From Stegostoma tigrinum (taxonomy: Eukaryota): DNA of 64,000 bases. The notes under the pieces were generated by a model. The model made no database searches and was not told the DNA's origin. It saw only the letters and a list, made by a program, of their open reading frames with translations. The stretch spans positions 129,947,178 through 130,011,177 of the forward strand of contig NC_081355.1 of assembly GCF_030684315.1 (NCBI RefSeq), in the 5' to 3' direction. Below are positions 1 to 64,000 of this stretch, piece by piece; the first letter of the stretch is position 1, and the number at the start of each line of letters is the position of its first letter. The translations under genes and the position numbers were made by a program.

Positions 1-1410
1 CACCACTAACGTAAGACTAACTGGGCTGTAATTTCCGGGGTTATCCCTATTCCCTTCTTTGAAAAAGGGAATATACCCGTGGACAGTGAGGACAAAAAGA
101 TCATCACCCAAGGCCCTGAAATCTCTTCCTTCGCTTCCCATAGAATCCTTGGATAAATCCCATCAGGCCCGGGGGACTTATCTATCTTCAGCTTCCTCAA
201 AATTCCTGCGACATCTTCCTTACTAACATCGACCTTTCTTTAGCCTACCAGCCTGTTTCACACTGTCCTCAACTTCAACTGGGTCCCTCTCAGTTGTGAA
301 TACCGAAGATAAGTATTCATTAAGAACCTCTCCTATCTCTTTAGGCTCCATGCACAAATTCATTTTACAATCCTTGATCGGCCCTACCCTTTCTCTGGTC
401 ATTCTCTTATTCCTCACGGAAGTGTGAAAAGCCTTGGAGTTTTCCTTGATCCTATCTGCCAAAGTTTTCTCATGCCCCCTTATTGGTCTTCTAAGCTCTT
501 TCTTCAGCTCCTTCCTGGATAACTTGTATCCCTCCACAGCCTTTTCCGATCCTTGTTTCTTAGACCTTACACAAGCATCAAAGAAACAAAGAAACCTACA
601 GCACAGGAACAGGCCCTTCGGCCCTCCAAGCCTGCGCTGATCAAGATCCTCTGTCTCCATCCTTCTTCCTCTTAACCAGTCGTTCGACCTCTCTTGAACT
701 GAGGCTCCCTCACTCGACCGCAGCTTCCCTGCCTGTTCAGGACAAACATCTCGAGCACACGCAGTATGCATTCCTTAAACAATCTCCATATTTCTACAGT
801 GCTCTTCCTTGACAGCATCTGTTCCCATTTTCTGTTACCCAGTTCTTGCCTAACAGAATTGTAATTACCCTTCCCCCAATTATAAACCTTACCCAGCTGT
901 GTGCACCGATCCTTTTCCATGACTATTGTAAAAGTAACAGGGTTATGATCGCCACTGCCAAAATGCTCTCCTACCAACACTTGGCCCGGTTAATTGCCAA
1001 GCACCAAATCCAAAGTGGCCTCGCCTCGTGTTTGCCAACATACTTTATCAGGAATCCTTCCTGAACGCACTGGACAAAATCTGCTCCATCTAAACCATTA
1101 CAACTAAAATGTTTCCAAATCAATATTTGTAAAGTTGAAGTCACCCGTGACTACAACCTTGTGATTTCTGCACCTTTCCAGTATCAGCCTCCCAATCCGC
1201 TCCTCTACTTTTCTGCAACTGTTGGGGGGGGGGGGGTCTGCAAAATAAAAACCCAAAAAGCTGACTGCTCCTTTCTTGCTCTGGACCTCAACCCAAACTG
1301 ACGCTGTAGACATATCATTCTCGAAATGCCTTTCAGTAGCTGCTATACTAGCCTTGACTATCAATGCCACTCCTCCGCCTCTTTTTCCACCCTCCCTCTT
1401 TCTTTTTAAG
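1..1410 (-). mobile_element. CR1 LINE fragment (endonuclease to start of RT), degenerate
   Basis: Minus ORFs give CR1 ORF2 motifs: VVVTGDFNF (1104-1370), EHFGSGDHNPVTF (672-980), KAFHTSVRNKRMTRERVGP (223-771), DKSPGPDGIYPRIL (6-200); frameshifted. Confidence 0.9.
577..657 (-). mobile_element. Short CR1 3'-end insertion nested in CR1
   Basis: CAAAGAAA x2 tail plus ACAGGCCCTTCGGCCC, the reverse of the CR1 3' terminal stem, interrupting the host reading frame. Confidence 0.6.
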
Positions 1411-1799
1411 CATCTAAATGCATGAGCTAAATTGATATTAGTACAAAGAGAAAATGTAAATCAATTTGCACTTGTTGAAATTATGCATTTACCATATTTC
1501 TAAACAATCGACTTAAAGCTTTTAAGTGCAATAACTTTGGAAAATGAAATATTGAATGTACAGCAAGATTCCATAAACATCACTGGTCGGTATCGAGACA
1601 CAAGAAACCTTTTCCCTCCCTCATATCGTACTCAGGTCGTGAGAAGGCTCCGTGTAAAAAAAATCACTGGCGAGCCCCAATTTAAAGTCAGTCCTCCCGA
1701 CAACATAAAACTCTTGTACTAAAATGTCACTTCTGATTCTCTATTCAAATAATGAGTTTGAGCTGAACCGCTTGTAAGTTTGTTGCACTTCCTTCCATC

Positions 1800-2630
1800 C
1801 TAAGGTCAGAAGAGTTCACCAATGATTGCACAAATTTTAGTACTATTCACAATTTGTCAGATACTGAGGCAGTCCATGTTCAAACACAACAGATTTAGGA
1901 CAATATCCAGACTTGGTCTGACAAGTGGTAAGTAACATTCACGTCACACAAATGCCAGGCAATGGCCATTTCCAATGAGGGATAATCTTATACCGCATCC
2001 CCTTAACATTCAACAGTGTTATCCCCCACTATCAACATCCTGCAGGTTACTGTTGACCAGAAATTGACTCACCATGTTATGGCTACATGAGCAGATAAGA
2101 GGTTAGGAATACTGTTGAGAGTAACTCACCTCCTGACTCCCCAGAGTCGGTCCACTATCTACAAGGCACAAGTCAGAAGTGAGATGGCATATTTCCCACT
2201 TGTCTGCAACAAGACAAGAAGCTTGGCACCATCCAGGACAAAGGAGCTGCTTGTTTGGCACCACATCTACCTGTTCCACTATTGTCGCTCAGTAGCAGCA
2301 GTGTGTACTGTCTACAAGATGCACTGCAGAAATTCACCAAAGATTGCAGATAAACCTTCCAAATCACGACCACTTCCACCTAAAAGGGCAAGGACAACTG
2401 ACATATGGGAACATCACCACTTGCAGGTTCCCATCCAAGCCGTTCACCTTCTTGACTTGGAAATACATCGCTGTCCCTTCACTGTCACTGGGTCAAAATC
2501 CTAGAATTCCCTCAAGAGCATTGTCAGTCTGCCTTCAGCACGCGCACTGCAGCAGTTCCAGAGGCAACTCACCATACCTTCTCAAGTATAGCTAGGGAGC
2601 TAGTTTCATCCCACAGATGAATGAAAAAAA
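1800..2630 (+). mobile_element. 3' part of a CR1/L2-clade LINE (same family as 62120-64000)
   Basis: RVTHLLTPQSRSTIYKAQVRS..AY RT C-terminal motif; ends ATGAATGAAAAAAA; homologous to 63420-64000. Confidence 0.75.
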
Positions 2631-3914
2631 ATGCTCCTAGTTTAGAATGTTTTTTTCAATCATGTCTTCAATGGCTTGTCAGTCTTACATACTGTATATC
2701 ATGCCAACTAACACCTCACTCGCAGCAAATTAAACTCAACACATTTTACCACAGTTGAACATCTGTTGAAACACTTTCATTCTGTCGTACGTATCTTTCA
2801 CACAACAGCTTACTAATGAAGATGCATTAAAGGCTCTAAACTTCAGCACAGTTGTTTTTACAGAGAATCTTAATTGCTCAAGCTCACCTTTTACAACAGT
2901 CCACAGCAATACCAGTTTTCCTTTAAATGCTTTTAGTGTAAATCTTTACATGTTAATTGGCAGCAATTTAACAACACACTTGAGCAGAACAGTTTAAACA
3001 GAATGCACAATGGGGAACAGCAGGTCACAGCATGTTTTCAGGTGAAGGTCACAAGGTCCCAGTCATGCATTACCCTCTTAATTAGGTGCCTGTCTGCAGT
3101 CCACCCTCATCAGTGATTTTCCTACTGAAACTGCATTAAAAAAATCTATTGCTCACTCAGATCTGAATAGAAGACTGGCAGAGAAACTCAGGACAAATGT
3201 TGAGAACAGAGACTCATGTCAGACCTTAATGGGTGCCAGCTACAATAATAAACTGTGGATCAATCTCATGCAACCCAAAAGGATTTTTTGGAGGGCATGT
3301 ATACATTCAATCAATTCAAAGTAACAATCAATGGATGTCAAAAGATTTTAAGCTTATTTACTCAAATGAAATATTCATCCCGTCACCCAAGTACACTTGA
3401 ATCAACCATAATGTACTTAGTTTGTAGGTGCTGCAGAAAAACAAACAGGATCACAGCAAGTCTGAGGGGCCAAACAAAGCAAGTTTGTCATTTGTTGCCT
3501 GGGGGAGGAGTGTTGAGGAGTTCAGCTAGAGGTGGCATAGGCCATAACTCAATGTTATTGTCTGTTATTCTGACTTACATTTTATTTATCCTGTTGTAAT
3601 CAGGTACAGTTCAAACAGGAAAAGAATTCTCCGTGATTTCCATCTTTGTGTTAAGCAGTTACCCTTCCTGTCAGGTTAGGGTGAACTTGTCAGGAGTTTC
3701 CATGTTAGGGAATAAACTGTGAGATGTGCTACCAAAGTTTGACAAATAACTGCTTCTGATGTTGCAAATAATTTCAACGTTATTACAACAATAATCAACC
3801 ATTGTGTGTTCAAATGTCACAATGGCAGCTTGAGAACGTAAAATAGATTTTGTTTTAAAGCCAGAGATGTAATTTTCCTTACATAGTCTGGCCCATAAAT
3901 AATTCCTATCAAAA

Positions 3915-4300
3915 GGACTGAAAAAATGAAGGAGTAGACCATCTATAACTCTTGTGTTTGTTCCACCATTCTATATTATCATGGCTGACGTTCTACCTCA
4001 ATTGCAACTCAACTTTTCCACCAATCCACATGGTTACCAGGAGATCCAATATCCATTTTTCCTATCTTTAATGTAATCAATAATGGGGTATCCACAATCC
4101 TCTGGAACAGAGAAATTCTAACTATTCATGACCCTTTGAGTAAAGAAATTTCTTAGCTCAGTTCCAACTCATTGAGCACTGATGCTAAGGCAGTGTTTCT
4201 CTGTTCTGGGCTTCCCTGCCAAGAGAAGCACCTCCCAGTGTCAGGGACCCTTCTTGTCTGCTTTAATTCACCGGAAAGTATAGGCCCCATTTCCTCAGTC
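3915..4300 (-). mobile_element. Old CR1 3' fragment
   Basis: Reverse of CR1 3' UTR and terminal motif (GGAGTAGACCAT...ATCATGGCTGA; GAGTAAAGAAATTTC). Confidence 0.6.
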
Positions 4301-4384
4301 TCCAATATTTTGTTTGAAATATATTCAATGAATCACTAAGATCCCATCCAAAGGCAAAGCCAGAATGGAAAAAATGAATGGAAA

Positions 4385-4720
4385 AAAGACAGGCTTGCAT
4401 TTACATTTCACCATTCAAGGCCAACGGACTTACTAAACTGCTTCACAGCTAATCAAGTATATTTTGAAATGTAGGCACTATTGTAAAATGAGAAGCATGG
4501 CAGAAATTGCATTCAGCTAATCAACCACACACAGCAATGTAAAAATTTTGTTGATTAAGGTTTTAGTGTTAGTCAGGACATTGAGGATTATCTCCACCTG
4601 AAAGAGGAGGCAAGGTCCTCGATCAGAAATGCAGTGGTGCGTCATCCTTGGTTATGCTGATGTCTTGGGGATAAACTTGAACTCTCAGCCTGACTCAGAT
4701 GCTACCAATAAAGTCACCCC
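4385..4720 (-). mobile_element. Deu-domain SINE (SacSINE1-like), old
   Basis: Reverse complement of the TAAATGCAAG tail and Deu core seen at 4730-5148. Confidence 0.6.
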
Positions 4721-4729
4721 AGAAGGAAT

Positions 4730-5148
4730 AGGTCAGAAATTGAGATTTCAATCCAACTCCAGACACTCGAGCACAAAAGTCTGGATACCAGTGCTGACAA
4801 TGAGGGAGGTGTAAGCTGTGTTTGCATTGAGGTGTCAAATTGAGTAATTGTCTGATGTCTCAGGTGGATATAAAAGCTCCTGCAGCACTAATTAAAAGAA
4901 AATCACAGAGTTATTGCCTATATCCGTGCCAGTATTTTATCCGTGATTGATATCAGAAGGAACAAATTACCCAGTCACAATCACGTTACTGTTTTTAGGG
5001 AGGTTACTGAGCTCAAAGTGGCTGCTGTCTTTTTCTTAAACATTAAAAGTGTGACTTGGCTTCAAAAACAGACCTTAATGGCTGTAAAGTGGTTTGGGTC
5101 ATCTCTAGGTAACATTTGGTGCTACAAAAGTGCATGGCTTTCTTTTTA
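4730..5148 (+). mobile_element. Deu-domain SINE (SacSINE1-like), old
   Basis: tRNA-like head, Deu core (GTGGCTGCTG...AGTGACT..CTTCAAAA...GGCTGTAAAG), L2-like tail. Confidence 0.65.
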
Positions 5149-7534
5149 AACAATGCTACATCTTCCACCACATTCTTATGCATGTGCCAGCCTCAGAAGT
5201 ATAAGCTGTGTCTCTTAGGGAAACAGCTCACGGTGGCCAACAATAGAGAATTACTTAAAGAGAGATTAGCAAGATAGATTGTTAATTGGGTTCTATCAAA
5301 ATCTTTTTGGCAACTTGCTTTTTCTTTCCCCCCTTAGTACCAAACTGATGCTATTATCTATTATCACTCCTGTTCAATTTTGATAAATGAGAAGTCAATA
5401 TGAAAGATCCCTACAACTCTTCCTATATAACCATACAATGCAGTCTCACCATTGAATATCGCACCCTACTTAAACACACTTTAAAACAATGGAGCTAGAA
5501 AGGTTCCTAACAGTAAAACTATTCTCCATTGCACAATCACTTGCAACTACATACCAATCACAAAGTAATCATCAGATGCACTTCCAAACACAAGATATGC
5601 TGAGAACGCAGCAGCTGATGCATTTCTGAAAGTGGACTTAAATGCATCATTTGGGGTCACAGTAACTCCTGCCATGTTAGGCTGTGCTGCAGTTAGTGCT
5701 GACAGAGTGCAAAACATAACCAAGTGTTCAAAAAATGAATTTAAACAAGTGCAAGAAATTATTCTATACATTTCTAGCTGCATATCAGATTAGCAATAAA
5801 CTGATCAAAAAAGGCACTTATCCTTACCAATTGTAATCCCAGCAGCTAGAATTTAAAAGCTAGTCTTTTAATAATACAGAATACCCTTATAAGGACAGAC
5901 AAAATTACCAAATTAAATTTCTTCCAACGTTCCACTATATTAGGCAAGTAATGCGGAAACTAAATATCTGTATTCGTAACGCATGCATTTATCATTTGTC
6001 TCAGTGGGAAAAGCAACTTCCAGATTAACTGCATATCAATGAGAATTGTATTAAAAAATTATCAAAACATTGCCGAGGAAAAAGTGAAGTGTTCATATTT
6101 CAATATAGTAATGATGACATTTTAGACAAAATAACGTTAATGATTTATTATGACAGGGTTACTTTCTCTTGAGCTGTTTTGGTGTAAATGTTTCCTATGT
6201 GATTACAAATAAGAGTGATATCAATGGCACGTAACGGAACACGCCTCAACATCATGGCTTAGGCAAAGCATAAAATTTATTCCCTCTTATGGCGATGCAC
6301 CATTGAAGCAGACACATGTATTGCCAACCATCATGTCATGCTATTGACATAAAGATGGCAAGATCCAATTCTCTAACGTTGCTTAGGAGTTAATTGCTCA
6401 TGTTCCAAGTATAAAAACACAACAACAATGGACTTCTCCTTAACTGTCTTTCCAAATGGTACTAGCAGTAGGCTGGATAGATTTTAAAAAAGATGACATT
6501 AGAAGTTATGAATTAAGGGGGTCTAGTCAACATCACTTTCCCAGTATCTCAGTACTGATAATACAAGGATCTGGCAATCCCTCTCCTCTATGTGCTGTCA
6601 GTATGTCCCTTAAGTCCACGCAAAAGAATATCCCAATTATACCATTTGTTGATTCTACTGAAAACTGAAAAATATTACATACTGCTGTGGTTATAAAAAG
6701 AAACAAATCCACCAGATTACTTCAAATTGTGTGTCCTTTTTGTGATTAAAGCATCTCTTAAGATTCTAGCTTGTCAGTTTCACAGGTGACATTACACAAC
6801 TGCCTAAAAGTAAGAATGGAGTTCAAAGTAAAAAAAATGTAATTTGTCTGCTGCATTCTTGTGTTGTAGAAAGCATTGGCTTACTATTTTAAATTGGTTG
6901 CTTGAGCTGCTCCAGTGATAGGTTGATTGATGCGATATTAACGCGGAATCATGCATCCCCCAGTCACCTCCTCTGAGAACACAGTTACACACTTCTCAAA
7001 AGGGAATATGTTTGCAAACATCTGAGAACTTCTTTATTTGAAGAGAGCCCTGTCATTTTACCAAGGGGGGGAAGCAAAATCTCACACCATTGAGACAGAG
7101 ATTTATCATTCTTATAGATGTGAGTCAGAGCAGAAGTCCTTCTAAATAAATTAGGTATAGTCACTAATGTTGACCAAAAGCCCACCGGTATTTTATTTTA
7201 TTTCATTCCATTTTCCAGGCCATGGATATCAATTTCCCCTCTGTTGCCTTAGATCAAATATTTTCTACAGCCTACACACAACGTAAAGTAAAACTGCACT
7301 TAGTCCACAGCAACCAAAACAATAATTTAGAGGTTTATGGAGTGTATGCAGCCCAAGGATGTGACATCCAAAATGGAATAATATAGCTCTTGCAATAATT
7401 ACATGCTAAGTGAGAAATTAATATTTATATACACTGCTACCATCTCTAAGCAGATGTGAACTTCACCGTTCAAGTTGTCTCACAAACAGCAACACCAATT
7501 GGGGTAAGGAAGTGTTAATTTTATCAAGAATGGA

Positions 7535-8733
7535 CTGGACATCTTCCAAGGCTTTCTTACACATGATATCAGGGGTGAGCTGGCAAGAACTGGCTTGGTC
7601 ATAGGAGACAGAGGGTAGTACTGGAAGGATGCCTTTCAAAATGGAGGGTTGAGAATAGTGGTGGTACACAGGGATCAATACTACAACCTCTGCTGCTCGT
7701 GATCTATACAAGGGATTTTGAGGAAAACATGGCTGCTCTAAATAGTAAGTTTGCCGTTGATACAAGGACTAGTGGAGTTGCAGATATTGAAAAGGATGTC
7801 AAGGGATACAGCTGGATATAGATCAGTTGAAGGCGTGGGCAGAAAAAATGGCAGATGGAGTTCAATCCAGGCAAACGGGAGGTGATGCATTTTGGAAGGT
7901 CACACATGCATGGAAACTCTCCAGAGAAGGGCAGAACCCTTGGGGTACTGATATGCAGATGGATCTAGGTGTGCAGGTCCATAGATAACTGAAGGTGGCA
8001 GTGCAGGTAGACAAGGTAGTTTAATAAAAAGGCCTGTTATATGCTTGCCTTCATTGGAAGGGCGTTGAGTATCAGGATAGATAAGCTATGTTGCAGCTTT
8101 ATAGAAATTTCGTTAGGCCACACTTGGAACATTATGTACAGTTCTGGTCACCATACCACCACAAGGATGTGGATGTTTTGGACAGGGTACAGAAAAGGTT
8201 TGCCAGGATGTTGCCTGTTATGGAGGATTTTAGCTATAAAGAAAGGTTGGACAGACTGGGTTTGTTTTCACTGGAACGCAGGAAGTTGAAGGGTGACCTG
8301 ACAGACGTTTACAGGATTGTGAATGGCATGGACAGAGTGGAAAGTACGAGGCTTCCCCCCATCCCCATTCACGCACACCCCCCTCCAATTCCCACCCCGC
8401 CCCACCCCCACCCCCAATTCCCACCCCAAGGTGGAGGGGTCAATTATTAGGGCCAGAGGTTTAAGGTGCAAGGGGGAGAAGTTTAAAAGAGGTGTGCGAG
8501 GCACGTTGTTCACACAAAGGGTGGTGAGTGCCTGGAAGGTGTTGTCAGAAAAGGTGGTAGAGCAGACACAAGAGCAGCATTCAACAAGCACCTGGACAAA
8601 CACATGAATCGAAGGGAATAGAGGGATACAGATCCTGTAAGTGAAAACAGTTTTAGTGTGGAAGGGCAAAATGTGTCAGCACAGGCTTGGAGGGCCAAGG
8701 GGTGTGTTCCAGTGCTGTACTGTTCTTTGTTCC
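7535..8733 (+). mobile_element. CR1 LINE 3' part (RT C-terminus + 3' UTR)
   Basis: LYRNFVRPHLEHYVQFWSP...RLDRLGLFSLERRKLKGDL; CR1 3' end followed by TGTTCT tail; C-rich expansion at 8354-8428. Confidence 0.9.
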
Positions 8734-9284
8734 TTACAGATTAGGATTTTTTCTAATGGTGACCCGAGTGTGTCTATACGTCAAAGAATCAACCTGTTGT
8801 TCCTTCTTTCTGAAGGCATTTGGAATTTTCTAGACATTGCTAACCATCAACTCCAACTGAAAAGTGCAAACTAGACACTGTCTCAGAAAAAGTATCTGCC
8901 AAATATATATGATATTTGCAGGTGTTATGAAATTGTGCAAAGTATCATTATACATTAACATTATCTGCAGGTGGTTATAGTGATAGTGACAAAGACCATT
9001 CTTAGACCATTCCTATTATTTATTATGTGCTCCTCAAGGTGCACTCTCCTCATGCTTCACAAGGTCTACATTTCAATAGCATGGCAACAAATACAGACAC
9101 TCATTTGATGGAAGTGGTATTCATTTTGGGGTCACTTCTGCAGGGTGTGTTAAATCTCAATCTTGAGAATTCAGCCCATTGATATCGTTGTTTTTTGGTT
9201 CCAAATCTTCCCTGCAGTCAAATTAAAGAGAAGAAAGGTACAACAGCATTTAATCGACAATGGGGAGTCAACTGAAAGTGCCAG

Positions 9285-9605
9285 CCATGGTTCAGCGATA
9301 GCACGAGTTGCCTCAGAGTTTGAGGCTAAGTCACATTTCAGAAATGAGAGCACAAAATCCATCCTGCTACAGTGTTACCTTACTGGTAACGCAGAAAACC
9401 AAGTTCAGGGTAGTTCTCCCTCATATCCTTAGCAACAATATATCTCAACAGCACCTAATATAGATAATCTGGCACCATCACACTGTGCAAATCTCTGCCA
9501 CATTTCCCACATTACAACAGTGTCTGTATTCAAATGTATTTTACAGCCTGTAAGCTGCTTTGAGACATTCATGAGCATTTAAAAGTCAGAATATAAATGC
9601 AAAGT
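9285..9605 (+). mobile_element. Deu-domain SINE (SacSINE1-like)
   Basis: tRNA-like head; CATTTCCCACATTACAACAGTG core; ATATAAATGCAAAG tail. Confidence 0.6.
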
Positions 9606-10160
9606 TTACCCACAGCCAAAATTATTTGCCTTTAGCATTACAAAGATCCACTTCCTCTTGCTAGAAATAGTATTCAGACACTGGTGGGAAGGAGCAAAGC
9701 CATCTGGTATGGCAATAATCTGTGCGCCCAGAGGTACATGACTAAATATTTATACAGTGGGATGCCAAACAATTTGCTGACCAACATCATTTTAACTCGC
9801 TGAGCAACGGGAAAGGGTGAAGGAACTGACATCATAAAAAAAAGCCACAAAACAGCACATCCTGAATCCTGGATGACAGAAACAGGAAGCACTGGTTTTG
9901 CACCAAAAAAACTCTGTGTCATTTGGGCTTTAAGAATCTGTAGGCAGCGGGATATCAGATTCCAAGGTAACACTGAAGTCTATGCATCATTCAAAAAAAA
10001 AAGCACCAACTTCCCAATGCATGAACGTACGGTAGATATTTTACCAGCAATCAAGGTGCATTCATTTTGGAGATTCTAAGAGCATAAATCTACCAGCATC
10101 AGCCAACAAACTGCTAGAATCCTAAGAGGTACAGTCTGAAAGCTACCAAATCATAGGTGT

Positions 10161-10255
10161 GATAACAAGGTGTAGAGCTGGATGAACACAGCAGGCTAAG
10201 CAGCATCAGAGGAACAGGAAAGCTGATGTTTTGGGTCTGGACCCTTCTTCAAAAA
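10161..10255 (-). mobile_element. PLE-derived mini-element with decayed hammerhead
   Basis: Matches the PLE terminal ~95 bp; TSD AAATCATAGGTGT (10148-10160) / AAATTATAGGTGT (10256-10268). Confidence 0.85.
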
Positions 10256-10684
10256 AAATTATAGGTGTCACCACTTCTGAGTCCTAATTTAACAAAGTCT
10301 GAATATACCCATTTGCACCTGTAAGTCGCAGGATAAACAATGTGACTTGGTACCAGTTAGATCCATTACCCATCCCAAGTGCCCTGAGGTCATTTACAGC
10401 ACCTCCACTGGATAGGGATTAAAACCCCCCATAAAACACAGAACCCAAGTGCCCAAAGTGTGCTGGAGAAAAGTATATGTTGCAAGCAGAACATGAATGA
10501 ATGTCTACCCAGATGTCAATCGCTGGACAGAAAATACAACATTTTTCTACATTAAAAATACACACAAGATTTGGACACAGCCGAAGTACATTCAAACTGC
10601 ACCCTATTTATAACTATCCAGCTGCACGACAAGATCACCTAGAAGCAAGTTCCGTATTGCTTTTTTAAAAATATTCTAATCAAC

Positions 10685-10782
10685 CTGTCCAGTGATCATG
10701 TCACACCTCTGCAGCAGGTGGTACTTGATCCCAATCCTCCTGATCCAGAGGTAGGGACACTATCATTGCAGTACAAGAGTCC
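10685..10782 (-). mobile_element. Short tRNA-derived SINE fragment
   Basis: Reverse-complement homology to 16460-16580 (AGTGTCCCTAC...GGATCAAGT...). Confidence 0.5.
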
Positions 10783-12519
10783 TTCACATCATTTAATTAT
10801 TGTCTACAAAGAGTGCACTTTTTCAGCCTCCTAAAGTACAACTTGTACAGACTGAAAATAGCATGAAGAAACTGTTGGCTTTCAACCAGTCCTAGAAAAT
10901 AAGGTCTTGTGATAGGATCAGTTAAATTTTCTTTCATATATATGGCTATTTTGAAAAAAAAGTGTAATTTTCATGTGCTATTGATATGCTTTGATTGCCA
11001 CAAATCAGAAACAACAGAATGCTGTTTGTGAAATGACTTGCAAAAATCCAACAATTTTGTCTGCACAGTTATGAAATGCTGGCTGTCTAATAAGTGAATG
11101 AAGAGTCAAATTAAAAACTTATGGTAAGGATTTATGCCCAAGAATCCAGAGTATGTATATTAAAAGCTGTAAATAAGACTGGAGGACTTTGCTAAGATAG
11201 TCTGGCATTGAAATGTATTGTGTTTGAATATATCATACAGAGAACTGAATCATTGCAATTTGCTAACATACATCAACATATGAAAGACTTTATAAGATAT
11301 TTCTAACAAGGTGAAGAGATTGTAGTTCTCTAGAGACTAACGCAAAAGCATAATTGATATGAATATGAATGGTATGTTAAGCAACCTCTCCTGACAGTGT
11401 TTGGAACAAAGATTTAGCTACTTACAGACTCCACTTCATATTCCCACAAAAGCAAAATTTTAAATTTTAATCATTTGCGGTGACTAACAGAAGCTGACAG
11501 AATTACTGTATTTTGATCCCAGCCCCTCATGCACACACAGTGACACTGAAGAATTGACAAGAGAAATGAGGGGAAATAGTTTTCGAAGGGGCAAGGATTT
11601 ATAAGATTCAAAAATTACTTTTGTCCCCCAACCTTAATTGTCTTGATTCTCTAAATAGAAGAAAATGAGAAGTTTTCTTTTCCCCTAAATATCTCATGGC
11701 TGGTATAGCATCTGCAGTAACAATTATTTATCTGAATTGTTTCAACTCTTGACAGACTAATTCTGCTCAGCTGTTGTCAGGAAACACATCAAGTATTCTG
11801 ACAAACCTAGAGAGATGGTTGTGGAAATGCCGTCATGAATTTAACATCAGTGGAGTATTAAGCACTTTGGATGGATCGGGGAGTTGAGTAGAATGAACAG
11901 ACAGTAACACACAAGAGAAAAACTGTGCTTATGTTTTTTTATTTGATATGCATAAAAATGAAAAACAAAAAAGCAGAGATTTTAAAAATTCTTCTCAGAG
12001 GTTTGTTAGAAACACAATCATGAAATGTATTAATGGTGCTTTTCTTCAAAAGTAACAATGCACCTGAAATGTGACTCAACGCTGGTGAACAATGCTCATT
12101 TTTGTACCTGGAAACTTAAAAGCAAGGCATCGGAAGTGGTCCCCCGCTATCTAAGGTATTTTATGAAAGCCTAATGGAACATATCAACAGATTTCCGCAA
12201 TTACTTTGACATGCATGCAGTTAGCTCAAATTTATTAATAACATGTACAGAGTTAATGTGTTTTCAGAAAACACAATTCCACTTTACTGCATCATTCCTT
12301 ATTAACAGTCCCAGACACCAATTAACACCTTGTCAGTACTTTAGGCGTGTGTCCAAGGTTTTGCTAACGATTATCTGTCCAGAAAGGGCACCATACATAA
12401 AAAACACACAGGAAGGGAACTTTCAACTATAGGAAAATGGAAATTACAGTTTAAAAGGTTATATAAAAAACAAACAAAAAAAGTGTGTGTAATTTCAATT
12501 TGCCTTTTCAAAAAAAAAA

Positions 12520-12850
12520 TCAACATATTGCTTTAATAAGGCTTCTTGGCTTTGTCCTCCAGTGATGGGACCAAAATGAGGGGGGATAATTTTCAAATCA
12601 ATGCTGGGTTAGTTAGAAATGAAATCAGGAAGCTTTTGTTTTAAACTCGGGGGGTGGCGGAAATCCGTAACTTGCTTGCAAATACCTAAATACTAGGTCA
12701 ATTAAAATTTAAGGCTGTATTAGATTTTCAACGTTAAGGTATGAAAGAAAAATCAAACAGATGTGTGTAGATGGAGTTGAGGGATGGTCTCATTTAATGG
12801 CACAATAAGCTCAAGGAGCTGACTGGTTTACTTCTGTTCCTGGGTTCCTT
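12520..12850 (+). mobile_element. Old CR1 3' fragment
   Basis: GAAATCAGGAAGC..TTT; AGCTCAAGGAGCTGACTGG..TACTTCTGTTCCT CR1 terminus. Confidence 0.55.
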
Positions 12851-13470
12851 TTACAGTCACGAAGCATTCTGTTTGCTGACTTGTGAGTATTGTAGAGTCA
12901 CTCCCAAAGGAAGTGAGCCTACATCTTAAGTCTACTGGCGCTCTTTTGTTCACAATTGAAGCAATTGCACAGATGTTCAGAAGTACACATTAAACCAACT
13001 GCATGCCATGATAGTAAACGTAAGCAATTGCCTGAAGTCATGTTTCAACTCGATTCTTCTGTAATGAGATGATTTTATGCATGTCACCAATGTCAAAACT
13101 CAACAACAATATGAACATTATTTCTTGCTAGCAGTTAACGAACAGTGTATATTTTGCCAAAATAACGAGTGACGATCTGAACTCCTCAGTAAAACACATT
13201 CATATTTGCCGACATCTCTGACACTGTAATTTCAGTGCATTACAAAAAATCTCTTGCATCTGAAGAGCTGCCATTAACAAGTGAATGTAGAACAATCAAC
13301 AAGGCAAACGGTCTACACTTGATCCCACGTAATGGGTATATTCAATATATTTGTTTCTGAAACTTTCCATATAACGTTCATCTTTAAAATCACCATTTGG
13401 TTCTGTTTGTCATGACATGAGTATTGTTGTGAATTATAAGACATGGATGACACAGTGGCACAGTAGTTAG

Positions 13471-15174
13471 ATGAGCACAGCAGGCCAAGCAGCATCTCAG
13501 GAGCACAAAAGCTAACGTTTCAGGCCTAGACCCTTCATCAGAGAGGGGGATGGGGAGAGGGAACTGGAATAAATAGGGAGTGAGGGGGAGGCGGACCGAA
13601 GATGAAGAGAAAACAAGATAGGTAGAGAGGAGAGTATAGGTGGGGAGGTAGGGAGGGGATAGGTCAGTCCAGGGAAGATGGACAGGTCAAGGAGGCGGGA
13701 TGAGGTGGTAGGTAGGAAATGGAGGTGCGGCTTGAGGTGGGAGGAAGGGATGGGTGAGAGGAAGAACAGGTTAGGGAAGCAGAGACAGGCTGGGCTGGTT
13801 TTGAGATGCAGTCGGGGGAGTGGACGAGCTGGGCTGGCCCCACCTCTTCCTCTGTTACATTGACGACTGTATCGGCACCACCTTTGCTCCCCAGAGGAGC
13901 TCGAACAGTTCATACACTTTACCAACACCATCCACCCCAACCTCAAGTTCACCTGGGCCATCTCCAACACATCCCTCACCTTCCTGGACCTCTCAGTCTC
14001 CATCTCAGGTAACCAGCTAGAAACTGATGTCCATTTCAAGCCCACTGACTCCCACAGCTACCTAGAATACACCTCCTCCCACCCACCCTCCAGCAAAAAT
14101 TCCATCCCCCATTTCCAATTCCTCCGCCTCCGCTCCCAGGATGAGGCATTCCACTCCCCCACATCCCAGATGTCCACGTTCTTCCAGGACCGCAACTTTC
14201 CCCCCGCAGTGGTCGAGAATGCCCTTGACCGCGTCTCCCGCATTTCCCGCAACACATCCTTCACACCCCACCCCCACCACAACCACCCCCAGAAGATCCC
14301 CCTCGTCCTCTCATACCAACCCACCAACCTCCAGATACAACGTATCATCCTCCGACACTTCCGCCATCTACAATCCGACCCCACCACTAAAGACATTTTT
14401 CCATCCCCACCCATGTCTGCCTTCCAAAGAGACCACCCAGAATGACTTTCCATATCAAGCAGATGTTCACCTGCACATCTGCCAATGTGGTATATCGTAT
14501 CCATTGCACCCGGTGTGGCTTCCTCTACATTGGGGAAACCAAGCGGAGGCTTGGGGACCGCTTTGCAGAACACCTCCACTCGGTTCGCAATAAACAACTG
14601 CACCTCCCAGTCGCGAACCATTTCAACTCCCCCTCCCATTCCTCAGACGACATGTCCATCATGGGTCTCCTGCAGTGCCACAATGATGCCACCCGAAGGT
14701 TGCAGGAACATCACCTCATATTCCGCTTGGAAACCCTGCAGCCCAATGGTATCAACGTAGACTTCACAAGCTTCAAAATCTCCCCTTCCCCTACTGCATC
14801 CCAAAACCAGGCCAGTTCTTCCCCTCCCCCCACTGCATCCCAAAACCAGCCCAGCCTGTTCTGCTTCCCTAACCTGTTCTTCCTCTCACCCATCCCTTCC
14901 TCCCACCTCAAGCCACACCTCCATTTCCTACCTACCACCTCATTCCTACCTATACTCTCCTCTCTACCTATCTTGTTTTCTCTCCATCTTCGGTCGACCT
15001 CCCCCTCTCTCCCTATTTATTCCAGTTCCCTCTCCCCATTCCCCTCTCTGAAGGTGGTTCTAGGCCCAAAACTTCAGCTTTTGTGCTCCTGAGATGCTGC
15101 TTGGCCTGCTGTGTTCATCCAGCTCCACACTTGGTTATCTTGGATTCTCCAGCATCTGCAGTTCCCATTATCAC
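13471..15174 (+). mobile_element. Neptune-type Penelope-like element, 5'-truncated, with inverted left arm (13471-~13835 on minus)
   Basis: YIDD RT motif (13820 ORF); GIY-YIG VVYRIHCTRCGFLYIGETKRRLGDRFAEH (14442-15092); exact 15-bp TSD TGGCACAGTAGTTAG at 13456-13470 and 15175-15189; internal deletion near 14435 relative to the 53-54 kb copy. Confidence 0.93.
13510..13543 (-). ncRNA. Minimal hammerhead ribozyme motif in PLE arm
   Basis: Minus strand ctCTGATGA-A-GGGTCTAGGCCT-GAAA-CG-TT-ag; core intact. Confidence 0.6.
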
Positions 15175-15845
15175 TGGCACAGTAGTTAGCACAGCTGTCT
15201 CTCAGTGCTAGGGAACGAGTTTCAATTCCAGCCTTGGGCGACTGACTGTGTGGAGTTTGCACATTCTCAAATGTGTCTGCATGGGTTTCCCTCCACAGTG
15301 CAAAGACATACATATTAGGTGGATTGGCCATGCTACTTTGCCCCATATTAATCAAGGAACGTGTAGGCTAGGAAGTTAGCCATGGTTAACTCAGACTGAC
15401 GGGAATAGGATAGGGGAGCTGGTCTTGCTGGGATGTTCTGCGCAGGGTTGCTGCAGACTCAATGGGCCAAATGGCCTCTACCAGTACTGGAGGGATTCGA
15501 TGATTCTACGGTTTGCACATCTTTTCAGTACTTCCAATACAGCAAAGGTGACATGACCAGATCTAAACCCAAAAAGATGCCAAGAACTAAAACATTATTT
15601 CAAATCTTAACCCCTTGTCAGCATTTTCATTCAACATGCTTAGTCATTTTGCCTGTCAAAATAAAGCAAGGTTTTCTGATGCAGTCCCATCGGGGGTGGG
15701 GGGAAAACAACTTTGCAGTTTTTCTCATTCAAGGAACTATGAAGCAAATTTCAATGAGATAAGGATCACAATACAATAAAGATCAACTCCATTAAAAAAA
15801 TTCCAAAGAAATGAATCAGTACTTTAGGTAAGTTATGAGTAAAGG

Positions 15846-15940
15846 GCTGAAAACAGCAGAAATTGCTGGAGAAACTCATATCTGTGGGAAAAAAGTACAA
15901 GTTAACATTTTGAGTCCAGTGACCCTTCATCTGAACTGAT
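15846..15940 (-). mobile_element. PLE-derived mini-element (second family) with decayed hammerhead
   Basis: Minus agtt-CAGATGA-A-GGGTCACTGGACTC-AAAA-TG-TT-aact; stem I agtt/aact. Confidence 0.7.
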
Positions 15941-16459
15941 TTGGGCCTCATTCACTCAAATCCCACTCTCAACTCTCAGTATTGTCTTCTGCCACACTCA
16001 AGCAGCAGGCATCCTGTTCTTCGTAGCCTCGCCACCACTTGCTCTGCCTCGAACAGCTTAGTGTTGTCACCACCCCTGCTGCACGGGCTTTATGAAGCTG
16101 CTCACTCACACAACTCATTACTCCCTACCGTCAAGGGCCTGCTTCCCTTCCGCATTTGCTGTTTTCTGGGGCAGACCACTTCTGACTGGAGGGGCATCTC
16201 CTTATAGAATCTCCCACTTCTTCCCGTTTGTGGACCATCTGGGCTTGGTTTCAGAGTTCACAAAAGCGAGAAGTGAAAGGGTCAAAGTTTTGACAGGTTG
16301 GCTATGGTGCTGATAGAGCTACCAGAAATACATCAGTCAGGAGAATGGATTAGGGTGGAGGCAAGTAAACATCACAACATATAGATTGGTCAGGGCCCAA
16401 AAACAATACAGATGTCTGGAAGTGAAAGTTACTGTTTCCTATTGATATATTGAATTGAA

Positions 16460-16580
16460 GGGTCTTCTGGTGGTGTGGCAGTGCCCCTACTTGTGAATTA
16501 AAAGGCCCAGGATCAAGTCCTGCCTGCATGTGCCAGTGGTGTATCTTATAAATTGACTGACTAGGTTAATTAAAAATATC
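16460..16580 (+). mobile_element. Short tRNA-derived SINE fragment
   Basis: GTGGCAGTGCCCCTAC...CCCAGGATCAAGTCC; homologous to 10685-10782. Confidence 0.5.
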
Positions 16581-17389
16581 GCATTTGCTCAGTTTAATGC
16601 CGATTCATGGGGAACCACTAACGATAACTAAAATGTCTAGCTAAGGTGTAGGGCTGCAGATACACTAGACAAATCCTTCACTTACCAACCTAAGGGAGCA
16701 TTTCTTCACGTTTTATGTGATTTGCTGTAGATTGGTTAACAAGAGTCCAGACATGACGGGGAAACCAAGATTAACAAATGCTGAGTCCAGTCGCTTATTC
16801 AGCAGTAAGTATTCTGCCAAAGACAACCAGATGCAAACAATATATCTGGCTCCAGGGTAGACATATTAAAGCCAGGCAAAGCACTTGATGGGTGTGAGCA
16901 CGCGCCAGCAGCCTTGGAGAACATTCCTTTGAGAAATAAAGAATCCCCAAGCTTTGCTTAAAACAGCACCTTGTTTTAGAAATATGAGCTTTAAACTGAC
17001 AATAACTATCACATCCTTTTGCAGATTGTTCAAAATTACTAAGACAGATCTGACCAGGATCCAAGGAAAAGAAACAGATGAAAATCACACTAAGTTTTCA
17101 GTTCTCTTTAAGAAATAGAAGAATAATTCCTTCAGAGCAAATCTCCTGCACAATTCAGGTTACAAACAAAATATCAGACATGAACTTATCAAATAATGTG
17201 GTGGCTATTAACAAGCCTCTTATATAACTGTCATCTTTCCAATGTGAATTGAAAAAAATGGCATTGAGAGATCGTTTGGACTTCTAATACACAAAATTGT
17301 GACTTGAACAATGGTTTCTAATTGAAAGCCCGTAACCCAATATGGCAAATGTCTTATGATCATTGATCACACATAGAATTATTGGTTAA

Positions 17390-17950
17390 AGATTTGCAAA
17401 ATCGGAAAATGGTTAAGGCACAGAAGGAAGTAACGGTGCAATTATCTCAGCTAGTCCCAACCGTCCACCTTTACCATATACACTCAATATTTCTCTCCAG
17501 TTTATTATAGAATTTCCAGTTTAAAGTCATGATTGAATCCGACGTCACCACACTCTCAAGTAAAATGTCCAGATCCTATGAACTCAAATGTAAAATAATC
17601 TCATTGAAGCACATAGGATTCTTAAGGGGTCTGACAGGGTAAATGCTGAGAAGAGGTTTCCCTTCATGTGAGAATCTCAGACCAGAAGAGACAAATTTGA
17701 CGGATTCTCTCTCTCCCTCTGGAAATTGATCCTCCTCGTTTTTTCAAAAATCTTTTTGACTTAAATATTGGTGCTCTCACACTATTGTTGGTCAAAATCC
17801 TGTAACTTGCTTCCTTCATAGCACCTGAACAAAAAGGATTGAGGCAGCTGGAGAAGGTGGCTTGTCACCACATTCAAAGGGCAATGTGGGCTGGGCAATA
17901 TATGTTAGCCTTGCCAATGATGTTTGAATCCTATGGATGAATGAAAAAAA
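17390..17950. mobile_element. Cluster of old CR1 and LINE 3' fragments
   Basis: Minus CR1 tail (17390-17600), plus CR1 piece (17605-17700), LINE 3' end ending GATGAATGAAAAAAA (17770-17950). Confidence 0.5.
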
Positions 17951-18519
17951 AGGCAATTTTGGAAATGAAAATTTTCCAACATACTTTATGCAAAGAGGTC
18001 ATGTGGTTTGAATCAATGAAGAAATCCACAGCGCAGAAATGATTTCTCTTTTTTAAGATAATACTCTGCAGTAAGTAGCAAAGTTCAAAGACAGTCTGCC
18101 AATTTCTCCATTAACGTATCTTTGAAGGGCTCTGTGTTAACACTGACAAGACCCATTCAGAAGCGAACAGGTCAATTAAAGGTCTTCAGCAAAAGCAGTC
18201 ACGAGATTCTTCCTCCTTCCTAAAACTGCCAATTGCTTGACCTGGTGAGATCTATTCATTTTGTCGAATCACAACAATATCGAGACTAGACAAATTTCTT
18301 AAGCTGATAAATTATTCCTTTTACATGCATGGAGGTTAATGAAAATCAAATAGAGGTGGAGCCAGAAAATAGTTATAGCAAACACATGACTGAAGAGTTT
18401 CTAAAACAAAAGACAAACTTAAAAGTCTTAAGGCTTATCTTCCATCTTATATTGATCACTTTCCAGCCATAAAAAGGAATCTAACTGTCTCCATTCTGAC
18501 AGTTAACTGGGAGTTTCTT

Positions 18520-19280
18520 TGGGAAGAATCGAGAAATGAATTCCATAAGATGGAAAAATAAAGTACCAACACTGTCCTATCAGACTTAGGTGAAATAATT
18601 CTCCTTCGGCAGCACCTTCCAAATCCAGAAGGGCAACCATCCAGAAGATCAAGGGGAACAGATGCATGAAGACCTGATCCCAGAAATGAAGGGTTTGTCC
18701 TATCAGGAGTAATTGAGGATACCAGGTCTGTCCTCAAGAGACTTTCAGAGGAGAGGGCAGTATCTGATTGAAACTTACAGAATACTGAGAGGCCTGAACG
18801 GAGTAAACATGGGAAAGATGTTTCCACTAGTAAAGAGGATAGGACCTATGGGCAACATCTCGGACTGACCCTTTAGACTGAAATGAGGAGGAATTTCTTC
18901 ATCCCGAATGTGGTGAATCTGTGAAACTCACTCCTCAAAGGACTAACGGCCAAGTTATTGAGTGCATTTCAGACAAAGATAAATAGATGCTTGATTAGGA
19001 AGAGGATCAAGGGTTGCAGGGAGAAGGCAAGAGAATGGGGTTGAGAAACACATCAGCCACAATCAAATGGCAAAGCAGACTCAAAGGGTCAAACAGCCTA
19101 ATTCTGTCTTCTGGTGCCATACCAGCATCACTTGCAAGTTCTGCTTCAAATAATTCACTACCCTGATGTGAAATTATATCAATGTTTCTTCACTGTTACA
19201 AGGTCAAAATCCTGAAACTCCTTCTAGAACAGCATTCATACAGGCAACCCACAACTATTACCTGCAGAGCAATTAGACAA
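18520..19280 (+). mobile_element. CR1 3' fragment (18680-19110) nested in a LINE 3' end
   Basis: GATTGAAACTTACAGAATACTGAGAGG...GAAATGAGGAGGAATTTCTTC...CAAAGGGTCAAACAGCCTAATTCTG; flanks match the 2340-2520 family. Confidence 0.7.
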
Positions 19281-20109
19281 CAAGTGGTGACCAATGTCCC
19301 AAGAACTAATCATCAAGGAAAAAACCAGGCAACACACGCCCAAGCAATTATGAACAGCAGACTGTGTAATGCAGTACTAAATACGAAAGGCATCTGCTCT
19401 GATCTGTACATTCATGTTCAGTCTGAGAAGAAAACACTGTCGACTATCAGTGCTCTTGCTTAATAATTTTGGCACACACTTTAAAGTTTCTTTTGTATAC
19501 AATCTTTTCAACTCAATCCTTGTGTAATTGGACACTAGGCCAACATATAACAAGATCAAGTATTACCGACTGATTCGCTCAACTGAGAAGTTTGGAATGC
19601 TCATAAAGCAAGTTATTGCTCCCCGTACGCTGGAGCTATTCAGTCACTACTGCCAAACTGGGTCAGCCTAAAGGAAAATACATTCAACTCGTCTGAAGTT
19701 TGCATTCAAGCTCAATTCCAAGCAGGAATGTAGCCTGCCTGGTTTGGAATGTTACTGGCAATTTCACTAAAGGTGGAGCAGGGGAAAGAAATGGATGAGG
19801 GGAGAGGGGTAGATATTATCCAGCTGGGCTGATGCAAATAGACAGCAGAAGCCTTTTTAAATTTTGCATATAATTTGTATGTAAAAAGATTAAGTCGAGA
19901 AGAAATTGCACTTTCATTATGGCTTCAGAATACATGACCATTACCACAGAAATAAGACAAAACATATCGCATCAATGTCTGACTCTGCAAGAAATCAAGT
20001 GATGCAACTGATCTTAGTCATCTCCAGAGTAGGAAATCATTTTTCATACAAATAAAAAGTTTACGCTCCAATCACACCCAACTGATCATTCCTGGGAAAA
20101 ATAAAACAT

Positions 20110-20890
20110 ATCTATGAAGGGTGTTTCACAATCTCACGATGCTCCAAAACACTTCACAACCAATTAATTGTAGTCAATTCTACAAAAGAGGCAACATGGC
20201 AGCTGAAGTACACAGAAAGCACACAACTTACAATTAAAGTGATCCATCAGATTATTTCTTCCAAGCGTTGGTTGAGCCATAAACATTTGTCAGTACTCCA
20301 AGACAATTTTCTCATTCTCTGATTAATGCCACATACACTCTCACCCATTTGAGGGTACAGACAGGCCAGAAAGTTTAATAAATCCTCCAAAAGGTTACAA
20401 GGAGCCATTGCATGGATTACTGCTCAACTTTTATACAGTGAGGCTTTAATCAATGATTTCCTGATTTACAAGTGAGGCAATGCTAAGAGTTTTAGACTCA
20501 AGACATCAATTTGCAATCACTGCAGTCTCAGAGGTTACAGGTTCAAGTCCCACTTCAAGCATATTTTCTGATAAACCAATATTTCAGTAAAACATTGAAG
20601 GGGGAGTGTTCCATGGTCAAATGTGTCAATTTTTGATCCATTATTACACCAATGTTCAATCTGTCTGTTCTGCACATTGTAAATAGCAATGCTGTATGTG
20701 TTATTCATAGAGCTACAAAAACTACCTTTTGGCTAAAATTCATCCCTCACCCACTACATCCAAACAAAAAATGTCAATCGACCCAATTTCTGTTTACTGG
20801 ATCTTTATTTATCTAAAATTACTTCTCTAATAAATGTGCTTCAAATGCAAGCAATTCCTTTCGGGCAATTATGAACAGGTTAAGATGCAG
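20110..20890. mobile_element. Head-to-head pair of Deu-domain SINEs (minus 20110-20485, plus 20520-20890)
   Basis: GGTTCAAGTCCCACT B-box head on plus; reverse Deu core and tail on the left. Confidence 0.5.
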
Positions 20891-21759
20891 GTCAGCACAT
20901 TACAACATGGTCTCCAGTAATTGAGAGAGCACTTGAATGAGGACTTAACAAGGTGTAAAAAGTAAATAACAGAAACTAACAGTCAACAAATTCCTCACTG
21001 TTAGGTCTACAAATAAAATATTTCAATTTTTTTAATAAAAGCAGGATTCAGTAGGAAACGCAACAATCAGATTGTAATTCTTTGGCTGCGTTCTGATTTC
21101 CTGGTGTTGGGAAATATGTGGGATCACAGTTAACAATGGTGCTTGCTTTATTTTTGCCAGCTACTGACTGCTGAGCAAACATCAGACAATGATGTCACAC
21201 AGGATGCTAGTCTGAATGAGACCAATAGCAGGAAGAGCTGATCCCACAATGCCGTTCACAGATGTGTCTGAAAAAGCCTGCTTTGCCTGGGAACAAAATA
21301 TTCATGTAACAAATTAATATTTATTTCCCAGGTAAATACTGGGTCCTAACTTGCAGCTATGTGGTGCCCTCAGTACTCTTTAGAAAGGAAATATTATTTT
21401 ACAGCCATCTATAACAAGATATATAATCGATGGTCAAAGAAGTTGATACCTTAATGGAGAAGAGAGGAGAAGAATGGCAGAGAAGCTCATTCAGTTAATT
21501 ACAAAGTTTAGGGCCGAGGCAGTTTCAGGCAAGCAAACCAAAAGAAAAATGAATCACACGACAGACCAGAAACAGCGCAGTGCAAAAATCTCAGTTTGGG
21601 TCTACGCCTGCTGGAAGTTACAGAGAAAGTGTGTGAGCTCAATAAAAAGGACACAAATGCAAAGGATGAATGCGCCCTGCAAGACAGTGAGGTCTCAGCT
21701 TTCAGTTCCAAAAGATCCAAAACATTCACATTTTTTAAAAAATAGATCTGAAATAGAAG

Positions 21760-21954
21760 GGGCAGTGAGAACTGCCAATGTTGGAGTCAGAGATAATAGT
21801 GTGGAGCTGCAGCATTGCAGGCCAGGCAGCAGAGGAGCAGGTAAGTTGACATTTTGGGTTGGGACCCATTTCTGAACAAGGGTTAGGGTGAGGTCAACTT
21901 TCTTGCTCCTCTGATGCCGCCTGGCTGCTGTGCTCCTCCAGCTCCACACTGTGT
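21760..21954. mobile_element. Inverted-dimer PLE mini-element
   Basis: Minus arm ~21760-21870 and plus arm ~21871-21954; exact 17-bp TSD TAGATCTGAAATAGAAG at 21743-21759 and 21955-21971. Confidence 0.85.
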
Positions 21955-21959
21955 TAGAT

Positions 21960-23150
21960 CTGAAATAGAAGTTGCCGGAAAAGCTCAGCAGGTCTGGCAG
22001 CATCTGTGAAGAAAGAAAATCTGGGTTAACGCTTTATAAACAATAGACAATAGGTGCTGGAGTAGGCTATTCGGCCCTTCGAGCCAGCACCACCATTCAT
22101 TATTATCATGGCTGATCATCCACAATCAGTATTCTGTTCCTGCCTTATCCCCATAACCCATGGTTCCACTAACTTTAACAGCTCTATCCATCTCTTTCTT
22201 GAAAGTATCCAGAGACTTGGCCTCCACTGCCTTCTGGGGCAGAGCATTCCATATATCCACCACTCTCTGGGTGAAGAAGCTTTTCCTCAACTCTGTTCTA
22301 TATGGCCTACACCTTATTTTTAAACTGTCCCCTCTGGTTCTGGACTCCCCCCATCAGCAGAAACATGCTTCCTGCCTCCAGTGTCCAATCCCTTAATAAT
22401 CTTATACGTCTCAATCAGATCCCCTCTCATCCTTCTAAACTCAAGTGTATACAAGCCCAGTCGCTCCAATCTGTCAACATATGATAGTCCCGCCATTCCG
22501 GGAATTGACCTTGTGAACCTACGCTGCACTCCCTCAATAGCAAGAATGTCCTTCCTCAAATCTGGAGACCAGAACTGCACACAATACTCCAGATGTGGTC
22601 TCACCAGGGCCCTGTACAGCTGCAGAAGGACCTCTTTGCTCCTATACTCATTCCTCTTGTTATGAAGGCCAGCATGCCATTAGCTTTCTTCACTGCCTGC
22701 TGTACCTGCATGCTTGCTTTCATTGAATGATGTACAAGAACACCTAGATCTCGTTGTACTTCCCCTTTACCTAACTTGATTCCATTGAGATAGTAATCTG
22801 CCTTCCTGTTCTTGCCACCAAAGTGTACAACCTAACATTTATCCACATTAAACTGCATCTGCCATGCATCCGTCCACTCACCTAGCCTGTTCAAATCACC
22901 CTGTATTCTCATAACATCCTCCTCACATTTCACACTGCCACCCAGCTTTGTGTCATCGGCAAATTTGCTAATATTACTTATACTGCCTTCGTATTTGTCA
23001 TTAATGTATATTAGAAACAACTGCAGTCCCAGCACCGAACCTTGTGGTACCCCATGTTGCCATTCTGAAAGGGACCCGTTTATCACTACTCTTTGCTTCC
23101 TGTCAGCCAGCCAGTTTTCAATCCAAGCTTTGGGTCCGTGGCCCTTCTTT
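21960..23150 (-). mobile_element. PLE mini-element (second family) split by a CR1 (21960-22035 + 23127-23150)
   Basis: GGAAAAGCTCAGCAGGTCTGGCAGCATCTGTG...GTTAACGCTTT resumes as TTTGGGTCCGTGGCCCTTCTT after the CR1. Confidence 0.6.
22040..23126 (-). mobile_element. Relatively young CR1 LINE, 5'-truncated
   Basis: GVPQGSVLG, FADDTKLGG, RPHLEYCVQFWSP, RMRGDLIETYKI; CTATTGT-repeat tail. Confidence 0.95.
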
Positions 23151-23436
23151 TGGTTTTTGATTTTTAACACACCTGAAATGCCCAGCTGAGTAATTTGCAC
23201 ACTCCTAATTAAGGTTAAACTTTGTCATTTTGTCTGCACATTGCATTTGATGCTGCCAGTGGCACAATATATTGCAGACTTCACACACACAACAGATTCA
23301 TCAATATATGTTATTAATACTGTGCTGAGGCAAAGGCATTTGACTTCATTTCAATAGAAAGGTATAAAAGTCTGGAATGAAGTTTTAGAATTGAGTTCTG
23401 ACAAACGTTAAGAAAATATCAATTGTCAGAGTTTAC

Positions 23437-23541
23437 CTTGTGAACCAACCCAAATGTGTCTGAATTTCTCCCTTCAGTCTGTGATATTTCAACCGCATAG
23501 GGAATAAATAATGTTAGCACAATTGGCCTTGCTGCTTTCAA
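23437..23541 (-). other. Candidate 105-nt exon (unverified)
   Basis: ctttctctttttgtag|TTG...AAG|gtaaac; open phase 0-0: LKAARPIVLTLFIPYAVEISQTEGRNSDTFGLVHK; no homolog recognised. Confidence 0.25.
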
Positions 23542-24279
23542 CTACAAAAAGAGAAAGTGTGACCACTAGCCAATGTAGACAGGATCGTTGATGGTGGTGG
23601 TTGAGAGTTGAGGAGAATGATGGGTATTCAGCATTGATTATAGCCCCAAAGCTCCAACAATCGCACTTCCAATATTCATCATGAATATTAAACTGAAAAA
23701 TAATATCCATGGAATAAGCTTCTGAAGGGCAGGCCATATTTCCAACTGAAGAGTTAATGTAAGGAGGGAAAGTGAGCAAACATGTGAGGGAGAGATAAAA
23801 CAAGAATAAAGACACCTAAAGATGATGATCTCACACCTGATTCAACAGACAGCACATTTATCTTCTAAGCACCATTTTTATTCTATTCTTAAAATATTGC
23901 CAAAGTTCTGCCTTGGCCGATTACCAATAGCAATTTGAATGGGCCTAGATTTTCAACAGTTTGAATAGACACCTAATGTTTTGCCTTGATTGGCCACAAA
24001 GCTGTGGAAACAGATGTGTAAGTCAGCACTGCCAGTTCTGTGCAAGGAGGAGTGCCTCTCCCAGAACAAACATGTTCAAGTACAACAATGCTCAATGGAA
24101 TGAAATCTAGTTCACATTTTGTTAGCAATCAATAAATATAACTATGCACGGAGGTGAGAGCTGAACTCAGATTGACTGCAACATTTCCATGTCCAGTGTC
24201 AAACGAAACACTCCAAATCTCAATCACAGAAGTCAGATAGATAGCACTTTCTGGTGCCACTTGGAATCGTACAAGTTTA

Positions 24280-25075
24280 TCACGCACCAGGATGGCTTCT
24301 TCCCTTCTTCTTGGTGAGTCCATTTCAAATGGGCTCCAACATGGATGTTCAATGTGTAATCTGCAGACTGTCACATGCAGGGCAGGTGGTATACAACAGC
24401 TCAGGCAGATGAATCACACGGAGGTCTGAGGACTCACTGCGCTCAAATTTGTCTCCGTGTTGGGGGACTTCAACAGCGGCAATGAGTTCAGAGCCTTTCT
24501 GAATGAGCCTTCCCCATTTTGGTTGCGGATTGGGGCCCTCAGGAGTTGGTAGGGATGCCAGACTTCCTCACAGACTGTTCGAAGGCATCTCTAAAACATT
24601 TTCACTATCCTGCACTGACCAAGTCCAGAGAACAGCAGTCGATTCAGGATTCTGATGTCAGACATATGAATGACATGACATGCCTGTGCAGCAGATATGA
24701 TTCAGCACAATGGCACAATCCCAGAAAACGTAAACCATTGTCAAATCCTTGGCAGACTTCCCTCAAAAAAGGTAGACATGAACATGAAGATTTGCACAAT
24801 GGAGACAATGGCAAACTCAGACTAACTGCAGTGGAGGTTTTGTGGACCAGGATATCAAACTGAAAGCTGTGGTCATGATTTAGGGGAGGGCAGTGATCCC
24901 TGTACAGTAATACACTTTGGAGACAAGGATAACTCTTACCAAGTACCTCAAAGCACTGGAGAAGTACAACCAGCCATGCCTTCCGAAAGACCTTCCAATC
25001 CCATAGCTTAAAAGGTAGCCCCCCAACAGTAGGGCCCACTCCCAAGCCAACGTGCTGGCATCAAAACACTAAACA
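24280..25075 (-). mobile_element. RTE-clade LINE 3' part with 5' inversion (minus 24280-24697; inverted plus segment 24700-25075)
   Basis: Minus: GHVIHMSDIRILNRLLFS...FRDAFEQSVRKSGIP...TCPAC; plus: ENVNH...DQDIKLK...KYLKALEKYNQPCL...SQANV. Confidence 0.75.
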
Positions 25076-26749
25076 CCAATATGTAAAGCAGAGAGAGCAA
25101 CATGTGTATTTAACTAAGTGAGTAAAGATATTTGAAGTTTAGGAGGATTTGAGGGCTGATGGAAGGAAACCCCACAAACAAACCAAGTCACGGTGCACCT
25201 TGCACCTGAAATTATGAGAATACTTCACTTCTCTTCATAGGTCATTGGTCAAAGTTACAATCTATTCTAAAGGAGCTATTACCACATTATAAATGAAAAA
25301 TCAATATGAAAAAACTATCCCCTTTTAATGCAACTAACCAGACAACATATTTGCCATTAAAATGTCTTTTCAATGCAAAGGAAATTGGATATCATCTGCA
25401 GCCAGACATTTTAAACAGCTAAAATAATTTGTTCCTAACCTTTTAAGTCTATTTTGCAGAAATTTAAATAAGAAAGGACAAGAAAAGTAGCTAAATACAA
25501 GAATCATACCATTAATGGTATTTATTGTTCATCTTAATCAGAGTGGAATTGTTATATTAGATGGCGCAGATGCAGACTTAAAACAATTCATGTTTCCTGT
25601 ACACTGGTCCAATTAGATCATGTTATTTTTAAATGCTTTTTACCTACCTCATTTACAGTACATTCCAACTAAAAATTTAATGTTCAGCATAAATGTAATT
25701 GCCTCAACTAGCAAGACATTTCACAATGTACTGTCTCAATCTGTTGATTAGTTTCACTTCTTTTTAAAGAGAAGATTTTTGAACAAACATGGGACCTCAA
25801 CCCAATGTACCATATGTTTAAATAATACGACATCCACTTGCTTTATTAAGGGCTACATTTAGTCCTATTTTTAATATTTTCATGAACATCTGCAGAAGCT
25901 CTATATATTATATGCTTGCCATATTTTTTCAACACATCCTCTGCAACAGTAAATCACTAATAGTGACAACTTTCCTGGACGGCTATGTTCCCTACAGATT
26001 CGCACACATATGGTGTAAGCATATGTACCCACACAGAAGGAGAGATGGACAAGACAATGAAGAATATAATACACAAAAGTGTTGTATTTTACTTCATACA
26101 TCAAAAGACAAAACATTTCTGAAAAGGTCTTTAACTCAGTTCTTATTGCACGAATCTTTGAGACATATTTCGCTGGTATTAACATAATTCTATTAAAAAC
26201 TTCATTAGTGAATTATGTAATTTTTAATTGACAGTCATATTAAGAAATGGCCAACAACCATCAACCGTTGACAGCAAAGACTAATGTGACCTACAGCCAC
26301 TACTGTAGGTCATATAGGATCATTGAAAAACATTGCCTCAAATTTCTGAGCTACATAAAAATTTACTGAACACGGAGCTGAAGCCTGGCCACTTCTTCAT
26401 ACTTCCTTCTCTTGAAAAGGCACCACCTACATTTTTACCAATGACGATTCTAAGTTTTATCAGTCAATTACGAAACAACAATTGATAAAAATATTTTTTA
26501 AAAATTTCTGTTTCTCTCCCCAAAAAAAGGCCCAGTTCCCCAAATGGCAGCAAGCAATTGATTCTCGATTAAGCCCCAGTGATCAATTGTCCAAACGATA
26601 GTCTTGAATGAAATTTGCATTTACAAAATCATTCTGTCCAGAACAGGTCCTCCATCCATCTCACTTGCACCATCAAAACAATGCTAAATCTCCACTTATC
26701 CCCCAGCAGCATGAGATAGAGCTTATCCAGACTTTTTTTTTGGGAGGGA

Positions 26750-27600
26750 GTCCACTTGTAAGCCTGTCAAGACCTCCAATTCCTCCTCAGTCCCTGTATC
26801 AATCTGCTCAAGAAACTCTCAGTCCATCTTCCTGAAATCTGTACCTAAGTTCTCCTTTTCCTGAGTGAAGACAGATGTGAAGAATACTCTACCAATATCC
26901 TCTGGTTCCACACACCAATTTCCCTTTGGTCCCAAATGGTCCCTACTCTTACTGTCTTCATTCTCTTGCCCTTAACATACTCATAGAATATCTTGGGATG
27001 CTCCCTTATCTTCCCATTTTTTCCTGCCACCTCTTTACCCTAATTACTTTCTGAAATTCCTCCCTGACATTTAATATTCCAGTCAGGCCTTTGTTCCCCT
27101 TGTACCTATAATATGGCTCTCTTTTTGATATCCTTTTTATCAGAGGTATCCTAGGTACTTAGAGCTTGTTGCTTCTACATTTCACCCTAAAGGGAACATG
27201 TTGGGCATAAGCTTTACCCCAGTCCCTTGTTGAAGGCTTCACTATAGATTTACCTTGAAACACTGTTCCCAGTCAACTTGGGTCAGATCTTGCTGTATTT
27301 TCATAAAATCGTCCTTCCCTCAATCCAAAGCCCTTTTTGTCAGACCATCATTTTCCTTTTCCATAACAAACCTAAAACCTGTAATGTTGCACTGCTTTCA
27401 CTACAATGCTCCCCACTACCACTTCAAACACCTGTCTGGCTTCATTCCCCAGAATTAGGCTCAGAACTACACTATCCTTAGTTGGACCATTTATATGTTG
27501 ATATGAAAAGCTCTCCTCAATACACTTCAAAAAGTCTCACCTCTTGAAAGCCTTTATACAATGTTTATCTCAATTAATGCTGAATCCCCTAATGTAATTA
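26750..27600 (-). mobile_element. Old CR1 fragment (endonuclease-RT linker)
   Basis: KIREHPKIFYEYVKGKRMKTVRVG (26845-27030); homologous to 223-1100. Confidence 0.75.
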
Positions 27601-27604
27601 CCCT

Positions 27605-28020
27605 GATAACAAGGTGTAAAGCTGGATGAACACAGCAGGCCAAGCAGCATCAGGGGTGCAGGAAGGCTGACGCTTTGGGACAAGACTTTTCATCAGAAAT
27701 GGGGGAGGGGAAGGGGCTTCTGAAATAAATAGGGAGAGAACGGGAGGCAGATCGAAGATGGATAGAGGAGAAGATAGGTGGAGAGGAGACAGCCATGTCA
27801 AAGAGACGGGGATGGAGCCTGTAAAGGTGAGTGTCAGTGGGTAGGTAGGGAGGAGATAGGTCAGTCCAGGGAGGACAGACAGGTCAAGGGGGCTGGATGA
27901 GGTTAGTAGGAAGGAAGTGGAGGTACGGCTTGAGGTGGGGAGGAGGGGTCGAGCTGGGCTGGTTTTGGGATGCGGTAGGGGAAGGGGAGATTTTGAAGCT
28001 TGTGAAATCCATATTGATCT
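27605..28020 (-). mobile_element. PLE 3'-terminal fragment
   Basis: INMDFTSFKISPSPTASQNQP end of the GIY-YIG ORF, pyrimidine-rich UTR, decayed hammerhead near 27665-27697. Confidence 0.85.
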
Positions 28021-28035
28021 CATTGGCCACCTCCA

Positions 28036-28845
28036 GCCGGATCATGATCAGATGGGCCAATGGACTGAGCAGTGGCAGATGGAGTTTAATTTGGATAATG
28101 AGGGGTGCTGCATTTTGGAAACACAAATCAAGGCAGGACTTTACACTTAATGGTAAGGTCCTGCGGGGTGTTGCGGAACAAAGAGACCTTGGAGTGCAGG
28201 TTCATAATTCCTTGAAAGTGGAGTCACAGGTCGACAAGATAGTGAAGGCAGCATTTGGTATGCTTTGCTTTATTGGTCATTGAGTATGGGAGTTGGGGGG
28301 GGTCATGTTGCTGCAGGACATTGTTTAGGTCACTTTTGGAATACTGTACAATTGTGATCTCCTGGCAATAGGAAGGATATTGCGAAACTGGAAAGGGTTC
28401 AGAAAAGATTTACAAGAATGTTGCCAGGGTTTGATCCACAGTGAGAGGCTCAGTAGTCTGGGGCTACTTTCCCTGAAGTATGGGAAGCTGAAGGGTGACC
28501 TTAGAGAGTTTTATAAAATCACAAGGAGCATGAACAGGTTGATTAGACGAGCTTTTTTCCCCCCTGGCATCATGGCGTCGAAAACTGGATTTACAAAGAG
28601 GCCTACAGGGCAACCTTTCCATGCAGAGGGTGGTGCATGTATGGAATGAGCTGCCAGAGAAAAGTGGAAGAGGCTGGTACAATTACCACACTTACAGACA
28701 TTTGGATGAGTATATGAATAAGAAAGGTTTAAAGGAATGTGCTGGCAAATGGGGCTAGAATTATTTAGGATATTTGGTCAGCATGGACGTGTTGGACCAA
28801 AGGGCCTGTTTCCATGTTGTACTTCTCTATGATTCTATGACTCTA
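28036..28845 (+). mobile_element. CR1 3' part
   Basis: DQMGQWTEQWQMEFN; EQRDLGVQVHNSLK; (CTATGA)n tail. Confidence 0.88.
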
Positions 28846-30162
28846 TCTGGCATAAGATTTTTTAAAAACATTTTTTCCCTGATGCCATAAACCTTGCACC
28901 CGCGTACTTCATATAGGCAATAGGCAGTACCAAACTCCTATCATCACTCTGCTCCTTACTTGCATCATTGTTCCTTACCTTGTCCTCTTCCGTTATATTT
29001 CAAGTTCTCTTGTTCAAGTTAACTTATTTAAGTTTCTTAGATTATAATTTTGAGAACTTTATTAGTTTATTTGGACCCAATCCTGTTAATGTCATTCATG
29101 CCAATTTTCCCAAACCAACTACTGAAATGTACATTTGAAGAGGGAGCTGAAAACCAGAAATCACCAGTGTGCTTAACATACTAGAGCTCAATTCAGAAAA
29201 CGGACCGTTCAATTGTAAAACAATGCAAACTCTGCATTCCTTGAGGATAACTAACATCAAGTAACTAGGCATAGTGCAACTTCCAATATTGCCTTATTCA
29301 AACCAAAAGTCACAGAACTATTGCATCTTCAGCAAACAGCAACTGCAGCACTTAATACTGAGCATCTGAACATTGTTGGGGGCAAGCGAGTCCTTGGCTG
29401 GCTTATACTAACCATCAAACCATTGGATCTTACAGTGCCTAAGAAACTGAGTAATTTTGTGTGAAAGGTTTTGATTATTATTGTCGGATGTGCAAAGAAT
29501 TCTTTTCTAACTTGTTCAAAATATGCCAGGCAAGGCATTCCTCCAACCAGAGCAAGACCTCTAAAATGCAAAAAGCAGCACACCTCCATTCTACACAACA
29601 GCAAAAAAATTAGAGCTTCAAGTCACTTCAGTGCCAATTCTTCTCCCAGCTAGAACTGAAGTCTTCACACATCAGAAGAACATTTCAGTTGCTCAATGAT
29701 GAGAGACTGAGTTCACCACCTGGTGCTCGCATCAGATGATGTCAGATCTCCTAATGAAGCGTTAAGTTTACTGAATGAGTCTTCGGCTTATATAAAAAAA
29801 TTAAGTGGAAACAAACTGCAATCTACTTGAGGGGCCAAAGAACTCAGATGTGGATCTAAATTCAAACATCAAAGATTTGAGTAAGAAGAGAAACTGAGTT
29901 TCCTTCAGTGGCAAGGAGAACAGGCAGCTGGTTAGGATAGCAGAGGTGGAACAAAAATCAAACTGCAATTTCATAGAATGGCCATAACTTGATTGGTGGT
30001 TGTGTACTGCAGCCTTGTTTCCCATTTTCCAAAGTTACTGCTTAGGCTAAGCAGCTGGGAACCTCAATGTTTTTGATGCTAAGGGTTTGATCAAACATTT
30101 CAATTAGCCTATTTAAAAGACAGAGGATAAGGAAAGGTCAGTTCCTTATTGACACAACTTAC

Positions 30163-30226
30163 CATTACTGTTGTTATAGTGCTTCTCGACAATATTAACA
30201 CATCACAGCATAATTCACAAGCTTCA
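30163..30226 (-). other. Candidate 64-nt exon (unverified)
   Basis: ttgcctttgttgcag|TGAAG...GTAATG|gtaagt, near-consensus splice sites; one open frame EACELCCDVLILSRSTITTVM. Confidence 0.25.
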
Positions 30227-31049
30227 CTGCAACAAAGGCAATTTGCAAGTATCATTAAAACAAAAGTTATCCAAAAAAAGAAAAATTGGTCATGAGAGTT
30301 AGGAAAAGTAACTTAAATATTCGTCACGCGCCCAAACACAAGTTGATGCATATTAAAACCCGAGACAACAATCACTCTGCATATATACAATGTAGTGTCT
30401 GAAATTTGAGGTAATGGAAATCACACAAGCTTTTCTTTAAGTTTTTTACAACACTGGAACTCTTAATTTTGTCTTCTTGCATTATACCAGTAATCCTATT
30501 TTGTTATACTATATTGCACAGAAACCAAAACAAGCCAATCACTAATTATGTGTACATGTGTATAATTGTAAGAGTTGTAAGATGTTGAATATAATCAGTT
30601 AAAAGTCCTGAAATTGGCTTGCAGATCACAAACAGATGCAGATGAGAAATTAAAGCTGAGAAAAGACCTTTTAGCTCATGGATGCTTGATCCAGAGTCTC
30701 ATTTTGCAAGTTTCAGCTTCATTTGAATTTTCTTCATGCTACTGCCTCTACAACACGAGCAAGAATAATGCAATTCATTTGAACAGAACAGATCAAGCCA
30801 GCACTATCTTGGAGCTGTTACTGCTCTATTGGACAGTTCAAACATCACTGTCTTGCTGGGTGTGTAAATTGGGTTGCTCAGAGAATCTCATCTCAGCAGT
30901 GCAATGAACAAGTTATACTGTACGATTCCCAATACCAAGGCTGAATTCATGCTGAAATGTCAGTCAATCCAACAGTGTGGATACACATGGGTGAAGGCCA
31001 CAGAAATGTAATTACACAGATACTGTGCTGTGTCCCCTTCCAATCTTCT

Positions 31050-31400
31050 TCTGCCATGGAGATAGAAAGCTGTGGGCCCAAGTCTCAAAGTTTTGGGCAC
31101 ATAATCTGGGCAGGCAGTACAATGTGCTATTTAAGGAGTGCTGTACTAACAGTGGGTCTGTCTCCTATTTGGGCCATTAAACTTCATCGATCTTGTCAGG
31201 TCTCATCATCCTATTTTTAAGATGAACAGTGGGAGTTATCTATAAACCACCATCGCTGAACATTGATTATCTGTCTATTATCACACCACTGCTTTTGGGC
31301 CCACATTGTACACAAATTAGCTGCCAACCAATGTGTCCATTTCAACAGTGACTATTTTTCAGAAGGCTGTAAAATGCTTTGGTCCATCCAGAGATCCCTC
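31050..31400 (+). mobile_element. Deu-domain SINE (SacSINE1-like)
   Basis: GATGAACAGTGGGAGTT...CACAAATTAGCTGCC...CAACAGTGACTA...GGCTGTAAAATGCTTTGG. Confidence 0.55.
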
Positions 31401-31718
31401 CTGAAAAATCCAACAATGATAGGTTGGAGACCCGATGAGTCCTGTGCAGAGAGGCCTTCCAAATTGAAACTGAGAAATTTAGATAGTAACTGCAGCAATT
31501 GTTGCAACTTTGCCTCACGCTAACCAGGAGCTGGAAGGAGAAGAAAACAGAACAAAACTGAAGGGGGATGTTCAGGCTAACAAAGAAGTTACACTAATTT
31601 GGATAATCTTAAGTATAATGCAGATATGTGCAACAATCTGCTGCAGAAGAGTGGCTAAATAGATTAGGCCAATAAGACCAAGGCAGGAATAAGTGACAAT
31701 AGTTTGAAATGCTGACAG

Positions 31719-32138
31719 TGTTATGATCCCAGCTGGTATTACTACCAAACTGCAAAGGGAAACCTAGCTTAATAGATCCTACTACGCTTCGTTTTCAACC
31801 ACAGAAATCGGTTACCTTACATATTTGCAAGGGATGACACAAAAGGCACTTGTAACACAAATCATAAAGTGTTCATTAAACAATAAAAACAAACAATATT
31901 ACACAGGACAAAATGAAAGGTTGGAAAGATCTTGTTGCAGACATCAAACAATAGATACAAATTCACACAAGCTTTATTCCTTTAACCCCAACATATCCAT
32001 ACAAACACCCAAACCAGAAAAAGTTTATGCTTACTTTCACATTGGTCCAGCTAAAACCAGTACCCTTGCATCTAATTTCTGTGTAGGCACTAGATTCTTA
32101 TCCCTTCATCTGGTGGCTGTCTCTCTCCGTGCATAACA
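31719..32138. mobile_element. Possible solo LTR
   Basis: Ends TGTTATG...CATAACA (7-bp inverted termini, TG...CA), 420 bp; no matching TSD seen. Confidence 0.3.
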
Positions 32139-32364
32139 CCTCAAACAAACCATAAACTGAACTCACGATTACTTTTAACTTCAGAACAAATACATGCATT
32201 TCATCTGCCTCATTGCTTGATACACAGATTGATTGTCTTTTTCTGGGTTATTCTGATTTGCTGTGTGGCAATGGATCCCAATGATAGACAACAGTGTTCT
32301 TTGTGTCTCTATTTTTTGAATGCACAAAACTTCTCATTAAAACACATTGAAACAAATCAGATGT

Positions 32365-32475
32365 CCCAAGGAAGGTTTCACGACCCAAAATGTTAACTCT
32401 GATTTTTCTCCACAGATGCTGCAAGATGTGTGGAGCTTTTCCAGCAATTTCTGTTTTTGTTTCAAATCTCCAGGT
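32365..32475 (+). mobile_element. PLE mini-element (second family), decayed hammerhead
   Basis: GAAGGTTTCACGACCCAAAATGTTAACT...ACAGATGCTGC...AGCTTTTCCAGCAATTTCTG. Confidence 0.65.
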
Positions 32476-32756
32476 CTCCCCAGTACTAAAGTGACTAATC
32501 ATGCCTTAACACACCCAAGTACAAATTCAATTTGAAGTTCAACATTGCCCTCAACAATAACTTGGGTTTTTTGCCAACCCCTACCTCCTCCCCATGACAG
32601 TTTAGTAAGAATTTCTTCTTCCTAAGTGTCAAGTGTTTGAGGCTGAAAAGTGAGATCACAGAATCTCTAAAATTTGGTATACTCACTCAGAAAGCTGAAT
32701 GTGACAACAGGGGAGCTAAATTACAACAGCAATAGTTTGTTCCTGTTATTGAGACT

Positions 32757-32918
32757 GACACAGTGGCTGAGTAGTTAGCATTGCTGCCTCACAGCACCAG
32801 GGTCCAGAGTTTGATTCAACCCTTGGGTAACTGTGTGGAATTTGCACTCTTCAGTGGGTCAATATAGATTCAATAGGCTGAACAGCCTGCTTTCAAATGG
32901 CAAGAATTTTATGATTCT
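32757..32918 (+). mobile_element. HE1-like SINE, internally deleted
   Basis: CAGTGGCTGAGTAGTTAGCATTGCTGCCTCACAGC head; TGTGGAATTTGCAC; CR1-like tail. Confidence 0.7.
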
Positions 32919-32946
32919 CTGACTGAACTTAAGACTTTATCCTTCA

Positions 32947-33035
32947 GTCCTGAAGGAGGGTAATACCCAAAACATTGACTGCTCTTTTCCTTCAGATGCT
33001 GCCTGGCTTGCTGTATTCTTCCATAATTTGTCTAC
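32947..33035 (+). mobile_element. PLE mini-element (third variant), decayed hammerhead
   Basis: gtc-CTGAAGG-A-GGGTAATACCC-AAAA-CA-TT-gac; stem I gtc/gac, stem II GGGT/ACCC. Confidence 0.65.
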
Positions 33036-36000
33036 TATGAGACTTGTTCTACCATTCAATAGAATTTTTATTTTCACCCCATTTCAGCCTTAAAATATTA
33101 AGAATTAATGGCCTTCAGAATTAGACTGAAGAGTCTGTGAGGAGACTAGCCTGAAGCACAGACACTGGCAGAGACCTGATTGACCAAAGGTCCCATATTC
33201 CTGTGCTTTACAACATCTTAAATTATCCAATACTTATCAGATAACACACTACAAAGCTTTCACTAACACAAAACAGCTCTTTAACAGATGTTACAAACAC
33301 ATGGATACCTTGTTAAATCCCTCCTTATGGGAAATATTATTCATTCTCCAACTGCCTACAAATAATAATTTATCCTGCAAGATGTTCTGAACACCTACTT
33401 GAACAGGAACCCATGTTGACAATAAAGTTACAATAATATGATTTACCAGTGTTAGAAATTCTACTCCCTCATACACAAAGAACTGCAGTTTCACTGTAAC
33501 GCAGTAAAGCAATTGCCAGCCACACAATGATGCAAGTCTTTTTTTACTATCTTGGACATCCTTTTTCCAGTGTGCTGACAGGCATGAATAAGCTAAGCTC
33601 TCATAACATGGTTCGACTGGGAGACACCAGCATGCTCCCCTATTCAGGGAGATTTTACATTGATAGCCACGTGTCTGCAATCAGTAAGGTTATAAACCTT
33701 CAGTGAGCACCAGTGGCAGGTGCGAGCCATCAATGACTGACATCACGTGTCAGTAAACATTACTGACAAGCTTCTTCTCACCAAAAGTCACGGGAAGAGT
33801 CAACAGGCCAGCACTTGTGGTGATTAGACCTCACAACAGGAGTCCTGTTGGCTGCAATCTTCAGACTATGAGGCACTGCAGCTTTGACCCACTTCAGTGG
33901 GGTAGATTGGCAACTCAAACTGATATTTGATCAGCCCGAAAAGTGAGTTGAAAAGGAAAGATAACAAGCTGTTTCATTTATAAGTTATTTAATAAAGCTG
34001 TTCAATTAACCGTAATGAGATTACACATAGAGATTTAATACTCTTGCATAGTGCACTAATTTCCTACTCGATTTGAACTTGCATAAGATTACAGCATTGG
34101 TGGTGTAGTCAGATATCAGACATCCTGTAACTGATCTGTCCATTTCAAACTGAAGGCTTTTTATACTTCTGAACAGCTCTCAGCTCATTCAGAGAGTGAA
34201 CTGACTTTTAATAGATTCAAACTAAATTAATTCCAAATTAAATTGAATTTGTATGCAAATATTAACACACTTTAGTTATATTTTCAAACTATCGTTCAAA
34301 TTTTATAACGATCAGTATTTGTAACAGATTGCAAAGTCACCATCTTCTATTCTGAAGCTCCTTACATATAATGAATTAAATTATGCCACTGTTGTAACAT
34401 CCAAGAAATGGCTCTCTGGTGTACGAAGTAAATACTTAACCTGCTTCAACAATAAAGACACAGACCTTGATTAACATAACACAAAAAGGTTGTACTTCTG
34501 CTCCATTCAATTTGTATTTGCTGGATTTCCCTGAATCTCAATGGATGGAAGTTTAAGACACAGGGACATTCTTCTCTTTGTCAGATAAATTTTAAAACAC
34601 CTCACACTCCCAAGATTTGCAAGTCATGTCAGTTTTAGATAAAACCAAAACAAAATTTAAACTCACTCAATTAGGATTGCGTTGACTCTAGTGGTCTATT
34701 ATAAAGCCTAGACCTTCGGTGATTTGCTGAGTTAATGTATATTTTGAATCTCCTAATGTTTTGATAGTTCTACCTCAACTAGATCCAATATTTAAGTAAA
34801 AACGTCCAGAGACACGGGTGTTAAATTACCTTTCTGACCAAGTTTGTGTGTTACACACTGAATCACCCCCTTGGTCAGTTCATCAATTACTAGGCTAGTT
34901 TCAGAATATGCAATTCATAATTTTTCAAATTTCCCAATTCTAACCCTGCCAAATCACTTAACTGCTTGCTGCTCCCACCCACCCCCTGCAAAACTGCTTT
35001 GGAATCGGTATAATGTAAACCAATGGAGAATCAAGGTCTACAACTAAAAAGCATTGTTTTCCTGTGTTAAGTTATGCATTTCAAGAAGCTTGTTTCTTAG
35101 AAGATCAGATTCACAAATTCCAAAAATGATGTTTTCAGGCACAATGCACTATAATAGTTGGGACCACTGAAGTTCTGATAGACTGTCTTCCACTTTCAGA
35201 AAATTGGGCCATCCAATGGCACAAAATACAGGCACAGCGAAATCTTCAAGAGCGGTGTGAAAACAAAACAAACAGACCAAGCCATCGTGTCTGAATTAAC
35301 TGGTTCTGTTATGTTAGGAAATGCCACAAATCAATAAAAGTCACCAGCAATTAAGTTCCACAGTGTAACTAAAGAGTTAGAGATCAGAAAATACAAAAGA
35401 GATTGATAACTCGCACAGTGAATGCAATGTTTTGCTAAGATAGGAACATGCAATGCTGCCAGCAATTTTGTTCTGTCATCTTCCATTGTGACAGGTGTAC
35501 AGAATAGTCTGACTTCAGTCTTATGAATACATATGAAGCCTACGGGAATGTGCTCTTTGTGAAGGCTGGACATTATTAGAAACATATTTTGATATAATAA
35601 TAGAGTATATTAAATCTCTTTCTATTCATGCCACACAGCGATTAAGTCAATGTGGCAGGTAGGTTTGCTACTCTCAGGCTGCTGAAGCCCATTCAGACCC
35701 CATGCTGGGAGACTGCAGAAGGGTTTTGCCTTGATACCAGTGCTCATCACAAATTGCATTCTTGGCAGATTTCTGATTTTGCTCTGGGACAGTGCTCATG
35801 TCTGCAAGTACTACTATTTAATTTTTTTTAAACAAAATAGTCAAGCAGTCACTATTGATGAAATCAAGATAGTACCATCTGATCAGCTGTTTTGAATTCT
35901 ACATAACTCTTCCAGATCATCCATGCACTCTTTCCCCTCTCTCTCTCTCTCGTTCCATAAGCATAATATTTCAAGTAGTATCTGAAAGCTGGTTCAAAAA

Positions 36001-36129
36001 ATACTTCTGCACGACAACAACACTTTCTAGTTCATTTTAAGAACAGAAATTTAATAATTCATGGCTATCTTAGCATCTTCTCACAGAGCCACCAGAAGCT
36101 CTGGAAATCTGTTTCAAAACTTACGCATT

Positions 36130-36960
36130 ATATTTGCAATTAACCCATGCCTATTCTCTGTTCTGCACCTCCGCCTGCTTTAGCATCTTTCCTACCTAAT
36201 TATAACATTGACAAGGCTAAAGTCTTGGTTACCCTGAGGTTCAAATGTTCCAATTCTGATCAAACTGACTACTTATCTTTAACCTCTGTAAACTCTTGCT
36301 CATCTTGAACTCTGTTGCCCTTGTCTTTGGAGTTGTTGGTTGGTTCACCGAACTGACTGATTTCCATGAAAACATTTGGTCAAAACATTTCCTCTCCCTT
36401 CTAGGTGACATCATCAGTGCTGCGTAGCCCCCACTGAAGCGCTGTTGTTCTGTCCCATTCTGAAGTTTATAGGGTCCAGTCTGTCATGGTGGGGAGTCGT
36501 GTTTCTGGTTTTCTACCGTAGTAGTATGTAGACAAGAGTATTTCAACATGTTTATTTATCGCATCAGCAGTTGAAAACCAGGCCTCCAGGAATTCTCATG
36601 CTTGTTTTTGCTTCGCTTGTCCCTAACACCGTAACTTTGTCCCAGTCAAATTGACGTCTTTCTATGTCAGAGTGTATTGAAATGAGGGAGAGTCGGTCAT
36701 GCCATTTTGCTGAGAGTTGGTGTTCATGTATCCTGGTGGCGGGTTTCCTGCCTGTCGGTCCTATGTAGTGTTTCTCGCAGTTGCTGCATTGTCTTTACTT
36801 CGACCCAGCCTTCTTACCCAGCACCTTATAATCAATACTCTACACAGACCTTTTACTTCACACAGCATTAAATTTAAAATTTCAATCCATTTGCTTCAAT
36901 CCTTCATGGCCACACTTCCTGCAACTCGTCACCTTTTCAATTTCCTTCAATACTGCAGCA
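36130..36960 (+). mobile_element. L2 LINE remnant interrupted by a PLE (36130-36325 + 36800-36960)
   Basis: Degraded L2 RT C-terminal sequence similar to 57700-57990 (AACTCTGTTGCCC; TTTAAAATT...TCCTTCATGGCC). Confidence 0.45.
36330..36795 (-). mobile_element. Distinct Penelope-like element fragment (GIY-YIG end plus hammerhead motif)
   Basis: Minus translation CNCEKHYIGPTGRKPATRIHEHQL...FDWDKVTVLG...EFLEAWFS...INKH; CTGATGA-T-GTCACC..-GAAA-TG-TT at 36383-36419. Confidence 0.8.
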
Positions 36961-37460
36961 CGGCACAGACTTGTGGGGTCAGAGGCGAACTTAGGTTCCC
37001 TGTGGCTGCTGCATCGACGAGACAGTCTGAGCGCTGACTCATGGCTGCTGTGGTGGAGGCGAGTTTGGGCTCCTCATGACACCTGCAGATTCGGGGGGTG
37101 GTGGTGGCGCAGGTGAATTTGGGCCCAGTACAAGTCTCTGTGGCATTGATACTGGTGAGGTCCGGTAAGGATCCACAGTGGTGACAACACTGGTGAAGGC
37201 AAGAGGATGCTGAAAAGTGCTACCTTTTGTTGCAGCAGCAGCAGTGCAGTGAAGTGGACTCATGGCTGGCCACTAGGCCCATGGCAGAGCACTGAACAAT
37301 AAGGACTGTAAAGTTTAACACTTTTTCTTTATTTTTCTGCTGCTATATTCTATGTTTTAGTTTATTTTTCCATGTTTTAAGATGGTGCAGGAGAGTGGCA
37401 ACACCGTACAACACTTTTCACTGAATTTTCTAACAAAATACAAGTGACAAAAAATAAACC
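36960..37460 (+). mobile_element. GC-rich SINE-like element with LINE-type 3' tail
   Basis: Ends ACACTTTTCACTG...GTGACAAAAAATAAA, resembling an L2/Rex-type 3' terminus; family not identified. Confidence 0.4.
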
Positions 37461-39725
37461 AGATCACTAAATTGTTATTGCTTTCAATATGGCTTCTTGC
37501 TCATTCTCCTTAACATTCCAACATTGTCCCATCATCATTTCAGCATCTTGGCAAATGATGCAAAAATCCCTCTCGAAACAGGGGAAACAAAAGTAATATA
37601 TGAGATTTAAAGAAACAAAAGCAAATGAAATAGATCTTAAGTGCAAAATGCTTTCAAGATAATATCAGAGCTTTAAAAGCAATCTGGAATATGTGCAACC
37701 AGCTGCTTGAAACCCAAGACGAAACCCAAATCTTCCACTTATAAAATGACTTTCTGATCAAAGACACACAAATGTCTCAATAACCAGCCCATATTCTGAG
37801 TACAAATTATTGTACCAGTGATAATGCCATAGAACAATTATGAAAAATAAGTCAATGAGGAGACACACCAGGGAGTTGCAATTAAACCAATTCCTGTCTA
37901 AATGTGAGGCCGAAATTAATAACTCAAGCATCTTCATGACCAATTTGTTAATTTCTCATTTAATAATCTGAAACCTCTTCAAGTTGTTGATTCTCTTCAA
38001 TGCAACAATTGAGATACTGGGGCAAATTAAACCTCCTCCCAACCTATTATTTTAAGCTCATATTCACAGTTAAGACAACATGGCAGAGAGTTATGGGACT
38101 GGACTTTATATGGGGCAGGGGACATACTCTTAAATAGATCAACTTTTTAAAAACCTACCCTGCCGTGACAGCATGATCATTCAGCAACATATTCATGTAA
38201 TCTTTCAAATCAAAACTTTGACTGGTCCTTACTGCAAATATCCCAACTTGTCTTGTTCACCATACGCAAAATGGCCACAAAAAAGTCAGACCAGGTGACA
38301 GCATTTGACATGCAAGAACAAAACTGGGTAAAACTTGAAAATTTGCTCCTACTGGATAAGCCACGTCTAAGCTTTTATTCCAGGTGGATTTGCATTTGTA
38401 AGTTACCTAAACATATTGCATTTTGTACGAATAACAGCATCTCCATTAAACCCATCACTACTCTAACAACAGGATCAATATTTACAAGATTAAATTTCCA
38501 ATAATTGGCAGTTGCACACTTGGTGTTTTGTTTCAGTATTGGATTCAAGGGAAGAACTTAAGAAACCACAGAACAATGCAAACATCGTTCAATATTACTT
38601 ACATAAGCCAGAAATACTTCATTTACCATGTACAAAGATTTGATTATCGTAACAAATATAAATACTAGATTTCCACATGTTTCTTAGTATCAAATGCAAC
38701 AAATAATCACTGTGGTCTTCCCTCTCTCCTCACTGAACATAGAATATGTGCAAAGGGAAGAAATACAGATGGTTCTGCATTTGAAATAACTATTTGAAAT
38801 AGGATCTTAAATCAAGGGACAAGTTCACTGTATTGTGTGTACAGTGCGACTGAAGGAGGTTCAAGACAGATTATCGGTCCCCTTCCTTGGCTAGGGAAGG
38901 TGCAGGAAAAAGGAGTTGACAAATACTATGTCCCAGGCCTTTAACAGTGAAATATATACCAATAGTATGACTAAAGAATAGGAGGGATTACATGCAGCTT
39001 AACTGGGTCCTCAGTACTTTTTTTTAAACCTTGTGCACCCTCTAGTGCAGTAATTTGCTCTTCACTACATTCACCTAGTAGACTACCTGGTACTGTTCAT
39101 ATACGGCAAACATCAGCAATGACTACATGCAGGTCTGCCATCTCCTCAGATTGTCTATTTTCACATTTGACATCATTCTCATTAAAAACAGTCTTTTTCA
39201 GTACGCTTGTAAGAAAACTCACAATTAATTCAAAATTTATGATTGTGAACATTTTGCTGATACATTCTATGATATTGAGGGTGCAGGCAGCGCTGTACCA
39301 ACAAAAAGTCAGATACTGGTTCTTGATGACAAGGTATCGGAGCACAAAATGAAGCTCCTTCACATACCCAGCCTTTGCTGCTATTACGAGCTACCCAATT
39401 AGCATCACTGACAGACTGTCTTCTCATCTAAAGATTCCCCCCACGATCCCCGCTTTTCTACTTTCCAGTATAAATAAAACTCTGGCTGAACCTTATTGTA
39501 AATATGTAGGCTTTACTGTCTCGATTCATGAGGAACATGGATATTAAGTCCACAGAGTTTGTACTCTGTGTCAATGACTAAGTTCACATGATCCTCAACT
39601 TAATCAGCAGTCCAAAAGAATAACTTCAACAAGCAATAATACTTACGAAGGACAATGTTCAGCCGGCATTTAGAGTACTCTCAACATAAAGACAGATAGT
39701 GATTTTTTTTTGTCTATAACTATTT

Positions 39726-40063
39726 TCAACCTATTTGGTTGCAATTCTCTCTCCTGTTTTTAAGAAAAAAGTCCTAAAAACAGTGTAAAAGATACTTGTT
39801 CATGACTGCTCATTCCAGTTGTGCTCACTGTTCTCCTTTGTGAAGTACTTTGAGAGATTTGGTTCAAACGAATCGTACAAGTTACCACCTGGACAGCTGA
39901 TGTGCATACTATATATAGTGTGTGTGCGTGCGTTCTATGTGTGTTTCTACACAAACACATATGGAAGGAGTAACCAAGAACACAGTGTAAAAGATATTTC
40001 TTGAGGATTTTTTTTTCTTAAAAGCAGGAGAGAGACAGACAGAAGTGCAACCAAATAGGTTGA
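39726..40063. repeat. Long imperfect inverted repeat (fold-back)
   Basis: 39726-39775 is the reverse complement of 40004-40063 apart from a short insertion and few mismatches; inner pairing 39799-39817 with 39962-39980. Confidence 0.85.
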
Positions 40064-40114
40064 GAGAAAATGATGAAGAAAACACCACATCATCAGAACT
40101 CTGAACATTAGTGC

Positions 40115-40548
40115 TAATTGTTCTTATGGAAGGACATTAATGCAGTTCATAGGAGTTTTATTAGATTAATAACTGGAGTTAGTGGACTACCTTATGAAGA
40201 AAGTCTGGACATCTTAGGCCTGTATCCTCTCGAGTTTAGAAGCGTCAGGGGTGGCATAACTGAAACATGAGATCCAGAGGAAGCTTGATCACGTGGATGC
40301 AGAAAGGAGGTTACGTCTTGCAGGAGAATCCAGGACACGGTACCATAGTTTAAAAAGGAGGGGTCAAATATTTAAGACAAAGATAAGGACATTTTTTCTC
40401 CCTTTGATTTTTGTCTTTGGAATTCCCTCACACAAAAAAAATAGATGCAGATCTTTAAGTAATTTTAAGGCAGAGGTAGTTATCTGATCAGCCATGATCT
40501 CACTGGAAAGGTGCAGCACATTCAAAGGGCTGATTCGCCTTCCTTTCT
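40115..40548 (+). mobile_element. Old CR1 3' fragment
   Basis: TTAGGCCTGTATCCTCTCGAGTTTAGAAG; GATCAGCCATGATC...AAAGGGCTGATTCGCCT. Confidence 0.7.
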
Positions 40549-40551
40549 TAA

Positions 40552-40850
40552 GAAGCCATACAGTGTGGAAACTGGCCATTCAGCCCAACAAGACCATGAC
40601 CACCCCCTGGAGCATCCTGCCCAGATCTGTCCCCCTACAACCCACCCAATCTACACATACCTGAACATTACAGGCAATTTAGCATGGCCAATCTACCTAG
40701 CCTGCACATCTATGGACTGTGGGAGGAAACCCACACAGGCAAGGGGAGAATCTGAAAACTCCACACTGATAGTTTCCCAAGGGTGGAATCAAGCCTGGGT
40801 CCGTGGCACTGTCAGGCAGTAGTGCTAATCACTGAGCCACCGTGCTGTCC
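40552..40850 (-). mobile_element. HE1-like V-SINE
   Basis: GGCAATTTAGCATGGCCAAT, GACTGTGGGAGGAAACCC, GTGCTAATCACTGAGCCACCGTG (reverse tRNA head). Confidence 0.85.
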
Positions 40851-41327
40851 TTGCTTCTGTCATGTACTCAAATGTACGAAATAGGGAAGTGCAATAAAGC
40901 TTGCCCAGACTTGGCTCACCAAGGAAACCAATGATGAATTTGTTAAAGTTCAAGATATTCTATTAAGTCAGTTAGTTAACAAATATTGAGTTACAGGCAG
41001 GGTGTGTATTTTTAAAAGCAGAAGTATTTCCCAGTGAGCCATGCATTGGAGTTTCAGCCCAGTGTTTAAGAACCTGCCCTATGAAGCTGCTGGAATTGAA
41101 TTGTGTGTGCTTACGTCTTTGCAGGCCCCATGCACGAGTTCACAGAAATTTTCATCTCTCTAATAGTGGACAAAACTACACAATTCCCTTGAGAAAACTT
41201 TCACAACTAAGTCATCCAGACTATCCAATGACCTCTTGCACTCTGGCCAGAATGACTGATTTCCGCCAAGCTCCAGGAACGTGAATGATGAAAACTGTGA
41301 AACCTTACACTGTGGTGACAGCATCTT

Positions 41328-41510
41328 AATGCAAACTGCTAAATGACGTCACACAAGTGCAGGCGCTTCGTCAGGTGCAGAGAGAGAGAACGGGGCACAC
41401 AGACACAGAATTTATAGGCAGGGAGATCAAAACATCACACAACCGATGAGAGTGGAATTTCAAACAAGTAGTCTCTGGAAGTGACCAAGAGTGTTAGATG
41501 GTGCGTCAAG
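41328..41510. promoter_or_regulatory. Putative enhancer-like motif cluster
   Basis: Full CRE TGACGTCA 41344-41351, half-CREs CGTCA at 41369 and ~41504, GGAATTTC at ~41454; motif match only. Confidence 0.25.
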
Positions 41511-41859
41511 TGCTTATAATGTCAAAGTCAGTGCTGTGCTGTCATGACAACCAGGCAGAACGATAGAAATATACAAAAGGTGTGTTTTTTTTGAACAAAA
41601 TAGAATGTATCTGCAAATAAACAGCTTGGATGAATTGATTCGCCCCATAGATTTATACGCGTGAGAGCTGACCTGCGCGAATGGGTGTGCGCATGAGAGC
41701 GCTCACATGTGAAAGAGTGTGTGCACTAAGCAATTCAAAACTGGACAAAGTAAGGTAGAGAGATCATAACAATTTATCAAGGTGATGCCGTCAAAACAGG
41801 AAAGTAAAGAACATTTACAAATACAGAAGTGTGGTGGGCGTCACCTGTAGGACACCATG

Positions 41860-41971
41860 AACCTGACAAAGGGGCTGTACTCCGACGGCTTTGAGAATCC
41901 AAATAAACCCGTTGGACTATAACCTGGTGACTTTGTCCACCCCAGACCAACACTAGCACCTCCACATCATG
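41860..41971 (+). mobile_element. PLE terminal fragment (fourth family), decayed hammerhead
   Basis: CTGACAA-AGGGGCTGTACTCC-GACG-GCTT...AAATAAACCCGTTGGACTATAACCTGGTG; homologous to 63296-63416. Confidence 0.65.
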
Positions 41972-42711
41972 CTGTGACTTTTAACTTCTTGGCAGCCTTT
42001 TCAGAACCTTGGTTTCCCCCGTGTAAAGCAACATATACACTAGCTTCCTGTACGGAGGACAATCAAATAAACAAGTACCAGTCTCCAAAGAGGAACACGT
42101 GTTAAGATTTGGCATGGGACAGGCAATGGCAACATGCTCTGTGAAGTCTTTTTCATACACAGATGGTAATATTACACCATTTGAATTAACAAACACTAAT
42201 ATGGATTTTTCATCAACTAAAGCAATTTTGTGGAGGTCTGGAATGTAGTTATGGGAGCTTGTACTGTCTTGGCTTCAAACCTGTTGCAGTCTAATCACAG
42301 ACAGCCCAGAGACGTTTAAGTTTCTTTCTCCAAAAAATTTTGACGTTTCACTCAAGCAGAATTTCAGTTTGAATAAGGCAGAGTTCTATACGCAGCCAAG
42401 TTGGGGAAGGATGGCTCCACGTCACCTGTCGTCAACTTTAGGCTCGAACTGGTAGCTGTAGTGAAATGTGCCTTTGATTTTCAAAGCAATTCCTCTCTAT
42501 GCAGCTTTCTGTGAATTCTTGATGCAGACTTGTGGCTGTATTTACTCAGCAATGACTAATACATGTGAATTGATCTGATTTGCATTCAGGTCCTATTTTC
42601 TGTGCGCTATTGTTTCAAAACAATTACACGCAATCCATCCAAAAATGTCAACTCAGGGATAAATTTTGTATCGAATAAAAAAAATGTCTCTCCACCAATG
42701 TTGAGCAACTT

Positions 42712-42743
42712 CTCTGATGAAGGGTCTAGGCCCGAAACGTCAG
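42712..42743 (+). ncRNA. Minimal hammerhead ribozyme motif, fully intact core
   Basis: ct-CTGATGA-A-GGGT(CTAG)GCCC-GAAA-CG-TC-ag; predicted cleavage after GTC at 42741. Confidence 0.65.
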
Positions 42744-42840
42744 CTTTTGTGCTCCTGAGATGCTGCTTGGCCTGCTGTGTTCATCCAGCCTCACATTTTA
42801 TTATCTTGGAATCTCCAGCATCTGCAGTTCCCATTATCTC
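42714..42840 (+). mobile_element. PLE mini-element, 127 bp
   Basis: Exact 13-bp TSD TTGAGCAACTTCT at 42701-42713 and 42841-42853. Confidence 0.9.
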
Positions 42841-44084
42841 TTGAGCAACTTCTTGTTATGTTTAGCAAGGAGCCAGAATAACAATAGGATAAGAAACTTG
42901 AATGGTCTGTGAACCACTGAAGCCATAAAAGGGTGAAATCTGATCAGACAGCACCAAAACTCAAAGACCATTTTATGATTTGTGATTTGTCTTAAAGACA
43001 TGAAATAGTTTGAAAACTGAATTTCACATTTGTAGTTTAATGAACGTATTTATGAAATATTCTAGAAGTATTGGCTGACTGCCTTCTGGTAGCAAATGGA
43101 GATTTGGTCGTCTAGAACGGACAGCGTAGCCAATATCACCAAATTATCAAGGACACAATCCCTGCAAATTGTCCTGCCATCCAACAAAAGGTGCACATTC
43201 AAGATCGATGGAATGGCATTAACAGCAGGAGTTTAAACTAATTTCATTCCCTGTACCCACACGTGTATTGCACAACTAGAGGGGGTGACAAGGCTAATTG
43301 TGACATGCAAGCAGCTATCCATTTCATCACAAACAGAATAAACAGCTTTTTGAGCACACAGAAATTGATGTCTTCCTATGCATATTACTAAGAGTTGTTA
43401 AGCTTTCCATTTATTGATTTTTAAGCTTTACGTGGGGCTCCATGAACTCCTTAGTTAAAGTTAGTAAAGTTCTTTCATTGCTCAGATGGCGAACAGAGAA
43501 GAAAATGGCCCAACCTTCAGTGATGCCACCCCTTCCCCAGCATCCATCTGGGAATTCCACCTGCTTCCCTTGTTCTAGATGACAATCAACTGGTAAATCC
43601 CAAAGTCTCTGAAAGTCAATCTCACCGTCCACCCTCGTTCTCTCACCATGATCACGTCCCTGCATATCTGCTGCTTTCATGGCTTGATAAAAGGGCATGC
43701 AGTTACCAGGTTTTGCCTACTTTTTGCACTGTGTTTCAGTTTGGCCCAGGTAGAGTTTCATGGGTAAGCTAGGTTTTAGGTGACAATGCAAAGAAATGAG
43801 GAAGAAATATACAAGGAACTGATGGGTGCTATAATACTGCACGAGAAACACAGGAGGCTTTTTGTTTCATTATGACCCATGTGGGCGCTCTCAAGAGCAG
43901 CTGAGAGACCCACTACTCTGCCCACTCTTTGTCGAGCTGCAGTCTCCAGCAGTATGAGAAACATCTCGACTACAGAAGTGACACCTGTGACCCCGACATG
44001 AAAGCCTGCAGCACTATTTTCGATGTTGGAATATGGGGCCTTACCTGCAGGAGGAACATCAAATTACAAAGTGAAGCAATAACG

Positions 44085-46266
44085 ATGAGTGAAGAACCTG
44101 AACTATCTGGAAAGAAATCTAAAAATGTACAACTTCAACATGGAGGTGGAAAAAATGTCAGTTCATAATTGTAACTGACAAGAGCTTTTGCCTTACGTCC
44201 CCAAGTGTATCAATAAGTGAAAAGGGGAATTTGGAGTAGCACAACTACAATGATGCACAGTAAGTTTAAAGGCAGCTTGCCCTTGGGCAGCACGCTTCAG
44301 AAAAAGAAAGTTGATGATTGAATCTGAAGAAGGGTCTAGGCCTGAAACGTCAGCTTTTGTGTTTCTGAGATGCTGCTTGGCCTGCTGTGTTCATCCAGCT
44401 TCACACTTTGTTATCTTAAGTTGATGATTGAAGGCCATTTTGAACACTTGACAGTCTTTTATCTAAACAAGCCAAAATTCAGCCTACGCTGAAACACCAT
44501 AATTGTCATTTTCTGGAAAAGCACAAGAAATCATTCACAGATAGCAAACTAATTGAATAAACAATGACTGTAGCTGCTAACTTTTAGCTCAAAGGTCTTA
44601 AGAATCAGCAAAGAAAATAGTAACAGCAATCCAGACAAGTTACTTTGTGTTTCCACGGTAGCAAAATGAGTGCAATATTTGTCGAGAGATGTTGTTCAGA
44701 AACTATAGTACGACCTGAACTGCTGTGAACGCTTCTCACTGCAGTTTGATGAGTCCATCGACAGGAACAACAGAGACCAGTTAATTTGTTATGTCTTTAA
44801 AAACCATGCATGCAAAAACAACTGAAGTAGATATTCTCACCTTGTTGGCTGCGTGAAGATAAAGAAAAGGTAAGAAGACCTACGACAGTTTAAATGCTGT
44901 GTTTGAGAAAATAAATTCCAATTAACAAACTGTTTTCCACTACAAGTAATGCTATACTAGTCATGCGCATCACAAATGCAAGCTTTGTTGCCATTTGCAA
45001 AAATGATCCAGCCATACTGTTATTTACCATTTCCCACTGTGTAAGCCACCAAGCATTAGTCAATAATATTATGGTTTTTCTCATGAAATGACAGTTGTTA
45101 AGACTGTAAACTCAATTCAAGTAAGAGCTCTTCAGCGCCACTTGCTTAAACCCCTACTTGATAAACTCCCAGTGGTTTGTGGTGAACTAATCCCCTATTC
45201 TGACATAAGGTGGTTAAATTGAGGAAAGGACCTGCAAATAAATTTAGGTCTGATGCCTGAAATGGCCACTTTTCTCAGATCATGGAATGAAATGCAAAGT
45301 GAGCATCAGACAATATGTGGTTCCTTGACTTTGGGTTCCTGACAAACAATATCATAAGTGAGCAAGTTGAACAGTGAACTGTTAAGGACAGATTTAGCAC
45401 ATATGATCAGGGCTGAGAACTGATTTAAATTTAATCTAGTCCTGCAGTCTGACCAAATTAAAAATAAAACATTGCAATACTTCAAGGCCAGAGAAAATTC
45501 TCCAAAAAAAAATCAAAAACAAGTAAAATTGCCCCACCCAGAAACCCTCTGTGCACACCTTGAGGAAGTCAGCATATCAATTTAGCAAGTGATTGCAGGA
45601 ACCAATTGTCTCAAGTCCATTCTTTCAACTCAACGTTAATGAATTGACTACCAAATACTATCAGTTGTGTGATTGACAAAGACTATGTCCAAGCATCACA
45701 ATGTATGCGTATTTAATGAAGCAGTGAATGGAGTCGGTGGTTTGGGGAAGAGATACAGGCACAGACTTGGGAGAGGGAGGTTAGATATTTGGGGTGGGCA
45801 CTCTGAACCTTCTGAATCCTGTTTCAATATCACGCTTCTATTGCGTACCTTGTGTGGCCATACAACAAGGCCTTGTGTAGCTGGTCTGGAATAGGTTATA
45901 TGCGCGCTCATCCGGAAATAGTTTCCTTCATTTGCAAGTGTCAGGAGACACTGCCACTTACAAAACAGTGGAGTTGATATGGAAATAATTACGCTGCAAA
46001 ATAATCATGAGCTGAAAGTCAGATCAAGGGAAAGTCATCTTTGGGAACTTGTAAACAGTGAAAATACCAGCTATCATTTTGTGCTTTAAAAATGTTAAGA
46101 AATACTTTGGCTCCAGTAACCCCAGTGGGACAGCGTTCTCCCAAAAGATGCTAATCAAGCGCAAATCATGCACCTGTGTCACAGATAACCATTTGATGAG
46201 CATCTCAAACCTAAACCAGATTTCAAGACGTTGGTAAATAACGTGCAGTCAAAGGTATCAAATTGA
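44085..46266 (+). pseudogene. Decayed hAT transposase (SPIN/GTF2IRD2-like)
   Basis: FSLQFDESIDRNNRDQL (DDE-region motif), RWLN*GKDL, DFGFLT, degraded FGS..SAFS..IK..TDNHL dimerisation domain; many stops and frameshifts; putative right TIR AGTTTGCCGATCACTG at 46549-46564. Confidence 0.8.
44323..44417 (+). mobile_element. PLE mini-element, 95 bp, inserted in the hAT remnant; hammerhead core intact
   Basis: Exact 15-bp TSD AAGTTGATGATTGAA (44308-44322, 44418-44432); CTGAAGA-A-GGGTCTAGGCCT-GAAA-CGTC. Confidence 0.9.
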
Positions 46267-46305
46267 CACTTGCTGAGTACAGGACAAAATTACGAATTAT
46301 TCATA

Positions 46306-46427
46306 GGGTCTAGGCCCGAAACGTCAGCTTTCCTGCTCCTATGCTGCTGCTTGGCCTGCTGTGTTCATCCAGCTCTACACCTTGTTATCTCAGATTCTCC
46401 AACATCTGCAGTTCCTACTATCTCTGA
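46306..46427 (+). mobile_element. PLE mini-element lacking CTGATGA
   Basis: TSD TACGAATTATTCATA (46291-46305) / TACTATTTATTCATA (46428-46442). Confidence 0.85.
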
Positions 46428-48428
46428 TACTATTTATTCATACTTGGTTTTACATTTTCATAGCACTAAAAATCAAGTTTATTCTATATTTTCTTATGGG
46501 TTGTTCTTAGGTTACACTTAAATCCAAAATGTGATCATGTGCCTTAAAAGTTTGCCGATCACTGCCCAAAACACACAAAGGTCCGAGTCTAATAGAGAAG
46601 TACGCCATTCTCCCTGAGCTGCAAACTAGGCACAGTCATCTGTAGCAGATTCAAGCATCGAAGGAAATAAACTCCCAGTGGTCTGATTCTCACAATACAA
46701 CTAAGTTTGTTGTGCCAATAAAATTATACATACAACTGCTAGTATCTGCTGCATGTAACTTGCTGTTGGATCTAACTGCGGCCTTAAGAAATAAATTGAT
46801 AATCCTTGGGTCTGTTAATTTTCCAGGAATGGCCTGGGGGCTTCAAGAATGGAACATTATTATCCAGTAGACAACAGCAAGCAATTGTAGAGGAAAAATC
46901 ATAGCAGTAATAACAGGATTGTGTTTTATTCATTTTCTTCAAACACTGACAATCTAGCTCTTCATCTGAGAGTCAAGAATTTTCCATTATCATAGATCAT
47001 GAGCTTTTAATCTTTCCAATTGCCATGCAAAGGGCAGTTCACAGGAAGTTTATTGTGTGGTGATGCCAATAGGAGGATTATGGGGATGGGCAGTTGGAGG
47101 TCAAAGACCATGTATTGAAATCTCCAAGAACACACTCACCAACTTGAATCCACGATGCTGCTCATTCCAAAATCATTACATTTATTTGATTTAACGCAAC
47201 TAATGAAACACTAGTATAAATACAAACTTGAGTAAAATAGCAGTACAATGTGATACAATTAATTACTTGATGCACACACTTGCCTAAAAGAAATACATTG
47301 GAGATTTTTGTGATAAAAACAAAGCATACTGGAATAACACTAAAGGTCTGGCCATATCCATGGACAGGCAATGAGGAGATCATGTCTCAAGTCCAATATA
47401 ATTCTTCTTCCTCCAAATGCAACTTTAAAGCATACATTGCATTCCTTGAGGATTTCTACACATGTACTCACTATCATGGCGTATGAATGACAGGTAAGAA
47501 ATTCTGATTTTCATGATGTGAAATTAAGAGCCCCCCCTCCTTCCTATCAGAGTTGCAGCAACAGACAGGCAAACAGGGAATCTCCTCATTGCATGATGGC
47601 AACTTCAAACATTCATCATTCCTAACAATCTCCCAAGGTTTGCTTTTTTTAAAAACGCGTGTATTTTGTCACTGCTAAAAATAATTACACTTGCATTGAA
47701 AAAATGCAAGCTCTGCTCTTTCCCTGGCAACCATTATTGTTTCGTTGCTGGGATTGCCTACTACCATGACCTTACACAACTTTAGTGCTTCATTTTTCAC
47801 TCAATGGACTGGGAAACAGATTCGTTCCAAAAATGGTGAAGCAGAGCAAGTGGGGAAATCCCAGTGGTCTTTTTTTAATGCAGTTGACAACTTTGAGATA
47901 ATATTGCGCCTCGTACATTGTTGGAGGTGGTGCATGTTATCGATTCAATTCCCCAGTGAAAGAAATACATTCAATACATGTATTTTTCTTGTATCCAGTG
48001 AGCAAATCAAACCAATTATTTCTGCACAGGGACTATTGTGTATAAAGAATTCAAATGCCACTTCTAAGTTATTATACTGACCCAGATTTTTGGGCAATCA
48101 GTCAAACAGTAATAGGCTCACAGGGTATTCTAAAGCCCATGGCACAAATAATATGTATATGTGCACTGCATGTAAACAACATAGCAGTGGTTTGAAGACT
48201 GAAGATTGGCAGCTTTTCTACAGGATTCTAACATGCTGATCTAACATGCTGAGGAGTAAACAATAGGAACCACTTGCACGAATAATGTGGGTATGAAGTG
48301 CCAAAAATTTTGGCACTGATAACATAACAACCTCAAATTCACAGTCAATCGCATCGTGACAACGTTCACCGATGGCCACAAAGAAACATGGCACAATTAT
48401 CTTGCTGTTTCTTTGAAATGGAAGTCAC

Positions 48429-48473
48429 CTTTTCCCCAGTGTCGACGTATTTCTGATATCAGCATCAGGGGAT
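48429..48473 (-). other. Candidate 45-nt exon (unverified)
   Basis: ctgtgtttttatag|ATCCCC...GAAAAG|gtgact; frame-preserving; open as SPDADIRNTSTLGK or PLMLISEIRRHWGK; CpG-retaining neighbourhood. Confidence 0.25.
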
Positions 48474-49604
48474 CTATAAAAACACAGCGATGTCATTGAG
48501 CAGGCTAAGCAGTCAATCACACTGTTGTTTGCTCTCTGGGTGAATTAGCAGCAAAAAAACACTGACGCCATTTCAGGTTTAACCCATTTTACAGGGAAGG
48601 AAATAAATACTGGGTCATTTACATATCATTAAGATGGAAGCTAAAATATCAAAATTCAAAACTGATGGGATAAATAAAATCCAAATAATGCTATGGAGTC
48701 TGTAACTCTACAGTTATAGGAAGAGGTTTTCTAGGCCAGAGAAATTGTTCAACAATAAAATGACCTATTTCAAGAAATGGCAACTTCTTGAAAGATTTTT
48801 TTTAAAGCAAGACATGACTGAAAATGTCTAAGGTCTCTTCAATTCAAACAATTTTGAACATTACCATCAGCAAGGACTTTAACCATACATCCAGTGGATG
48901 ATGAGGAAATTACGACAATCAACTTCTAGGTCTCTCTACTTAATTGTACCTGTGCAGACATCAGAACCTGTTGTCTGTTTTAGTGCAGTAAAAACAATGA
49001 ACACTGATGCTTTCAATCATTACAACCACAGAGGTCAGTGACAGTCCATGCATTTTCCATCACTTACGCAGATCAGAAATGGTCAGTACCAATCAGTACT
49101 CTCTGGAATTTAACAGCACCTTCTGATTGTACCAAAGAACAACATCATTATAGATCTGCTCAGTGCTGATAGACACTTTGAACAGCTCATTCATCAAATG
49201 TGCATCATTTACTCTTTACATTAGTACTTAAATATCAATTCAGCCATTAAGATCAGAAAATCTTTTTGATTGCCTGGTTTTAATCGCAAACTGCCACGCT
49301 AAGCACGATGCCGATCAGGGCTAATCATCACTTTAAACAGATAAACCACAAAAACATTGCAAGTCTGCTGCAATGATCGGCCCATTAAACTAATCAGTTG
49401 GGCTATTGGCCAAATTGATTACTAACCAGATTGTACTGAAATTGTATCCATACAGTACACATAATAACTAATGTAGCCAAGTCAGCATTTTTACAATGTA
49501 AATCAGAAAATAATAAAGTTACCTCCTATTCAATATCCAAAAGGCTTTGTACTGAGGTTAATGTGCATTTTGCTTCTAAAAATCGGCTTTCAAATCTAAA
49601 TCGA

Positions 49605-51040
49605 ACCATCAGAGTTGTAGAGCACGGAAAAAGACTCTTCAGTTTAACTCATTCACACCAACCAGATATCCCAAACTGTTCTAGGCCCATTTGCCAGCAT
49701 GTGACACATATCCCACTAAACCCTTCATATTCATGTACCCATCCATATGTCTTTTAAATATTGTAACTGTACCTGTCTCCACACTGCCTCTGACAACTTG
49801 TTCCATTTACACACTGTCCTCTGCATGACAAAGTTGACCATTAGGTCCCTTTTAAGTCTTTCCCCCCTCACCTTAAACCTATGCCGTTCAGTTTTAGATT
49901 GCTCTACCTTGGGAAAAAGTCCTGGGCTATTCACCTTATCCATGCCCCTCATGATTTCATAGACTTCGAAACAGTCACCTCTCAGTCTCCAATGCTCCAG
50001 GGTAAAAAGCCTCTCCCTCCAGCTCAAACCTTCTGATTTGAGAAACATCCTTGTAAATCTTTTCTGCACCCTTTCAATCTTTACTGAAGCATGGAAATCA
50101 GAACTGAATGGAGTATTCTAGAAGTGGCCTAACCAATGACCTGTACAGTCACAACATGACATCCGAACACCAACGCACTGACCAATAAATGCAAGTATGC
50201 CAAATGCCTTCCTCACCACTCTTTCTGCTGCAACTTCACTTTCTAAGAGCTATGCACCTGCACCCCTAGATCTATTTGTTCGGCAACCCTCCACAGGGCC
50301 CTACTATTAACTGTGTAGGTCCTGTCCTGATGTGCCTTAAGAAAATGCAACAACTCACATTCAAGAGATTTCTGGGCCCCTTGCTGAGATATTGGCATCA
50401 TCGAAAGAGTGAGGTGCCCGAAGCCTGGAGGTTGGCTAATGCAGGACCACGATTTTACAAAAGGTGTTAAGGAAAAGCTAGGGAACTACAGAGCAGTGAG
50501 CTTGATGTGACTGGTGGGCAAGGCTCTAAGGGAAGGATTTACACACATTTGGAGAGCAAAGGACTGATTTGGAAGAGTTAAGTTGGCTTTTTGCATGGGA
50601 AATCACATCGCACTAACTAGATTGAGTTTCTTGAAGAGGTGAAGATGATTGATGCAGGCAGAGTGGTATAAGCTGTCAATACAGACTTCAGCAAGACGTT
50701 AGACAAGGTCTGCTAACAGACTGGTTGGCGAGGTTACATCATATGGAATATGGGAGAGCTAGCCAATTGGAGACAAAATTGGCTTGAAGGTAGTTGACAC
50801 AGTGGTGACGGGCTGTTATACAGACTGGAGACCTGTGCTGAGCAGTGTGCCTCAAGAATCAGAGCGAGGTCCAACTGCTTTTCATCATTTACGTAAATGA
50901 CTTGGATGGGAACATAGCAGGTACGGTTTCTAAGTTAGTTAGTAAGTTTGCGATGACACCGAAATTGATGGCATTATCAGACAGTGAAGAAAGTTACATC
51001 AGAATATACCAGGATCTTGATCAGATGGGCGATGGCAGCA
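49605..51040 (-). mobile_element. CR1 LINE with 5' inversion (minus 49605-50361; inverted plus segment 50364-51040)
   Basis: Minus KRFTRMF...WRLRGD; plus EVPEAWRLAN...LFIIYVNDLD...SKFA..YQDLDQMG. Confidence 0.85.
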
Positions 51041-51219
51041 ATCCCCAATCTAGCTTCCTATAAAGTTACGATGAACAATTGGACTTGATTATACTTAAAA
51101 TGTATTGATAGATTACATTATTTTACTCCACAAATAAGGACATCTGAACATATTTAGCAAGTATAAAGGCTGAAAAAACTAATCGATATTTTGGAAAACA
51201 ATGACAGGATAAAGATACT

Positions 51220-51421
51220 GAGACAACAAGGCGTAGAGCTCAATGAGCACAGCAGGCCAAGCAGCATGAGAGGAGCAGGAAAGTTGATGTTTTGGGTCTA
51301 GACCCTTCATCAGAAAACTGTCAGCCTTCCTGCTCCTGTGATGCTGCTTGGCCTGCTGTGTTCATTCAGCTCTACACTTTGTTGTCTCAGATTCTCCAAC
51401 ATCGCAGTTCATACCATCTCT
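51220..51421. mobile_element. Inverted-dimer PLE mini-element
   Basis: Minus arm 51220-51314, plus arm 51320-51421; TSD GGATAAAGATACT (51207-51219) / GGAAAAAGATACT (51422-51434). Confidence 0.88.
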
Positions 51422-51810
51422 GGAAAAAGATACTCGTGTGTTATATTAATATACAAAATGCTACCTTTTAATAGAAAGATCGATACATTTTGAAATGTTA
51501 CCATTTTTACTGAATGGATTTAACCATGTAAGACTCCATTGTAGCACTGAGGCAGTGTTAAACTGTTTGTCAGTTCATATACGTAAATGAGATATGCCTG
51601 TTCCAATGGTGCTGTTTAGCATTAAAGGCAAGGCCCTGACTGCCTGTTGACATAATTCTGATGAATACAAACAATCCCACAGCACTTTGGAACAGCATGG
51701 AGTTACCACTGTATCAGAGATAATGGGAACTGCAGATAGTGGAAATTCCGAGATAATAAAGTGTGAAGCTGGATGAACACAGCAGGCCAAGCAGCATCTC
51801 AGGTGCACAA

Positions 51811-51844
51811 AAGCTGACGTTTCGGGCCTAGACCCTTCATCAGC
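51811..51844 (-). ncRNA. Minimal hammerhead ribozyme motif in inverted PLE arm
   Basis: CTGATGA-A-GGGTCTAGGCCC-GAAA-CGTC on minus; the partner copy at 54892-54921 has GAAA changed to AAAA. Confidence 0.55.
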
Positions 51845-52889
51845 GAGGGGGATGGGGTGAGGGTTCTGGAATAAATAGGGAGAGAGAGGGAGGCGGACCT
51901 AAGATGGAGAGAAAAGAAGATAGTTGGAGAGGAGAGTATAGGTGGGGAGGTAGGGAGGGGATAGGTCAGTCCAGGCAAGGCGGACAGGTCAAGGAGGTGG
52001 GATGAGCTTAGTAGGTAGGAGATGGAGGTGCGGCTTGGGGTGGCAGGAAGGGATGGGTGAGAGGAAGAACAGGTTAGGGAGGCAGAGACAGGTTGGACGG
52101 GTTTTGGGATGTGGTGGGGGGAGGGGAGATTATGAAGCTTGTGAAGTCCACATTGATACCATTGGGCTGCAGGGTTCCCAAGCGGAATATGAGTTGCTGT
52201 TCCTGCAACCTTCGGGTGGCATCATTGTGGCACTGCAGGAGGCCCATGATGGACATGTCATCTAAAGAATGGGAGGGGGAGTTGAAATGGTTCGCGACTG
52301 GGAGGTGCAGTTGTTTGTTGCGAACCGAGCAGAGGTGTTCTGCAAAGCGGTCCCCAAGCCTCCGCTTGGATTTCCCAATGTAGAGGAAGCCACACCGGGT
52401 GCAATGGATACAGTATACCACATAGGCAGATGTGCAGGTGAACCTCTGCTTAATATGGAAAGTCATCTTGGGGCCTGGGATAGGAGTGAGGGAGGTGGTG
52501 TGGGGGCAAGTGTAGCATTTCCTGCGGTTGCAGGGGAAGGTGCCGGGTGTGGTGGGGTTGGAGGGCAGTGTGGATCGAACAAGGGAGTCACGGAGAGAGT
52601 GGTCTCGCCGGAAAGCAGACAAGAGTGGGGATGGAAAAATGTCTTGGGTGGTGGGGTCGGATTGTAGATGGCGGAAGTGTCGGAGGATGATGCGTTGTAT
52701 CCGGGAGGTTGGTGGGGTGGTGTGTGAGAATGCGGGGAATCCACTTTGGGCGGATGTGGCGGGGGCGGGGTGTGACGGATGTGTTGCCGGAAATGCGGGA
52801 GACGCGGTCAAGGGCGTTCTTGACCACTGTGGGGGGAAGTTGCGGTCCTTGAAGAACTTGGACATCTGGGATGTGCGGCAGTGGAATGC

Positions 52890-54769
52890 CTCCGACACCA
52901 CCTCCTACCGCCCCCTTGATCATGACCCCACCCCCGAGAACCAAACCATCATCTCCAACGCCATGACCTCATTACCTCAGGTGACCTCCCACCCACAGCC
53001 TCCAACCTTATTATTCCCCAACCCCGCACGGCCCATTTCTACCTCCTTCCCAAAATCCACAAACCTGCCTACCCTGGTCGACCCATTGTCTCAGCCTGTT
53101 CCTGCCCCACCGAACTCATCTCCACCTATCTGGACTCCATTTTCTCCCCTTTGGTCCAGGAACTCCCTACCTACGTCCGTGACACCACCCAGCCTCTCCA
53201 CCTCCTCCAGAACTTCCAATTCCCTGGCCCCCAACACCTCATTTTCACCATGGACATCCAGTCCCTATACACCTGTATTCCACATGAAGATGGCCTCAAG
53301 GCCCTCCGCTTCTTCTTGTCCCGCAGGCCCGACCAGTCCCCCTCCACCGACACCCTCATCCGCCTAGCTGAACTCATGCTCACCCTCACCAACTTCTCTT
53401 TCGATTCCTCCCACTTTCTACAGACAAAGGGGGTGGCCATGGGCACCCGCATGGGCCCCAGCTATGCCTGCGTCTTTGTAGGTTACGTGGAACAGTCCCT
53501 TTTCCGCACCTACACAGGCCCCAAACCCCACCTCTTCCTCCGGTACATTGATGACTGTATTGGCGCCGCCTCTTGCTCCCCAGAGGAGCTCGAACAGTTC
53601 ATCCACTTCACCAACACCTTCCACCCAACCTCAAGTTCACCTGGGCCAACTACAACACATCCCACACCTTCCTGGACCTCTCAGTCTCCATCTCAGGCAA
53701 CCAGCTTGTAACTGATGTCCATTTCAAGCCCACCGACTCCAACTGCTACCTAGAATACACCTCCTCCCACCCACCCTCCTGCAAAAATTCCATCCCCTAT
53801 TCCCAATTCCTTCGCCTCTGCCGCATCTGCTCCCACGATGAGGCATTCCACTCCTGCACATCCCAGATGACCAAGTTCTTCAAGGACTGCAACTTTCCCC
53901 ACACAGTGGTTGAGAACGCCCTTGACCGCGTCTCCCACATTTCCCGCAACACATCCCTCAGACCTCGCCCCCGCCACAACCGCCCAAAGAGGATCCCCCT
54001 CGTTCTCACACACCACCCCACCAACCTCCGGATACAACGCATCATCCTCCGACACTTCCGCCATCTACAATCCGACCCCACCACCCAAGACATTTTTCCA
54101 TCTCCACCCTTGTCTGCTTTCCGGAGAGACCACTCTCTCCGTGACTCCCTTGTTCGCTCCACACTGCCCTCCAACCCCACCACACCCGGCACCTTCCCCT
54201 GCAACCGCAGGAAATGCTACACTTGCCCCCACACCTCCTCCCTCACTCCTATCCCAAGCCCCAAGATGACTTTCCATATCAAACAGATGTTCACCTGCAC
54301 ATCTGCCAATGTGGTATATTGTATCCATTGCACCCGGTGTGGCTTCCTCTACATTGGGGAAACCAAGCGTAGGCTTGGGGACCGCTTTGCAGAACACCTC
54401 CGCTTGGTTCGCAGCAAACAACTGCACCTCCCAGTCGTGAACCATTTCAACTCCCCCTCCCATTCCTCAGACGACATGTCCATCATGGGCCTCCTGCAGT
54501 GCCACAATGATGCCACCCGAAGGTTGCAGGAACAGCAACTCATATTCCGCTTGGGAACCCTGCAGCCCAATGGTATCAATGTGGACTTCACAAGCTTCAA
54601 AATCTCCCCTCCCCCCCCCCACCGCATCCCAAAACCAGCCCAGCCTGTCTCTGCCTCCCTAACCTGTTCTTCCTCTCACCCATCCCTTCCTCCCACCCCA
54701 AGCCGCACCTCCATTTCCTACCTACCACCTCATCCCGCCTCCTTGACCTGTCCACCTTCCCTGGACTGA
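52890..54769 (+). pseudogene. PLE RT-GIY-YIG polyprotein, 5'-truncated and frameshifted
   Basis: MDIQSLYT, GVAMGTRMGPSYA, LRYIDD (53151-53711); frameshift near 53625 into PNLKFT...YSQFLRL...VVYCIHCTRCGFLYIGET (53573-54769). Confidence 0.92.
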
Positions 54770-55579
54770 CCTATCCCCTCCCTATCTCCCCACCTATACT
54801 CTCCTCTCCACCTATCTTCTTTTCTCTCCATCTTCGGTCCACCTCCCCCTCTCTCCCTATTTATTCCAGAACCCTCACCCCATCCCCCTCTCTGATGAAG
54901 GGTCTAGGCCCAAAACGTCAGCTTTTGTGCTCCTGAGATGCTGCTTGGCCTGCTGTGTTCATCCAGCTTCACACTTTATTATCTTGGAGTTCCCATTGTG
55001 CCCTGATTAATCATGCTCCTTCAAGCAACACTAAAAGAAGACTAAATGGCCATTCATTTCATTGTTGAATGCGACACCTTCTGGCTGTCATATTTGCCTT
55101 CACATATCAGTACATTTCAAGTTTATTTGTTCTTTGTGAAGCACTTTAAGTTGTTTAAAGATATGATGAAGTGCTTTGTAACTACAAGTATCTGTGCAGA
55201 GTGAGAAAGATCAAGTAAGGATTAGATTCAGTTGTCAACAGACACTGGTAATGCAAAGTTTTGCCTCACCCATTGTGGATGGCTACTTGCTAAAAGAAAT
55301 GTCATGCCGATAAATGTTAATACAGAAAAGGGTTATGATCTGTTTCCCACACGGTTACTGATCAATACTAATAGCTGCTTCTCAGCTCCTTAGCATCACA
55401 CTTTGTTAATAATCAGGCAGTAGCTAGCAATTCAACTAATCAGAGTCCATGGGGAAAGGAGTCTTAGAAATACATACGTTGATCACACAACATCAATTGT
55501 ACAAGCCACTAGAGCTCAGGAGCAGTCTAGATTGTAAATAGACCCACTTACCATTGCTACTTAATTTTTAAACTAGCAT

Positions 55580-56955
55580 CAGTCAATTGTACTGAGTGAA
55601 GTACCTATAGTACAGAAAAAGTCCTTTTGGCCCACTGTGTCCGAAGCTATCAATAACAACCACTTAACTATTCTAAACCCCTTTCCAACACTTGGTCTAT
55701 AGCATTGTATGCTGTGGCATCGCAAGTGCTCATTTAAGTATGTAAATGTGCAGAGGGTTTCTTCTGCCGCTATGACCCTTATAGGCAATGAGTTCCAATT
55801 CCCACCAACCTCTGGGTGAAAGAGATTTTCCTAACATCTCCCTCAAACCTTCTGCCTTTTATCTTAAATTTATGCCCCTGCTCATTGATTCCCTCAATCA
55901 GGGGGAGTAGTTTCTCACTGTCTACCCTTAGCCCCTCATAGTTTTATACATTGAATATCAGAGTTGAGAGGTCATGTTGTGGCTGGACAGGACACTAACT
56001 AAGCCACTTTTGGAATACTGCGTTCAATTCTTGTCTCCCTGCTTTAGGGAGGATGTTGTGAAACTTGAAAGGGCTCAGAAATATTGACGAGGATGTTGCC
56101 AGAGTAGGAGGATTTCAGCTATAGGGAAGAGCTGAACAGGTTGAGACTATTTTTCCTGGAGTTTTTCTTCTTTATTCTTTGATGGTATCTATTGCCCATC
56201 CCTAATTGTCCAAAAGGCAGTTATGAGTCAACCACTCTGCCGTGGATCTGGAGTCATATGTAGGCCAGATCAAGTAGGGATGGCACATTTCCTTCGTCAA
56301 AAGGACATTACTGAACCCGATGGGATCTTCTGACAGTCATCATTAGATTCTTAATTCCAGACATTTATTTAATTCAAATTCCACCATCCATCTGGGTCTC
56401 TAGATTAACAGTACAGTGACAATACCACTAGGCCATCACCTCCTTCTGTCAAAAGCTGAGGAGTGACCTTATCGAGCTTTATAAAATGATGAAGGGCATG
56501 GATAAGGTAAACAGGCAAGGTCTTTTCCCTGGGGTAAGTGAGTCCAAAACTAAAGGACATAGGTTTAAGGTGAGAGAGGAAAGATTTAAGAGAGACCTAA
56601 GGAGCAACTTTTCCACACAGAGGGTGGCGTGTATACGTGATGAGCTGCCAGTGGTGGAGGAGGAGTCTGGTGTGATTGCAACATTTAAAAGGCATCTGGA
56701 CGTGCATATGCATAGGAAGAGCTTGAGAGAGATAGGAGCCAAATGCTGGCAAATGGGACTGGATTTATACAGGATATCTGACCTGCATGGAAGAGTTGAA
56801 CCAAAGGGTCTGTTTCCATGCTGCATACCTCCATGACTCTATGACTATGACCTTTCTTATTTTCCTCCGGCACAGGGAAAACAACCTCAGTCTGTCCAAT
56901 CTCTCCTCAAACTCTCCAGCCTAAGCAACAGCCTGGTAAATTCTCTCTATACACT
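55580..56955. mobile_element. Nested LINEs: minus CR1 host, plus CR1 (55958-56848), and a minus LINE 3' end (56160-56445)
   Basis: KGHRFKVREERFKRDLRSNFSTQRV and (CTATGA)n tail at 56830-56848; the host minus CR1 resumes after 56850. Confidence 0.75.
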
Positions 56956-57439
56956 AAACAGGACCTCTTCCCATATAAAATCAATAGAAGGATTATCAAA
57001 ATTGTGTAAAAACAAAATGTATTGCCAAAATAGAGATCACTTACACAATATCATACTATTAGTAGCCTTTAATTGATGTGGCGCAAGTAGGAAATACAGC
57101 ATTAGCATTGTTTGAAGCACACAGAACTGAAGATCAGCATGATCATAATGAGAAGCATGACTGAATTATGTTACACACCTCACTGTAGTGATTATTGCCC
57201 AGCTACTGGAATTCCTAACTGAAAATCCTCCAACACTCCAACTTCCTTGTCATCAAGGTGGATGGTGGGATCACACTCACCTGGTTCTATTCTTATCTTA
57301 CCAAGAGTAACCAGAGAAATGATCTGCAATAGCTTCTCTTCCATTTCCACACCAATGCCTCTGGTCATGTAGGATTGATCTTTAGCCCGGTCTTAATTCT
57401 GATCAACACGTCAACTTCATCCAAGAACATATCAGATTC

Positions 57440-58285
57440 TAAATGTAAATTACCTCTACAATAATTCCTCAAATCCCTCCACTGCCTCCAAATTGTCAGA
57501 TTTCTGTTGACAACTAAAATACTGGAGAAACACAAATTTCTTCCAACACATACGGAGATGACCAGAGCCAGACTACCTAATCCCTTGCTGCAAATTCTGC
57601 CACTGACTCCATCTCTCCTTATCAACACATGCCTTTAGCTATACTGGTATTGGACTTGATCCCGAGATGGCTTTCTGTTCATAGATCACAGATTACCAAC
57701 TTTCATCTGTGTAATGTCATTCCAGGAACCCTTCATCAGCTCATCTACTGCTGAAACCCTCATCCATACCTTTATTAATGACAGACTGAAGTATTGCACT
57801 TCATTTCTGGTCAGAGTCCCACTCTCCCACCTCCTTAAAATCGAAAGCCCCCAAAACTCTGCTGCCTGAAGCCCAACTTGGACGAAATCACATTCAACAC
57901 TCTGTTCACTCACTGGCCCTGGTTCAGTAAAGCACTGATTTTAAAATGCTCATTCTAGTTTTCAAATTGTCTCATGGACTAATCCCTCACTACCTTCTTT
58001 TAATTTGTTCTTAGACCTCAGTCATTTTAAACATTCATCACAGATGGTTATGCATTCTGGTACTTGGGCCCAAGTTCTGAAATGCCTTCAGTGAATTTCT
58101 TTTTTCCCTGTTTTTCTCTTTCAAGGCACTCCTAAACTAACTTTTTTGACTGAGCTTTCAGTCATCTATCCCAATATCCTGTTATATGGCTCAGGTTAAA
58201 CTTGGTTTCAATCTGTCCTCAAGAGGATTGTCTCCAGAAACGTTACAACATTGAAGCTGCTATTTAAATGCAAGTTCCTGTTGCT
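57440..58285 (+). mobile_element. L2 LINE 3' part, old
   Basis: GCTGAAACCCTCATCCATACCTTT, CAAAACTCTGCTGCC, CACTGG..CCTGG, ending GCTATTTAAATGCAAGTT..TGTTG. Confidence 0.7.
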
Positions 58286-58299
58286 CATCTTAAAATATA

Positions 58300-58575
58300 A
58301 AATAATGGACCACAAATAGATCATTCAGCTCATTGAGTTTGCTCTGCTAATCATTTCGATCATGCCTGATCTGAACATCAACTTCACTTTCTTGCCTATT
58401 CCCCAGAATCCTCAATTCCCTTACTGATTAAAATCTACCAATTTCAGCTTTGAATCTATTTAATGACCCAGCTTCAACAGCTCTTTGTGGTACAGAATTC
58501 CACAAATTCACAGCCCACAGAAGAAATTCCTCCTTATTTGCTTTGAAAGTGGCACCTCATATTCAAAGATTACGA
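58300..58575 (-). mobile_element. Old CR1 3' fragment
   Basis: GATCATGCCTGATCTG; AGAATTCCACAAATTCAC; AGAAGAAATTCCTCCT. Confidence 0.6.
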
Positions 58576-59904
58576 ACTGCCTGAAGTTTTCACTGTTCAA
58601 AATCAACTCTTCACTTGATAACCAAAAGAATAAAATGTAATTGTTGTACTATACATTCCAATCATTGTGAACTGAAGAGAAAGTAATTTGGCAAATGTTT
58701 CCCATTATGATGGGGGTAGCAGCCATTCTCTAGAACCATCATGGTAACATCACATGCAAGTCACACTATTTTGTACACATATAATTTATATTTCCTTCAT
58801 AAACATACTATGGCTTGAGTTTGGAATATTGGCAAGGACATATGACAACTTCTCATTCAACACAAAAGGTATATTGTGGAATCTGTCATAGAGATGATAG
58901 CTGTGCCCCCACCTCACATAAAGAAGCCCAGATCATGCAATGGACATTCAGATCCTGCACAGGGAAGTTAGACTCCCTGGGTGCTCAAAGTGATGAACTT
59001 CTTAACCATGACACAATGCTGATTACACTTTGGACTTTCCTGATCTGTGTAGATCAAGACCATCTGGTGTTTTTTTTAAGCCCACTCAATTTGCAAGAAT
59101 TTTGGTTTTGGGTAAACATCAGAGTGGAGTCAGCTCACAGGCAAAATGTTAGCCAACTGATGGTTTTCAAATTAAAACAGGATGAGTTTCTCGGAAGGCA
59201 TCAAAATATGCAATGATTATCTTAATGTTTATTGCAGGCAGTAACTTCGCTCTTATCACTTAAGTCATCAAAATCAGCCAACTGTTGCAGTCTGATGGTT
59301 AACTGCACACAGTAGTCTTGGAAAGAAACAATTTCTGCAAGCTATTAGTTACCTCATAACCATCAGTGCAATGTTATGGATTTAAGAATAAATTCCATCA
59401 TCTCTTGCGCAGTGGCACCTTAGCAGAAGATTAAAACCAAAACAAGCAATGTGAAGACGTGCAGGCTCATTCCATTACAGAGCACTGGTGAGGGCGCAAC
59501 ACAAATTAAAGCAAAGTTTGTATTAAAGCTACTACACTGAACTGAATAGGCTATTAAGTTTAATCTGAATAAATTGGGTTTCTGTATTGCAATCCCACAA
59601 ATGACTTCATGTTAAATGCAAAATGAGCACACAAATAACACTACCAAATCTATGGATAGATTAAAAAATAACAATTACTTAAGGTTAGTCATATAGCCAC
59701 GAACAACTAACTCTACTACAGCAATGAAGTCACTATCTCAGGCATATTTTCCTAGTTTGAACAAAATGTTTTCAAAATTAACAAGAACTGAATGAAGTAA
59801 ACATGGCTTTTCCTTAAGTTGTCATGCATGAATAAAAATTACAATCAACTCAGGAAAGACAATGAGGGAAGTTACCCTCCATCATCATAATACAATCTAA
59901 AAAA

Positions 59905-60480
59905 TTCTATCAATTTGAATAGCTTTCACTGTAAGAACAAACGACCATTTTCAAACTTCAGGATGTCAAAAGCTTCTCCAAAGCAGACAAATTTTTCAAG
60001 GCAGTCACTGCTATAGAGGCTAGGAAGTGAAGTATCTAATCAGTACAAAACAAAGCCTCACAAACTGATACAAGATTAAATTGGACATTTGGCCAGTTTG
60101 TGTGTTGGTGGACAGAGAAATATTGGTCATTCCACGTGGAGAACATTTTTGCTCTTATTCATAGAGTGCAATGGACTCTTTTCAAGAACAATACTTTAAT
60201 TTATACAATACTTTGCATAACCTCAGGAGAAACTTCAAAACTATTTAGGTTCTTGAGAAAAACACTGTAATATTATGGGAAATGTAATCACCTAATTGCT
60301 CTCACCAAGCTGCGCAAACGGTATGATACAGATTGTCCAGTTTAGGCATGTTGATCAAACCCTATTAATATTTCAACGAAGACATCAAGTCATACTCTTT
60401 GACGAAGGCACTACATTGACACATCCACCCGAGAACACACATCTGGCCTTGGTTTAACACCTCATCCAGAAGATATCCAT
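59905..60480 (-). mobile_element. Two degraded Deu-domain SINE copies in tandem
   Basis: Reverse Deu core and tail motifs repeated (CAGGATGTCAAAAGC; CATCCACCCGAGA...GGTTTAACACCTCATCC). Confidence 0.45.
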
Positions 60481-60484
60481 CTAA

Positions 60485-60725
60485 GATGTGCAAGGCAATT
60501 TTATTTAAAACACAGAGGGTGGAAGGTGCCTGCAATGTGTTGCCAAGGGAGGTGATAGAAGCAGAGACTACAGCAATGGTTAAGGGGCATTTAGACAGAC
60601 AGATAAACGAGCAGGGAATAGAGGGATATGGACCATGTGCAGACAGGCTTGATTAATTAAAAAAGCATTGTGGTTGGCATAGATATGGTGGACAGAATGG
60701 CCTGTTTTTGTGCTTTCCCTGCTAT
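60485..60725 (+). mobile_element. CR1 3' fragment
   Basis: CACAGAGGGTGGAAGGTGCCTG...GGCATTTAGACAG...GAATGGCCTGTTT. Confidence 0.7.
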
Positions 60726-60984
60726 AATTTTAGACCTTGTAACAAATAAGATGACAATGCAATCTTAGGATTAACTGAACTTTGCTTTCTTTCCTTGTTC
60801 TTTCAGGTGAATGTATTACAGGGTTGGTTGATCCATCACCCTTTACATCATCCATTATTTTGGATATGGCAGCTTTTTTTAAATAAGCTGGAAACCTTCC
60901 TGTCACTAACCCTCCCATTTCTACAGGTTCGTGACCAGGACTGGCACAAACCATCCATGTGCACGAGTCTAACAGCAAATTATT

Positions 60985-61130
60985 GCCAATGCTGGAATCT
61001 GTGCAGAAACAACAAATGCTGGAGGTCACAGCTCTGATGAGGAGTTATTGAGATGCACAACGTCCGCTTTCTCTCTCTCCACGGATGCTATCTGACCCGC
61101 TGTCATCTCCAGCACTTTTTGTTTTTATGT
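60985..61130. mobile_element. PLE mini-element remnants with decayed hammerhead
   Basis: ctCTGATGAGGAGTTATTGAGATGCACAACGTC followed by ACGGATGCT...CTCCAGCACTTTTTG; a short minus-strand arm precedes it. Confidence 0.5.
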
Positions 61131-62659
61131 GCACTAATGGCTGGTTTCCCAGGACTAACTCAATTTACGAGTAAAATACATTTCCTTTTTCTCATCATCA
61201 TCTGTTACTTACCATGTTAAGAGACTATATCCCTCCTTCTAAAACCCACACATTACATGTAAAAAAACATTGAATCTTTCATTTAAAAGGACAACCTCAT
61301 AAGTATCAAACAGGAGGTCAATGCTGAGAAATGCTTTCTTTCTGTATTTCTTATTACTATGATCCAACTATCCCAATTCAGGTTTCTTTTGTAGTCTATG
61401 GCATTTCATGTGTCCTTTAGACTAATTTAACATTTGAATTGCAAAATTAACCCAAGGGATTCATTTTCAAATAGGTAAAAAAAATAAAAATCATTTGTCA
61501 AATTTTACATATTCAACAATTCTGACACATATTCTGACATTTCAGATACCCAAAAGATTTTCCAAGGAAGCATTTGACGAAATGGAGAATTAAGCCTGTA
61601 AGAAAAGAACTAGATAGGTAGGTGCAGGTTTGACCCTCAGTCTTCGCTGAGTTATCTAATGTCACTTCTTTTGTAGTGGGGTTCTTTTAATTTGGATTTT
61701 TGCTGCAAACATTTAAGTGGACCCTTTTGGTTCCTTTATCCGAGTCGCTCTGCACTGCCATGTGATGATTAGCTTATTCACATCAAAGGTTAAGTACTCT
61801 GAGCATTTAAACTCTCAGAATCTTTATGTTAGATTAGTAAGTGTTAGCAAGATCATAAGTGCTGTTAAATCAAATTGACAGGCCAATACAGACCAATGCT
61901 GCATTGTCCTCCTGCAGAGAGACCAGCTACATAGGAAACCACCTCTTCATTCTGCACCACCAGAATGTTTATCTGCAACATTATCCCACAACAGGGTTCA
62001 TGTCATGTTTTGATCAATTAAAAAAAAAACCACCTATGATGCCACCTTAACTGTACTAAAATGCACATTTCAAAGATCAAATTATGATGACAGATTATAC
62101 AAATTAGGCTTACTTTCGCCGGAATTTCGAAGGTTATGGGTAATCTCATCGAAGACTTCAGCCAGTTCAATTCTATGTGATGTTAAGAAATGGCTGCGAG
62201 AACTGGGTGCTGCAAAGTCTATGGGCCTTGACATTCTGGCAATAGGGAGGAGGATCTGTGCTCCATAACATGCCGTACCCCTAGTGAAGCATTTCCAGGA
62301 CACCTACATCACTGGCATCTGCCAACGTAGAAAAATATCTCAATATGTCCTGTACACAAAAAGCAGAACACTCCAACCTAACCAATTATTATCCCATCAG
62401 TCTATCCTTGATCGTCAATAAAGTTCTAGGAAGTGACATCAACAGCACTATCAAACAGATTTTGCTCAGTGATGGCCTACTAACTGATACGCTGTGGTTC
62501 TGTTATGGTCACTCAGCTTCTGACCACAGTACAACCTTGGTTCAAACATGTACAAGGAGGTTGAATTCCAGAGGTGAAGTGGCAGCAACTTCCCTAGATA
62601 TCACTGTCACATTAAACCAATTATGACATCAAGAAGCCCCACCTCAACTGAGTCAACAG

Positions 62660-62782
62660 TAGTCAGAACTGCAGATGCCGGAGAATCTGAGGTAAGAAGG
62701 TGTGGAGCTGGATGAACACAGCAGGCCAAGCAGCAGAGGAGCAGGAAAGCTGATGTTTCGGGCCTAGACCTTTCTTCAGAAA
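62660..62782 (-). mobile_element. PLE mini-element
   Basis: Minus CTGAAGA-A-AGGTCTAGGCCC-GAAA-CATC; same unit as 42714-42840. Confidence 0.85.
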
Positions 62783-62867
62783 TGCTCTCCACTGGTTGGA
62801 GTCACACCTGGCACATAGGAAGACTGTTGAGCTTGTTGGAGGTCAGTTTTCTCAGCCCCATGACATT

Positions 62868-63285
62868 GGATTCTATGGATTCTATCACAGAATCCTGCAG
62901 AGTGGAAGCAGGCCATTTAGCCCATCAAGTCCACACCGACCCTCCAAAGAGCATTCCACCCTAATCTGCCCCTGTAGCCCTGCTTTTCTCATGGCTAATC
63001 CACCAAGCCCACACATCGCAGGACACTGTGGTCAATTTAGCATGGCCAAACCACCTAACCTGCACAGCTTTGCACCATGAGAGGAAACCGGAGTACCGGG
63101 AGGAAACCGGAGTACCGGGAGGAAACCGGAGTACCGGGAGGAAACCGGAGTACCGGGAGGAAACCACCACAGTCTTGAAGACAGCTTTCGAATTCTGAAC
63201 AGACAGTCCCCACAGGATGCAATCAAACCCAGGTCCCTGACGCTGTAAGGCAGCAGTGTGAACCACTGAGCCATCGTGTCACCCC
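62868..63285 (-). mobile_element. HE1-like V-SINE
   Basis: CAATTTAGCATGGCCAAACCACCTAACCTGCAC; reverse tRNA head GTGTGAACCACTGAGCCATCGTG. Confidence 0.85.
63081..63165. repeat. 19-bp minisatellite (GAGGAAACCGGAGTACCGG) x4 plus 9 bp
   Basis: Four perfect copies at 63081, 63100, 63119, 63138, inside the SINE. Confidence 0.97.
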
Positions 63286-63295
63286 ATCTAAACTT

Positions 63296-63416
63296 CACCT
63301 GATAAAGGATCAGTGCTTCGAAAGCTTGCGATTTTAAATAAACTTGGACTGTAACCTGGTGTCGTCTAACTTCTGATTTTGTCCTCCCCAGTCCAACAGT
63401 GGCATCTCCATATCAT
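63296..63416 (+). mobile_element. PLE terminal fragment (fourth family) with hammerhead motif
   Basis: cac-CTGATAA-A-GGATCAGTGCTTC-GAAA-GC-TT-gcg. Confidence 0.7.
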
Positions 63417-64000
63417 GCCACCCGAGTACCTTGGAACAAATATCTCCATCAAGAAATAATTCAGCCATCTCCCCTGAACATTCAACAGCACTACCATAAT
63501 TTAATCCACAACTGTCAATATTCTGGATGACCACTGACCAGAAATTCATTGGACTAGCCATATGAATACACTGGTTACAACAGATCAGAGGTTCGGAATC
63601 CCGCAGCAAGTAACTCACCTCCTGACATCCCAAAGCCTATGCACCATCTAAAAGGCAAAAGGCAGAATTAGGATAGAATACACCCTACCTGCCTGGATGA
63701 GAGCAGCTCCAACAGTAAAAGAAGCTTGGGCAAAGCAGCCCGCATGATTGGAACCACATCCAACAGCATCCCCTCTCTCCAGCACAGATGCTGAGATGCA
63801 GCAGCATCCAATGTCTACAAGATGCACTGCAGAAATTCATCAAAGCTCCTCAGACCTTCTACAAGGGCAAAGACAGCAGATACCCACCAGCTGAGAGTTC
63901 TCCTCCAAGCCACTCACCATTCTGACTTGGAAGTACATCACCGTTCTTTCACTGTTGCTGGGTCGAACTCCTGAATGACATTGTGGGTTTATATCCACCA

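Follow-up and report, generated by a model that had tools for sequence, protein, structure and literature searches.

Minimal hammerhead ribozymes of metazoan Penelope-like elements (PLEs) have been described by Cervera and De la Pena 2014 (PMC4209133), so the hammerhead-PLE association is already published. In the available part of that paper they comprise a type I core without helix III and with a palindromic 15.2-16.2, an extra base after A9, G10.1-C11.1 and many covarying families, and are found mostly as solo copies of truncated PLEs and as opposite-strand pairs. The copies identified in Stegostoma tigrinum are likewise built and arranged. Unlike those, their stem I is only 2-4 bp, and copy number is about ten times the highest given there (9,000); the same part of the text describes neither a common 5' boundary nor an RNA start at the ribozyme. 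Dimer cleavage of PLE hammerheads was reported by Lunse et al. 2017, as cited in the accessible part of PMC6765202, and the families found here may already be listed in that work.

PAc, a Poseidon element of Anolis (Frangieh et al. 2024, PMC11167929, available sections), is alike in having two internal reverse transcriptase (RT) start sites, an optional tail, extension of both strands and uncut RNA as main substrate. A genomic 5' run-off wall and a cap-like G, both seen here, are unreported for PAc in those sections. Adineta Pen2a (PMC3846280) and Drosophila virilis Penelope (PMC2377424), as far as the available excerpts go, share the inverted truncated arm, the tail at one end, the target site duplication (TSD) and the promoter motifs (TATA and Inr) in the pLTR. 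The excerpt of PMC3846280 derives junction palindromes from self-priming on an antisense template, whereas the long and short pairing found here fits two sense cDNAs. Non-LTR retrozymes (PMC7229834; bioRxiv 10.64898/2026.07.22.740005, both in part) are also short PLE-related repeats bearing type I hammerheads and were present in the sole chondrichthyan sampled; they are tandem units, whereas the copies described below are dispersed TSD-flanked stubs. Identity with them was rejected, as no tandem units with intact hammerheads occur in the window and arrays are rare elsewhere.

Hammerhead copies in the window and in the genome

The window is the whole stretch of 64,000 nucleotides analysed (contig NC_081355.1), and its features are collected in Table 1. 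About 18 cores were recognisable by motif scan and homology, close to the approximately 17 copies of the preliminary description, and CTGANGA-N-stemII-GAAA-NN-TH is present at all four sites it had named. These four had been called intact; only the core at 42714 passes the full test and is the only fully intact one in the window, those at 13541 and 44324 having C11.1>T, a CpG decay that leaves a G-U as the basal pair of stem II, and that at 51843 a G that disrupts the first stem I pair. The strict scan of the window with zero mismatches gave 4 matches (0.0 expected, 12 Markov shuffles) and the scan with two core mismatches 9 (7.3 expected), which is near chance, so decayed copies are recognisable by homology only. 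The homology search of the window gave 20 arm-level matches, 3 of them with the 5' half of the core lost or with the tail only, and two more decayed copies lie at 61034 (+) and 36417 (-). Since both arms of inverted insertions are counted, insertion events are fewer than copies.

Table 1. Penelope-like insertions and hammerhead copies in the window
Feature	Position	Strand	Details
Short PLE stub, decayed hammerhead and short tail	10161..10255	-	Starts at ribozyme 5' edge; 5' end -5, 3' end +92; 13-bp TSD 10148-10160/10256-10268
Inverted arm of PLE insertion	13471..13824	-	Core 13514-13541 (C11.1>T); TATTTAT from 13575; 18-bp TSD of insertion 13471..15171 at 13453-13470/15172-15189
Direct arm of same insertion	13838..15171	+	RT end, GIY-YIG 14391-15092 (PF01541 E=1.8e-4, just under cut-off), 3' UTR, long tail; TATTTAT 15014; decayed hammerhead 15048
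Decayed family C hammerhead stub	15860..15937	-	Stem II GGGTC/GACTC, stem I agtt/aact
Decayed head-to-head mini-inversion, older A/B subfamily	21764..21956	no single strand	By homology
Older 5'-truncated PLE end with 3' UTR	27604..28026	-	TATTTAT 27731; decayed hammerhead 27696
Decayed family C stub	32366..32470	+	By homology
Decayed stub	32950..33030	+	Stem I gtc/gac, stem II GGGT/ACCC
Decayed hammerhead, further family F	36384..36417	-	Outside the stem variants of the preliminary description
Decayed family D stub	41863..41972	+	By homology
Run-off stub, sole fully intact hammerhead and long tail	42714..42840	+	Core 42714-42741; predicted cut after 42741; 13-bp TSD 42701-42713/42841-42853
Run-off stub and short tail	44323..44417	+	Core 44324-44351 (C11.1>T); 15-bp TSD 44308-44322/44418-44432
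Stub truncated within ribozyme (+7), long tail	46305..46433	+	TSD at least 9 bp
Head-to-head mini-inversion	51220..51421	no single strand	Minus arm from -4, short tail; plus arm from near cleavage site, long tail; 13-bp TSD 51207-51219/51422-51434
Inverted arm of largest PLE insertion	51709..52892	-	GIY-YIG, 3' UTR, TATTTAT 51877, core 51816-51843, long tail; 94% identity to 53840-54995
Direct arm of largest PLE insertion	52893..54984	+	5'-truncated ORF, RT 52926-53711 (PF00078 E=1.7e-6, just under cut-off), GIY-YIG ORF 53555-54769 (other frame); TATTTAT 54858; hammerhead 54892-54919 (G12>A), short tail; 11-bp TSD of insertion 51709..54984 at 51698-51708/54985-54995
Strongly decayed family C-like stub	61034..61120	+	By homology
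Stub starting at -3, long tail	62666..62782	-	Core G10.1>A, palindrome lost
Family D stub	63299..63418	+	Stem II GGA../..TTC, stem III AGCT, core G8>A

The density of about one copy per 4 kb, described earlier as very high, is typical for this genome (270 matches in 870 kb of evenly spaced stretches), which contains 90,316 exact cores. The strict descriptor gave 46 matches, against 0, 0 and 1 in three Markov controls, and 27 of the 185 sampled family A/B arms are intact. The Rfam scan of the window gave no hammerhead family match at E<=10; its weak miRNA-like matches at 51251-51357 derive from the mini-inversion at 51220..51421. The Pfam search with the two long ORFs at 18456 and 21447 gave no match, and no host gene was recognised within the window.

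Fold, families and covariation

The listed stem variants are all present, and compensatory changes occur between families as proposed, these being taken from family majorities. The MAFFT alignment set families D and F out of register. Pair 2.1-1.1 is U-A in families A, B and C, C-G in D and in the type at 32950, and A-U in F; pair 10.3-11.3 is G-C, against A-U in D; and the palindrome is CG, against GC in D. The palindromic stem III and the extra base at A9 were both confirmed, and the copies have CUGANGA, GAAA-N-N-UH, G10.1-C11.1 and the palindromic 15.2-16.2 of PLE minimal hammerheads. A canonical type I hammerhead (6-bp helix I, loop 1-loop 2 contacts, closed helix III) was rejected, stem I being 2-4 bp and the helix III loop absent.

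The caveat that CUGAUG may pair with CGUCAG as an inactive hairpin was borne out by prediction. The pairing probability is 0.90-0.97 in a 135-nt fold, where stem I has 0.00, and the hammerhead fold is predicted at -3.6 kcal/mol versus -11.4 for the hairpin. Two copies are predicted to pair via stem II and not as a hammerhead dimer. After insertion the catalytic positions were changed in 8.3%, a value inflated by truncations, versus 3.2% in loop 2, so that no conservation above loop 2 is seen among the sampled copies.

Penelope-like origin and copy ends

The proposed PLE origin holds: RT and GIY-YIG (52926-54769) lie upstream of the hammerhead, and in the 30 loci examined for this the tail continues into the 5' part of the ORF. 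The layout is that of EN+ PLEs, a single ORF with RT followed by a C-terminal GIY-YIG, although the copies examined carry breaks. RVT_1 matches have E=1.7e-6 and 6.8e-5 (under the Pfam cut-off), and GIY-YIG reaches E=5.6e-5 in one locus, L208 (over the cut-off); the PDB sequence search with the RT gave no match. Insertions show the EN+ PLE hallmarks of a partial-tandem pLTR, an inverted truncated arm, an optional 30-40 bp tail and a TSD. The automatic search identified TSDs of at least 8 bp in 5 of 21 sampled solos and in 0 of 99 controls. Between RT and EN, 53555-54769 encodes the linker CNRRKCYTC (C-x4-C-xx-C), which has the CX2-5CxxC form defining the Neptune/Nematis clade (PMC8557442). By motif definition the element would be of Neptune/Nematis type, which sets its linker apart from Anolis PAc (PMC11167929, in part).

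The short window copies are TSD-flanked run-off stubs with a common 5' boundary, a feature absent from the preliminary description. Copy 3' ends fall at two sites, +90-95 and +126-133, and 36 of 38 mirror-image pairs combine one long and one short tail; both fit two adjacent RT start sites with both strands extended, as seen in vitro in the available part of PMC11167929. In 193 tandem junctions a -4/-2 end is rejoined to +30..+37 of another copy (100 of the 193 listed). Among those 100, 3 leave the upstream copy at GUC/AUC, as 3'-cut ends joined to a new start would; the rest mostly leave at +30..+37, so that such joining finds no support among them.

The 5' wall

The 5' ends were studied in 180 A/B arms sampled over 870 kb, in 87 stretches of 10 kb at even spacing. 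Of these, 46 end in -8..0 upstream of CUGA with the mode at -4 (15 arms), one ends in -20..-9 and 53 lie beyond -9. The per-base end rate at this wall is 8.0 times that of +1..+60 and 25 times that of -280..-9 (Poisson p=5e-26, overstated because arms of one pair are not independent). Divergence does not explain the wall, since identity to the reference reaches 90% or more in 26 of the 43 arms that end in -10..-1. An arm ending in -8..0 occurs in 24 of 38 mirror pairs. Family C, with different upstream sequence, has 28 of 69 ends in -10..0; in family F the wall at -4 is absent and most of 12 copies reach further upstream. No published description of a 5' wall in front of the ribozyme was found in the literature search. 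In one DNA sequencing run, 279 contigs placed on 54600-55000 have loose ends before 54891; this run may be the assembly's own sample, and such contigs do not reveal RNA ends, so they do not count in favour of the wall.

A TATA-like box stands 30 bases before the wall. Of 46 long A/B copies, 42 have TATTTAT starting at -33..-35. Of 6 long C copies, 5 have a TATA-like word at -30..-34 with TCAGTT or CCAGTT after it, and the three D copies whose upstream sequence is shared or TATA-bearing have TATAAA at -39..-41. An extra G precedes 66 of 100 junctions at -4 (100 of 622 listed) and 13 of 73 internal junctions at +19, a control set that includes doubly substituted full copies (Fisher p=3e-10). The excess recurs in non-inverted loci (11/17) and in the 870-kb sample (12/32 vs 11/72). 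Against a cap, the G lies inside the TSD in 3 of 6 G-bearing solos with a clear TSD. The extra G may equally correspond to a C added by terminal transferase.

Origin of the wall and rival readings

These are minimal hammerheads of several PLE families, carried mostly by short dead insertions; judged on sequence, the pile-up about 4 bases before the core is probably produced by a capped RNA start and RT run-off. The 3' UTR of an upstream copy would act as a TATA/initiator promoter firing at the foot of stem I, which would account for a stem I of only 2-4 bp. The PLE protein would nick both DNA strands and prime cDNA at two internal sites, on template RNA mostly uncut at its 5' ribozyme. The cDNAs reaching the cap would be joined to the target, joined to each other as mirror pairs or switch template, and about half of those reaching the wall would extend into the 3' UTR, either through a jump or along a longer RNA. 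The ribozyme would be active solely within the element's own particle, as a dimer and/or assisted by protein, and not on host transcripts. Besides the missing wall in family F and the doubtful origin of the extra G, the following count against this reading: 53 of the 99 arms reaching the core go past the wall, which requires a second process; none of 17 loci matching through to the locus end (not whole elements) starts in -8..0, 3 starting at +5..+9, 6 further inside and 8 extending upstream; and Drosophila virilis Penelope starts 46 nt plus an intron upstream, with the intron between start site and ribozyme, unlike here (PMC2377424, in part).

The arms beyond the wall, more than half, would also be expected if the wall were an RT stall or a hot spot of second-strand joining at a C-rich tract or RNA structure before the ribozyme, with a longer RNA (read-through, multimeric or circular) as template and the extra G coming from terminal transferase. 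Multi-copy transcripts have been proposed (PMC11167929, in part), and family A has a C-rich tract immediately upstream. This reading is nevertheless improbable, as the wall recurs in family C, which has no C-run, a stall caused by structure would be expected where the hairpin has its 3' foot, the distance to the TATA-like box is compatible with a start site in three families and the G excess is absent at internal ends. Independent self-amplification of the short copies as a non-autonomous SINE- or retrozyme-like family is very unlikely; TSD-flanked units of 95-135 bp are abundant and short tandem arrays occur (at loci L110 and L086 and among the tandem junctions listed), but the stubs are without the TATA region upstream, their inner 5' ends are scattered, they share both 3' end sites with the long copies, and they match autonomous subfamilies.

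It is a serious possibility, though one that falls somewhat short of being expected from the sequences, that ribozyme cleavage affects a sizeable minority of PLE RNAs in vivo, with cDNAs running off at the cut end, +28; this can hold alongside the cap-start explanation. Junctions with three non-template flank bases number 2774 at +28, against 116 at +26 and 216 at +30. Among close inversions (50 of 1535 listed), symmetric joins occur at AGCT, the cut site, in 28 cases, at ACGT in 2 and at GGCC in 6-7, for which palindrome length alone is insufficient. However, two cDNAs ending at +28 and two ending at +30 yield identical symmetric AGCT joins, and the predicted hairpin has its 3' foot at +29/+30. 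Of 30 inspected +28 loci, 26 are inverted joins, one is a clean TSD-bounded solo and one is ambiguous; the unbiased sample has 8 ends in +26..+30 versus 5.9 expected, with no peak. For Anolis PAc, no reads ending at the cut site were found, and cleavage was unneeded in vitro (PMC11167929, available sections). In this genome ends do form a minor peak at the cleavage site, which is indistinguishable from a hairpin stall.

Cleavage of host pre-mRNA by intact genomic copies, suggested in the preliminary description, does not find support and is highly improbable. With some 90,000 exact cores genome-wide many must be intronic; however, only 27 of the 185 arms are intact, the hairpin dominates the predicted fold, so the monomer is expected to misfold, predicted two-copy pairing runs through stem II, and the core shows no sign of being conserved after insertion. 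Published minimal forms are inactive as monomers (PMC4209133, in part) or require the PLE protein (PMC11167929, in part).

Possible resemblance to strong-stop replication

Minus-strand strong-stop DNA of retroviruses and LTR elements is primed internally near the RNA 5' end, runs off at the cap and needs a jump. The process proposed here would be alike in internal priming near the RNA 5' end, cap run-off and the requirement of a jump, and unlike it in that PLEs are primed by target DNA, the stubs are integrated and a dedicated strand transfer is putative. A tentative and rather unlikely extension is that PLEs replicate in this manner: RT would prime about 95-130 nt inside a capped RNA starting at the hammerhead, run off the cap and jump to the second hammerhead copy at the RNA 3' end, possibly ribozyme-cut. 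The ribozyme would then be a 32-nt terminal repeat regenerating the pseudo-LTR. The long and short mirror insertions would come from particles with two RNAs each, which the palindromic stem III might hold together, and hundreds of thousands of stubs would be failed jumps.

If transcribed, the mirror insertions of about 90 bp (38 in 870 kb) would form dsRNA hairpins, a larger burden on host RNA than the ribozymes. The genome holds about one million copy ends, as extrapolated from 270 per 870 kb, numerous enough to place at single-base resolution where the RNA of these elements starts, where its two priming sites lie and where templates are switched.

Hammerhead cores and parent element

Signed positions take the C of CTGA (C3) as 0; on this scale the predicted cut falls between +27 and +28. 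The four hammerhead cores named in the preliminary description are all present in the window (four matches vs 0.0 by chance) and are, by self-comparison, copies of one repeat end. All four had been called intact; this holds for the core at 42714, which passes the full test (core, stem II, palindrome and 2-bp stem I), whereas those at 13541 and 44324 (C11.1 altered by CpG decay) and at 51843 (one stem I pair broken) fail. A homology search of the window gave 20 arm-level matches (an arm being one copy or one half of an inverted insertion) and two decayed copies, about 18 of them with a recognisable core, close to the number first proposed. The several families with covarying stems also described there are supported: at least five (A/B, C, D, the 32950 type and F) occur and show compensatory stem changes. 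A further family beyond the stem variants first described, F, with 11 copies in 934 kb, has a 6-bp stem II, an extra U and stem I tca/tga.

Across the genome (3.2 Gb) an exact hammerhead 30-mer occurs 90,316 times (control 0). The unbiased sample, taken as 10-kb stretches at even spacing (87 present, 870 kb in all, 13 further ones being absent), contains 270 hammerhead matches, 46 passing a strict descriptor (controls 0, 0 and 1). Among sampled A/B arms 27 of 185 are intact, and change is greatest at CpG positions.

Roughly 100 nt separate the ribozyme from the 3' terminus of its parent, a Penelope-like element (PLE) encoding a reverse transcriptase (RT), a C-x4-C-xx-C linker and GIY-YIG. Besides two larger insertions, the window holds two mini-inversions and several stubs, short copies flanked by TSDs. 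In longer genomic copies the tail runs on into the 5' part of the ORF, and upstream of many of them lies another copy of the 3' UTR, giving the PLE partial tandem; this arrangement matches PMC8557442 and PMC4209133. Ahead of the RT the ORF contains a long Thr/Ala/Pro-rich region carrying ADADGTPPT repeats (also in stretches L154 and L166), in which many near-full copies break. The window LINE fragments are of CR1/L2 type, judged by their protein motifs. Tandem arrays of pseudo-LTR (pLTR) pieces, with a hammerhead per unit and periods of about 301, 440 and 46-48 bp, are possible nascent retrozymes.

Coordinates of the features (window positions unless a sampled stretch, L, or a contig, C1 or C2, is named)
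Feature	Location	Strand	Remark
Larger PLE insertion	13471-15171		inverted arm and TSD; interrupts SINE-like repeat; unusually long 18-bp TSD (15172-15189 / 13453-13470)
Larger PLE insertion	51709-54984		inverted arm and TSD
Family F hammerhead	36384-36417	-
Family F hammerheads	L039:41, L047:5183, L063:3342, L078:1620
PLE ORF with Thr/Ala/Pro-rich stretch	L208:2850-5318
Tandem array	L110 5076, 5377, 5678	-
Tandem array	L086 7452, 7892, 8340	+
Tandem arrays	C1:153245740, C2:66928770
SINE-like repeat	40639-40844, 15175-15342, 62997-63278		common sequence
Perfect 19-bp tandem repeat	63081-63165		4.5 copies, within SINE-like repeat
LINE fragments	223-774, 22126-23224	-	RVT_1 match at 22835-23224
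LINE fragments	8085-8450, 28097-28842, 49600-50361, 56432-56846

Ends of the copies

The end analysis comprises 180 of the 185 sampled A/B arms, those flanked by 300 nt and reaching beyond +60 on the 3' side. In these arms the 5' ends pile up in a wall just before CTGA: 46 lie in -8..0 (15 at -4), one in -20..-9 and 53 further upstream, the rate per base at the wall being 8.0 times the downstream and 25 times the upstream rate. Family C shares the wall (28 of 69 arms end in -10..0) and most family D copies, judged by eye, seem to begin near -6; the 11 family F copies show no wall at -4 and most reach well upstream. The reading of the wall is weakened by family F and by 17 loci that continue into the ORF as far as the end of the locus, none of which starts in -8..0. 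Apparent 5' ends also gather in small groups at -93 (5), -69 (4) and -36/-37 (5), which are candidate subfamily boundaries or weaker stops.

Of 46 long A/B copies, 42 have a TATA-like word that begins at -33..-35; in family C, 5 of 6 long copies have one at -30..-34. In both families it stands about 30 nt before the wall. At the wall family C reads TCAGTT, with A at -4, and family A has a pyrimidine run; these resemble Inr and TCT initiators. A G precedes the -4 junction in 66 of the 100 matches listed (from 622), the template base being C, vs 13 of 73 at +19, the internal comparison. In LINEs the cap can be copied as an extra G. The signal is weakened by the G-bearing -4 loci inspected, 11 of 22 being inversions or tandems, and by the extra G falling inside the TSD in 3 of 6 solo copies with a clear TSD.

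The distribution of 3' ends over the 180 arms has two modes, +90-95 and +126-133; of the 38 head-to-head pairs, 36 combine a long arm with a short one. Both features would be expected if the RT starts at two internal sites and both strands are primed, as reported for the Anolis Poseidon PLE (PAc) in PMC11167929.

Possible cleavage by the ribozyme

No peak of ends was found at the cut site in the 870-kb sample (8 seen vs 5.9 expected). Genome-wide junction counts are 2774 at +28, 116 at +26 and 216 at +30, the +28 matches being mostly inverted joins (26 of 30 loci inspected). Among 50 joins listed, 28 use the cut-site AGCT vs 2 and 6-7 at equal nearby palindromes; cDNA ends therefore gather at the cut site, in an estimated 1-2% of arms. 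However, the AGCT join looks identical whether ends fall at +28 or +30, and the rival hairpin CUGAUG/CGUCAG ends at +29, so cleavage in vivo is possible but unproven. Folding energies were no better than those of shuffles (z 0.19, -1.49, 0.33). Cleavage of host pre-mRNA by intact copies, as had been suggested, is unlikely, since the monomer is predicted to prefer the rival hairpin (-11.4 vs -3.6 kcal/mol). GAGAG-CTCTC, with AGC (+28) immediately after it, occurs at roughly a dozen inversion joins (e.g. C1:61194105 of the whole genome, G000); such a junction may unite a -4 end with a cut-site end, or may be a short fold-back.

Proposed replication and standing

The anatomy, copy ends and motifs of these PLEs are observed, and from them a replication route may be proposed. 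The upstream copy's 3' UTR would serve as promoter, the capped RNA would begin at stem I, cDNA would be primed internally at two sites and the RT would run off the RNA 5' end. Run-off ends do rejoin other templates: at tandem junctions the downstream copy mostly starts at -4 or -2, often after a G, joined to +30..+37 (among 100 of 193 listed). In this scheme 53 of 99 cDNAs would pass the wall, perhaps by jumping to the 3' copy, on circular RNA or on longer transcripts. The RNA required by PAc extends about 55 nt beyond the priming site (PMC11167929), a stretch absent from a genomic 3' tail; if that requirement is valid here, priming would use the 5' copy, and the jump or the circle would be needed for long insertions.

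A literature search that covered main texts and few subscription papers (Lunse 2017 not among them) found nothing in print about a wall at the start site, or a mark of the cap, at PLE hammerheads, nor about these ribozymes in sharks; TATA and Inr motifs in a pLTR were already noted in PMC3846280. The observation is real and the ribozymes belong to a known family; its value is as a mechanistic record.
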